The notes beneath the pieces are model-generated. The model did not search any database, was not told the origin of the DNA, and was given only the letters and a program-made list of their open reading frames with translations. Shown in pieces: positions 1 to 64,000 of a stretch of 64,000 nucleotides of DNA. Origin of the DNA: Octopus vulgaris (Eukaryota); assembly GCA_951406725.2 (NCBI GenBank), contig OX597817.1, forward strand, positions 44,020,001 to 44,084,000. Direction: 5' to 3'. Each line of letters begins with the position of its first letter. Within the stretch, counting starts at the first letter, position 1. Both the position numbers and the translations under genes were made by a program.

Positions 1-509
1 ATGCACACACACACACACACAATACATTATCCTTGCTCAAAATACATCGTCTATGGAGCTTAATGAATATTTTCTTTCTCTACTTCTTAATTTCACCTTA
101 CCCCCAGCTGTGGTAATATATTTTTGCATGTAACTCAATGGGAGTATGTAGATGTACATATGTGTGAGCAAAGAAATTTGATATGAATACATCATTTGCA
201 TGAATAACTGAATGCATTTGGCTATATAAACGTATATATACAGGTGTGAGCATGGGTATATTTTTGAATGTGTACATAGATATAAAAGGCTATAGGTATG
301 TTTAGATGTATGTTTATCTATGCACATTTGAGTATTTGTGTGAGCTTATATAGGTATACATAAACAAATATGTATATATGTATATGCATGTGATGATGGA
401 CTTTTTCATCGAAGATGACATAAGAGTGTTCAGCTTTTTTGCTGAATAACCTGCACAAATGATTTGTTTATAGTGAGCAAATGTATGTGCCATACATTAG
501 TTCACTCTC

Positions 510-695
510 CACCATCAAATTGACATTGCCCGTACAGGTGTACAGAGTGTCATGCTTCAGGTATTGAAGTCATCGCAGAGCAGTGTGAGATGAAGTGCTT
601 TGCTCAAGAAGACAACACAGCACCTGGTCTAGAAATTGAAACCATGATCTCTCTATCGTGAGTGCAACATCCTAATCACTAGGCCATCTGTTCTC
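510..695 (-). mobile_element. tRNA-derived SINE, decayed
   Basis: gtgagatgaagtgctttgctcaagaagacaacac...attgaaaccatgatctc...cctaatcactaggcc is homologous to the copies at 54075-54340 and 60020-60357. Confidence 0.7.
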
Positions 696-721
696 ACAAT
701 TGTGAGGTCTGATATGTATGT

Positions 722-759
<38 letters not shown>

Positions 760-782
760 GCGCATATATATATATATATATA

Positions 783-1209
783 TATGAATAGAACAGAGTA
801 TAGAAGTGAGGTGAGAGAATAAATGTTTATTCAATTTGTTTACAATAGTTTCATAATCTTGTTAGTTATATAATAAATGTTGCATCAACATTTGCATGTA
901 ATACAAAAAATACATATAAATATATATGCGTACACCCATATAAACAAGAGAACTAACAGATTAATCTTCAGAATGATTCATGGTAGTCCGAAACATCAGG
1001 ACTACCATGAATCATTCTGAAGATTAGTCTGTTAATCTGTTTGAACACTTGTATATATGGGTGTACACACATGCATATTTATATATTTTATAAATGTGCA
1101 AATGTTATGTAATATTTATTATATAACTAACAAGATTCTGAAATAGCTGTAAACAAATGGAATAAACATTTATTCTCTCACCTCACTTCTCTTATCTGTT
1201 CGATTCATA
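783..1209. repeat. Fold-back inverted repeat with ~200-bp arms next to a (TA)n tract, followed by a unique tail
   Basis: agaagtgaggtgagagaataaatgtttattc pairs with gaataaacatttattctctcacctcacttct; centre tggtagtcc-gaaacatca-ggactacca. Confidence 0.9.
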
Positions 1210-1616
1210 AACATTCTCTCTACCATTTGTAAGAGTGGGTACTTATGTAAGTATATGTGCATGCAAGGTTCAGGGAATAAGTGAGCTGGTGGCCCTATTT
1301 CCCTATTCATAATTATGAGTATGTACAAGTATAAATATGCATATCATTATTGACTGACATGTTTACAAACATACTAACTTGAAAATGATCCCAAATACTG
1401 AATTATTTCCCTCCTAAATATGCACATAAACTAGCAATTTGTTACTTTCACACATCCACAGATTAAGGACACAAAATCTTTCCTATTTCTCTGAAGAATG
1501 GTTTATTCCAAAATGAAAGAAAGTTTAAGGAATTTTATATTTTATAAGTGGAAGTACATTTCATCAAAGAAAAATTATCACTAGTTTTCCTGGGTTTTTG
1601 TGTTCTTATCTACATG

Positions 1617-1653
<37 letters not shown>

Positions 1654-1658
<5 letters not shown>

Positions 1659-1822
1659 TGTCACTAAAATGACTGAGATTACTAGTCAGTACCAGTATTG
1701 CTAGAAATAAGAGCTAAACAACTCATAGCCACAAGGCTTCGTGTGGGCATGAGTTTTTTTAACTATTATTTCTAGCAATACTGGTGCTGACTAGAGACCT
1801 CAGTCACTTTAGTTACATATAT
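1654..1822. repeat. Fold-back hairpin with ~80-bp arms in (TA)n, followed by a short tail
   Basis: ctagtcagtaccagtattgctagaaataa pairs with ttatttctagcaatactggtgctgactag. Confidence 0.88.
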
Positions 1823-2010
1823 ATTTCTGCCTTTCGATTGTAAAATTGCAAATAAGCCACCCTTATTATTTAATATTATATATGTATATATCATATATAT
1901 GTACATACATACATACATATGCATATATATATATATATATATACACACACATACAGATATATTTATACATATACATATACATATAGTGTGAATATATAGA
2001 CACACACATA

Positions 2011-2057
<47 letters not shown>

Positions 2058-2111
2058 CCACTCGGTGTTAAATTAATGGTATTATTAAATTAATATCGAT
2101 TTTTCACCCTC

Positions 2112-2172
<61 letters not shown>

Positions 2173-2199
2173 TATATATATATACATATATATATGTAT

Positions 2200-2570
2200 A
2201 AAATTAGAATAAAACGACCGTTTATCAATTCAAAATGAACAATTAAATCACACCATCTAGAAAATTACATATAATAGAAATATTAAAATTAAAATAACAA
2301 TAAAATGTCAATGATTAAGTAAATTGCAAAAAAATAATAAAAGCGTATATAATTGGTATATATGCATGCGTATATGTATATAGGTATATATATGTACGTA
2401 TGTGTTATTCTACCAATTATATACGTTTTTATTATTTTTTTGCAATTTACTTAATCATTGACATTTTATTGTTATTCTAATTTTAATATTTCTATTATAT
2501 GTAATTTTCTAGATGGTGGGATTTAATTGTTCATTTTGAATATAAAAAAAGGTGTTTTTTTTCTAATTTT
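2200..2570. repeat. Fold-back inverted repeat with ~160-bp arms in (TA)n; tail to about 2670
   Basis: caccatctagaaaattacatataatagaaatattaaaatt pairs with aattttaatatttctattatatgtaattttctagatggtg. Confidence 0.9.
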
Positions 2571-2667
2571 TTATATATGTATATTATATTGTATGAAATT
2601 TGATTTTGTATTTCTACATTGAAATTTTTTCCCTGTAAGTTTGGATTTTATTCCCTCAAATAATAAT

Positions 2668-2708
<41 letters not shown>

Positions 2709-2709
<1 letters not shown>

Positions 2710-2850
2710 TATACTAGCTATCTCAATATGGCTAACCACTAAGGGTGGGTGTTTGCAAATACCATAAGGGTACAGAAAGTGTACCTAAAGCCAGCTGGGG
2801 ACGATGATCTCCTGGGGCTGTGGTTAGCCATATTGAGATGGCTAGTATAC
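2709..2850. repeat. 30-bp inverted repeat enclosing a decayed hammerhead-like loop; tail to about 2903; flanked by (TA)n
   Basis: gtatactagctatctcaatatggctaacca pairs with tggttagccatattgagatggctagtatac. Confidence 0.85.
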
Positions 2851-2917
2851 TTTACGTTGTCAAGCAGTTACTGTTTACATCTCGTTCAGAGATTTATTAT
2901 TGCTATATATATATATA

Positions 2918-2955
<38 letters not shown>

Positions 2956-2999
2956 TACATATATATATATATATATGTATGTATATGAATATACATATG

Positions 3000-3054
<55 letters not shown>

Positions 3055-3554
3055 GTATGGAAACAAAACAGTTTGATTCAAATTTGTTAGTAATCCAAGA
3101 ATTGTTTCAAGTGTGATGCTAATCATCAGCCATTTTGTATATATAGTAACACACACACATGTATATATATATATATATACCTATATACATATACACATGC
3201 ATATATATATACACACACACATATATATATACATAAATACACACACACACACATACATATACATATATATGTATGTGCATGTACATGCATGTGTGTGGAG
3301 ATGCTTATACATATGCATATGGGTTGGCATTATAAGGACAAATGTGAGAAAGCTGAATTTCTAATTTCCAAAATATCAGAATGTTGAAAAATCAAATTGC
3401 TAAATTTCAAAATATTTAAAAATCTTTAAATCCCCAATTTTTCCCTAAAATATCTTAGGGATAATTAATAACAAAAAAAAAATAGTCTTAAAAAATATTT
3501 AATTACAATTTTAAAAATATTATTTGAGCACATATCATAACAATAAATTTTGAT

Positions 3555-3920
3555 ATAAATGTTTTAAAAAATCTTTAAGTAATGAAGTTCAGAAACTAGG
3601 CAAAATATGTAACAGATAATGAATAAGAACAAAGAGAAAATATTGTTTTTATCTTACATGGGTAGTTTAATGCTTATATTATATTTCAAGAAAGGACAAA
3701 GTAAAAATTGTTCAAAACGTGATTTTTATCTCTGAATTCTCAGATTATTTTTTTCTTATATTTGATATGGGGATTTTCCAAAAAATTTACTACAAGCATT
3801 AAACAATCTACATAAGTTAATACAATATCTTCTATTTACTTTAATTTATTGGCATCACCTTATTTATTTTGCCAAACTTCTCAACTGCATTGCTTCAAGT
3901 TTTTTAAAACATTTATATGT
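3555..3920. repeat. Old, diverged inverted repeat
   Basis: atataaatgttttaaaaaa pairs with ttttttaaaacatttatat; gtttaatgctt pairs with aagcattaaac. Confidence 0.6.
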
Positions 3921-4841
3921 TTTGAGCAAATAGTGATAACCTTTTATATTTACTTTTTTTTTATGCTATGTTAGAATTACAAAGGTAAGTGAGATATAGT
4001 GAACAAATAAATTCTCGCATTATTGGATGTTTTCTTTTGCTTCTTTCAAAACAAATATAAGCGAAACTAAAGACAATATTTGTATATTGCTTTATGCATT
4101 GAAGAAAGATAAACAAGAACCTGTTCTCGGTCTATCAAAATTTAGCCTTTTAATCATTTGGTATGTATTTATTGAGAGACAAGAAGGATAATAATCAAAA
4201 ATGAAAGAATTTAAAGAATGAACCCATATAAGCATGGAAAGAGATGTAAGATCGAATGGAGGAACTGAATTATTTAAGATCTTGTCAATGTCTATGATAG
4301 AGTTTCCCTGTAATACACTTTCACTTTTTTCCTACAAGAAAATATGCTTACTCTATCTTGCTTGCCTATGTTATTCTAAAGCAGCCTATTCGAAAATGTA
4401 AATATGCTAATATAAATTTTTCATAAACTGACTTTTCAAGCACTAAGTAAATGAATTTTAAAACACATTTTTCTTATTATTTTCCCCAAACTTATTTCAA
4501 AATTTGCAGTTTGAATCTTTTCACATTATGGCATTTAGAGATTGGAGTTTTAGCTCATTCAGACTTTGGGGATTAAGGTTTTTAGGTGTTTTGAAATTTG
4601 GCAGCTTATGTCCACATTTCTCATATTCAGCCTGATGACCAGCAGCAATATACATATACACATGTATATATACACAGACACATACATGCATACATACGTA
4701 TATGCATGTACATATATCTGTATGTATATAAACATACATATAAGTAGATATATTATATATCTATACGCACACACATACATATATATGTATACATATACAT
4801 ATATTCATATATATATATATGCATACATGCAAATATATATA

Positions 4842-4886
4842 TATGTTTTAGAGTGTGCTTCTTTTAAGTTATATGAACTACTGATG

Positions 4887-4917
<31 letters not shown>

Positions 4918-4957
4918 GTAGTTCATATAACTTAAAAGAAGCACACTCTAAAACATA
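4842..4957. repeat. Perfect ~42-bp inverted repeat around a (TA)n loop
   Basis: gttttagagtgtgcttcttttaagttatatgaactactga pairs with tcagtagttcatataacttaaaagaagcacactctaaaac. Confidence 0.9.
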
Positions 4958-4969
4958 ACAACAGTAATA

Positions 4970-5592
4970 ATATTTAGAATGGTGTCTGTTATGGCTGGTC
5001 ATTGGTTTAGCACCATTAAAGTTCTTAGCTGTGTAGGCAACTTGTCAAACTCAAATGGCTAGAGGCACATAAACTCTCTACAACCGGAGAGAAGACAGCA
5101 CCATGGTCAGTTAGTTTTTTAAGCAAAAATATCCAGAACGAACTCTACAAGTAAGTTTTCCGGTGGGGCAGGGCTATCCTCCTTATATTGATTCCAGCTG
5201 TAATGGTTTGCAAAGCTGGTAGTATGCTACTATTTGGCAAATGGGGAATTCCAAGCTGGCAACAGAAAATACCTCTGATGAGAGCATTGACTAAATACTT
5301 CTTTTCTGAAGTTTAGAAAAGCCCCCATGTCAAGCAAGTTTTACAGGGTTATTGCCTTCTAGGCCAAGCAAATAAACTCCAAAAAAGAAGTGTTTAGTCA
5401 ATTCCCTCATCAAGGATGTTTCTTGTTGCAAGCTTGAAATTTCCCAATTGTTCCCCAGAACTGACCATGATGTTTTCCTCCTTCCAGTTATGAAGAGGTT
5501 AAGTGTCTTTGGCCATTTGAGTCTGATGAGTCGCCTATACAGCTAGGTGCTTTACTCTTTGATCGGCCATAACAAACAACCTTCTAAATATA
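4970..5592. repeat. Diverged ~620-bp fold-back element
   Basis: Nested complementary blocks: tatttagaa/ttctaaata, actcaaatggc/gccatttgagt, catggtcagtt/aactgaccatg, ttgactaaatacttctttt/aaaagaagtgtttagtcaa. Confidence 0.8.
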
Positions 5593-6037
5593 TATATATA
5601 TCTTGCATTGATATCATGATTGTGTTTAACATTCAATTATTTTATCCAGCTTAGTAACCTGTATATATATAAACATGCATGTTTTTATATAACTCTCTTT
5701 TCTTCTCCCTCCTGTTTGTCTCATTTAATTTGTTTCCTATTCTGTTTCTTTTATTATCTGTGAGAGGTGTTTTGATTTGCAATTTTGCATTCTATAAAAT
5801 TCTTGATAATGTGATTATTAGACAGTGTATTATTATATAATTATACAGATATATTCAGTGCCATTATGATGAAGAATTATTATTGAAACACTGCAATAAA
5901 TGAATATCTGAAATATCACTGGTACCATTTGTCTAATTTTGATATTTCAAATGTATTTTGCTTGCTCCATCCATTATAGCTTGTATCATGCTTTAGGCAA
6001 TATTCTATGTGGAAGTGCATTTCGGATGTGAATTTTT

Positions 6038-6040
<3 letters not shown>

Positions 6041-6094
<54 letters not shown>

Positions 6095-6117
6095 GTATGC
6101 ATGTATACATGTATGTG

Positions 6118-6152
<35 letters not shown>

Positions 6153-6184
6153 GCATGTATACATGTATGTATGTATTTATGTAT

Positions 6185-6229
<45 letters not shown>

Positions 6230-6355
6230 CATATATATATATACACATGCATGCATATATATATACATACATATATATATATATATATATACACATACAT
6301 GTATACATAATTATGCATATAGATGCATACATATATATATCTATATGCATATTTT

Positions 6356-6386
<31 letters not shown>

Positions 6387-6418
6387 ATACATATATATAT
6401 ATATACATACATATATAT

Positions 6419-6457
<39 letters not shown>

Positions 6458-6458
6458 C

Positions 6459-6535
<77 letters not shown>

Positions 6536-6571
6536 TACATATATATATGTATATATACTCACATAAGATAC

Positions 6572-6602
<31 letters not shown>

Positions 6603-6622
6603 CATATACAATATATATATAT
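6041..6622. repeat. Long compound (TA)n/(TATG)n/(TACA)n microsatellite, one of dozens in the window
   Basis: Direct reading; source of the spurious YIYIY ORFs. Confidence 0.97.
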
Positions 6623-9600
6623 ACCTCTTCTGTATATCTACTCCTCACATATAAATATGCACTATTGTATCTGTACGCTTTATCTATCTATCTACCTATT
6701 TATCAAAATTTTAACCGAGTCTCAAGCTAATACATTCCTTGTGCATATTCTCTCGTTCATAAATTTTATTTGTTTATTTGAAGTAATTGTTTGTTTAAAT
6801 TTATTGTTTATTTGAATTGACTCTATATATAGGTGTATATATATAGGTGTATATATATATATATATATACCCCCACATACACACAAGTATACATTAATAT
6901 GTATGTTCATACAAAAACTTTATACTCCATATACATTGAAAATTAATCATTTACTACATAATTGCCATATTTTACATTTTAGCAATATCATATTGGACAT
7001 ATAGACTATATGTGAGATATAGACTATATTATAAGTGGTTTGATTTTGAAATCACATTTTATTTTAGCAAAACCTGTCCTCATAATCAACACTATAATGT
7101 TTTTATATCTTCTTTAGATATTAATACTAATTTTCTAAGTGTATTTGGAATAGATATATCAAAATGTTGGTAATATTAATCGGTACTGCATTATTTTGTA
7201 TCTTAAATAATTGCCTCTATCATATTTATCTGATTGATTTCTTAAAAGAGTCTGGTATTCACAAGAAATTCTGCATAATTCATTACCTACATTATGGGAA
7301 TTAATAACAAATACACAATAACAATCACAATGACAATAGTAATGGGAAATAATTTTGCTTCAGTCAGGTAAATAAAGAAAAGAACAGAAAATAAAAATGA
7401 AATAAAAAGTAAAGCTAGGATGAAGGTATTAAACCACTGTAAACATAGACAAATAAATTCAAAGATTAGCTGTATAATTGAACAAATAAAAATAGTAAAC
7501 ATGGACAGTCTCAATTCTTAAAATACAAAAGCTTTTTGTATAAGAAACATGTCAATAATTAAACAATTAGAATGTAAAAATATTTGTTAATGCAAAGGTA
7601 ATTGAATATTATTTTGGCATACATAGTCAGGATATTATGATTATAATTTACTGACCATTTTAATCTGATAATATATTCATTTCTTGACAGATAATTGTAC
7701 AAATTTAGTTTCACTAGAAGTATCTTGAAAAGGTGCTTTATCTTTCTTTTACAAATCATGTTGACTGAAAGTTTCCAGTTAAATGACTTCAATGCTTACA
7801 CCATTAATTTAGATATGCTTTGTGGCTTTTTAAAACTTTTCTCACTCGTTCTTGCCACTAATAGCTTAGTTTAACTAGCATACTCCTGTGTGCATAAACT
7901 GAAACTTTTCCCTTTCCTTCTGCATTCAACATTTTCCACACAAAACTCTAACTTCTTTGAAGCCACATACATTACCTATGAACAAACTCTTAGAAAACAG
8001 CTTGTGGTGAAGACGTAAATTCTCCACAAGATCTCTTTGAAAACAGTTCCCGTTTGGGTCAGGAACTTAACTTTAAAATTAACATCTGAACCAATTTAGA
8101 CACTAATAGCTCCTTGTCAAACAAAAATTATGGTTAAGTAATGTACTCATAGAAAGTTACAAGAGTTATATATTAACATGAATTCTAATCACATCAACAA
8201 ATGCAGAATATTACTGTAGCAGAAGAATACCCGAAATACCTTGTGGCTAAATTTTCTAGTAGAAAGTATTCATATAACAATACTCCAAGAAAGACTGGCT
8301 AAAGCATTAACTCACAAAACAAAAGAACCAGAAAAAGAAATTATCGTGTTCAACTGATCAGTTAAAATTAATCTAACATTCAATATAATCTCACAAAAGT
8401 ACTCTAGTAATTGACATATATCACAATCTAGGATATATATGACAGTTTTCAAAAATCATTGGAGCAGATATATAAGTGTGTTTGAAGGTTTTGACCATGT
8501 CCCAAGAAATAAAAGACTATGCTATTAGTTTTCTACTTCGTAAGTAATGCCCCCTTCATAGGTTAGTGTCATGTAAAAGAGATATGATGAGCTAGAAATG
8601 TGTTAATTAGAAGGAGTTTGTGACAGAATATAGAAGAGAATATTGTAAATAATTGTGGGGAATACAAGATATGGATTAGTTTTCTTAAAGGACAATTTAT
8701 ATCAAATTGACAAGTTTAATTTAACCAAACAGTTATACAAAAGGAATGGTTAGATAACATCTATAAAAGATAAATAATATACTTCAAAAATATGGAACAA
8801 AGTGAAATGTAGACAATAGCTGGAATGTGATGCGTAAGGATTGCCAAGCTTAGTAAAAACCAATAAGTAAAGTTCACATAGCTAGATCCAACAGACATGC
8901 CCTACTGTACTGATTAATATGGCAAAGGCAAGTAAAAAAAACTGAGAACATAAAACAGTCAATTTCAAGTTCTTCATGTATACTGAGTGAAAAAGTGCTA
9001 CGAGGTGGTGATGGAAAGAATATCTGTACCAAACAAAACTTGAGAAAAATTAGGAGTAACATGAGAATTAAACCTCTCAAATGACATTAAACATGTTTGA
9101 GGTACATGTGATATGTCAAACTTAAATTTTCAAAACTGACAAAAGCTACATCATTCAATTTGTATCTCAAAAAATTCTACTTTTTGAAATTTCCTACTCT
9201 CTACCACTATCATCTAAACACACAATATCCTTCTTGTCTTTCCTTGTCTCACTTATAACATCTGCCCCCACCCACCCAGAACTTATGCTAAATCCAATTT
9301 TTTCCACCTAAATGTGCAACTCCTAAGAAGTCATTCCCTATTAATGTTTCTTTCTTAAATCCCTATTAATGTTTCAAAATCATACAATTGCAAGGTCACC
9401 AATCATATAAACTGCACTATAGCTTAGAAAGGCTGCAAGAATTATTTTTCTTCTTTGAAATAATAAATATTACTGATATGAATATTAATATCTTTATATT
9501 TCATATATTAATAAAAAAAAAGCAATATTTATTTTTTAGTAAAATTCTCAAAAGCATTTTAAAGATATAGAAATAATATAAAACAAAATCAAAGTGCTGA

Positions 9601-9838
9601 AACAAAATAAAAAAATAAAAAATTAATATTATTAATAATCAAATTCATTAACTAATCCTCCAGTTTCATGCCATGTATACACAGCAAAAGTGTAGAAGTA
9701 ACTGAAACTACCAGCAACATATTTTCATAGAAGTAGATGAATAAATCTAAACTTTTCAAACTATCTATAGGTTAATGACTTGAATTGAGACAGTCCAGAT
9801 TAAATGGTAAGTAATTTATCTACAAAAAGACTACCTAC

Positions 9839-9999
9839 CTCACGAGATTCTCTGGTTACCTCTACAAGATGCCACTTGTTGTCATCAAATCGTTGATTTG
9901 GGGGATTGATATTAGCATCATACTTTCCAGATCCGAGGTTTACCGATAGGTCCACACCCCCACCAATGAGGGCCACATTAAAATATTCCCCAAGGTCAC
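9839..9999 (-). CDS. NRXN: alpha-neurexin exon, LNS2 middle (161 nt, phase 1-0), ending at the position of vertebrate splice site 2
   Basis: ttttcattttatag|GT GAC CTT...CGT GAG|gtaggt; encodes (G)DLGEYFNVALIGGGVDLSVNLGSGKYDANINPPNQRFDDNKWHLVEVTRESRE, similar to neurexin [50 protein letters not shown]. Confidence 0.93.
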
Positions 10000-10048
10000 C
10001 TATAAAATGAAAAGAAAACAGAACATAAATATGTAAAGCATAATATTA

Positions 10049-10105
<57 letters not shown>

Positions 10106-10164
10106 TGTAATAATAATAATGTTATATTATTATTACATAATATTAGTACAATTAGTATAACAGC

Positions 10165-10545
10165 ACTGGTTGAGAAATGGATTGGTCTGGTTACGGAGAA
10201 AGAGCAATGAGCAAATTTCATATCTGTGCATTTTCTGATTTTCATTCAAATATGTGGTACCCATTTGTCAAGCATTTTTGGTTTTCTGAATGCAGGCACT
10301 TTTCTGGCTAACTTGAAGTTCTTTTGCCAGCTCTCAAGTGGTTTTATGTGGATCTTTCTCAATGATGGTCTTTAACCATCGTCAATGACATATGGGCTTC
10401 CACTACACTCATGATCTTCAAGGACCAGGTCTCCACTGTGAAATTGTTCAAACCATTTTTAAGCTGAACACTCACTGGTCATTTCCTCATCAAATGTTTT
10501 GTTGATATCGTGAGCAGTTTCTCCAGCTTTGCTTGACAGTTCCAT
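10165..10545 (-). pseudogene. Mariner transposase fragment (Hsmar1/cecropia-like N-terminal half), decayed
   Basis: Minus-strand pieces AGETAHDINK..KWFEQFHSGDLVLEDHECSGSP..MLDKWVPH..NENQKMHRYEICS..RNQTNPFL include the WVPHEL motif; stops and frameshifts present. Confidence 0.85.
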
Positions 10546-10910
10546 TTCCAATGATTATAACAACGGTGATAAAATATCAATGTTAATTTATTGATTCATT
10601 TGGGCAAGTCTGTGTCTGTATTATCAGACAACTGCAAAAAAATGTTTAAAAAATTCAAAACTCAGCAAAAGTCCGATACAAATTTTTCATGGTTCAAAAT
10701 GTTGGTATTTTATTCTTTGTGAACTGTAAATTTTCCCTGTCTAAAACATTCATACCTTGTCTCTGATGGCAGAATACCCAGTGCATGGACATGCTAACCT
10801 ACCACTTGGGTTATTCTAGAAGTTGGTGTAATACTTCAAATTTACCTTACCCTAGTTAAACTATTCTAAATGACTTGAGATATTCGCTCTGCCATGGTTT
10901 TGCTTATTCC

Positions 10911-10984
<74 letters not shown>

Positions 10985-11068
10985 GTATATATATATGTGT
11001 GTGTCTATATATATACACACACACACATATATATCTTCAATATCATTTAAAAAACACAGGTTTATTAT

Positions 11069-11952
11069 ACGTAGTCTGATCAATAAGTATCCGGAGTGTT
11101 GCCATAGTAATGAAGCTAAAGCACAAAGAGTAAAGTTGCTTGGCACAGATTGACTTTTATCTCTGCTGTGCATGTGCACTAAGTTTGAACATTCTAGCTC
11201 ACTTCCACTGTTTACAGCAGTGCTTGGAAGGAAGGTGTGTAGCATGTAATCATGGCATTGACCACAAGAGAGAAAGTTGAGCGGAGAATCTGCATCAAAT
11301 TTTGTCAAAAGTTTGGCGATAACTGCTCAGAGGCCTATACAAAGTTTTCAAAATTTTCCATTGTTCATGACACAATTAAGGAGATCTTGTGCAACTGAAA
11401 CCCAAGTGGCTTTTTGGTCAGCTAAAAGCAGTTTTGGCACAAACTTGGCAGACATGTGTTTCAAACCCAAATCTTCAGTGATAACAGATTGAACTGAACT
11501 GTAACTAATCTGCACATCCTCTGATAACTCTTAGATGGTTATTTAACAATTTTCTCTCACAGCTGCAAGCACATCTGTGATGTTTTCCTCATTTCTGCTG
11601 GTTGTGGGTCACCCACAACATTTGTCAATATCAATATTTTTTTGGCCATCTGGACAACTTGTACTCTTGTATGCAGCTCATACATTCCTCTCCATACACT
11701 TTCTGCAACATTGCATATGCCTCTGAGCAGGTATCACTATGACAACTCTCTCTGTCATGGTCAATGCGATGATCACATGCTACACAGCTTCCTTCCAAGC
11801 ACTCTACTGTACACTGCAGAAGTGAGCTAGAATGTTAAAACTTATTGTGCATGCACAGCAAAGGTCAAAGTCAATCTGTGCAAAGCAGTTTCACTCTACG
11901 GGCTTTAGCTTCGTTACTATGGCTACAGTCCGGATACTTATTGATCAGACCT
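11069..11952 (+). mobile_element. Internally deleted mariner element with ~200-bp terminal inverted repeats
   Basis: gtctgatcaataagtatccgga...tccggatacttattgatcagac ends; internal ERRICIKFCQKFGDNCSEAYTK resembles the mariner N-terminal HTH. Confidence 0.85.
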
Positions 11953-12799
11953 TTTAGACTTCCAGTAATGCATGCTCAATAATATATAGTAACCTCTTTT
12001 ATATTGTCCCAGCCTGAGTGAAGTGTTCATGACAGAACTGCAGTTTATGTGCATGTGTAAACATAAGTAACCTCTCATATGAATTTCTATTTGCTAAACA
12101 TTGTATGTTTGAATATCTCTACAACTTCATTTGCTATTTGTGGATGATATAAGCCATTTACACTTTTTTTTACACATTTATTATCATTAATAATGTGTTT
12201 TTTCCTGCTTCATTAATACAAATAATATTTTGTTTTAAGCATGTTTCAGTTGCTGACAACGTTTTGTGTTGAAACTTTTCAGTAGTAGGATTCACTCTTA
12301 TTACATCTTATGTTTCATTGTCTTTTATCAGTTAACATTCTTCACTTATCATTATTGTTTTTTAATATTAAATGCATGTTCTGTTAACAGCTGCTTTGCA
12401 AAATTTCATCTTAAAGCTGTCTGCTTTAAATTTTACATTTTCAACTGTTGCATGCTTTGCTGGTGTTCTACTAAGAATTAATGTCACATTACTTCAACAA
12501 CAGTAAATATACTTTTAATATTTTTATTTTCAGCATAGTAATACTAAGATTATATTGCTCTTAAATATATCAGCTTTCTTTGCTTTACTTTCATTTTGTA
12601 TGTTAGACTATTTGATTATATAACTGCATGATATAGAAACACAAACAATACATTTCTTTTGTTCAATTTGCATCAAAAGGGTGACAATAATGTAAATGAG
12701 ATGGGTTTAGCTTTTCACTACACACAAATGTAGACAGGGTATTACTAACTGTATAAAAAAATGCATTGAAGTATGTGTGTGCATGTTCAAATATATATA

Positions 12800-12891
<92 letters not shown>

Positions 12892-13086
12892 GCTTTCCAC
12901 TATTGATGTTCAAGCTTCCTTCATGTTGCATGTCTTGCAAGTGTTATTCCCACATGCATGCATACCATATGTATAGTTATGCACATTCACTATAGGAAAA
13001 TACGATACTATGATATCAAATCAATGTAAGACATGTTACCTTAACGATAGCATGTTCAGACAAGTATATATGTGTGTGTAAGTGTG

Positions 13087-13117
<31 letters not shown>

Positions 13118-13319
13118 GTATATGTGTGTGTAAATATAAACACACACACACACATCTATATATATATAAACATATCTGTGTGTGTGTGTATGTATATATA
13201 TATATATATATATAAGTACAATCTGATCTGGCAAAGTTTCTACAGCTGGATTCCTTTTCCTAATGCCACTGTATGTGTGTGTATATATGTGCATGTGTGT
13301 GTGTGTGTGTGTGTATGCT

Positions 13320-14225
13320 TTGTATGTGCCACTGTCATGAGGGCTAGTCAGGTGGTACTGGCATCAACCATGCTTGAATGGTGCGTTTTACATGTCATCG
13401 GCATGGGTGCCAGTCAGGCGACTCAGGCAATGACCATGCTTGAATGGTGCTTTTTACATGCCACTGACACAGGTGCAAGTCAGGTGGTACTGGCATCTGC
13501 CATGACACTGACTTCTCTTGACTCAACAGGTCTTTGCAAGCACAGTTTATTGCCCAATGATAGAAGGGTACTCTTAAATGGGCCGGTTATGCTGGACTGG
13601 CATAGACCCCAGTTATGGTCTTACTTGGCTTGCTGTGTCTTCTCAAACACAGCATATCTCCAAAGGTATCAACTACTTCTAGTTTTTCCCCCTGACATGT
13701 GACAGAAGCTGTTCTCTGCACATTTTCAGTGTTTATTACCCCTGAGTATTTGCCACACACAAAAACTATCTTCCCAGTTAGCCTTCCTTTGATATTGCTG
13801 CACCTCTTAAGTGTCCATAGCTTACCCAGGCACATCTTATGGAGTTTCTACCTATGCCTTTTCTACAGATTGAGCAGGGTCATGTACCTGAAGGAATTTG
13901 TGATTTGGTTTTTACTAGATTGACTCTAAGGCCCTTTGATTCTAGACTTTGCTTTCACACCTGAAACTTCCTTCTCGTTCTGATAGTAACTCAGCTATTA
14001 GAGCAAGGTCTTCAGCATAGAGAAGCTTCCAAGGGTATGCTCTCTTGAATTTCTCTGCTATTGCCTGGAGGAGTATGATGAATAAGAGGGGGGCTGAGGA
14101 CTGATCCTTGGTGAACCCCTACCTCTACCCAGAATTCATCACTATACTTGTTGCCAACCCTCACTTCACTGACAGCATCCCTATACATGGCTTGTACAGC
14201 TCTCACTAACCACTCATTTATCCTT
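13320..14225 (-). mobile_element. RTE-clade LINE 3' fragment (RT remnant plus tandem-repeat 3' region), CpG-decayed
   Basis: VRAVQAMYRDAVSEVRVGNKYSDEFWVEVGVHQGSVLSP (RT motif) and WKLLYAEDLALIAE; the repeats at 13330-13500 are homologous to 32945-33130. Confidence 0.85.
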
Positions 14226-14873
14226 AAAATCTATGTAACAGGCAAGCATTGTAATCTTAGTTTATCACAAATCTTTATTAAAATAAGAATATATAAGATA
14301 CCAAATACTCAAAATAAGTAAATGGAAAGGCAGCAAGCAAAGAAACAAGATAATCTAAAGCAACAAAACTGATGAATTTTTTTTTATGAGTAATTATCCC
14401 TTTCTTGTTGATTAATGTGCAAGTATGTATATAAAAGGAAAGCAAATGCAAGAAAGATAAGACAGGTACAGTAGTAAAACAAAGGATACACTGATCTCTT
14501 ACAAATATCTACATTATGTAGCAAACAGTTTTCATTCATTATGATGTGTATTAGATTTTCCTTTTCATCACTTCTATCTTTTTTGTGTTTCCTCTCTCCT
14601 GCACACCGTTCCTAGAAGAGTTCAACTGATTTTATTGATTTTCTTTCTCAAACAAGTTAAATGGTTCTCTGTCTAATATAATTAATTCAATCATTACAGA
14701 ATAGCTGTTGCCTGCTACTGAAATGGAAGTAATTTAAAACTGGCAGATTTTTAATTAAAATTATAATATGGGCTTATTTATACACACACATCCATAGATG
14801 CAAAGATGCCCATGTAGTAATGGAGAAATGATCTATCTATCTATCTGTCTATGTATCTATGTATGTATGTATG

Positions 14874-14929
<56 letters not shown>

Positions 14930-15023
14930 AATCTATATCATAATATAATACATATATAATATATATACAATATAATATATCACATAGTCCTTGTCATTAT
15001 TTAACGTTTGTCTTCCATATATA

Positions 15024-15070
<47 letters not shown>

Positions 15071-15607
15071 TGAACCCAGCACCATGTGGTTGGGAAGCAA
15101 AATTCTTACCACACAGCCACACCTGCACCTACATATATATATATGTGTGTGTGTGTGCGTGTGTATATCTATTATATAAAATCCGTTCTGTCTGTGTGTC
15201 TTCTAGGATCTTGAGCATCCTCCATCTGATTGCGCTCAAATTTGATATGTATCAGGGCATGTATATGTCTTGAAGAAATTACAAAAATTGATTCCAGGTG
15301 AGAATGCAATCGATTAAGCCGTGGGAATGTGCATATGTGAAATTGTTTTTCTTGGAATGGAAAAAAGTCTATCTTTATTTCTTGTTTTGCTGGTGTCTCA
15401 AATTTAGGTTAAATCAGTGTTTCTCAAAGGGGAGGCCTATGGGACAGTTGGACAAGTTGTTTTGAGAAAATTTGGTTTAAATGTTTGACAACTCAGCACC
15501 GTCCATTGGACGGGTGGGTGGGTGGCGTTTTGCTCATATATATATATATATATATGTATGTATATATGTGTATTTGTGTGTGTGTGTATATATATGTGTG
15601 TGTGTGT

Positions 15608-15990
15608 GTAGGTGCAGGTGTGGCTATGTGCTAAGAATTTTGTTTCCCAACCATATGGTGGTGGGTTCAGTTTGACCGCATGGCACCTTGTACAAATATC
15701 TTCTACTATAGCCTTGGGCTGACCAAAGCTTTGTGAGTGGATTTGGTAGATGGAAACTAAAAGATCATCATGTATACATATATGTGTGTTTGTCTGTATC
15801 TTTGTGTCTGTGTTTGCCCCCCCCCCCACTATCACAACATGACAACTTGTAAGTAGGCAGTTCAGCAAAAAGAGACTGACAGAATAAGTACCAGGTTTAA
15901 AAAATAAGTACTGCAGTTGATTCATTCCACTAAAAATTGAAGGCAGTTCTACAGCATGGCCACAATCTAATGACTGAAACAAATAAAAGA
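15608..15990 (+). mobile_element. SINE, family shared with 21225 and 38200
   Basis: gaccaaagctttgtgagtggatttggtagatggaaact...tgactgaaacaaataaaaga. Confidence 0.8.
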
Positions 15991-16374
15991 CAAGGGCACT
16001 TAGAGAGGGCAAACCGCTGCCAAGGCAACACCAACATCCTCTCAACGATTAGCCAGAGAAGACTTTTAAAATGAAATAAATTCAACTGCTCTCACAAACG
16101 AAAATACTAAAAATTAACCCGACCACTCTCAAAAATTAAGTAAAAAAAAAACGGAAAACTAATCCAGAACCCTTGTCTGGTACCTGATTGATCCCAATGG
16201 TAGTCATGGAATATGAAGGTGGCTGTAGAAAATTTAGTATCAGTAATAAATAGTTTATCCTATCTAATACAAGCCAAAGTTAACAAATTCACCATTCAAA
16301 ATAGTTACAGCCTAAAGGGAGATAATTGAGAAAGACTTGAAAGATCGTAATCAGGTAAGGTAAATATAACAAAT

Positions 16375-16565
16375 AATCAAGTATCCTTGTCTAGGACTAG
16401 ATTGATCTCCAAATCTAATCAGCTCGTGCCAGTCACGTGGCCAAACATCCCTGAAGGTTTCATCTGAATCCATCCAGTGGTTCTTGAGATATCTTGTCCA
16501 CGGACAAACAAACAAACACAACTGAAAACAATACCTCTGCCTTTGCTAAGGCAGAGGGAATAAAA
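16375..16565 (-). mobile_element. Non-autonomous repeat with a terminal hairpin (Helentron/HINE-like)
   Basis: Hairpin cctctgcctt-tgct-aaggcagagg next to (aaac)n; classification tentative. Confidence 0.4.
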
Positions 16566-19500
16566 CATATATATATGTGTGTGTGTGTGTGTGTTTGTGT
16601 GTGGGAAGACACACACAGAGAAAAACATATATATCATATTGCTTTATTCACTTTTTCCTTAATGCTGAAATGTACTGTCTTTCCTCATTCTGTTACTTTG
16701 CACACACCTTTCTTAATTTATAATTATGTTGGAAGACTTTTCATATATACAGATATACATTTGTCTTGTATTGTATTTTTTCAATCCTCCCAACAACTCA
16801 TCTTCAGTTAGACTTTTTTTCTCATTAGCATCTTTAAACATTTTTTTCTATCTTTGTTAATTTTTCATATTCACTCACCTACACCACAGCAACTTACTGA
16901 TACTGTCAAACTGAACAATATTGTCAGTTGGTGTCAAAATAGTAATATTTACTTATAAACTGAAGAAGGATAGAGCTTGATGGTGTTAATTTGTTTTTTT
17001 TTTATTAATATTTTTTTTCCAAATACTTTTTGTCATTCCTCTCTGCAACCTGCTTCATTATTGTTTACTGGTAACATGACACATACTCTTTTTCCTAACT
17101 ACGAGTTATTTCTTCCTTATGTATCCACTATTTATCTATAAATCTCCCTATCTACCTTTCTAATGTTTTATTTATCTACCTAGCCTGTAGTTTATTTCTA
17201 ATTGCCTTTCTAGCATTTTCTCTTGCTCCCTACCTTTTTATCATTGTCAGTATTCTTCTGTCTTTCTATTATTATGTTCTTCTATCTCTTCCTTCTCTCT
17301 CATTTTCTCTCTTTCCTTTGACTTACCTATTATTTTTGCCTTCTCTCCTCTTCCACAGAGCTCTACAAGCCTTCCTCTTTCCACTCCCTGTTTATGTTGT
17401 TGTCTATCTTTTTTTCAAAATGACCAATGGACTGGTCAGTTACATATTTTTTTCAGGTTTGGGCTTGTTGCATTCCTTTTTTCCCTTGATGTTGAAAGGC
17501 ATCCTATCTTTCCTCTATGAACAACTAGTTTTAATTTTGTCTTTATGTCAAAGAGTTTTTATGTATAAAAATAAATGTTTGTTTTGTTTTGTATTTTTCT
17601 CTTCTCTTCACAACTCCTTTTGTTTAATCATTTGGTTAAAACATGATGTCCATGTCTAAGCCCCAGCAGCTTCCATGTTACTGATACAACCAAATTGAAC
17701 TATATTGTCATAAAGTGTCAAAACTGGGATGGTATTTACTTCTCAAATGATGAGGGGTAGAGTATGTTTGCAGTTGCTTGTGTTGGTGTTTTTTCATTTT
17801 GCCTGTAAATTCTTTGTCGTCTGTCTGTGTTATCATTTCATTTATATTATATAATGTGTGTAAGTGTGTGTATGTATGCACACACACACATATACATATA
17901 CCTGCATTCATTCATTCATACAAACATACATACATATATCCATAAAGTTTATACATATATATGTATATATGTGCATACAGATTTCTTTGTTGTCTCTCTG
18001 TGCTAAACTTTTCATTATTATTGATATGTAATGCAACACATACTTTTTCACAACTACTAACATTTATTTTTATCTCTTGTCCACTTTTCTACTCATGTGC
18101 CTGTCTGTCTTTCAATCTATCTATCTACATACCATTTACTATCTATCTTTTGTATTCCCTATATTTTATCATGGCTCAACTCTAGGGAGGAGGCTGAGTC
18201 TTCTTCACCTTGCACTTTGTAGCATGTATTAGATACATTTTATTTTGGCTCCAGCACTAGAGATTAGAGATGTTTTGCTAAGCTAAAAGAATTTATAGCA
18301 GGTTTTTATATAGTTCTGTTTGCATGTAATTATGTCATCATCATGATCAGCAGCAGTAGCAACAGCAGCAGTTATAATTGTTAAAATATACTTAAATGGA
18401 ATTAGTATGATATGGAGACGGGATTAATTGGTATATGAATATCTATTCAATTGATGTATAGTAAGATCATTACAGAGAGTTTTTGAGCAATAGAAGTGTT
18501 TATTAAGTTATATACATTGTCTCAGTCACTACAATAAACCAAAATATTGTTGGTCATATGTATAACTGAAAGGAAATACCAGAGATGAATTTAAAAGAAT
18601 AGTAAAAATAATATAGTAAAAAGCAAGGCAAAACTTATTTTGTAAAATTCTTTTAAAAAATTTAGCTGTCCTCTTTCTATAATAAAGATTATTTTACATT
18701 CACTATTTGCTCTTTAATATCTTTTTCTGTACAATGTTTTCTGAATTTTAAAATTATTTATATAGCAGATTTTCAGATAACTAAATTTATTACTATGAGA
18801 TAAATTTCAGCTTGTGTATATTAATAATTTTAAATAATTCTGAGTAATATTTATCTATATTTTTCTATAAATAGATATAAAAATAATACTGAAAATATTT
18901 AATTTCAAATAGAGCTAGAAATATTAAATATCAAATTTCTAACATATATCTCTTCATTTAATTTGTTTAAAATAAACATAGCTAAACATTTTATTTGATT
19001 AGTTTATACGTTTAACTTTTATTCTATTTACTATATAAAGAGACAAGTTTTAAATCTAGCTGCACTTAAATGGTAGCTTGAAATGAGTGAAATAACAACT
19101 GACTAATTTAATCAGAAGGCCAGCAATTTTAAGGGAAGTTGTTTAGTCAATACCATCAATCCTGGTTCTTTATTTTATTGAACACAGAGGAATGAAAGGC
19201 AAAAGTTGACCTAGGCAGGAACTGAACTCAGAATGTAACAAGCCAGAACAAATGTCTCAAAGTAGTTTTTCCAGTACACTAATGATTCTGCCAGCCCACA
19301 ACCATTAATAAGAGAAACAATAATGAACAAACTTTATATTAAGTATGTAACAAGCAGTTATATAGCATATTTTTTTTTTAGTGACTGTATTATGACGGGC
19401 ACTACTTATATATATTTTCATGATGATGATGATGATTTGTTTAAAATGTGAAATATATTAAATCCCATATTTACATAATTCTAATATGCTAAATATGAGT

Positions 19501-20568
19501 CCAGTCTGTTTTCCAGATATTTTAACATTCAAAGACTACCAATTTAATGCAATATCTGAGGAGACAAATATAAGATAAAATCAGTTAGAACATAAAAAAT
19601 TTAAGCAATATGGATATAAATATAAATTGTTCAAAATACTTTATGTTGCTCATAGTTATCATCATCATTTTATATCTATCTTCCAAGCTTGTATGAATTG
19701 GATGGTTTGCCATTGTCCAAGTTAGTTATTATTTGAAGTTACTGTCCTACAAGATGGACCATGTTTTCCTCCAATATATCAGTTTTCACATGGTTTCTAT
19801 GGTTGGATAACTTTCCAATCAGTCATTTTCAGAGTGAATTGCATGCATTTTATCATGACACTAGCACTAGAGAGATTGTCATGTCCTTTGACATGATTAA
19901 AGAGTCCTATTGAGCTTATATTATGTTTGATCACTAACCACTTTATAGAGTGTACTCAGTACATTTTACCATAGACTAGCACTAAGGAGATTGCCTTGTA
20001 TCTCACATGACTAAATAGCCCTCTTATCCATGACACCACCTATACATTAGTTTAGAAATAGTTCTAAGGAATAAAAGACCATGTGATGATTGAAGATCAA
20101 GTCAATTGAAACATAGAGTACATATAAATATTAAAGAAAAAGAGCTTCATCTCTGAAAAGTAAAAATTTTAATTGCATGCATATAATGAAAGTAAAATAT
20201 TTAATCACTTGCAGATGGTTTTCTACTCACCTAAAGGTATTAGACGCTGGTTTTAGACAAATAAATTTGTACAATTAAATAGTTTAGCTTGTTTAATAAG
20301 ATGAATCAATGACCATGTGTATGTGTGTGTGTACATACACATGACTTAAATTCTATTTTTAATTATTACAGTGAATTAAAATCCTCTCTACATTGTCAGA
20401 GAATGTAACAAGGTTGACTTCTACCTTAAAAGCAAACATTACACACACACACATTCTAATGTACACCAACAATTTAAGTTTGTTTTGAAATTTGCAAGTA
20501 GATTATGATTCTGTTATTAAGCATGTAATACTTGAGTTAGTCATAATGAAAATGGTGTTTATATATAC

Positions 20569-20715
20569 CTGTATAGAATAACAGTCCATCGGCATGTCTG
20601 GTTTTGAAGTACATTGTCAGCTTGTCTTTACTGCTAACAAAAGAGTCACCTCTGCCTGAAAGATCGTATGTCAAGTACTCAACTCCAGTGAAAGTAGCTT
20701 CCACAATAGGCTTTT
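20569..20715 (-). CDS. NRXN: alpha-neurexin exon, start of LNS2 (147 nt, phase 1-1)
   Basis: tttttacttccag|AA AAG CCT...TAT ACA G|gtatat; encodes (E)KPIVEATFTGVEYLTYDLSGRGDSFVSSKDKLTMYFKTRHADGLLFYT(G), similar to vertebrate neurexin [42 protein letters not shown]. In frame with both neighbouring exons; absent from the ORF track. Confidence 0.93.
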
Positions 20716-21224
20716 CTGGAAGTAAAAATAAAAAAATAATAGTTTAGCATACATACTAGATAGTTAAAAATTGAGTGTAACTTTACATTTTATTTAAATA
20801 ATTTTCATGTTAAAAGTCAGCATTTTAGTTTATCATAAGAAGCAGATATGTAAATTATACTCCACAATAAGAGCATTTTAATTGAATTACATTCCAATGT
20901 TAACATTTAGCATTCATTTGATGACAATTTTCATCAATTGAAAATGCCAGTCTTTGCATTTGAGATCATCATTGTGTTTACTATATCTGTATTTGTACCA
21001 CTTTCAGTATCATGTTTATTCTGAAATCACTATAGTGGACAAAATGACATGCAATATTAGTTGTCTCTTCATGCTTTGAGTTGAAATCTGACCGTACTGA
21101 TTTTGCCTTTCATTCTTCAAGAGTTAATGAATCAGTGAAATACTACAGTTTATATAAACAACTATATTCCTTCCTGAAATTTTGTGATCTTGTGCCCATT
21201 TGAGAAATATATCATCATAATAAT

Positions 21225-21632
21225 ATAGGTGCAGGAGTGGCTGTGTGTTAAGTAGCTTTCTTACCAACCACATGGTTTTGGGTTCATTCCCACTGTGTGG
21301 CACCTTGGGCAAGTGTCTTCTACTACAGCCTTGGGTTGACCAAAGCCTTGTAAGCGAATTTGGTAGACAGAAACTGAAAGAAGCCCATCGTATATATGTA
21401 TATATGTATGTGTGTGTATATGTTCGTGTGTCTGTGTTTGTTTCCCCAACATTGCTTGACATCCAATGGTGGTGTGTTTACATCCCCGTAACTTAGCAGT
21501 TCGGCAAATGAGACCGATAGAATAAGTACTAGGCTTACAAAGAATAAGTCCTGAGGTCAATTTGCTCGACTAAAGGTGGTGCTCCAGCAAGGCTGCAGTC
21601 AAATGACTGAAACAAGTAAAAGAGTAAAGAGT
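21225..21632 (+). mobile_element. SINE, near full length, CpG-decayed
   Basis: Colinear with 38200-38570; tail aaacaagtaaaagagtaaagagta. Confidence 0.85.
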
Positions 21633-24600
21633 AATTACCCTGATTAATATTGAATTTATATTTCTTATCAGTAATACTTAGTGTGTAGGTCACTTTTAGC
21701 TGTCCCTTCAGCCTTTCTAAATGGGTTCTGTTGCATCCATTTAAGATAAATTTTCCTCATATCTATTTCATTTATTTGCTTTCTTCACGATATTACTCTT
21801 CTTATATTTCTTAGCAGACTGGTATGCCACAATCACATAGTCTCTTTAGCAGCTTGATTTTTAGCATGAACAATGCCGCAAATCAGAGCATATAGAAAAC
21901 TTTCCAATTATTAATGATTTAAAATTTTGGTCCTGACAGTCAGGCTGCCCTGCTAGAATTTACAGCAGCAAATAGCATGTGATAAAAGCCAACAATGATT
22001 AATCTAATTACTTTTATAATGATTAAAAAACACATCTTTGTTTATTAGTTTAATTCCTGTAATTACCCCCAAATAAATATATGAAGAGCTAATATTTAAA
22101 TATGTCAACTGACATAAGTTCACTCAGAGTTTCAGCTGACCTCAAACTGATGTTATCATTAAATGCTAGGATTAGCACTTACTAAGTGATGAAAATTTGT
22201 ATTTTACTTATTAAATTCTAATGCTAGAATAAGATATAATTGAAATATTCTTGAAAGTGTCAAGCACAGTCCATTGTATTATATTATTTATTCTCTTATT
22301 GATTTTTTCAGTGGTAAGCTAATGGAATTTGGTTTTAAGTTATTCAATCAATATGCTTTTTAGAATTGTCTGTTAACCCAATAAAAAGAAATGCAGGTGT
22401 GATAAATGCCTAACTCAAAATCCAATATGTACTATTTTGATTTAAAAAGTTGATCAGTTAATTTCAGAATTCTGATTGTGACATAAAAATCAATATTTTC
22501 TTTCATACCATACTTTGAAATTTCTTTATAAATAATATTTTATTTTTATTATATTTATTTACTTATTTTATTTCTAAAGTTACTTGAGTAATATAGCTTG
22601 AAGAGCTTTTAAAAAATTCATTATTTTCAATTTTAAATTTATCACATAAGGAGAAATATTGGACTTTACTTGTAGAATGGTGCTGGCAACAGAGCATAAA
22701 GATTTTTAGGTTTTCAAAATTTCTTTCATGTTAGGGTTCATTCAAAATAGATGGATGAAATTCAGTATATATTTTATTTAAATTAAAGGACTTAAAAATT
22801 GATTTTGTTGTATATAATTACCAAATGAATTAATTTTCAAGTACTTAAGCTAACTTCATTGAGCTTATATTTGTTAACACTTCAACAATCTTTTTTTCCA
22901 GTCACCTTTTAATATAGTTACTTTCACCACAACTCTCGGTCGCACTCAAAACCCTTCTCTCTGGGAGCATTTACACAGTTTATGGGCACCATTGCTTCAA
23001 ATCAGAATATAATGAAACTCATTGTTTGCTTAAAACCATACAACATAAGAAATAATATCTTACTTATGTGTAAAGTGACCAGCTGACAGAATTGTTAGCA
23101 CATCAGGCAAACATTTTCTCTGTCTTCATGCCTTGAGTTTGAATTCTAAAGAGATTGACTTTGTCTTTCATTCTTTCAGAGTTGATAAAATAAGTATCAG
23201 TTGGGTGCTGGGTTCGATGTAAACAACTTCCCCACTTCCCCAAAACTGCTAGTCTTGTATCAAAATTTGAAACAAATATTTTACTTATGTATACATTAAA
23301 TTATGTTTAATCATTTTAAATTTTTTCCAAAATGTACATAACATCTGAGATTGATATATTTTGCACAGTAGAAATTTTTTACTACCTTCACAACAGGTTC
23401 CATGAGATTAAAACAGCTTTATTTTTTTTTTAGTAAATTACTTTTAATTTTGTAGTATTTGATGATTATACTGTTGCCTTAGCAAGGATTTCTTGGGTTT
23501 CTCTTCACTGGCCCTACATAAGCATATTCTCTCTCTCTCTCCTCTCTTGCATTCATTGTTCATTGTCACATAGCTGTGACATATATTCTCAGTATGATTG
23601 AAGTAGTTTCGCTACTACCAAAGCAACAATCTATTTATCTTCTCCTATAAGTTCTTTAAACATATCTAAATTTGTAAAAACACTACAAATTCCATACTTA
23701 TGGTATTCATTAAGTGGATTCATCAATTTGTAGTAAAATTTATTTATAAAATTCTGATCTGAAATCCAAGCATTGAAATAATGGAAGAATTTTCTACAAT
23801 GAAATTTATTTTGTTCCTAAATGTATGTACAGTTATACCTTGATGTATGAGTTAATTTATTCCTGGAGATCGCTCATGAAGTGAAAACTTGTAAAGCAGG
23901 GCAATAATTTCTCATAGTAGCAACGTTTTAAATTGTAATTCATTTCCAGAAAACTATTTTACCAATAAAATTTATAATACTTGTAAATAAATGACAATGA
24001 AACAACAGTAGAATGTAAAGAATATTTTATGTGAAGTAAAAAGAATGTCAAGATCATTTACAATAAAAAAATTATAATCGTGTTCTGAATCACTTTCACT
24101 CATACTAGACTCTTGCACACCATCACTTGTAGATGTGGTTGCCGATTCACAAGCACTCGTAGATGGACTTGTAGATTTCTTTTTAAAAAAACAAGTCCAA
24201 AGATGTTTGCTTTTTTCACACTATAAATTTCTCAGTAACACACAGAAGCATTTTTTATGGTAGCCAGGGCTGGTTCAAGGTACTGGCAACTCAGGCAGTC
24301 ACCTGGGGCACCAAAGAGGGCATAAGAAAGACAAGGAAATTTCTACGACTGTCAGCTTGTACATGTTGAAGTTCAGCTTACCCAGGATGCCAAAAACCCT
24401 GATAGTAGCGGAAACTTTTGCACTCCATTCAAAATTTGGATCCTGTGCTTGAAAAATAAAACCCATCAACCTGGGGTCTTGTAAAGTGGGTCCTTGTCAA
24501 GGGAGATATTACTGTACTAATTTGCAAATTTGGATACCAACAAAGAAGAAAATAAGAAACCCTCTCTGGATGAATATTGTAAAACATTATTTAATCTAAT

Positions 24601-24773
24601 CTTACATTATAAAAGAAGCTGATCTCCATCTGTCTGTCCATAACAACATCTATGTAGAGACGGAAGAAGGGGAGGAATCAAAAGGGGAAATAACCCCAAT
24701 TACCCCATATATCTCAGGGGTAAAAGGGAGAGGAGGAAAAGTTGTTGAGGGAGATATACAGTGAGAGCAAGAG

Positions 24774-24816
<43 letters not shown>

Positions 24817-24925
24817 TGTGTCAAAGATAGACAATAACAAGTTTCGATTAAAAATACAAATTTTAAATGCAAGTCTTTCAACATAATGCAACACAGACTT
24901 TAAAAAAATAACTAAATGTATATAT

Positions 24926-24958
<33 letters not shown>

Positions 24959-25094
24959 ATACATATAGTTATTTTTGGGGTTGTTTGTTTGTGTGTGTAT
25001 GTGTGTGTGAGAGAGTGTTTCTTTGTCTTTCAACAAATAGACAAAGCAACAGACTTTCACGATGATGACAGATTGTTGTTGTTGTTGCTGTTGT

Positions 25095-25145
<51 letters not shown>

Positions 25146-25739
25146 GAGAGAGAATTAGAAGAAAAAGTTGTTTTTATTTAAAGAGAAATACAGAGCATGT
25201 GTGTGTGTGAGAGAGAGAGAGGGGGGAGAGAGAATTAAAATTTGTTTAAAAACAGGTTATTGTTGAAGGGTATATTTCATCTTGACTAGGTCATTACCAA
25301 GCAGCATAGCAACAGATTACAACTAGTTTCTATAATAATTGTGTTAACAACTCAGATTCAGTTTTCATTAGCGACAATAGACTTCATTCCTATACTAAAT
25401 AAATTTACAAATTTGCTAAAATAATCATACCTATACTAGCAAAGATAATTAGATGCTAAATGACATAAATATGAAACAAGAAAATAAACAGAAACAAAAC
25501 AATTATAACGATGCTATATTTTCTTTCACATAAATTTGTTTTTTATACATTTTGTATTTCTTTATTTCTATTATTATTATATAATTTTAAAAATCTTTTT
25601 AGTTAAGGTGAAAAACAGTGTCAGTGTTTCATTACAGGGTCTCTGAAAATGACAGGGAAACAAAGTGGGAGGAAAGAAGATTTCCTCAAACTAGAAACCT
25701 GGCCTAAATGAATGCAACAAAGTGAACTCCACTAAAGGC

Positions 25740-27135
25740 ACCTAAGGTATCAGGTAGTAGTTTTAAACTAAGTGACAGGTTAACTCATGATGGGATTTGA
25801 ACTCAGAACACAAAAAGCCAAAACAGATTCTGCATGGCATCAAGTCCAATGTTCTCACAGTCCTGTTAATCCACCATTTTCAAATTGGTCCTTTTTAATT
25901 GATCCTGAAAAGATGAATGGCAAAGATGAACTTGCCAGGATTTGAACTCAAAATGCAAAGAGATGTAATAAATACTGCAAAACAGTATAAATAACAAAAT
26001 TAGAGTTATTCAAAAGATCAATATATTTTTTTGGACATATTCCAAACTTATTATTGTAGATATTAGAACCATTAGCATGCCAGATAAAATGCTTGGTGAC
26101 ATTTTGTCTGTCTATATGCTCTGAGCTCAAATTCTGCTGAGGTTGATTTTGCCGTTCATCTTTTTAGGGTTGATAAAATAAGTACCAGTCAATGTAACTG
26201 ACTTCTTCCTCCCTTCAAAAACTGCTGGCCCTGTGTCAACATTTGAAACTATAATAGTAAATAATAGAGAAACCTTTTGTCAAAGTGTTGGCAGAAATAA
26301 ATGGAATGCTATAAAAACAGGTTTTAGTCTGTGAAGATATCAACTGCTAATTATAGTTAAAATTGCAATTAAGACAATTAAATGATGGGAAGACATGGTT
26401 TAATTTCTTATATATATGAGACATTAGGTGTAAAGACATGTGGCCTAATGGCTAGGGTGCTCAACTCATGATCTTAAGCTCATGGGTGCAATTCCTGGAT
26501 TAGGTGGTGTTTTGTGTTCCCTTAACATTGATAGTCTACTTAGCTGTAATAAGTACCAGCCTAGTGCTGATGCAGCTCCCTCTCCCTTCAGCTGTCACAT
26601 ACTGGATGTTATGCAGGGTCAAGGGCAAGACAGTTGAGAAGGTATCTAGTCTACTCATGATTACAAAGGCATCTAAAACAAGTTGTGAAAGCATGAAACC
26701 GGTTACTAAGCTGTGTTTATACTGGTGAGTGATGGCTGGTTATACAATATATATCTTGTTATCTTTTATTCATTTCATTCATTAGACTGTGGATGTGCTG
26801 GGGTACTGCCTTGGAGAGTTTAGTCCAACAAATTGTGCCTATACATTTTTCTTAAGTCTGGAACTTATTGGTTTCATTTTTGCTGAACTGCTAAATTATG
26901 AGGACATTAACAAACTTTGTCAGTGAGTGGTAGGGACAAATACAAATACAAAGACACACACAGACACATGCACACATATACAACAGGCTTATTTCAGTTT
27001 TTCAACTACATCTTCTCACAAGGCTTTGATCAACTTGGGGCTATAGTAGAAGCCGCTTTCTTAAGGTGCCAAACAGTGGGATTGACTCCAGAACCATGTA
27101 GTTGAGAAGCAAACTTCTTACCACACAGTTATGCT
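25740..27135. mobile_element. Cluster of decayed SINEs in both orientations
   Basis: ggatttgaactcagaa (25793, 25938, minus), tcaaattctgctgaggttgattttgcc (26127, plus), minus copy at 26760-27135. Confidence 0.7.
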
Positions 27136-29971
27136 GTGTATATATTCTATTATATATGCATATATAAGGTGCATTTTGTCAATACATTTGGAGATAGATT
27201 CTACAGTTTTCAAATTTTTCTGCATAAATGAATAATACCAGTCTGCTAAATTAAGGCAGATTTCTTTGTTTAACTGCTAATTATTTTAGCTACCTAGCTT
27301 TGTTAAATGTCTTTCTTTACTATATTACATGGCATTTCTTTATTAAATGCATATGTAATAAACTGATAAGGGGATCTTTCTAAACGGTTTGATAACACAA
27401 GTATTGACTGAAATTTATTTCGAAAGTCCTCTGGAATCAGTGCCAATATGCAATAGTTAATACATTTATAGCAGATGTGTAACTCAAATCAGTTATGCTT
27501 GATTAAGCAGAAGCCTACTGCAGGTGTAGCCAATTGAATTATTGGGAACAATCCAAACTCAAGCAGTTTGGGTATATAATGATTCAGTGAAGTCTGCAAA
27601 TACATTGTGTATCCTGTCATGCAGCAGTTATTTTAGGCAAGAAATGTAGCAATCATAGAAGAGAAGTGAAAAATGAGTTGATCATAAAGGGGGGATAATT
27701 TTGTTGTAGAAGAAAATCGAGACATTTATATTAGAAGTTTGTTTCCATTCCTCTCTGTGTGTCTATGTCAGAATTAAATCAAGAGATCATGATCCACTTG
27801 AAATAGTAGTTCCTGAATCACTTTCTACTATCGTAAAAGTAAAGGAATTACACATTGAATAAAAATAATCATCCATACAAAAGAAAATACATGGGCTGGT
27901 CATGACTGGAATGTTTTTCATCATATATCTTGTTCCATATATACTGACTTAGCTAGTATATGGGTCGAATGCTTGATTTTTATATATTTTCATAACGAAT
28001 GAGAATTTGAGTGACAGTGAATTTCTTTTTGTTTTATATAGGAACAAATAACAAAAATCATATAACAAGGCTTGCGAATAGTTTTGGTGATGTATATTTT
28101 TAAGTGCTTAGCACTTAAAAATCGTTTACGTGTTTAAGCACTTCGTAAGATAGACTACAATTTTCGTCGTAATTGTGTTCGAAAAGCAAATAGAAAAATG
28201 TATTTTGATAAATTTTTTAGAGATTTGAATATTATTAAATTATAACATTTTAAAATCATTTATATTAAAATCACTGGGGTTTGATTATCAAATACGATAG
28301 ATGTTTACCAATAGGTGATAAGGTTGAAATAAATATTAAGTCTATTTGATATATCTCAAGTTAAAATAACGATAACGGAAAGTGACTGGCATAAATTTTA
28401 TCTTTTACTTGTCTCAGTTATTGAATTGCGGTCATAGTGGAGTACTGCCGTGAATCGATCCCTATACTTAATATTTTTAAAGCCTGGTACTTAGTATTCA
28501 AAGTGTTTAGCTAAAAAAAAAAAATCTGTCCGACAGATTGAAAAGATCCATTGTCAAAGGTGGTGGGGAACGAACACAGAGATAAAAGCACACACCCCCA
28601 CATATACGTCCGGTTTCTTTTAGCTTCCACCTACCAAAGACACCCACAACAATTTGGTCGTCCCAAGGCTATCGTACAAGACACTTGCCTAAGGTGTCAT
28701 GCAGTTGCACTGAACCCGGAACTATGTAGTTGGGAAGCAAACTTTTAATTACACAGCAACGCTTGCGCTTATATATAAAAAAATATTTAATATAATGTAC
28801 GACAGACAACATAAAAAAGTAAGATCTTATGGCAATACTCGGGAATATATACTGGATATTTGGTCTATTTTTCTCAGAAGAAAGAAATGTCAAACGTGAG
28901 TATTTACAAAAATGAATACAAATAAGGCAACAAAATCTACAAATACAACTAAAATGCAGACTCATAATTTTGTACATTGTTAAAGTTACGGCATTAGATC
29001 AACTATTGTATGAAAATGTCAGAACAACTTAGTGTTTTTATAGAGAGAAAAATAAACTAAGTGTATTGATATGCCGTCATTTTTCTTTCGTAGAAACGTG
29101 ATATGGAGAGTTGGTGCGTTTTCACTGAAATAATGTAAGTTAAAGAGACTGGACAAGACATTTTAGTTGAGCCGAATTAAAATTGGTGAGAGGTGAGCAG
29201 CATTAGCGTCTTTTCATGTCGGAGAGATTGCGTGTAGCAGACGATAGAATTTCACTGAGGCGCATGCGTAGAATTAGGAACGCGTTTCTTTGGAATTGGA
29301 ACTATTGATGATTGACAAGAGATATGATCAGGAATGACTTATTTAGCCCTAGGTCAGCTGTGATCGAACACACACTCCCACGCACGCACGCACACATACG
29401 CACGCACACACACGCACGCACACACACGAACGCACGCACACACGAACGCACGCACACGCACAGTTTGTCAGAAACGTTTTCTGTACACAGTCTCTTGATC
29501 TGCTAGAAATAGTAGCGAACTGTTCCTGAAATCACCCCCCCCCCGAAACTACGCATTGGATAGTATAGTCATCCATACACAAAGGATGAATAATAATAAA
29601 GCAAAAAAAAAAAAAAGAAAAAAAATGGTTTGGTCACGGCTGGAATACCTTCCATCATAGATCTGATGAATCATGACTGATTCAGTTAGTGAATACGACA
29701 TTAAACGGGACGAACGTTTAATTAAAAAAAAAATATATTTTCCTATCGAAAGAAAACTAATTTGACTCACAGCGAATTTACTTTTATTTTATATGAGAAG
29801 AAATAAAAGAAAATATAATAGGGTTTACAAATAGTTTTGTTGACAGTAATTTTTTGTGCTTCATCACCAGTACGATGGACTATAATTTTCATCATAATAA
29901 TCTTCGAAAATCGAAAGAAAAATTGCATTTTCATATTTTTGCAAGACATTTGAATGTTATTACATTATTTG

Positions 29972-30177
29972 CACGCCGGGTGAAATGCGTAGCCGTATTT
30001 CGTCTGCCGTTACGTTCTGAGTTCAAATTCCGCCGAGGTCGACTTTGCCTCTCATCCTTTCGGGAGTCGATTAAATAAGTACCAGTTACGCACTGGGGTC
30101 GACGTAATCGACTTAATCCGTTTGTCTATTCTTATTTGTCTCCTCTGTGCTTAGCCCCTTGTGGGCAATAAAGAAAT
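29972..30177 (+). mobile_element. Young tRNA-derived SINE with CpGs intact; same family at 32352-32545, 37740-37950, 39292-39525, 39891-40112 and 42605-42733
   Basis: B-box-like gagttcaaattcc; central domain gcct(c/t)tcatcctttcggg(a/g)gtcga. Confidence 0.85.
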
Positions 30178-30241
30178 ATAACATTTTAAAACCAGTCGTA
30201 TTAAAATCACTACGGTTCGTGTAATCACCATCGAAAGTTGA

Positions 30242-30366
30242 TGAGTTCGAAATAAATATTAGGTTTTAAAAATGTCTTCTCAAATATCCCATGTTAAAAT
30301 GACGACAGCAAAAGTCTAGTATATTATATATATATACATAATATATATATATATAAATATAAATAT

Positions 30367-30450
<84 letters not shown>

Positions 30451-30567
30451 TTTGAAATAAATATTAGGTTTTAAAAATGTCTTCTCAAATATCCCATGTT
30501 AAAATGACGACAGCAAAAGTCTAGTATATTATATATATATACATAATATATATATATATAAATATAA

Positions 30568-30651
<84 letters not shown>

Positions 30652-30743
30652 TTTGAAATAAATATTAGGTTTTAAAAATGTCTTCTCAAATATCCCATGT
30701 TAAAATGACGATAGCAAAAGTCTAGTATATTATATATATATAC

Positions 30744-30816
<73 letters not shown>
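30242..30816 (+). repeat. Three near-identical ~200-bp units, each ending in (TA)n
   Basis: tgagtt(c/t)gaaataaatattaggttttaaaaatgtcttctcaaatatcccatg at about 30242, 30447 and 30648. Confidence 0.92.
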
Positions 30817-30824
<8 letters not shown>

Positions 30825-31239
30825 CGATAGACCATGATATAATGTAAGACCTCATGGCAATACCCAGGAATATATATTTGATATTTGGTTTACTTTTCTC
30901 AGAAGAAAGAAATGTTAAAAACATGAGTATTTACAAAAATGAATACAAAGCAAGAAAACCAAATCGACAAATACGACTAAAATGTAAACTCACCATTTCG
31001 TATATTTGTTAAAGTTACGGCATTAGACAGACTTACTGTATGAAAAATGTCAGAAGAACTTAGTGCTTTAAATAAGAGAGAGAAAGAAACTAACTGTATT
31101 GATATGCCGTCATTTTTGTTTTGTGGAAACGTTGGTAAATTTTTAGTGAAATAAATCAAAGTTAAAGAGACTGGACAAGACATTTTAGCTGAGCCGTTTT
31201 AAAATTGGTGAAAGGTGAGCAGCATTAGCGTCTTTTCAT

Positions 31240-31315
31240 GTCGGAGAGATTGCGTGTAGCAGACGATAGAATTTCGCCGATGCGCATGCGTAGAATTAGG
31301 AACGGCGTTTCTTTA
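31240..31315. promoter_or_regulatory. CpG-rich block with NRF1-like motif TGCGCATGCGTA; also at 29259-29270 and 31881-31892
   Basis: The motif resembles the NRF1/EWG consensus YGCGCAYGCGCR; the block is well preserved across three copies; function inferred only. Confidence 0.45.
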
Positions 31316-31391
31316 GGATTAGAACTGATGGTGATTGACAAGAGATATGATCAGGAATGGTTATTATCTAGCCCTAGGTCAGCTGTAATCG

Positions 31392-31485
<94 letters not shown>

Positions 31486-32866
31486 TACACACACATGCAG
31501 TCACTCACACACACACACGCACACAAACACACACACACATAGATTGTGTCACAAACGTTTGTTTTCTATGCATAGTCTCTTGATCTGCTAGAAATAGTAG
31601 CGAAATGTTCCTGAAATCACTCCCCCTAAAACTACGCATTGGATAGCATAATCACCCATACACAAAGGGTGAAAAATTAAAAAAATAATAATAAATGGTT
31701 TGGCTACGGCTGGAATACCTTCAATCATAGATCTGTTGAATCAAGACTGATTCAGTTAGTGAATACGACATTAAACGGGACGAACGTTTAATTTTTAAAA
31801 AATATTTTCCTATCGAAATAAAATTTGAGTGACAGCGAATTTACTGAAATTGTGTGTAGCAGACGATAGAATTTCGCCGATGCGCATGCGTAGAATTAGG
31901 AACGGCGTTTCTTTAGAAACAGTAGGATTGATGTTGTTTAGCCCTAGGACAGCCCCAATTGAACAAAATAAACCTATGACCTATACGTGTTATGACAAAC
32001 GAATCTGTCCTTTAGTTCTTTTAAATAGATATACTAATGATTTATCAATAGAACATCAGCATCTTAGAGTTAATTCATTTTCTTTCGCTAGGAAAATACA
32101 TAGAACTTAAAATATTTCCTGTTAATGTTGATTATACACTAGCTAAATCAATCTTGATTCTACAGATTAGCGACAAAAAAATTCAAGCTGTGACCAGCCT
32201 AACTCTCATTCCTAATTTTCAAAAATAATGTATTGTTGGTTATATTATCCAACGTGTCCTTCAGTTTTCTATAAGATAAGAGGGAGTGATTTCAGGAACA
32301 TTTCGCTGCTATTTCTAGCAGATAAAGCAACTGCGTATAGGATCTTTCGGTTTGCTTAGCGGTATTTCGTCTGCCCCTACGTTCCGAGTTCAAATTTCGC
32401 CGAGGTCGACTTTGCCTTTCATCTTTTCGGGGTCGATTAAATAAGTACCAGTTACGCCTTGGGGTCGATGTAATCGACTTAATCCGTTTGCCTGTCCTTA
32501 TTTGTCCCCTCTGTGTTTAGCCCCTTGTGGGCAGTAAAGAAATAGGTTTGTTTGTCACACACACGTACTCACACAGGCACGCACATGATATGAAGCCGCC
32601 TGTTGAAACTGTGCATCAATTGCATTATTGAAGGGCTATTTTGATTATCTAAAAATACATAAATTCACGGTTCATTTACTTCTTTTATCATTTGTTTGTT
32701 TCATTCATTCAACTGTTATCATAATGGGGAATCGCCTTGAAGGGTTTAGTTAAACAATTTGCCTCCAGGCTTATTTTTAAGTCTGGCACATATCGTGCCA
32801 GTCTTTTTGCTGAATAACTATGTTACAGATATGTTACTCAGGTTGTCAAGCGGTGATGGAAGACAA

Positions 32867-32899
<33 letters not shown>

Positions 32900-32944
32900 C
32901 ACACACACACATACATACATTGCAGCTGTGGTTAAGCAAACCAT

Positions 32945-33293
32945 CCACTTGTGGTCGTTGCCAGCGCCGCCCCGACTGGCCTCCATGCCGGTGGCACATA
33001 AAAGCACCATCCGTTCGTGTCCGTTACCAGCCTTGCTTGGCCCCCGTGCCGGTGGCACGTAAAAGCACCATCCGTTCGTGGCCGTTTGCCAGCTCCATCT
33101 GGCACCTGTGCAGGTGGCACGTAAAAAGCACCCACTACACTCGCGGAGTGGTTGGCGTTAGGAAGGGCATCCAGCCGTAGAAACACTGCCAGATCAGACT
33201 GGGTCTGATGCAGCCTTCTGGCTTCACAGACCCCAGTTGAACCGTCCAACCATGCTAGCATGGAAATCGGACGCTAAATGATGATGATGATGA
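32945..33293 (+). mobile_element. RTE-type LINE 3' end with internal tandem repeats and (ATG)n tail
   Basis: Three copies of ggtggcac(a/g)taaaa(a)gcacc; ends ggacgctaaatgatgatgatgatgat. Confidence 0.75.
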
Positions 33294-33859
33294 TATATAT
33301 ACACACATACATATACATACACATACATATATACACACATACATATATATATCGCTATGGTCTTACCACTAAGTGCTAAGACCATAGCGGATCTATTTCT
33401 AGCATAAGGGAGTCCACATAGTGGTTTCCCTCTAATATGTATTTAATGCAATTTTACTGAACCTTCAGTTTTTTTATATGCTAGACCACTGGTGTGAAAT
33501 CGATGTTAATTAAATTAATATCTAATTTCTCGCCCTCATTTTAAATTTATATATATGTAAGAAAGCGGATTTGAAAATGCAGAGCTCTTTTAAAAATGCT
33601 TATTGACTTGACCGGTTTCACTTTTTTAAAAAAAGATTTTCAAAAGTAAGATGTAAAGGCTTTGTGTAGCCTTTGTTGTGTTAAAAACTGGTAATCATAG
33701 ATGTATTAAATATGATTTCTGTATATATGCTTCTATACAATCATGACTTTTGATGAACTTATAAATAATTATGAATTTATTTTACTACCTATTTTGAACA
33801 CTTTTATGTAAACTGTTTAAACAAAAAGCCCTCTTAACATTTTCTTATCACTGTACTGG

Positions 33860-34795
33860 CACTGGCAAAAGAAATTCAGTGGTTTACATGAGGGGCAGAG
33901 GGAACAACTTTAGGATTGCCTTAATGGAGGAACAGTACCAGATTGGATGACTAGAGGGAGGACAATATGAAGGATAAGAACAAGTGTAATACAGCTAGCA
34001 GCTACTGACTAACCATTTGCTTACCATTAGTGTGGAAGCTGTTCACAGGAATGCTTTCAGAAAGCATTTATGAGCACCTTGACAACAAGAATTTACTACC
34101 AGAAGAACAGAAAGGTTGCAGGAAGAAGGCTAGAGGAACGCATGATCTATTATGTGTAGACAAAACAGTTCTAAATGAAATAAAAGCTAGAAAAAAAAAA
34201 TCTAATGATAGCATGGATATATTATAGGAAAGCCTACGACATGATCTCACACTCATGGATAAGTGAAAGTTTGAGTATATTCAGTATAGCAGACAACATA
34301 AGAGAATTAATTAGCTTTAGCATGAAAAAATGGAAAGTAGATCTATACTCAGTTTATATCGAAAGAGAAACTTTCCAGGGAGACTTGTTGTCCCCTTTAA
34401 TATGTTTGATCCCACTCAGTTTAGTATTAAGGAAGGCAAAGGCAGGATATCAGTTCAGAAATAGTAATGGAAAAATTAACAATTTGCTCTACATGGATGA
34501 TCTGAAGCTTTTAGTAAAAATGAATAAGAGATAGATTCCTTAATTCAGACTGTAAGACTCTTCAGCAAAGATAGAGGCATGGAATTTGGCATAGATAAGT
34601 GTGCAATATTAGTCATGAGAAAGGGACAGGTAGTTAACAGTGAAGGCATCCAATTACCAGATGGCCAGACAGTAAAATCATTGAAAGAAGGAGAGAGTTA
34701 GAAGTATCTAGGAGTATTAGAAAGTAAAAAATACAAGATGTGGGACTTTAACATTCAGACTGACAGAGTAATAGAAGCTAGAGGGCCGGTTACTT
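33860..34795 (+). pseudogene. R4/Dong-like non-LTR retrotransposon RT remnant, joined by internal deletion to an endonuclease fragment
   Basis: WKLFTGML..LLPEEQKGCRK..IAWIYYRKAYDMISHSWI..QGDLLSPL..NLLYMDDLKL, then WDFNIQTDRVIEAR; frameshifts present; (TAA)n tracts downstream. Confidence 0.85.
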
Positions 34796-35839
34796 GCTGT
34801 AACCTAATAGGAAGGTTCTTGGCATCTAAGGCTACTTGTAACCCAATGTTAGGATTCTTTTCTTTTCCAACAGTCTAATCTGTTGAGTGTAAAATAACAA
34901 CAACAACAACAATAATAATAATGATGATGATAATAATAATAATAATAATAATACTAAATGCCCTGATGCAGTACCAGGCAGTAGCTCTCATGGCTTCTGA
35001 TCTTAACTGATTGGAAGTGTTATCATGTACATTGTTTTGCCTTGGTATAAAAGATGGGCTACAGCAAATATTCTGCTCAATACCACAGATTTGCTTGTCA
35101 GTTGTTTGTGTACAATACTGTGCCCCAGCATGGCCACAGCTCATGAGCTGAAACTAGAATCAATCAATCATAATAATATTATAATAAATTCACAGCGTCC
35201 CCCAATCCACTGCCTTCATTTTCTCTACCACCCACACCGCCCCCTTTGGCACCAGCGCCCACCTGGACCGTCTCAACACCCACTGGGGAGCAGTGGTGCC
35301 CACTTTGAGAACCTATGCTCAAATACATTACAGTAGAAACGTATTTTTTCGAAAGTTAAAAGTTATGGCCAGTCATAGAATGACCATTGGTTTCACACCT
35401 ATAAAGCACTTAGCAGTAAAGGCAGCTCATTAGGCTGAAGGTGCATAACCATTTTACAGAAATTTCCATAGCCATCAACGTAAACATTCTCATTTATAAC
35501 ACCTGTATGTTCTGAAAATGTAATTTTCCCAAATGAAGTGCACTTCATATTCAAAGCTCTGATGAAGCTATAGAATTTTATCCTGGTACTCAACTAAGAG
35601 TTCAACACATCTTATAGCTGAAACAGCTGTAACCTAATGAAGTTCATTACGAAACATTTGTTTTTTTCAATATTATCTCTTTGTTTTCTATTACCATATT
35701 GTGTTCTGGACTGTACATATATTGAGTTCTACATCAAGTTATTAATCTCACTATACCTTAGCGAGATATCAATATAAGGAAAAACAGAAACTGAAGATGT
35801 AATTGATGAATAACGATTGATTTACATCAATTATCATTT

Positions 35840-36095
35840 ATTATTGAACATTTATGGTGCATTTTAGAAAAACAAGTAAGGAGTCGATATCCTCCACCAC
35901 CATCACTACAAGAACTGGAGACTGTTTTAGCTGAAGAATGGACAAAAATTCCTTTGGAAACAATTCAAATTTTGTATGAGTCCATACCTCATAGAATTCA
36001 AGCTGTAATTACTGCCAAAGGCTGTCCTACCCCATATTAAAGTAAATTTGTTTGAAATTTTAAGATGTTTCCATTATTTTGTCCTATCGCTGTAT
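35840..36095 (+). mobile_element. Tc1-like transposon 3' end
   Basis: IEHLWCILEKQVRSRYPPPPSLQELETVLAEEWTKIPLETIQILYESIPHRIQAVITAKGCPTPY*, followed by a TIR-like end gtttccattattttgtcc..ctgTA. Confidence 0.85.
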
Positions 36096-37163
36096 ATACA
36101 CTGCCCTACCAGTTCCCCTGTACACAGCTATGTCAGTATCTCTATGTACACCTATATCTGGTCGTACATCTGCAACCGACCGATCTACTTCTATGCAGCT
36201 CTGTCCACTGTCGAAGTCGTAAATGGACAACGATAAGTTTGACAACCCAAGAAATTAATTTAAGTCTTTTTGTGTGTTTAGATGGTTTACAACAAGGTCT
36301 TCCACGGTGTAATTTCATTAACATTTTGTGTCAGTATTTAACTGTTGATCTCTTGTTGGTGTTTTGCCATTTTATAGCTTCCACAAACTTTAGTGAAAAT
36401 TTCAAATTTGATTGTATAAATTTTACTGTTGTTTTTGATTCGAATTTTTGCTCATGACTGTATTTAACCACCGTGACGCATTCTGACTGAAATCTCATTT
36501 TTCATTACAGATCATAACCTCAAATGATTTAGGGTCCTTCTGAGAAGGAGTTCTTTCAACGAAAATATTGGTTTCCTTCATCCTCTGGCATATGACTTGT
36601 GAGTTAAAAGTCAAACTTTTAGCTAATGCTGGCTCATTGAAGTTATTTTTTTTTCCGATAAAAAAATTTTTTTTTATCGACGTCTTGATTTTGTATTTTA
36701 ACGTTATTCATTTCTTCTCAAGGATTGAAGAGTAGAACCTCCATAAAAATTTTATTCATAGTAATGTAGTTGGGGTGCAGTGAAATTATAATTCACCTTA
36801 CCTAAAAACCTGTTTCTGAGATGTAGGCTGATGCTGTCTTCATGCTTTATTATCTACTTGGGCTACTCATGTTGAAGTGTTTCATGTACTTTAAGGATAT
36901 CCTAGAGTTTCTTTTAGAGCTATAACAACTGTATGCATGTGGATAATGATTACCCGGTATGTCTTTTCAGTGTTATCATTTCCTTTCATTAATTTCCATC
37001 AATGTTATGTATAAAATTTAACATGGAAATGTTTTTTCTTTCTCCTGTCAAAAATGGTTTGTTCTTTAATGGTAGCTTGGAAAAGTAAGAAAAAAATTGT
37101 TAATGCGGTTTTAAATTATTTTTCAAGTTAGCTACATTTTAAAGTCCCCTCTGTCGGATCAGA

Positions 37164-37219
<56 letters not shown>

Positions 37220-37410
37220 TTGTATATATATTCTGGTACTTATAGCCCAATGTATAATTCAAAATATGAAAAGTTAGTTCTAGTCGATAAATTCGACATG
37301 GCGAGAATCAGAAACACAAACCGCAAACTGTCTAGGGACCAACTCACCTTTTTTAACTAAAAAAAATTTACCATCATTTTTCCATTTTTTTTATTTTTTG
37401 GAGAGTTTAC

Positions 37411-37444
<34 letters not shown>

Positions 37445-37604
37445 AAAAAAAACAAACCAAAAGACGAAGGCAGGTGGTGTACAAAACAAACAGATGTATT
37501 AGTATAACGCTCAGGAATAGAAAAAGTCTTTTACGTTTCGAGCCTACGCTCTTCTACAGAAAGGGACACAGAAAAAACAAGGAAAGAAAAAATGTGTGTA
37601 GTGG

Positions 37605-37681
<77 letters not shown>

Positions 37682-38199
37682 GATAGAAGTTGAGTAATGT
37701 TGTTTGTTGTGATATAAGCCTAGAGTTTCTTGTGGTGGAGAGTAGGAACAATCGTTAGTAAGCTGGGCAATGCTTAGCAGCATTTTGTCTGTCTTTACGT
37801 TCTGAGTTCAAATTCCGCCAAGGTCGACTTTGCCTTTCACCCCTTTCAGGATCGATAAAATAAGTACTAGTTGAGTACCGGGATCGATATAATCAATTAG
37901 GTCTCGCCCCACAAAAAAATTTAGGCTTTGTGCCGAGAGTAGAAAGAATACCTACGGTTTGTTTACATGTTTATCTCCCTTTTCTATAAAAGCATATGGA
38001 TTGTTTGAGTTCGAAAAAATCTATTAGTATCACAAGGGTTGGAGTAACTAGTTATCTGTTACTGTGGTTATTATTTGTCTTTCCGAAGAATGCTTGCAAT
38101 GTTGAAACGGTGTTAAGTAAACGGGAAGTATGTCGATAGGCAAATAGAATCTAGCGCTACGAGTTCTATTTTACAAGAAAATATTGTAGTCTTTCGAGG

Positions 38200-38570
38200 A
38201 TCGTGGTAAGTAGCTTGCTTACAAACCACATGGTTCCGGGTTCAGTCCCACTGCATGGCACTTTTGGCCTCGGACCGACCAAAGCCTTGTGAGTGGATTT
38301 TGCAGACGGAAAACTGAAAGGAGCCCGTCGTATATATGTATGTGTGTGTATATGTTTGTGTGTCTGTTTTTGTCCCCATCAACATCGCTTGACAACCGAT
38401 GCTGGTGTGTTTACGTCCCCGTAACTTAGCGGTTCGGCAAAAGAGACCGATAGAATAAATACTAGGCTTACAAAGAATAAGTCCTGGAGTCGATTTGCTC
38501 GACTAAAGGCGGTGCTCCAGCATGACCACAGTCACATGACTGAAACGAGTAAAAGAGTAAAAGAGAGTAT
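38200..38570 (+). mobile_element. SINE with CpGs intact (family of 21225)
   Basis: Colinear with 21225-21632. Confidence 0.85.
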
Positions 38571-40693
38571 CCAGAATTGCAGGTTATCAGCAAAATAGAC
38601 TGATCTCAGTCATAATAGTATTTCTCACTCTTATCAATTTGTAGTTGCTAAAAGGTCCTATGTCTTTAGGTTGATTAGATGTGGTCTACTTCATAATGAT
38701 ATTTTCTATTGGCTTTAATTTAGATGAAAGTCTAAAGCTAATTCGTAAATTCAAAGCATCAGTTGCTTTAAGTCCTTCAGCTGAAGATAAAGTCTGTCCT
38801 GCTCGTCCAGCGCTTATACAAAGGAAAAAGGAAATTAATACATTACAGCAGAAGAAAATAATAATCTCTATGCTTATATGTAAGTATTTAAAGAATGCAT
38901 CGCTCGTATTAAGGACATGTAAAAGGGTGGAGGCTTGCATATATGTACAAGTTATAAAGTACACCTAAATAATTGGAGAGAGGCATTTACGTATCAAATA
39001 CCGAATATGAAAACCATGATTACAATAGCAAGGCACCAAGTTTTTTTTTAATTGATATGTTGTGTACTTTATTGGCAATTGGAACTTGATGAACAGAGTG
39101 CATAGATTCGAACCCCAAACGCGAAAGTATCAGTTCATGATCACATGTAAGCCACAATCAGGTCATATGAGTCTCCCGTGAACAACTTAAAAATTGACCC
39201 ATCAACTTGAAATTATAATGTGAACATCTCGAATGTTTTTGAGATTCATGCCCCTCTTCCCTAGTTGAGCAATTTGGCGCATAAATCATACTTATTTCTT
39301 TACTACCCACAAGGGGCTAAACACAGAGGGGACGAACAAGGACAGACTAACGGATTAAGTCGATTACATCGACTCCAGTGCGTAACTAGTGCTTAATTTA
39401 ACGACCCCGAAAGGATGAAAGGCAAAGTAGACCTCGGCGGAATTTGAACTCAGAACGTAACAGCAGACGAAATACGGTTACGCATTTCGCCCGGCGTGCT
39501 AACGTTTCTGCCAGCTCGCCGCCTTTACGGATGCATAAATCATACTAAAACGGTGTTGGCATTCAAGCACCTAGATCTTCGCTTTTGCACAACAAACTAA
39601 GAAAACAACTTCAACGCCGGATTCGTATGTTTTGTCCTTCACCTTCCAGATAACAAATGACCGAACAGATGCAGTTAAATCAACTCCTACATTCTATTCT
39701 TGTAACCAGTAAGGGCTTGATGATTTATATATGTGTACATTGCCCAATCTTCTCTCAATAATATCTGTTAATAAACGTTCTCGAGTTTACTTTTGTTGTA
39801 ATATATGCAACCAGCCCGATCTTACGTTCGATTAATAACGATGCAACATCAGTCTTTCTCACAACAACTCGACTCCGCAAAAATGGTGACTCGAGCTGGC
39901 AGAAACGTTAGCACGCCGGGCGAAATGCTTAGCGTTATTTCGTCTGCTGTTATGTTCTGAGTTCAAATTCCGCCGAGGTTGACTTTGCCTTTCATCCTTT
40001 CGGGGTCGATAAATTAAGTACCAGTTACGCACTGGGTTGGATATAATTGACTTAATCCTTTTGTCTATCCTTGTTTGTCCCCTCTATGTTTAGCCCCTTG
40101 TGGGTAATATAGAAGGCATACGACGAGTGTGAGTAATTACTCATTTGTAAATTATATTATGTCCCATCCTCTGAATTCCATCTAAATAATAACGCGTTTA
40201 AAATACTATTTATTTCCCACGGCAGAAACATAATTTTTATAGATTTGTAACATCAAACAGAAACGTTGTAATACAGCGAACGGGGAAAGCATATACCTAA
40301 AACTAAACCTCACGAAGAGAAAGAATAAAGACAAAATGCGTAGGATGATGACAATAATAGACACAATGTTGTAATGAAACCTGAAAATGACTGACGTTGA
40401 TAGATCGATGACCGATGTCAAGAAATCAAAGTAAATCAACATGAATCTATATGTCTGTAAGCCCATCACGCAAAAAAGAAAAGAAAGAAAGAAAACGAGA
40501 AAGAAATACGAGGCCTATAAGAAGCGGCAGTGAACGAAGTTTCAAGGAGTTCCAGTGAAACTATTTCAGTGTCGGTGTTCGACGAAAATGTTGATTTCAT
40601 GAAACATATTTAAGTTTATCGCGGTGATCAGCTATTGTAGGGGAGACAATCCCTTCTAGATTGTGAAAGCGGGTTGGAAGTTTCAATTTTAAA

Positions 40694-41086
40694 TCTCTCT
40701 ATATATAAAGCTGAAATTGTCTGAGTATGGCGGGTTTAGTAGCCTTCAACTAACACAATCTCCTCCGAGACCCTGCGGCGCAAGTTGACCAAAATTGAGA
40801 GTATGATAGAAGAAAGCTTGCTCTTCCTTCCGTAGAAGAAAACATTCAAATCGGATCATGTTAACACCAAAAATTATTTACATCAAAAAGGTGCTTTTTT
40901 TCTATGAAAATCCCTATTTTTTTACGACTTTTTGACTGCTGTGTCGCCATTTTTCAATGTATTTCAACCAGAAAAATGTTCACTTAAAGAGAATAACAAG
41001 CTACATAATGCAAAAGTTTTACTTTTCAAAAATTCCAATTCTAATGGGTCGAAACAAACCCGAGCAACGCCGGGCGATACCACTAG
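40694..41086 (+). mobile_element. Non-autonomous Helitron-like element
   Basis: 5' a|TCtctctatatataaagctgaa; 3' GC hairpin cccgagcaacgccggg then CTAG|t. Confidence 0.7.
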
Positions 41087-41413
41087 TCAAAGAATAAAGA
41101 ATGCGCACGGAATATTTGATATTTTCTTCTTAAACATAATATTTTTCAGTCATTGGCGGCCATCGTGTAGCGCTGTCATCCTTGTTTGCAATCGTCAGTA
41201 CCGTATAATGCGAGGCAAACTAATTACGCTAGATTAAACATTTTACGAAGCTAGAGAATTCATATAGAGTGAAAATAGTTCACAGTTTAAAAGGCATTCA
41301 TGGAATGTTTATTTTGCGTTCTTTTTCATCGTCATAAATCATTAGTTCAGCAGTAGAAGAGAGTGAAATGAAAAATATTTAAAGTGCATTTATGAACATT
41401 TGTCGTTTTAAAT

Positions 41414-41696
41414 CAGTGTTGCTCAATCATATTTTGCCTCAATCATATTTTGCCCTTTGATTCTTATTTTGCTCAGGTGGACTCTCATAGCCATTTGATG
41501 TTTAAAAAATCCTATTAAACTTTTATAATTAAATGTTATTAGGAATAGTATAAAAAAAATTGTTAAAATATTTTGTGTATTCTAGAAGTATATATCAAAT
41601 TTATTGCGCATAAAGTTTAACAACAAAATCTGATATGGACCTTTAAGGGCCATATGGACCACCTAAAGCCATATGGATCCCAGTTGCGAAGCAATG
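41414..41696. mobile_element. hAT-like MITE
   Basis: Imperfect TIRs cagtgttgctcaa / ttgcgaagcaatg; near-identical 8-bp flanks ttttaaat / ttttaaaa. Confidence 0.55.
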
Positions 41697-41774
41697 TTTT
41701 AAAAAGTGAAAATGGCTACTCCACGATGTAATTACTTTAGTTTCAACACATGGCTTCAGATTAAAACGATTCCT

Positions 41775-42420
41775 ACTACACAAAGAAATAAGAACCCACA
41801 ATATGGTAGAAGTCATGGCCTCTTATAATAAAAAAGAATACTAGGGGAATGTTCCAGTGAAGACCTCAGTAAAATGTAAGCACAACAGACATGATTTCAT
41901 GATTTGGGATAGAGAAGAGAAACTGTGCACAGTTGTGGAAATTAGCTGTCCAGGGGACGTCAACATAAAGCTGAAGATCTGTGAAAAAGAACACCTATGT
42001 TGAACTATTGAGAAATCTGCAGTTACTCTATCCAGATTACAAGTTCAAGTTTATAGGCCCTGAGATATGTAACACACTGCCTAAGTACCAATCTTGAGAA
42101 ATTAGGCTTCTCAAAACCAGAAAAGAGAAATCTAATTCGAAGACTACAGACCCAGTCCATTACTGGAACTGTAAAAAATCTGAAAATTTCCAGAAGTTTA
42201 TTATTTAAATATATACAAGCATGTCTAGATATGCAACTATATGCATGAAAATACATACATAAAGAACACAGATCTGCACATACATACATACATACATACA
42301 TACATACATACATACATACATACATACATACATACAAAAAAACCCTGTTGTTGATGTTGAAATTCCAATGAAGGAGCCTTGGATCTTTATTGGCAAGAAA
42401 TCTTGAAATAAACTGAATAA
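41775..42420 (+). mobile_element. 3' end of a restriction-like-endonuclease non-LTR retrotransposon (R4/NeSL-like)
   Basis: VPVKTSVKCKHNRHDFMIWDREEKLCTVVEISCPGDVNI resembles HNRPD..E.SCP of PD-(D/E)xK endonucleases; decayed; (CATA)n in the 3' region. Confidence 0.75.
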
Positions 42421-42464
42421 TGACATACATACATACGTACATACATATATGCACGCATGCATAT

Positions 42465-42497
<33 letters not shown>

Positions 42498-43335
42498 CAT
42501 ATACATGTATGCATACATACATGCATACATACATGCATAATATACGTATGCATGCACACACATACATGCATGTGTATAATACACACATATATTCTTTATG
42601 ATATATATTTCTTTATTGCCCACAGGGGGCTAAACACAGAGGGGACAAACAAGAACAGACATAGGTATTAAGTCGATTACATCGACCCCAGTGCGTAACT
42701 GGTACTTTATTTATCGACCCCGAAAGGATGAAAACACTTGTGCTTGCTAATCGTTACGTTACAACACTCATAGCAGAACGGTGAATTTGCATAACTTATT
42801 CCAAGTATTATTCAAGAACACTGAAATGTCTTTTTTATACGATTTCATGGCTTGTCTAACAAGAACTAATATTTCGTAATTACGAAACTGAAGTTTATGT
42901 CCACAGCATTTGTGTCACTTGGTCTGGTCTCTGAGCAATAAGTACTGAACAGAAGATGGATTCACTAATTGATAAATATATTTATCTACAGTATAAGTTG
43001 GTTCATAAGAACTACACATATTATATAGTTAAAAACACTTTCGAAATTTAAAAGGAACTAGTAGTGATTGATAACAAACGTCAGTTAATGAAGCTCACAA
43101 AACGGAATGTGTTCATGTTTTCCGAGAAATGAATTTAAAGGTTTATGATAAGGCCCCTTCATTATTTACCTACAACTTATTCGACTCTTTAGAGTTTACA
43201 GTTTACATCACTACGCTGCAAACAAGATTAATTAATTTTGTGCTTCCAGGATTCGCAGAGTGATCGCATAGAGATGCTGATATAGGAGGTTATTTTTGTT
43301 GAGGTCACACAGTACAGTAATCCTTAGACTGAAGC

Positions 43336-43404
<69 letters not shown>

Positions 43405-43665
43405 ATATGATGATGAAAGCTGTGGGATTGAGGCATTTCGAATGCTTGCATTTTTATTCTCTCATACACCAATACTGTTTTATATTAACATGTATTTATG
43501 AATATTCAAATTCTAGGTTAACCGACCAATTAAAATAAGAATTCATTGTAATACACATATGAATGAATGTATGTGTGCGCATACATTCATATGCAGAGGC
43601 ATACAAGCACACGCAAACATATATAGAAAAAGAAGAAGAATGTTTGGTGGATTAGATGTATCATT

Positions 43666-43704
<39 letters not shown>

Positions 43705-43896
43705 CGACCCCGAAAGGATGAAAACACTTGTGCTTGCTAATCGTTACGTTACAACACTCATAGCAGAACGGTGAATTTGCATAACTTATTCCAAGTATTA
43801 TTCAAGAACACTGAAATGGCTTTTTTATACGAGAGCGGATCTTCGAAAGGGTATGTTCTTACTTTCAGTGTTTCCAAATCCAAACCAAGGAGTTTC

Positions 43897-43948
43897 TGAG
43901 CTGATGATAGAAGTGTTGTTTTGACTAATCTTGAAACGTACGTTCTCA
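43897..43948 (+). ncRNA. Type I hammerhead ribozyme motif with intact core
   Basis: UGAG-CUGAUGA-[imperfect stem II]-GAAA-CGUACG-UU/CUCA; stem I UGAG:CUCA; palindromic stem III ACGUACGU. Confidence 0.65.
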
Positions 43949-44232
43949 AATAACCTTAGCATTTGATTTATTGATGTCCTTACCCCCAAACTTTTGTGAG
44001 TTGAATTAAGCAAACACTATATATGAGAGAGATTTTCTTTAAGTATTAGAAATAGCTTTAAAAAAGTTTTTTAGCTGCTATTTCTAATGAGTTCAGTATG
44101 CGGCAAAGTAATTTATTTTACTAAGCCCTTTTATATAATGTAATAATTTGAATTCGCCTTAAATGGTCCCTTTGCATACTGAACACTTGGTGAAATTGAT
44201 TAATAATTAATTAATTTGACCCTCAATTGTTG

Positions 44233-44270
<38 letters not shown>

Positions 44271-44431
44271 ACAAAACAAAAAGTGTAACCAGAACGTAAC
44301 AACAGGCGACAACAAAACATTCAGACAGTTAGACGATACGAAAAAGAACAGGAAATAAACAAGGACGGGTCATCCGTAGCTTTCAATCTTCAGTCGAGTA
44401 CCAGATAGTCTTTGCAGTTTCGGCCGATATG

Positions 44432-44493
<62 letters not shown>

Positions 44494-47400
44494 CGTTTTT
44501 ATATATGTATATATAATCGTTTTTGTATCTGCTAGATCCTTGATGCTGTGGGCTGAAATTGTGGGTTGAAATAAATATTTTTGTAGATTGGAAGAGTCAT
44601 TCTATTAAGAAGCGGAAGCATTATTGATAAGACAGCAACGGAAGGACTCTGACGATGAATCAGTTGATTAGTTGATAATTGTCTTACTAGTTGAATGATC
44701 GGTGATCTGGTGGAATCGTTAGAGCGTAGGACAAATAAGGATCTTTACATTTTAATTTCAAATCCCGCCGAGGTAAAATTTGTCTTTCATTCATCTGGGG
44801 TCAATAAAAAATAAAGTATCCATGAATTACTAGGCTCGATGGTAACGGCTAACTCCCCTCCTCAAATTCGCAGTAAACAGAAAGCTTAATTCTGAATTAG
44901 AAACAATTAATTTGGTCGATATAATCGATTAACCTCCCCACAAAATCGTGATCTTGTACCTAAATTAGAAACAGATGTTGTTGGCGTATTTTGAAATAGT
45001 CAGACGTGTTTTCGTTTCGTTCTTCCAATATGGTGGATTTTGAAGTGAAAGTACGTAAAAGCAGGTTCTTAAATGCGGTATTTTTTAAAGGAATTGTTGG
45101 AATTTAATTGTTTACAAAACTTTTTCACTGTTTAATCTGTGGCAAATTTTTTTTCGATTACTCGTAAACAAACACAATATTTACAGTGTCTAAAAGCGTC
45201 CCTTCTAAAATAAAATTCGAGCGAAAATAAACACGTTCTTTTACATACAGTAAACAGAAGAACAGAAAGAAAGCAAAATCAATTACTCAGCAGAATGTAT
45301 TTATTTCACAAGAAAGAAAATAATGAATTTCTGACGGAAAATGCTATCGTTTTGGATAATTCAAACAACACAAATCTCAGTAGCAGCAACAGCGGCTCTA
45401 ATACACACATGCGTTTGGTCAAGCGAATGAAAGTGTGAAAATTGGGAAAGCATTTCAAGCTTCCCTTCTTTCGCTGTTGCTCTCTCAAACAGATATACTA
45501 CAGACAGAAAATACCTGGCGGAAAATATCTCCGTGGCAGAACAGCACAACAAAGGATAGTGCATCCATACTTCAGTCACTTATTGAATAGTGATTGAAAA
45601 AGAAAATAAACTTATCACCGCATCTCAAAATCCACGGGGCGAATTTGGAGATGATTTACATACCGAAGTTATATACACTTCTTAAAATACTTGTAGACAG
45701 CATTGGCTGTTAACAATTTAAAATCGTCGGCTACACATAACACAGATATGTGATTTGTACAGTCAGCCTTGATGGGCTTCGTAGACAGAACTCGATTACT
45801 GGAGGCTAAACGTGTCGCTCCCAGTTTGTCAAGCTTACAGAGAGCGGATTAGCAAATTAGTTAAATGGGGTTTGAAGGGAGCATTCACCAAGACAAAGGG
45901 TAATTTACCCTGAAAATGGCGATTAGAGTAGAATCGATAAGGTTTAGTAAGTCTATAGCGATAGAGAAAACTAGAGTGGATGGAGATTTAGTTAAAAATT
46001 TAGATGAGGCACCGAAGAAAGAAATCACAATCGACGCATTCGCGGTGAGATTGGCGTAATTCAATGCAAAGCATGAAGAATGCATTGCCAGAGTCAATGG
46101 ATTGCTAGAGCCAAGCTCTAAGACACGAAAAGACGAAAGTTGTTCGATGGGTCCGAGTGATGAAGACGCAACGAGACTATAAAGCCACCATTCGGTCTTC
46201 AGCTGACCACAATGGGCGCATGTAAGTCAACGCCAAGCATAGATACATTGTACTGGAGAAACGTGAAATGAAGTGTTTTTCTCAAGAGGTCAGATTGTGT
46301 GAAGTGTCTGTGTGTTACTGAGTTGGGGGATGATTATAACAGGAGGAGATAGCTGAGGATAAGAAATAGTTCACCCTATCCCAACAGTGTCAGTGTGAGA
46401 AGAATACAATTGCCAAGATTAAACCGTGAATATTAAATTCATCAAGGATGCAAATTCAAAGAGAATTGGAATGAAATAAAACCAGAGATAGCAGTTCAAC
46501 TGCTGTTGGAATTTGGAAATTGTTAAGGATAGCAGCTGAACTTAAAGAAATAAAGGCAGAGTAACTGGAAGTTTGTTTCAGCTTCTGATGTCCAGAAGTT
46601 GGAATATATAGAAGTAACTGGAACAGTAGTCCTGGTTTATAGATGAGAGTATCTCAGAGAGAAATATGTTTTGCTGTTGCAAGGATTGTGTTGATATCCT
46701 GGAGGGACTAACTTCTACTGTTATTGGTCTCAATCGACCAATATTTAAGAATTGTAAATTCCATTCTATAATAAACAACATCCAACTAGTCGCCTGTTAA
46801 TTACGCTACGGCAACCCATCCTAAATGCTAACCTTCGATTAGAAGCAATAGAAACCACAAGCCTCAACGCAACCGAAGAGTTAATTAATGGAAGATTCGA
46901 CCAAATAGAAAATTGAGTAGACGATGGAATGTTTGAACAATATTTTCTCCAAACTGACAATAAATTTTCTCCCATTGTTTAGGGATTGTCAACACAGACA
47001 AGTATATATAGTAAAACAAAAGAAAAAGAAGTATGGATTGTAACAAAGCTTGTTGCTATTGTTTTATCAGCCAATAGAATAACGAAAATGAATTCGTTAT
47101 GTTAAGATGCCAAATAAATAAGGAACTTCACAAGTAGTACTACCAGAAAGAACATTAGTAACAAGCAATACTACTTCATACAAGCCAATTGTGGACAGAA
47201 CCAAGAAGTACACTAGTTATGTAACGTAACTATAATGACAACCCAGCAAATACAATCATTCTTTTAGTTCTAGAAATCATGAACAGTACCAGTCACGCAT
47301 AAAATCAATTACCTGCATCTGAATACCATATGTACTGGGAAAATCGGTAAAAAGCAATAGGACATCTATGATTGTAACACTTCATTTCTTCTCGAAGAAA

Positions 47401-48191
47401 AGATAATTAGTAACGGATAGCAATTTGGTTATACAGTTGAAAGGAAAAAAATATGAAAATGGAGGATGCTAAAATGAAAGTGAGAAAGCGAGTAGAGGCC
47501 CTGGTGGAATATTTGTTGTGCTAATAATTGATATATTGTTTGGTTCGTACTAATTAGACTTGCATTCATAAAAGAAGTGTTTCAAAAACTGGGACTAAAG
47601 GTTTTGCCGTAGAACATGAGAACTTAAGAAAATTTGTGTGTGAGTATTTGTGCATCTATGAGTCTGGTCTGCTTGTCACAGCATGTGCGTGGGTTACATT
47701 AAAGGATAAGTTATAGTCATTGAATATATATGTCTATCCGTATATCTCTTTGATGTTGTAACAAGCTAACAACTGTCGATCATTTGCTTGCAAGAAATGG
47801 ATTTTTTATCTCGCTAAACATACAGTGTAATTGGAGGTACACAGTACAATTAATTACTGCATTTGGATGCTTAAATCTACTTTCATGTACATCGTTTATT
47901 GTTTTGTTTCATCGAACCAGCACGAACATGTGTACATGTGTAAATTTTGTCAGCCATAAATGTATTCAGACAGTAATGTACATATTTGGTCGAGAGAAAG
48001 ACATACCTTCCAGTGATTTAGTTGTAGTGGTTGAGTTAGTTGTGGTGATTGTGATAGTGGATTCAGTGGGGGATTCAGATAACAGAACACAATAAAGATA
48101 TCAAGTTTGGTGAATATTTGTATTTGTTAAAGATGTGAATGAAACTGTTTCTATAAGGCAACTACATAAACAAAACCGTGCGCTTACACAA

Positions 48192-48229
<38 letters not shown>

Positions 48230-48349
48230 ACCACACACACACACACACACTTCTATTATCATTTAACAGTTCCAAATAAGCATGATGTACAGCTATACTT
48301 TCTCTTCACTCCACTATCATACACATTTTCTTCTAACTGCTATTCTTTA

Positions 48350-48801
48350 TACAGTACTGTGCAAAAGTCTTCGGTCACTTTCAACTATTGTAAATTTCTA
48401 CTAATTGCCATCTTATAAGTGGATGTTTCGCATTGCGTTTTTTACAGATGGAACATTGGCCCTGTTGGAGTCATTTCCATACCTAATCATTATATTTTGT
48501 AGTAGGGCTTCTGAATGAGAGGGGAAGATGCGAGACGACCACCAAAAATGGCCATGCAAAAGTTTTCGGCCACCTCACATAAGCCAATCGAGATACAGTG
48601 TTTTAAAATATAATAATGTCTATAATGAAAATTATTCAGAACTCCTACTACGAAATATAATGATTAGGTATCGAAATGATTCCAACAGGGCCAATGTTTC
48701 GTCTGTAAAATTCGTAATACGAAACATCCTCTTATAAGATGGCAATTAGTAGAAATATACAATAGTTTTAAGCGGCTGAAGACTTTTGCATGGTAACTGT
48801 A
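48350..48801. mobile_element. Tc1-type MITE with ~165-bp TIRs and TA target site
   Basis: TAcagtactgtgcaaaagtcttc...gaagacttttgcatggtaactgTA; arms complementary through to ttctgaat/attcagaa. Confidence 0.88.
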
Positions 48802-49264
48802 TTAAAATGATTCTTTGCAGACCCACCATTTCATTTTAGATATCTTGTCATTTCAAGTATTATAACTCAGTACTTGTCACCTATAATTTGTAGACTTGAT
48901 ATCATTCTTATCGTTATATATTTTCAGATACTTGATAAACAACAGATTTATAAGCGACCAAAACTTGTCGAAGACGTGTTACACTCTCTCTCACACACAC
49001 ACATGCACGCCCCCCCCCACACACATGTTATGGAGAACATTCCTTCTTTCTTAGTGGTAAAACCATAGAGGGTCGACTTCTAGCATAATGGATGTCTACT
49101 TAGTAGTCATCCCTCTTGTATGTATGTATGTAATATAATTTTTCTGAATCTTCAGATTTTTCTATATGCTAGACCACTGGTCCTAAATTGATATTAATTA
49201 AATTAATATTCAATTTTTCCCCTTATTATTTTAAATTTATATATATATATATATATAAATATAT

Positions 49265-49720
49265 ATATATTTAGTGAAGGGAAGAAATGGAGCCGAACGA
49301 AGATTCTACAAAATTCCTTTTTATTATTTTCTACACATGTTTCAAAGGCTGCAAATTCCCAAATTCGGATTGAATAAGGAGACCATTCTGCAGCTTTCTC
49401 TTCAGGAAAATCCAGGAATTTAAAATCTCAAAACAAATGCGCAGCAAGCTTTTCGAACAAAACGCTCCCTAGGAGCCCATGGTAAAAATGGCACCATTTT
49501 TACCATGAGCTCCTAGGGAGCGTTTTGTTCGAAAAGCTTGCTGCGCATTTGTTTTGAGATTTTAAATTCCTGGATTTTCCTGAAGAGAAAGCTGCAGAAT
49601 GGTCTCCTTATTCAATCCGAATTTGGGAATTTGCAGCCTTTGAAACATGTGTAGAAAATAATAAAAAGGAATTTTGTAGAATCTTCGTTCGGCTCCATTT
49701 CTTCCCTTCACTAAATATAT
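49265..49720. repeat. Near-perfect 456-bp palindrome (2-nt loop, one mismatch seen), tail to about 49870, flanked by (TA)n
   Basis: Centre catggtaaaaatgg-ca-ccatttttaccatg; ends atatatttagtgaaggg / cccttcactaaatatat. Confidence 0.97.
49574..49659 (+). ncRNA. Type I hammerhead ribozyme motif with intact core; mirror copy on the minus strand at 49326-49411
   Basis: AUUUUC-CUGAAGA-GAAAGCUGCA...UGCAGCCUUU-GAAA-CAUGUG-UA/GAAAAU; 6-bp stem I, 10-bp stem II with one mismatch, GUA cleavage triplet. Confidence 0.75.
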
Positions 49721-49870
49721 AAAACTTCAATTATCCGCACTAAAGCAAGGGGGCGAAAGCCCATGGTCGTAACCTCAACCGTGTCTTTTCTGGTGTGATT
49801 TTTGCTACACAGGTATCGGTTAAATTTTGAATAATCCGTAACAAGATAATTCATTTATCCATTTCATTAT

Positions 49871-49904
<34 letters not shown>

Positions 49905-51589
49905 CAAGCTGTGGGTAGAATTTGCTATGTATGTATATAATTTCTTCAATGTAGTGTAGTTAGCAAGTACTATAAAATCGTAACTTTAAGTTAACTTCGT
50001 CGAATTTTTGTAGAGTCAAACGTATTGGGCATTAAGTAAACGTACGCATCTGCCACCCCAGTCTCTCTCACTGCATACACTAATACATGCATAATTTATA
50101 TAATTTTGTATTAATCAACGCTCAGTACTCTTGAACGCGAAAGATTAGAATAAAGATCTCATAAGCTCATGGTATTATGGAGGCTATAGATTTTGGAACG
50201 CGAAAATAAAATTAGAATAAATAGCAAGTATTTAATATTGATGAAAAAGGACTGATAGAAATCAGAAATCAGAAATCAATGCTGTTTGTGACGTAATATA
50301 AATTCCAATATTTACATTGCTGATGGTGATGGTGATAAAATATATCTATAGTATATTTAGTTAGCCGGAAGGAAATCGATTGCTGTGTACTTATTTGAAA
50401 TATTATTAATTTATTTTTAACATATTCTTTTTTTATTTGTATCAATAAACCATATGTAGATTTTTCGATATACACTAATAGGTAGCATTATCAGTTACTA
50501 ATATTAAAGTATAAAGCTACCCATCCACATATCAAATTAGCCGTAGACAGTCTAATTTCTCTAAGATATGCTAAGTTTACTTCAGAAAGTGTTCTATACT
50601 TTATATCTGTTTAGTATTTCTTTCATCACTATCTGGGCAAGTAGACTAAAGATTATGTTTCACTGAAGAAGTGTAATACGATCGAAACATACCCGGAATT
50701 GTCTTCTGTACTTTCTGGAATAACTAAAATGATATTATTCAGTGATTAATTTTGCTTTTTCCTCACTATATAATTATTTCTAATCAGATTTTGAACATAC
50801 GCTAGATTAAAATTCGGTTACACCAACATGGTTGTTATTTTACATGCAAATGGCATCCCTGATTAATACCTCAAAGGAATTTATTCTAAAAAGATGTGTA
50901 CATATGCTGTCTGTGCTTAGTACATCCATAATTCTCTGAGGACAAGTTTCATCACACATAAGCAAACAGATACGTACAATCAGTGTGATGAACAGATTGA
51001 AAGGAGTTAAATACTGTTACATGAATCAATGCAGCAGGAACGTATTAACAATTTGCAAAAATGCAGTTAACAACTCCGTTACTTAAAGAAACTGGGACCT
51101 GTAAATAGATCTTTTTCTTGAAATAAGCGGTAAACGGTGTCATAAGTTACATCCTTGGCCCCAGCAGACAAAATGGAAAAGGTGTTGGCCCGGAGGATGG
51201 CGAGGGATTATTTTGTGCTAAAAGCTGTGTCTTGTAAAGAACTAAGAATTGCTAAATCATCAATAGGCCAAGGAGGTTTTGTTCCACTATTCTAATAAAA
51301 AAGAGAGGATGGACTTTAAAGTAAAATATATGTAATATTTCAAAAAGACTGTCCTTCTAAACAAACGGATGTCAGTTCCTAAGCCAATGTGCAATAAATA
51401 TTAAGATATTAGGTCAGGTGAAAACAAAGGCAGCAATTGTATACTTTCTTCGCCAAAGACTTAAAATCATAATTCCAATAACACTGTATTATGAACTATG
51501 TAATGTTTTTGGATGAAAATAATTAATCAGATAGTCTGTTTTTCTTTTATGGTGTGCAGAATACTTCCAAAACTAATGGGGTTCATATG

Positions 51590-51900
51590 ACTGATGTTCA
51601 GACAAGTCAACGTTTTCTGGGAGAACGTAAGGGTTGAAGGAATTCCAGGGGGAGAGTTGCAGCTACGGGAAGTAAGGATCAGGAAAAGTGGTTTGTGCAG
51701 ATTCGCAAGTGTGAGATGCTATATAGGTGAAGAGAGGTTAGGCATGGATGGAGTGTGTGGGAAGAAGTGGTGTGAAATTAGCTACTTTCGAGGAGAGGAC
51801 TTTGTTGTAGGGATATAGATGGAAGAGCGAAGAGATTGCAAGTCTGTTGGTTAGAATTTCTAGTGTTCGGGGATGCATCTTTGGCATCAATCGGATGGTT
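51590..51900 (-). mobile_element. Very old LINE (CR1/Jockey/L2-like) ORF2 C-terminal remnant
   Basis: Minus strand LEILTNRLAISSLFHLYPYN...PWNSF weakly resembles the LQPLSHRR..SLFYRY..LWNSLP tail. Confidence 0.35.
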
Positions 51901-52033
51901 TTTCTTTTAGGTACGGTCAGTGATGATAGTGTAAATGTCCAAGATATGGGCGCATATTTCAGGTGCAGAGATATAGATAGGGAGAGAGAGAGAGAGGAAG
52001 GGGGAGAGAGAGAGGGGAAGGGAGAGAGAGAGG

Positions 52034-52066
<33 letters not shown>

Positions 52067-54074
52067 CAACAGATAGAAGATGAAATATTTCCTAAACTTG
52101 AAGAGAAAACTTAGCTTTCGGATACAGTTTTGTCTATGTTACGAGTGCGAGGTCAGCAGGTAATCCTCAGAGCATTTGCAACGAGCTTAACGACATGAAT
52201 CGCATGTTGTCCAACACTTGGTGGGGAGGTAAGATATAGTTTTGTATGTTTGGTGCACTGTTTGTATTTTTGTATTGTGGAAAAACTGTACATTATCATA
52301 ATTTCATTGGAAATTATTTCAGTGGTCTTATTTCCTGGAAACAATAATGGACTGACGCTAAATAACTAGGCTGCATAAGGAGGGCGCTTGTTTATGTAAC
52401 ATTAAGGACTGTTGAAAAGAGTCGACGGAATAAGAGCGAATGTTGTTAGAGGTCACAGTAAGTAGGTCGTTAATGTGCCAGATGAAGATTGTGTGTGTGT
52501 GTGTGATGTGTCGGGGGTGGGTGTGAATAACTGAAACCGAATTGATAGATTATCGGCCAACCCATGGGTTGGAAATTTTCTGTCAGATGGAGTGATCTGA
52601 AAGATGAACCAGCTGAAGGCTGGAGGAGGCCAAAGAAACTAAGTGTCTCTGCTGTTTGAACGTTATGAATTGTGGTTAAGTTCCAGTCTAGCCTTGAACA
52701 AGCCTATGAGGAGAAGCATTGCAGCCATGACCTGCCTGCCCTTTTCCACGCACAAAGGACATCTAGGACTACATTATTCAATGTGTCCTTTTCCCTTTTT
52801 AAGACTGTAAGGGATAATTTAAGGGAAATTTTGCTGTTATTTTTTTTAGGTCGAACAATCATGTCACTTTGATATTCATAAGAAATATATCTTACAATGG
52901 TGCTTTTAGGAAAATATATAAAAACAACTTTGTAAAAAAGAATATTACAATACATACGAGGATTGTGTATTCGTAGCGCTATTCGTTCAACATATTGAAT
53001 ATCTATAGTATATTTCTTTATACTAACATTTAGAATTTTAAAGCAGATGCTTGAAGAAATCGGAACCATATGTATTCAGACACTTAACTACATCAAAAGA
53101 GACATTGAATGACTTTATTATTAACGGAAGTAAAGGTCAAGAGGTAAAAAACAAAATATATGTCATTGTCATACTGAAGTTATCCCCGCTGAATATCAGA
53201 CATCAATCTAAACAGGACAGTTATACATTCAGGATAAAAAGTATTAGCCTTCGGGTTGAAGTGAATTTTCCCAGTAAACACGTTTTAGAAACGACATCTA
53301 AACAATAATCAATAATGGATATTAAAAAAAAACAGACAAACAAAAAAACTCTATCTACAGATTTAGATTGCTCGCAAAGAGATGCACAGAACAATTGTAG
53401 TATAAATAAGATTTCAAAAGATCTTGTCGGAGAAAAAAAGTGATAATTTACAGACACCTCACGTATGAAAGTAAGTGAAATGGGGAAAAAAAAACTAAAA
53501 ATTTGGGAGAGGTTTAACCCACATAATTTGTAGCTGTTTAAAAACATTATCCAAGTACTCATTGCCTTCTCAGTAACAGAATACCCAAGAATCAGGAGTT
53601 AAACCAGGCAAAACATGAAGTCTACCGCCCGTCTATGATCACTTTTGCATTAGTTTCTTCTATGTCCAAGTTATTGATGGTTGTTATTTCTCCAGGTGTT
53701 GAAAATATGTTAGCTCAGCTACTTCGTGTATCGGTGAGGTAGTGAATTGCTCTTTGAGCAGTCATGTTGCTCAGGCCTGCAGAGAGCTAGACAAGAGTGG
53801 CAATACAGTTGGAGAACACGCGCTTTATCGGGAAGACTTTCAGTGAAGCGTCATCAATGCGCCGCGTGCAAACGATACGCGATGACATACTTAAAGTATA
53901 TCAATATTAGTCACAAATAAATGGCTAAATATCTTGAAACACAAAGAATATTTATTTGTTTATTTAAACATTTTATTACAAACTGTGATATAAGTTTTAC
54001 TATCTTGTCAACATGATCGAAACAAATTGAAATTTGTAATGAAACGATCACATATATATATATATATATATATA

Positions 54075-54334
54075 TATGTTACGACGACGAGGGTCCCAGC
54101 TGACACGATCAACGGAACAGCTTGCTCGCGAAATTAACGTGCAAGTGACTGAACCCATAACGTAGTTCTCTGGGAGATTCAGCGTGACACAGGTACAACT
54201 CATTTCTGCCCGCTGAGTGGACTGGAGCAACGTGAAATAAGGTGTCTTACTCAAGGACACAACGCATCGCCGGGAATTGAACTCACGACCTTACAATCGT
54301 GAGCTGAATGCCCTAACCACTAAGCCACACGCCT

Positions 54335-54340
<6 letters not shown>
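54075..54340 (-). mobile_element. tRNA-derived SINE with CpGs intact
   Basis: Minus-strand head ggcgtgtggcttagtggttagggcattcagctcacgattgtaaggtcgtgagttcaattcccggcga with A and B boxes. Confidence 0.85.
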
Positions 54341-54402
<62 letters not shown>

Positions 54403-57400
54403 TATATACATATATACACATATATATATACACATATATACATGCACACACACACACACGCACACACACACACACACATATATAGCTTCGCTTACTTACA
54501 TAGATACATCCTCTCGCACACACTCATGTACGCTCACTCGCGTTTGCGTTGGAGTGTGTGTGTGTGTATGTGTGTGTGTGTAAAAGCGTGCTTATCGATA
54601 CGTGTAAAGCGTTTACGTCAAGGTACTGAAATTTTGCATATAAGTACATATTGTATGTCAAGGATAAAGCGGTTTTGTCATGAATAATTATTAGTTTGCA
54701 GGAGCCCCCTTCCTTATTTTCCTTCTCTTGCAAATATGAATCGATAGATAATTGCTAAATCCTATTTCAAAGGGCCACTATTGCACATGGAAATCAAATG
54801 TTTACAAAGAGGAAACCGAACAAGTCATTATTTTCATATACATTAGCAACTAATGGCTTTTTTTTTTCCTGTTTCTATTTTCATTGTCTCGGCCTTTGGT
54901 TGTTGAAATGCTTTGCCGCTTTACTTGAAAACAATGATAGAATTAGCAGTCTGTTACTAATTTTGATGTTTTTTATGCGTCTCAGTTAAAATATATTGTT
55001 ATTTGGTAACAACCGTCTGAATAAATGCATTCGATTTATATGCATTTTAAGAAAATATATCTAACATAACGTAGCACAACGGGAGATGATATATTTCATT
55101 CGTTCACAACTACTATCATTCTTCATATCCGGCCTTTATTATCTTGGTTTTATGCATTCGACATTTACTAACATTGTAACACTTCTCTTTTACTTCCAGC
55201 CGCTATTTCTCATCATTGCTCTGCTCTTTGACCTACCACCATTCTTTCTGTCTGGTCATATTCCCTTTCACCTTTCTTATACTCTTCATTTTTATATACA
55301 ACTTTCCAGCATACTGGTCCTTATCGAATTATTCTCTTTTCTATACGACATACAAACGTATTCTATTCTCTGAACTATATTGATTTGTGCAGACGTAGAC
55401 TATCACTAGTTTCTTCGGACTCCGGTGATTTATATTGAATTCACTACCATATTTTATACATTCAGACACAACTACCATAGTTCCAGTTCCATATATTATG
55501 TATTTACTACATGGTTCTATACGTATATTCTGTCATTTGTAGAACCATTCCACATCCGTGGCTATTACTTTCAAGGTTTTATATACTTGGTAATTAATAT
55601 CATAGTTCCATTATTCTGTCAGCACTATCACTCTATCTCTCTGCTTTATTGTACACTGTATCTGTGCTGTACAAATAGGCTATTAGTGGCATTAATCAAT
55701 CAATCATTCTTTTAGTATATCATGTGTTAATTGTGAAATAGTCAAATGTTTAACCCTTCAAAGTCAATGAATGATCAATTCTGTTGACGCTGGTGAGTTA
55801 GAGATACGATTAGTGACTATTATGCTTATCTCAAAAGCATTAGCGATATAAATATGATAAAATATAGCTTCAAGTATGAATGGAAACCCAGTTATAGAAG
55901 CGACAGCTCCCAGTTTCCGATTCTATGATTATAATATGCGAAATTCCATTGCTATGCACCGTAAAAGATCATAATCTACTTATTTCGTGTTAGTCTTCCG
56001 AGTAACAAAATAAAAAACAAAAAAACCCTCTCAGTTGTTTTCTTCACGCTTCAGAGCTTTCCCCCCAGAATCTGTAACTGCACCACGCGTTTTTGTTTTA
56101 ACGAAACTCACAAATACATTAAACTGACTCTTGAACGCAGAAAGTGATCCGTTAAACTCTTTAATTCGATATTTTCTCTTTTCCTGATTATAAAGATGAA
56201 AAGTTAGCCTTTGAAAATTACATGTTCACTTCGCCAATTTTCTCTACAACTTAACATCATAAGAGTGTCCTTTCCTCAAATAAACGCAATTTCCAATTTC
56301 GTAGATGGAAGAATAACTACTTCCAACTTACCGGAACACCATTATAGAAATAAAAGAAAATTAACCTACAAAATAATTGATAGATTTCTACACATTTACG
56401 AGGATACTATTACGGAAATAAAAGAAAATTAGTGTAAAAATTATTGAAAGCTTACACACATTGACAAGTGGTTGAGAGAAGGTAGTAGAAATTTGTAATG
56501 ATTCTTGAATTTGACACAGATCAAAGCAAGATTGAAGGAATGGACCAGGTTAGTTGGATTCTATGTCTTTCTCTCTGTCTCTCTCTCTTTATCTCTCTCT
56601 CTCTTTATCTGTTTCTCTCCCTCTCTTCCTCTCTGTATATCTCTCCCTCTCTCAAGCATATTCACAGAAATTGATCAATTTCCTAAACTCAGGAACTAAA
56701 GAAATAATTGTAAGGCTATTTTCCTTAATAAAATAGTTGAGCGTATTTTCGATAAACTAATGGTTTATATATTGATTCATTGATTCTACAGAATTAAATC
56801 CTTTAATGCTATGAGTAGGTGAAGTAAATGTAAATTGAGATACGAACTGCTTTCTCAGTTTTCCTATAAAATAGGTTACCAGTTCAGTATATTATTTCCT
56901 AGCAGTTGTAGCATATCCCTTTCTGCCAGTTATATGGTCATTCATGTTTATGGAATGTGTGTCTTCTCGACATAAAAGTTAATGGAGATTATAAACTAAA
57001 GAAATGACAGTAGTTTCGTGATTTAAAGAGATAATATTTGACTACAAAAATTTATACAACCTTTTAAACTATTTTTATTTTCGTTTAAAAGAATTTTTCA
57101 ATTGTGTCATGTTGAAATTGAATAAACAATGTCGCGAACTAATAACGCTATTTTTTATTTAACAATGAAGAAAACCACATTTTCAACAAAATTATTATCA
57201 TGAAAATATCATAAACCCTTTCTGTTTTATTTCTCTAAATTATAATGACTTCGTAATTTTCCGTTTAGACAATTCAAAAAAGAAAATACTAACTGAAAGA
57301 TTCGCATCGTAGAACATAATTACATTTTAACAACTTTTACAAAAATATTGCTTCAACAATCAGTACCAAGTATGCCACTAACACACCGAGTACTGAGACC

Positions 57401-57831
57401 AGTTTTTAATCTAATTTCTGTTATAATCTCAAACTAAAAATTATGCTCTCATTCTAATAGGCAGTTGTTACTGTCCCAAGACAGTTTTTGTTCATAAATG
57501 ACAGCAATTTTTGTAAAATATAAACTAAAGCTATTCCATCGAATTTTAAGAGGAATTAGTTGAAGAATGATTTGAAAAGCTATTTTAAGAATATGCTTTT
57601 AATTGTACACCCTAGATAATTGATATAAAAATTTTGGAATTTACAGGACCATAATATTGTAAGAACATTTAATTACTTCTTAAAAATGTTTACAAGAATA
57701 AAGGTTTCCTTAAAATTGAGGAGAAATAAGTGTTTGACGATTAACACATTGATTTTATAACTTACTAAGACATCTGTGACTATAAAATCCATCATAATTA
57801 TCTTCTTGAGCAAATGAAATATACTTCTTGA

Positions 57832-57873
<42 letters not shown>

Positions 57874-57879
57874 ACATTT

Positions 57880-58225
57880 AAACTTTCACTCGTTTCAGTC
57901 CTTGGATGTACGGCCATGCTCGGGTACCGCATTGAAGGGTTACTCACGGAAATCGACCCCGGTACTTGTATTTTATTGCTTGGTATTTGTTCTGTTGGTC
58001 TCTTTTGTCAAACCACTAAGTTACGGGGACGTAAGCAAGCTAACATCGGTTGTCAAGCGTTGATAGGACACAAAAACACAGAAAATACATACATACATAT
58101 ACACAACAGTTGTCTTTCAGTTCTCTTTACCAAATCCACACACAAAGTTTTGGTCAGCCCGGGGCTATAGTAGATGATACTTGCCCAAGATGCTAGGCAC
58201 CAGGACTGAACTTGGAACTATGAGG
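57880..58225 (-). mobile_element. SINE (family of 21225/38200)
   Basis: cactcgtttcagtc...ctaagttacggggacgtaa...tacttgcccaag. Confidence 0.75.
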
Positions 58226-58605
58226 CTGACACGTAAATTTCATGTTTGTATATATAATTTCGATTATTTATATAATACTATAGTTTCATGACTGTCAACT
58301 TACGTTCTTACCAAAAGGTTAGCCATTGCTCAAGTAGCAAAGCGCCCTGTGCATACTTTTCTACACAGCTATGTCTGTTGATTGCTAAATTTGCCTTTAC
58401 ATTTTTTTCGGCATTAAACCATTTGATATTAAGTTGGCTGTTATGAGTATTTGATATTATATAAATAATAATAAATCTTCTCTATTACCTAATTTGTGAG
58501 TGCCAGTTCTTTTCTGACTCATGAAAAATGAGACAACTAGAAACTCACACACGTATAGGAATAAAACGGTTTTGATTGTGCAGATTAGTAATAATAATAA
58601 GACTT

Positions 58606-58961
58606 TGTTGTATTTAGGAATGGTCATTTTGCCAGTTTAGCCAAAAAAAACCAAAAAACACACGCACTGTATATATGGTGTTAATTTGCTTCAGCTTTAT
58701 TTATTTTTTACATTAATCTTAATCTTATTTCGGCCAGAGTTCTTTCGTCACACTTCTGTGACCTCATCAGTGGTCCTTTGCTTTCTTCACACAAATAAAA
58801 AAGAAGAAAGCAAAGGACCACTGATGAGGTCACAGAAGTGTAACGAAATAAGATTAAGATTAATGTAAAAAATAATAAAGCTGAAGCAAATTAACACCAA
58901 ATATATAGTGCGTGTATTTTTATTGACTAAACTGGCAAAATGACCATTCCTAAATATAACA
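58606..58961. repeat. Fold-back inverted repeat with ~170-bp arms containing a hammerhead motif; short tail
   Basis: tatttaggaatggtcattttgccagtttag pairs with ctaaactggcaaaatgaccattcctaaata. Confidence 0.92.
58732..58776 (-). ncRNA. Minimal type I hammerhead ribozyme motif on the neurexin sense strand
   Basis: GGACCA-CUGAUGA-G-GUCACA(GAAG)UGUGAC-GAAA-GAAC-UC/UGGCC. Confidence 0.68.
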
Positions 58962-59022
58962 TCTGTTTCAACACACGATTTCACATCAAGAATCTTGCAA
59001 AACAATATATAAACGTAATAAT

Positions 59023-59680
59023 AAGAAATGAAGGAATTGTTCCTTAGTTTGTTGATATACAGATATAGAAAGTTTAAAAATTTTTCGAGATGAAATGAAA
59101 TGGAATGAAATGACGCAAAACGAGGTAAAATAAATAAAATATTCGTTTTTAGTTTAAAGAATTTGTATCACGCTTAGGAGTGCTTGTGCCTTTACAAAAT
59201 AGAGGAAGTAGGTTTATATGAGGGATGGGATGGTACGAATTGAATAGCGCAAAACACTCACTTGACATTTTAAGGCTAACTATGATAGCGGTGTCAATCG
59301 TCGTGCTCATTCTACTGCTTGCGTATTGGTGTTCACTGATGACCGAACATCAGAGAGAACATAATAATACACACTATCGTAGTTAGCCTTAAAATGTCAC
59401 GTGACTGCATCGCTCTATTCAATTCGCGTCACACCATCACAGCTTTCATATGAATTTACTTTTCTGTATATAAAGGAAATTAAACTTCTCCCTTTGGTAG
59501 AGGTAGAAGCCTTGTCAAGCGCTAGAAAAATCTTAAATGTAATGACGTAAATATTTTATTTTATTTTATTTTGTTTCACTTCATTTCATTTCATTTCAGT
59601 TCATTTCCTGACAAAATTTAGACTTTCTCTACCTGTATATAAATAAACAAATAAACTAGGGAACAATTTCTTCCTTTCTT
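59023..59680. repeat. Diverged ~660-bp fold-back element
   Basis: tgacattttaaggctaacta pairs with tagttagccttaaaatgtca; (gaaat)n pairs with (atttc)n; aattgttcc pairs with ggaacaatt. Confidence 0.85.
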
Positions 59681-59715
59681 CTGAGTAAATTCATAACACA
59701 CACACACGCACACGC

Positions 59716-59753
<38 letters not shown>

Positions 59754-60019
59754 GCTTATGTGCGTGATTATATGTATGCATTCACGTACACACGTAAGAC
59801 ACACACATATACATGCACTCATACAAAAATGCACAATGTATTATTAGTAAACATGCACACCACGTCAATTTGAGACGTATGCATACATGTGTATAAGTAG
59901 GCACACACACACTACGTCATGCATACACACTTATGTGCGTTTGAGTTTATAAACTAAAAAATGTACGGAGTACAAAAGTAGAGACTAAATCGTAATTTTT
60001 TATATATCTGAGATCTGAG

Positions 60020-60357
60020 ACCCCCTTCGGTCACGACACAGACCATGGAATTGCACCTAGAAAGTTACCCTGCCAGGTACAAGTCCGGGCTTGGTTGTTT
60101 ATGGAAGACCAGCAGTCGCCCATGCATACCGGCCTCCCCTCTCCACGCCACCCGTGTTATCCAAGGGAAAGGCAAAGGGGCCGATACAGCTTGGCACCTG
60201 TGACGTTGCAACTCATTTCTATAGCTGAGTGAACTGGAGCAACGTGAAATAAAGTGTCTTGCTCAAGAACACAACACGCAGCCCGGTCCAGGATTCGAGC
60301 TCACAACCTCCCGATCGTAAGCTCGGCGCTCTAACCACTGAGCCACGCGCCTTCACT
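60020..60357 (-). mobile_element. tRNA-derived SINE, near full length
   Basis: Minus-strand head gaaggcgcgtggctcagtggttagagcgccgagcttacgatcgggaggttgtgagctcgaatcc; tatatctgaga on both sides may be a target-site duplication. Confidence 0.85.
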
Positions 60358-60582
60358 ATATCTGAGATAACTGTGAATTATTAGTCTTGCGTTTACCACT
60401 GATCGCGTAGCTAATATTATGATAGGCAGGGTACGATATTTATAACATAAAATATAAGTGATAAGCCATTGGATGGTAAATAGGCCAACTCAAAAATAAT
60501 TATAAAAATATATATATAAGACAAATATACATAAATATAGAGGGGAAAATAAAAACAGTACATGAATATATATGCATATGTG

Positions 60583-60799
60583 ACGAAGGGGTACCAAAAA
60601 ATTCCTGGCTAGGGGTAAAAGAAAATACAGGAGGATCAATTAGTTATAATTTTATTCAACAGATTTATTCTCAGATTCACACACTTATTGCAACAGTCCT
60701 TCAGTTTTCTGAGCTCTATGAAAGAACTCTGAAATTTGGGTCTCTAGCCAGGCCTTTCGTGACACCCTTAAAGCCAGAAACTTTTCAGTACCCCTTCGT
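60583..60799. mobile_element. Mariner-type MITE
   Basis: TIRs acgaaggggtaccaaaaaattcctggct / agccagaaacttttcagtaccccttcgt. Confidence 0.75.
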
Positions 60800-61677
60800 T
60801 TGCATGTATTTATCCATGCATTTATGTATGTGTTTGTGTGTGTGCCAAGAATGAAAGAAGATGCAAAGTGTAGCAATAGTAAACATGCGTACAGTATTAT
60901 CTCAGTATGTGACGCATACAAAGATTTGCACACATTTGAAAGTGAAACAATGCAATTTAATAAAATTATGTTTTATTGTTTTTTTTCCCTTTGAATTTTC
61001 GATCGGAAACATCCTTTTAAAAAGCAAAGCTAGAGCTACATGGAGAGAAAGAGAGAGACGAAAGAACATTATGAATATAAACGATTTGACACACATCTTC
61101 AATAAGCTTCAATAAGCAGCAGCACGTAAAAAAAAAAACTCATCCCCCTCCATTAAGAGAAGTCGTCAAATCAATGGCATATATTCGGAGGAGACAAATG
61201 CAGTGGAATGAGGAAACAAATATAATATATACCTTGAATTTATGAAAAATGTTTGAAGTCGATTTGAAGCATTACGACATAACAAACTTTTATTGTTTGT
61301 TTTTCTTAAATTTTAAATCTAAAATATCGTTTTCATATATATATGTTCGATTTAGATAGATAGTTACAGATATACGTCCACACGTATAATTGTCTCCTTG
61401 TCCGTATGTCTATCAATTTATCTACCTCTCTTCAACACACACGTGCGTGTGCATGTTTGTCGATGTATACATATATAAATGTTTGTAATAAAACACATAT
61501 ATACATGCTCACACATTTGTATGTGTGTATATTTTAGGTGTGCGCATGTACATGCTTATTACTGAGGATCTCTCACGGGAAAGCACATTCTTATGACCAC
61601 ATCCCAATGACTAGCTCTACTGTTTTGGGATATATGATATTTTAGCCCCTTACAAGTGTTGACACTTTACAAGGTTT

Positions 61678-62103
61678 GGATCTTTTCGGTTTGAACGGCA
61701 ATTTTTAACATAATTTCTAGGTAACTAAAAAATTTTAAACTTCGTATACTTGTAGAATGTGTTTATAAAGCATCTTTTTCTCTTGGCTTTATTGAGAAAA
61801 TTCTATAGTTTGTAAGATATTTGTTGTTTTTTTTCTTCAATTTCTGCAATTTCAACCAATCAGTGACGTCTATTGAGTTAAAAAGCATTCTGTGCCGTAT
61901 GAATATGTCCCCCGTTTAAGAAACAGATTGGGTTTATTTACATTTGTGAAGAAAAAAAGATACCCTTCCCCCACCCCTAACCCTAACTAACCCTAACCCT
62001 AAAAGAGATTGAAATACAATAGATCGATTCTAGGGTCATAATTATGGGTGACAATTTCATATGACACCGCTAGAAAAAACTGCCGTTCAAACCGAAAAGA
62101 TCC
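61678..62103. mobile_element. MITE with 23-bp perfect TIRs, GG...CC ends and an 8-bp TSD (Merlin-like)
   Basis: caaggttt|ggatcttttcggtttgaacggca...tgccgttcaaaccgaaaagatcc|caaggttt; internal (CCCTAA)n. Confidence 0.85.
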
Positions 62104-62839
62104 CAAGGTTTTAGTAAAATCCTAAATGGATTTCTGCGTCCACACTTACAACGGTGTTGCTGTTGCCCACATCTGCATGTTTGAACAATAACCGGAGACC
62201 CATTCCGTTGAGGAGCATTCCATCACGAACAGACACTCCTACCTTTGACTCACAAGCGGACTCTCGCTTCTCTGTCTATTCTATCGATACTCTAATGGCT
62301 TCTGTTCCTGGAAACGGTCAGGTGTCGTTCTTTTACCACTCAGCTTTCCAACTCTTGTCACTTTTGTTACTTTCAACACTCATTTTCCCAGCCTTAATCA
62401 TTATGTTCAATCATTCAATCCTTCCTAGTGAGCTGACCGTCTCTCAGGAATCTCCTCCTTCATATCCTTTTGGCTGGTGCTGAATTGTTACAAGTTGAAA
62501 CAAAACATTAACGTCACCAATCTTGCCAGTCTCGGAGGACCTAAATACCTCATGGATTCTGGCCCTTTCCTCTACTTTTACGAGTTACAAAAATAGTTGA
62601 ATGAGTGCATAAAATGGGATTGTGTGTAGGCGTATTGCGAGCGCGTACGTACGTACGTACGTACGTATGTATGTATGTACGTGTGTGTGTATGTATGTAT
62701 GTATGTATGTATGTATGTATGTATGTACGTGTGTATGTATGTATGTATGTATGTATGTATGTATGTATGTATGTATGTATGTATGTATGTATGTATGTAT
62801 GTATGTATGTATGTGTGTACGTGTGTATGTATGTATGTT

Positions 62840-62870
<31 letters not shown>

Positions 62871-62872
62871 GC

Positions 62873-62908
<36 letters not shown>

Positions 62909-63178
62909 ATGTATGTATGTATGTATGTATGTTTATATGTATGTATGTACGTTTGCGTGTAAATACCATTGCGAAAGTGTAAGTAGTAGTAGAGTGTAAT
63001 CCCAGCGTTACAATAAAGAGACACACGCAGGCGCGCACGCACACACACATACACACAGACACATACAAATATATGTATATTTATACGTATGTGTAAAATT
63101 AATCACTTCAACTATAATTTCTGAAAATCATCCATGCGTCAAGAAATCGTTATAAATATCATATAGAGTATAACTTAC

Positions 63179-63899
63179 CGATCTGACAAAAGTCACCAAT
63201 GTAACTGGTCCCTGTACATTCACAGACAACACGTTTATCCGTTGTAAGGCAGGTACCGCCGTTGAGACAAGGGTCATTCTCTAAACAAAGGTCCTTCTCC
63301 GTACCTCGTATGCCACTTTCTTCTAACCTTAAGGGTGCTTCCATTGGCCCTCCACAATTACTGTATAATACTTTCTGTATCGATCCTCGGAACTGGGGTT
63401 CAAATATCACTGATGGTAAAGCCAGTCTATCCAGTTTTGCTCCATATTCCATTGGCATACCCCCTATAAACACAAAACTCTCTTTGTTTTCTTCTTCTCT
63501 TACGATATCATAAGGTTTTGTCTCCATCGTTTCAGCTATGTTGTTAACGACTAAATTGGTTTGCGCTTTAGCTCTTTGAATTTCTACTGTGTGCCACTGC
63601 ATGTTGTTCAATCGTTGACCTACAGACATAATCATGGCACCACCTCCTAAGTCGAAACGCAACTTCAAAGTGCCGTCAACAAGTTTTAGCTCCATGAAGT
63701 CATAGTCCTCTCCACCGTCTGTATACATTAATAATGCATCTCCGCGGTCTGTCTTGAATTGAAAAGTCAGAGTGCCATTGTCACAAGGCTCCCATTTTGT
63801 GAACTTAGCGTATGAAGGTTTCGATCCCTGAAGATCAAAAGCCACGCATAATGTGATGGCACTCAGCGAAAGTAACATCCATATAGGATGGGGTCCCAT
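63179..63899 (-). CDS. NRXN: alpha-neurexin first coding exon: signal peptide + LNS1 (laminin G) + EGF1
   Basis: ATG at 63899 gives MGPHPIWMLLSLSAITLCVAF (hydrophobic leader), then YAKFTKWEPC..TFQFKT..LLMYTDGG..RLNNMQWHTVEI..FVFIGG (LNS) and CLENDPCLNGGTCLTTDKRVVCECTGTSYIGDFC (EGF). The exon ends ATC G|gtaagt (phase 1). It matches the recalled neurexin N-terminal architecture. Confidence 0.93.
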
Positions 63900-64000
63900 T
63901 TTGAACTGGGAGAACAAAAGTGTTAGGAATGGAATGATGAAATTTTGGGTAGAACACAGAGACAAAAACAATTTGGCTTCCCCGATTTTATTACGGTAGC

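Follow-up and report, generated by a model that had tools for sequence, protein, structure and literature searches.

Why do seven inserts of mutually different sequence in one stretch of Octopus vulgaris DNA share a single layout, an inverted repeat followed by an unpaired tail on the right? The stretch, 64,000 nt long and hereafter called the window, had been read in an initial annotation as holding a candidate new class of hammerhead-bearing, non-autonomous retroelements. Self-alignment of the window recovered the inverted repeat and the right-hand tail at all seven inserts (7/7), as described there. We consider it highly probable that the seven hairpins are 5'-truncated insertions of Penelope-like elements (PLEs) together with non-coding hammerhead repeats that likely share the enzyme, and that both were likely inserted where a TA-rich repeat had been cut, with copies written from either side of the break.

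Three of the seven window families are 3' ends of coding PLEs, three are non-coding monomers, and one (F1) was assigned to neither kind. F22 (~2196–2668; arms 2180–2589, tail to 2668) corresponds to the 3' end of a probable Hydra-clade PLE, F49 (49264–49869; arms 49264–49721, 99% identical, with a 148-nt tail to 49869) to the pLTR and tail of a young PLE assigned to the same clade, and F58 (58606 to ~59017; arms 58606–58961, tail to ~59017) to the 3' end of a probable Neptune-type PLE. F16 (1654–1872; arms 1654–1822, tail to 1872), F27 (2709–2903; arms 2709–2753 and to 2850, aligning at 2709–2739 and 2820–2850, tail to 2903) and F33 (33353–33549; a short hairpin at 33353–33389, tail to 33549) are each part of a non-coding monomer, which repeats in tandem in F16 (~335 nt) and F27 (~355 nt) and head-to-tail in F33 (~540 nt); in the F33 window copy the left arm stops short of the family's short end. 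F1 (783–1232; arms 783–1209, 23-nt tail) belongs to an old PLE-type family. The initial annotation had drawn this first insert out to 1340; its arms and a tail to ~1232 held up, but the tail is common to other copies only up to that point, and 1233–1340 matched 0 of 40 scored candidates.

Open-frame reading of the 64-kb stretch identified no host-gene exon in the window. An Rfam scan of the window returned no hammerhead family among the best 150 of 265 matches, which were sub-threshold, nearly all of microRNA type, and located on hairpins and TA repeats. Several further repeats were observed. Two more diverged relatives of the F33 tail (2058–2130 and 49050–49249) both end at (TA)n and have no inverted arms. 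The segment 4842–4957 is palindromic to 97%, is centred on a (TA)n run and has a CTGATGA word where that run ends; in 4970–5591, old inverted repeats are nested in one another and CTGATGAG occurs twice (5275 and 5523); and 30241–30817 is a 201-nt tandem repeat of 2.8 copies with a TA run in every unit.

Searches of the window's genome (2.8 Gb), each with 40 candidates scored and 30 fetched, revealed that each of the seven inserts represents a family scattered through it, the right ends of which are sharp while the left ends differ by hundreds of bases. The numbers of first-look candidates were 332 (F1), 958 (F16), 2383 (F22), 2153 (F27), 2538 (F33), 2122 (F49) and 2248 (F58), so that the tails do recur elsewhere, as the initial annotation had supposed. 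The family samples described below are the 30 best-scoring loci out of these hundreds to thousands, with the tail always part of the query. Copies with a (TA)4 word no farther than 30 nt from the right end numbered 30/30, 28/30, 23/30, 16/29, 12/30, 12/30 and 8/30 in the seven families, compared with a background of 8.8% (460/5223) in distal flanks. The proposed adjacency to (TA)n was thus confirmed at the level of the families, but the F58 insert in the window adjoins (TAA)n instead of (TA)n.

All seven families carry a type I hammerhead with a short, usually palindromic stem III; the cleavage sites given here are predicted ones. Hammerhead cores, which the initial annotation had placed in several inserts, are retained in three of the seven window copies (F1, F49 and F58) but not in the other four. 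In F16, F22, F27 and F33 the ribozyme has been truncated away from the window copy and sits upstream in longer family members. F49 holds a complete type I hammerhead at 49574–49659 on the plus strand, with its core at 49580 and cleavage predicted after 49653; the left arm mirrors it on the minus strand (core at 49405). In F58 the left-arm hammerhead is intact (58770, minus strand) and the right-arm one is disrupted by a deletion (58821, plus strand), and both arms of F1 contain a degenerate type I hammerhead whose stem II is very long (cores at 1017, plus, and 971, minus). As had been anticipated, such motifs exceed their frequency in shuffled sequence: a strict type I descriptor matched the window twice, in both arms of one insert, against 0.07 ± 0.26 matches in 100 shuffles, and there were 40 bare CTGANGA words against 23.4 ± 5.1 in shuffled sequence. 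The strict descriptor missed the ribozymes of F58, F1, F27 and F33, and these were recovered with more permissive patterns and by eye; variant cores occur in F33 (mostly CCGAUGA) and F27 (partly UUGAAGA). Palindromic stem III and short stem I are likewise features of the minimal PLE hammerheads described by Cervera and de la Pena (2014; PMC4209133), whose truncated copies resemble ours in carrying opposite-strand motif pairs 100–700 bp apart.

Long copies of F49 continue into a GIY-YIG domain, and a 907-aa open frame was retrieved by protein search. The full-length F49 locus L246, flanked by TA repeats at both ends, consists of an inverted pLTR with tail, a direct pLTR with tail, the 907-aa ORF, a 3' UTR and a pLTR without tail. 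The 148-nt tail is the stretch between the pLTR and the start of the ORF and ends ~47 nt before the first ATG. Both L246 and L248 display the anatomy of a PLE, with pLTRs, an inverted 5'-truncated copy and a one-ended tail. Sequence reading of the 907-aa frame gave a C-terminal GIY-YIG and RT motifs. The protein had 420 relatives at E ≤ 0.001, of which the 120 listed span 570–814 aa and include one labelled GIY-YIG endonuclease; the best species-named relative among the matches listed was from Argonauta. Many related frames of 890–934 aa were also observed in the genome, including a second family ~64% identical with many 899-aa frames. In L246:3213–5933, an Asn/Ser-rich insert of ~200 residues separates the endonuclease from the RT where a cysteine linker would normally be expected. 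Followed upstream, long copies of F22 cross an AT-rich 3' UTR of ~2.5 kb and reach a decayed ORF that is ~40% identical to that of F49. Searches of Pfam with the PLE proteins and of PDB with the 907-aa frame yielded no significant match, so that the clade assignment depends on motifs read by eye.

The Hydra clade is characterized by RWK and DKT motifs, no CCHH, CxxC and CxH flanking a conserved E and N, a CxCX5C linker ahead of the endonuclease, a canonical hammerhead and a (TA)n target (PMC8557442). The F22 ORF has KWK, DKT, CxxC, CxH and the CxCX5C linker; the F49 ORF has RWL, DKT, CxxC and CxH, with the linker absent. Hammerhead and (TA)n target in both families agree with this clade. Judged by these motifs, F49 and F22 are probably Hydra-clade PLEs, with F49 deviating in the linker, and the many related frames of 890–934 aa suggest that several Hydra families have recently been active in this genome. 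Like the described Hydra-clade elements, F49 and F22 combine a C-terminal GIY-YIG without CCHH, the DKT motif, a type I hammerhead in the pLTR, a (TA)n target, an inverted 5'-truncated copy and a one-ended tail. They differ from them in being larger than the usual <3 kb and in having tails of 80–150 nt compared with 30–40, and F49 differs further in its missing CxCX5C linker and long Asn-rich insert. The supplement of Craig et al (2021; PMC8557442) lists Hydra-1_Obim of Octopus bimaculoides with a (TA)n target and a hammerhead, and the hammerhead sequences of F49 and F22 differ from the one listed there. Long copies of F58 reach a C-terminal GIY-YIG, a CX4CxxC linker and CCHH (translations of L058, L049 and L255), in line with the CX2-5CxxC linker and CCHH that mark the Neptune clade. 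This coding evidence covers the endonuclease and the region upstream of it; F58 is probably a Neptune-type PLE, and Nematis is also compatible. The endonuclease is C-terminal in F49, F22 and F58 and hammerheads are present, neither of which fits Naiad, a clade with an N-terminal endonuclease and lacking a canonical hammerhead.

The remaining families are non-coding. F16 repeats head-to-tail with a tandem period of 306–340 nt (four loci, monomer ~335 nt), F27 with a period of 347–359 nt (four loci, monomer ~355 nt), and F33 as a head-to-tail monomer of ~540 nt (two loci), each monomer having one type I hammerhead. In sequence terms these three families are retrozyme-like tandem hammerhead monomers, and they likely borrow the PLE enzyme. 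They resemble the animal non-LTR retrozymes (Cervera and de la Pena, 2020, PMC7229834; Li et al, 2026, 10.64898/2026.07.22.740005) in being AT-rich non-coding monomers, here of 330–540 nt, with a type I hammerhead. What they add, known here from genomic sequence, is a PLE footprint of two ends, inversion and TA target, which the relevant passages of those two papers do not describe. A candidate link between F1 and an ORF was rejected, as the endonuclease fragment upstream of L071 is not contiguous with F1; an apparent cluster of F1 starts coincides with the edge of the query.

Taken together, the ORFs, the monomers and the (TA)4 counts bear out the earlier proposal of hammerhead-bearing PLE or retrozyme insertions aimed at TA repeats. 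The status of a non-autonomous class was lost: three of the seven families (F22, F49 and F58) run upstream into PLE reading frames, and their inserts are therefore stumps of coding elements. Nor is the class new, because the layout is that of a textbook PLE, in which inversion, tail, (TA)n target and hammerhead are already published (PMC8557442). The architecture and the kinds of element are known; the families are new. Autonomous partners had been recommended as a search target; none was assigned to the F16, F27 and F33 monomers.

How the hairpins arise is indicated by their ends. Every family has two fixed 3' ends, 50–150 nt apart and downstream of its hammerhead. Measured from the cut, the short and long ends lie at ~+68 and ~+216 in F49, ~+120 and ~+175 in F58, ~+172 and ~+220 in F27, ~+143 and ~+193 in F16, ~+185 and ~+265 in F22, and ~+165 and ~+268 in F33. 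Among 179 sampled loci of six families (a few duplicates included; three F1 rows, two of them the window copy, omitted), an inverted arm was present within 1.5 kb in 87, which contradicts the obligate inversion originally proposed. The inverted copies paired a long with a short end in 80 of the 87 cases, 4 ran on into the element, 2 were intermediate and 1 was long with long; with the tail in every query, short-with-short pairs were not countable. Truncation affects each arm independently, and the longer arm, by up to hundreds of bases, is one of the two in L006 and L021 and the other in L008 and L017. Inversion joints mostly show a few bases of overlap or filler. Two distant F49 loci, L015 and L026, have an identical inversion joint; here the composite hairpin itself may have been copied. 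The short ends of F49, F22, F33, F16 and F1 coincide with internal TA-like words, and a nicked TA target may pair with the element RNA.

Could each hairpin be the fold-back of one cDNA, produced by a single priming event as an obligate palindrome? Several window copies are near-perfect palindromes (such as 49264–49721) and some joints are located in small internal hairpins, as this would predict. However, the short-end arm often holds sequence that is missing from the long-end arm, and about half of the copies are without an adjacent inverted arm. Independent truncation with either arm the longer argues against simple fold-back; the model is contradicted for copies with a longer short-end arm, possible for a minority, and as a general account very unlikely. 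We give almost no credence to a reading of the inserts as MITEs or Helitron-like DNA elements with subterminal inverted repeats. Symmetric MITE-like repeats do exist in the window, including 59023–59680, an old symmetric terminal-repeat family with 77 candidates that stands directly beside the F58 tail. This segment falls within the surveyed range but does not have the hairpin-and-tail layout. The claim that the inserts lack symmetric MITE structure was upheld for the inserts, whose left ends are variable and right ends fixed. The inserts moreover continue into RT/GIY-YIG frames or hammerhead monomers, which refutes a MITE or Helitron-like origin for six of the seven families, all but F1.

Under the preferred reading of two-sided insertion, the endonuclease would cut both strands of a TA-rich target, reverse transcription would initiate at two internal sites of the RNA, and the two cDNAs would be joined back-to-back, leaving as unpaired tail the stretch between the two start sites. 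A corresponding reaction has been described in vitro for a lizard PLE, Poseidon PAc of Anolis, the enzyme of which cut and extended both strands and began at two internal sites, one at either limit of the tail (Frangieh et al, 2024; PMC11167929). It resembles the window families in its AT-rich target and in the start sites proposed for them.

The right arm of the F22 window copy begins at 2404, the first base after the predicted hammerhead cut of the family. An F22 search designed not to select for this start, with only the last 109 nt as query and the window copy excluded (n = 29), placed 16 of 29 starts at −1 to +17 from the cut, 8 at +18 to +155, 1 at −181, and 4 at −236 or beyond. Against a uniform spread, this wall has a binomial P of ~1e-14 (n = 25). 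The partner arms, window copy included, started at +7 to +14 in 13 of 17 cases, with none upstream of the cut, and 8 of the 53 distinct F22 copies in both samples start at −1 to +1 of the predicted scissile bond. For F49, which has a complete hammerhead, a tail-selected sample had 1/30 starts at −1 to +17 and 20/30 upstream, that is, no wall. None was seen in F16, F27, F33 or F58 in samples picked by arm-containing queries. Relative to its cut, F49 has start clusters at −154 to −166 and at +48 to +59, which may reflect a transcription start and a hot spot for joining.

The position of the wall at the predicted cut makes a self-cleaved RNA the likely template of F22 insertion. Most simply, the cDNA would have run off the end of an RNA that begins at the cut, and joining would have cost it a few bases. 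Alternatively, the wall might mark the pLTR transcription start, short copies being run-off copies of the 5' end of a capped transcript. PLE pLTRs are thought to hold a promoter (PMC11167929), and the F49 start clusters lie at a distance from the F49 cut, but the 8/53 starts at −1 to +1 would demand a base-exact coincidence of start site and scissile bond, and we regard this as unlikely. It is distinctly unlikely, in our estimate, that the wall reflects stalling of the RT on the ribozyme fold, or the use of a TA-like word at +7 to +17 for joining to the TA target. Many F22 starts do fall at +7, +12, +14 and +17 within this TA-rich word. However, the 100 nt around the cut fold with −17.8 kcal/mol in F22 compared with −13.5 to −24.4 kcal/mol in families without a wall, so that a fold near the cut no more stable than elsewhere weakens the case for stalling. 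As to joining, the element's own long TA run 110–150 nt upstream caught 0 of 29 tail-selected copies, and copies starting at 0 have G as their first base, which is not part of the TA word.

On the self-cleavage reading, the F22 template would mostly be RNA already cut by its own hammerhead, on which the cDNA runs off at the cut, and the templates of F49 and the tandem monomers would mostly be uncut or circular RNA. This differs from the lizard reaction in vitro, in which uncut RNA was the dominant template, no reads began at the cut (PMC11167929) and hammerhead cleavage was not needed; F22 copies instead pile up at the predicted cut. PLE hammerheads have been reported to cleave weakly in vitro, with no in vivo evidence (PMC4209133), and F22 supplies a genomic footprint at this point. 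A literature search of titles and abstract openings, with few subscription journals, found no PLE copies starting at a ribozyme cut. With somewhat better than even confidence, we propose that in one Hydra-clade PLE the hammerhead cuts the element's RNA in the germ line, that this cut RNA is the main insertion template and has left its 5' end as a fossil in most genomic copies, that sister families rely on uncut or circular RNA, and that two-sided insertion provides this high-editing genome with thousands of ADAR hairpins, some of them in 3' UTRs.

Hairpin arms inside transcribed host RNAs would pair and attract ADAR editing, and the inserts had been put forward as an unrecognised source of editing substrates. 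We compared assembled contig sets that are probably RNA (X1, X3, X4 and X9) and a DNA-sized run (X15); the contig runs come from other individuals, under two organism codes. On the F49 insert, A>G and T>C together accounted for 29 of the 48 changed places in X1, for 27 of the 74 in X4 and for 9 of the 54 in X15; X3 had no such excess on this insert (6/49). Within the F49 hammerhead, low-depth probable-RNA contigs change at 49645, 49653 and 49658, mirroring to A>G; the mirrored sites 49645 and 49653 (the base at the cut) are absent from the DNA-sized run.

One X1 contig crosses the inversion joint of an F49-related locus, L016. A>G changes at positions 1425, 1426, 1433 and 1457 of this locus were present in X1 and X9, two studies, and absent in X4 and X15. 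At position 1685, A>G accounted for 150/165 by depth in X1, 131/167 in X4 and 194/226 in X9; G was seen in 0 of ~82,000 in X15, where, as in the other sets, reads may derive from any copy of the family. In genomic arms, G was found in 0 of 78–84 at four of the L016 sites and in 1/75 at the fifth. On the strand of the L016 hairpin, an ABCA transporter gene was recognised by an exon match (E = 8e-7), its last exon being read from the sequence; the hairpin follows what appears to be the stop codon by ~450 nt and is likely located in the ABCA 3' UTR. The changes at L016 support A-to-I editing of a PLE hairpin, as seen in probable RNA contigs. The proposal on editing substrates thereby receives first support at one related locus, but such a source is not unrecognised: repeat-directed A-to-I editing in cephalopod 3' UTRs has been reported (PMC9068888), and lizard Penelope is heavily edited (PMC5625713). 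Self-folding repeats are known as strong ADAR targets and the octopus genome as rich in potential dsRNA (PMC9068888, PMC5625713). PMC9068888 nowhere uses the word Penelope in its main text and does not name PLE hairpins as an editing source.

The rule that a long end pairs with a short end constrains models of PLE integration, and it ties retrozymes to PLE enzymes through the anatomy of their insertions. F22 and F49 form a matched pair of Hydra families, one with a wall at the predicted cut and one without, which makes the role of the PLE hammerhead testable. An unusually high dsRNA content has been reported for octopus, and PLE hairpins are a concrete candidate source of it.

What the first reader, a model, noticed from the sequence alone, without database searches (positions are those of the whole stretch)
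21225..38570. Sharp CpG-decay boundary at about 28 kb inside a single neurexin intron
Seen: copies of the same repeat families have lost CpG left of about 27.95 kb and kept it on the right. SINE 38200 versus 21225 shows ttccgg>ttttgg, cctcgg>ccttgg, agacgg>agacag, cccgtc>cccatc, atcgct>attgct, tacgtc>tacatc, agcggt>agcagt, gtcgat>gtcaat and ggcggt>ggtggt. The same contrast holds for the RTE tail (32945 versus 13330) and another SINE family (29972 versus 26070). Unique sequence also gains CG abruptly. Known: invertebrate methylation is mosaic and marks bodies of broadly transcribed genes. Inference: the left 28 kb is a germline-methylated transcription unit that starts or ends here and is distinct from the full-length neurexin transcript.
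Basis: partly seen in the sequence, partly recalled or inferred. Interest (0 to 1): 0.72.

Follow-up and report, generated by a model that had tools for sequence, protein, structure and literature searches.

The report
Copied block at neurexin methylation edge
In an octopus neurexin gene, the loss of CG pairs typical of inherited DNA methylation begins abruptly in mid-intron, right at the end of a DNA block found at only one other place in the genome; that block likely acts as a second start site, which would yield a shortened neurexin transcript.

Summary
The step is real. CpG o/e is 0.21 left and 0.83 right of about 27,950. SINE CpG sites show 41% versus 9% transitions, and the gap holds at matched repeat age. 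A contig from another run bridges the step, so a mis-join is very unlikely.

The low-CpG domain is not a separate gene. It runs about 294 kb along neurexin (minus strand), from 7 kb before coding exon 2 past the stop, and joins a tail-to-tail CD36-like gene.

New here: the step coincides with the left end of a 4.6-kb tandem block whose only other copy lies upstream of alpha-catenin on another chromosome. The block holds NRF1-like motifs and the only strong neurexin-sense splice donor in 21-33.5 kb, behind an ATG frame in phase with exon 2. Four other genes have their edge 2.5-12 kb inside; neurexin's is 36 kb from its ATG.

Best reading (0.45): a duplicated promoter starts germ-line transcription here. 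Rival (0.35): the block only ends an extended unmethylated 5' zone.

The parts
27443..28330 (.). CpG step; change point 27,953, partial CpG decay fading to about 28,330
1..27950 (-). Window part of the CpG-depleted domain (o/e 0.21-0.23), which continues about 266 kb beyond the window's left end
27750..32354 (.). Tandem block of two full units (about 1.7-2 kb) and one partial unit, with MITE-like and SINE insertions; its only paralogue is at G000:C2:203,506,049-203,512,700 (62-85% alike)
29260..29268 (.). NRF1-like motif GCGCATGCG, unit 1 (motif name recalled)
31282..31290 (.). NRF1-like motif, unit 2
31882..31890 (.). NRF1-like motif, unit 3
30994..31183 (-). Candidate alternative first coding exon: ATG, 63 stop-free codons, donor G|GTGAGT at 30,993, in the phase of neurexin exon 2; predicted only
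28955..29160 (-). Decayed equivalent in unit 1: five 1-2 base deletions and a 12-base insertion against unit 2, donor lost
63179..63899 (-). Neurexin first coding exon (signal peptide, LNS1, EGF1), phase-1 donor; outside the domain
20569..20715 (-). Neurexin second coding exon (start of LNS2)
9839..9999 (-). Neurexin third coding exon
28121..28467 (+). One locus-specific contig (1 difference, depth 14.7) in run X1, whose kind is only guessed as RNA; ends just before an A-run; ambiguous
21225..21630 (+).
38195..38565 (+). SINE copy with CpGs kept (right member of the pair)
33850..34750 (+). LINE fragment of a CpG-poor family; accounts for much of the local dip right of the step

Best explanation
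The CpG step is the 5' edge of a long CpG-depleted domain over the neurexin gene body, and it is likely set by a duplicated promoter-like block in the intron that is predicted to start germ-line or broad transcription leftwards, in neurexin sense. SHOWN: the step; its match to the block's left end; the block's single paralogue upstream of alpha-catenin; the domain's reach to the neurexin 3' end; and a phase-compatible ATG-to-donor frame in unit 2. FROM ESTABLISHED KNOWLEDGE: methylated CpG decays to TpG/CpA, and only germ-line methylation leaves an inherited trace; invertebrate methylation follows transcription units. INFERRED: an old segmental duplication placed a promoter here; transcription starts near 31.2 kb; elongation-linked chromatin recruits DNMT3 from about 3 kb downstream while the bound promoter stays unmethylated; the neuronal full-length promoter, at least 36 kb further right, is too little used in the germ line to methylate its own stretch. 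The transcript would splice from 30,993 to exon 2 and lack LNS1-EGF1. Whether it makes a protein is the weakest step.
For: 1) The block's homology starts at about 27,750 and no unit lies further left; the change point is 27,953. 2) A 32-base core pattern has 6 matches in 2.8 Gb, 3 here and 3 at C2, control 0; DNA searches agree. 3) GCGCATGCG occurs 3 times in 604 kb, all in this block. 4) In four other genes the edge lies close behind the first exon seen: 2.5 kb (L205), about 4.2 kb (neurexin-like gene on C8), about 5 kb (alpha-catenin, exon 1 judged by eye), about 12 kb with an LTR element in between (CD36-like). The candidate exon is 3.2 kb from the step; the neurexin ATG is 36 kb away. 5) 3 of the 4 strong donors in 21-33.5 kb lie in the units, and the only minus-strand one is at 30,993. 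It is kept in three C2 copies, whose rightward AAG|GTAAGC donor is lost in all three units here. 6) Only the exon-2 phase is open behind that donor (68 vs 5 and 9 codons); 38 of 781 background donors have such an ATG frame. 7) Literature: Nematostella germ-line remethylation follows transcription and is faster at 5' ends (PMC13345969, section 10).
Against: No transcript is shown. The NRF1-like motif did not mark CpG edges elsewhere: 1 of 20 motif loci vs 0 of 20 controls, and about half the hits are repeats. The C2 block is not at its own edge; it lies 8-14 kb upstream of the probable alpha-catenin exon 1, and the side its leftward donor faces is CpG-rich, with no host exon found among 110 of 195 candidate frames scanned. 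Excess conservation of the core was significant in only 2 of 6 non-independent pairs. The two signal-peptide-like C2 frames differ by 4 changes, all amino-acid changing, and the frame here has a weak N-terminal hydrophobic stretch (1.5 vs 2.4 for the real signal peptide). All 14 long isoforms among the 15 of 26 cluster members listed begin with the normal exon. The donor and frame were found after the block, so their odds are post hoc. The calibration rests on four genes. A class of octopus genes with an unmethylated first third is already described (PMC9476566).
Confidence: 0.45

Rival explanations
1. There is one promoter only. Full-length neurexin transcription methylates the gene body, but a long 5' regulatory zone stays unmethylated, and the block is a factor-bound island (enhancer or barrier) that ends this zone without starting a productive transcript.
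For: Macchi 2022 describes 6,545 octopus transcripts unmethylated in the first third and methylated 3' (PMC9476566). The C8 neurexin-like gene is CpG-depleted over its body, and I did not look for a comparable block there. The weak AT skew has the same sign across 28-164 kb as in the domain. All annotated long isoforms seen start at the normal exon. The step at the block's end fits this reading equally well.
Against: Four other genes have their edge within 2.5-12 kb. Remethylation in Nematostella is 5'-biased, not 3'-biased. It does not explain the kept leftward donor and the lost rightward donor.
Confidence: 0.35
2. The match to the block is chance: an ordinary gene-body edge falls next to an old, neutral duplicated fragment.
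For: Introns here are full of old insertions. Core conservation is modest. A signal-like frame behind a strong donor occurs in 31 of 781 background cases.
Against: The edge lies within about 200-300 bases of the block's end in a 42.5-kb intron, and the block holds the region's only NRF1-like motifs.
Confidence: 0.1
3. A plus-strand (antisense) transcript, such as read-through from the CD36-like gene or a long non-coding RNA, crosses neurexin and ends at about 28 kb.
For: The far edge of the domain is the 5' part of a plus-strand gene. The X1 contig at 28,121-28,467 ends just before a plus-strand A-run. The block holds 12 plus-strand AATAAA against 1 on the minus strand.
Against: The CD36-like coding exons end 253 kb left of the window start. 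Tail-to-tail genes sharing one domain are known in Ciona (PMC3827831 passages). The skew sign fits minus-strand transcription when calibrated on the C8 gene. No long plus-strand frame that looked like a host exon was seen inside neurexin (frames of 150 aa or more, judged by eye).
Confidence: 0.08
4. The step is an assembly mis-join, or the left-side repeats are simply older.
For: Left SINE copies have slightly higher non-CpG divergence.
Against: The age-matched gap persists. An X15 contig bridges the step. The exons are collinear across it. Unit homology runs through it.
Confidence: 0.02

Closest known systems
Invertebrate mosaic gene-body methylation: Ciona sperm domains (Suzuki 2013, PMC3827831; seen: passages) and Octopus bimaculoides patterns MP2/MP3 (Macchi 2022, PMC9476566; seen: passages, section 7 whole, 13 of 22 supplements searched, one cut)
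   Same: Sharp edges, domains over gene bodies, repeats methylated passively by position, one domain over tail-to-tail genes, unmethylated 5' part.
   Different: Here the edge is at least 36 kb inside the gene and coincides with a two-locus duplicated block. Methylation itself was not measured, only its mutational trace.
LTR-initiated transcription units that set oocyte methylation domains (Brind'Amour 2018, PMC6102241; seen: abstract and outline)
   Same: A lineage-specific inserted promoter would drive germ-line transcription and lay methylation over downstream DNA.
   Different: The insert is a two-locus segmental duplicate, not a multicopy LTR; the host is an invertebrate; transcription is not shown.
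CT-GABRA3 overlapping transcript from the MAGEA6 promoter (Fain 2021, PMC8405634; seen: abstract and outline)
   Same: A long transcript through a neural gene brings H3K36me3 and DNA methylation over its whole length.
   Different: That case is tumour-induced in human cells; this is an inherited, long-standing state inside the gene's own intron.
Vertebrate beta-neurexin downstream promoter (as summarised in Biswas 2008, PMC2570956; seen: passages)
   Same: An internal promoter with a private first exon spliced onto shared neurexin exons.
   Different: Beta-neurexins keep one LNS domain. The predicted form would keep LNS2-LNS6 and lose only LNS1-EGF1; its signal peptide is doubtful.

Membership tests
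Germ-line gene-body methylation domain | CpG-specific loss to TpG/CpA independent of sequence age | tested here: met
Germ-line gene-body methylation domain | Domain coincides with gene bodies and has sharp edges | tested here: met
   Neurexin from its long intron to its 3' end plus a tail-to-tail CD36-like gene
Germ-line gene-body methylation domain | 5mC measured in sperm or egg | not testable with these tools
   No bisulfite or nanopore methylation data on hand
Inserted-promoter methylation domain (LIT-like) | An inserted or duplicated element lies at the domain's 5' edge | tested here: met
   which of the two loci is the source was not resolved
Inserted-promoter methylation domain (LIT-like) | The element is an LTR or other multicopy transposon | tested here: not met
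   Two loci only; repeats inside it are separate insertions
Inserted-promoter methylation domain (LIT-like) | Transcripts start in the element in germ cells | tested here: inconclusive
   contigs only, tissue unknown, and unit 2 lay outside the stretch laid
Inserted-promoter methylation domain (LIT-like) | Domain absent in species without the element | not testable with these tools
   No relative genomes are held for this window
NRF1-type housekeeping promoter | Motif present and over-represented in the genome | tested here: met
   (539 vs 6 control matches; about half of a 20-locus sample are repeats)
NRF1-type housekeeping promoter | Motif marks methylation edges generally | tested here: not met
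   1 of 20 vs 0 of 20
Beta-neurexin-like isoform | Private first exon with a donor in phase with the shared exon | tested here: inconclusive
   Frame and donor are present; no spliced read and no protein relative
Beta-neurexin-like isoform | Only the last LNS domain retained | tested here: not met
   Position is before LNS2
Beta-neurexin-like isoform | Cleavable signal peptide | tested here: inconclusive
   Hydropathy only: 1.5 in the first 25 residues, about 2.0 further in; no signal-peptide predictor was run

The most novel reading that the evidence does not exclude
A promoter-and-exon block duplicated between the alpha-catenin upstream region and the neurexin intron gave octopus neurexin a second, germ-line-active start. 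It produces a neurexin lacking LNS1-EGF1 with a newly recruited 63-residue N-terminus, and it fixed the edge of a roughly 290-kb inherited methylation domain: an invertebrate case of a copied promoter shaping both the methylome and the isoform set of a synaptic gene.
Probability: 0.2. Interest if true: 0.75.

Novelty: new variant of a known kind. Interest (0 to 1): 0.52.

Why it matters
What sets the edges of invertebrate gene-body methylation is open; in Ciona, promoter identity alone did not explain it (PMC3827831 passages). This locus is a natural experiment: a sharp edge, a candidate cis element with one paralogue in a different setting, and clear predictions for existing octopus methylomes and RNA data. 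If the internal start is real, it also points to an undescribed neurexin form and shows that CpG steps can reveal hidden promoters from sequence alone. If not, it is a tidy example of a known pattern.

Tried and rejected
RNA holders: no run on record as RNA holds the stretch; this is no evidence either way. Reads: one attempt on a long stretch laid nothing. On 26,650-29,340, the three RNA-guess runs X1, X3 and X7 had no contig over 28,810-29,340, even at 80% likeness; absence in contigs of unknown tissue proves nothing, and the candidate exon and exon 2 were not in the stretch.

Strand asymmetry of SINE substitutions: none of 7 comparisons in the domain was convincing (best p 0.049). Compositional skew is weak and does not locate a start.

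NRF1-like motif as an edge marker: rejected. YY1-like motif as a way to find promoters: 19 of 20 loci showed no clear edge and many are repeats, so it gave one calibration gene.

Rfam: no family above its gathering score in 27.5-32.6 kb. Protein search with the 63-residue frame: 2 hits, both repetitive proteins judged spurious.

Argonauta gene models split neurexin at this same intron (P0125 exon 1 alone, P0135 starting in exon 2). I treat this as a likely gene-prediction split, not as support.

I first noted the CD36-like exon next to the far edge as its first coding exon; one search showed it is the second.

Literature searches found no paper on this locus; (cephalopod, neurexin, methylation, intron) gave one unrelated paper. 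Nine Macchi supplements were not searched and one was cut; their gene list by methylation class may bear on the claim. Earlier scan notes: nothing relevant.
Full report
SETTING. The window is G000:C4:44,020,001-44,084,000 in a 2.8-Gb genome. Its right end encodes a neurexin N-terminus 100% identical to a protein named neurexin-3 of Octopus sinensis. The gene is on the minus strand: coding exons at 63,179-63,899, 20,569-20,715 and 9,839-9,999, the rest running to a stop about 235.6 kb left of the window start. An acceptor-like site about 400 bases before the ATG suggests the true start lies still further right (by eye).

THE OBSERVATION. CpG o/e falls from 0.83 to 0.21 at about 27,950, with TpG/CpA excess on the low side and GpC nearly flat. 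The change point is 27,953 (95% 27,558-28,066). Across 258 SINE pieces in 604 kb, CpG-site transitions are 0.39-0.41 inside the domain and 0.09-0.12 to the right. Left copies are a little older, but the gap holds in all five divergence classes: 37/134 vs 39/679, 75/176 vs 68/884, 114/278 vs 36/294, 115/269 vs 44/195 and 59/149 vs 120/516 (consensus from right-side copies). A contig from run X15 bridges the step with 4 differences in 1,602 bases. That CpG-to-TpG decay records germ-line 5mC is established knowledge; methylation was not measured here.

EXTENT. The low-CpG domain (o/e 0.23) runs about 294 kb, to -265.8 kb. The right side stays near 0.8-0.9 for 236 kb continuously and in 10 of 10 spot samples out to +560 kb. 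The far edge lies 0.8 kb behind the second coding exon of a plus-strand CD36-family gene, which ends at -253 kb, tail to tail with neurexin. One domain over converging genes is described in Ciona (PMC3827831, passages). So the domain is neurexin minus its first coding exon and 35 kb of intron, plus that neighbour.

HOW UNUSUAL IS THE POSITION? In four other genes the edge lies 2.5 kb (L205), about 4.2 kb (neurexin-like gene on C8), about 5 kb (alpha-catenin, exon 1 judged from a strong donor) and about 12 kb (CD36-like, with an LTR element in between) behind the first exon seen. For neurexin it is 36 kb. Four genes are a thin calibration, and Macchi 2022 reports a class of 6,545 octopus transcripts with an unmethylated first third (PMC9476566, section 7).

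WHAT SITS AT THE STEP. From about 27,750 to 32,354 lies a tandem block of two full units and one partial unit. Profiles find no unit further left, and CpG decay fades over the block's first 550 bases. Its non-repeat parts match one other locus, C2:203,506,049-203,512,700, at 62-85%; the 650 bases left of it are single-copy. A 32-base core pattern has six matches genome-wide, three at each locus. The C2 copy lies 8-14 kb upstream of the probable first exon of alpha-catenin (Vinculin family) and faces the other way relative to its host gene. Each unit carries GCGCATGCG, an NRF1-like motif (name recalled; NRF1 motifs at unmethylated sponge promoters are noted in PMC8286816, passages). These are the only three such sites in 604 kb. 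Which locus is the source could not be decided.

SPLICE ANATOMY. With an approximate donor matrix, 3 of 4 strong donors in 21-33.5 kb fall in the units (background 0.25 per kb per strand). The only one in neurexin sense is at 30,993. Three C2 copies keep it. They also keep a donor facing the other way just behind the motif, which all three window units have lost. Behind the 30,993 donor only the phase that fits exon 2 is open: 68 codons, ATG at 31,183. 38 of 781 background donors do as well, so this is about a 1-in-20 event, found after the fact. Unit 1 has lost donor and frame. In two C2 copies the frame reads like a short signal peptide, but their 4 differences all change residues and no plus-strand host exon was found among 110 of 195 frames scanned, so coding function is not supported there.

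RESULTS AGAINST. The motif, though 90-fold over its reversed control, sat at a CpG edge in 1 of 20 sampled loci against 0 of 20 controls, and about half the hits were repeats. Core conservation beat a scan null in 2 of 6 pairs. Annotated long isoforms all start normally (14 of the 15 listed of 26 members; the other is exon 1 alone). The 63-residue frame has no credible relative. The one locus-specific contig in an RNA-guess run (X1, 28,121-28,467) ends before an A-run and could be internal priming, an antisense artefact or open-chromatin DNA.

MECHANISM. Most likely (0.45) the block is a duplicated promoter that fires leftwards in germ cells or broadly, so that elongation-linked chromatin brings DNMT3 from about 3 kb downstream to the gene's end, while the full-length promoter leaves its 5' stretch unmarked. 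In Nematostella, germ-line remethylation follows transcription and is faster at 5' ends (PMC13345969, passages and section 10). The main rival (0.35) is an extended unmethylated 5' zone that the block merely ends. Chance (0.10), an antisense unit ending here (0.08) and artefact (0.02) follow.

COMPARISON AND NOVELTY. It belongs with invertebrate gene-body methylation domains on the features testable here. It would work like the LTR-initiated oocyte domains (PMC6102241, abstract) or CT-GABRA3 (PMC8405634, abstract), but it is not an LTR. It is not a beta-neurexin, which keeps one LNS (PMC2570956, passages). My nine literature searches found nothing on this locus (listed under Tried and rejected). 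Verdict: real feature, known process, with an unexpected and directly testable candidate cause. New variant of a known kind, interest 0.52.

Noticed in passing
G000:C2:203,506,049-203,512,700 (L118, L119): Tandem array of five related cores upstream of alpha-catenin; three keep the NRF1-like motif with strong donors on both strands, and two have a signal-peptide-like frame facing away from alpha-catenin with no host exon found.
   Followed up: partly
G000:C4:43,742,437-43,766,943 (L066, L067, L044): Plus-strand CD36-family gene, tail to tail with neurexin; the Argonauta locus tags are adjacent too. Its CpG edge lies just behind coding exon 2.
   Followed up: yes
G000:C8:116.95-117.07 Mb (L086-L098): Second, divergent neurexin-like gene (about 30% identity) with intermediate CpG depletion starting about 4 kb behind its ATG.
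   Followed up: partly
window 33,850-34,750: LINE fragment of a CpG-poor family; the 11 best other copies are CpG-poor too and their flanks have o/e 0.22-0.49, as if the family sits mainly in methylated regions.
   Followed up: partly
G000:C4 about 43,747,500-43,751,700 (L066, L067): Gypsy-like LTR element with long frames in the first intron of the CD36-like gene; observed only.
   Followed up: no
window 49,251-49,734: Inverted repeat with 241-base arms, 97% complementary, 2 bases apart.
   Followed up: no
window 30,241-30,725: A roughly 205-base piece around a (TA)n tract is repeated three times at 97-99% identity: a very recent expansion or an assembly stutter inside unit 2.
   Followed up: no
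SINE density, 604 kb around the window: SINE pieces are sparser over most of the CpG-poor domain (1.4-2.1 per 10 kb; 3.6 in the window part) than upstream (5.6) or beyond it (10.8); partly a detection effect of decay.
   Followed up: no
L140 (C1:26.19 Mb), L151 (C4:29.93 Mb), C2:91.94 Mb: A CpG-rich short-period satellite built around the NRF1-like motif (22-29 copies per locus in L140 and L151).
   Followed up: no
G000:C2:203.571-203.584 Mb (L125, L126): Minus-strand immunoglobulin-domain exons in CpG-rich DNA, 60-75 kb beyond the C2 block.
   Followed up: no
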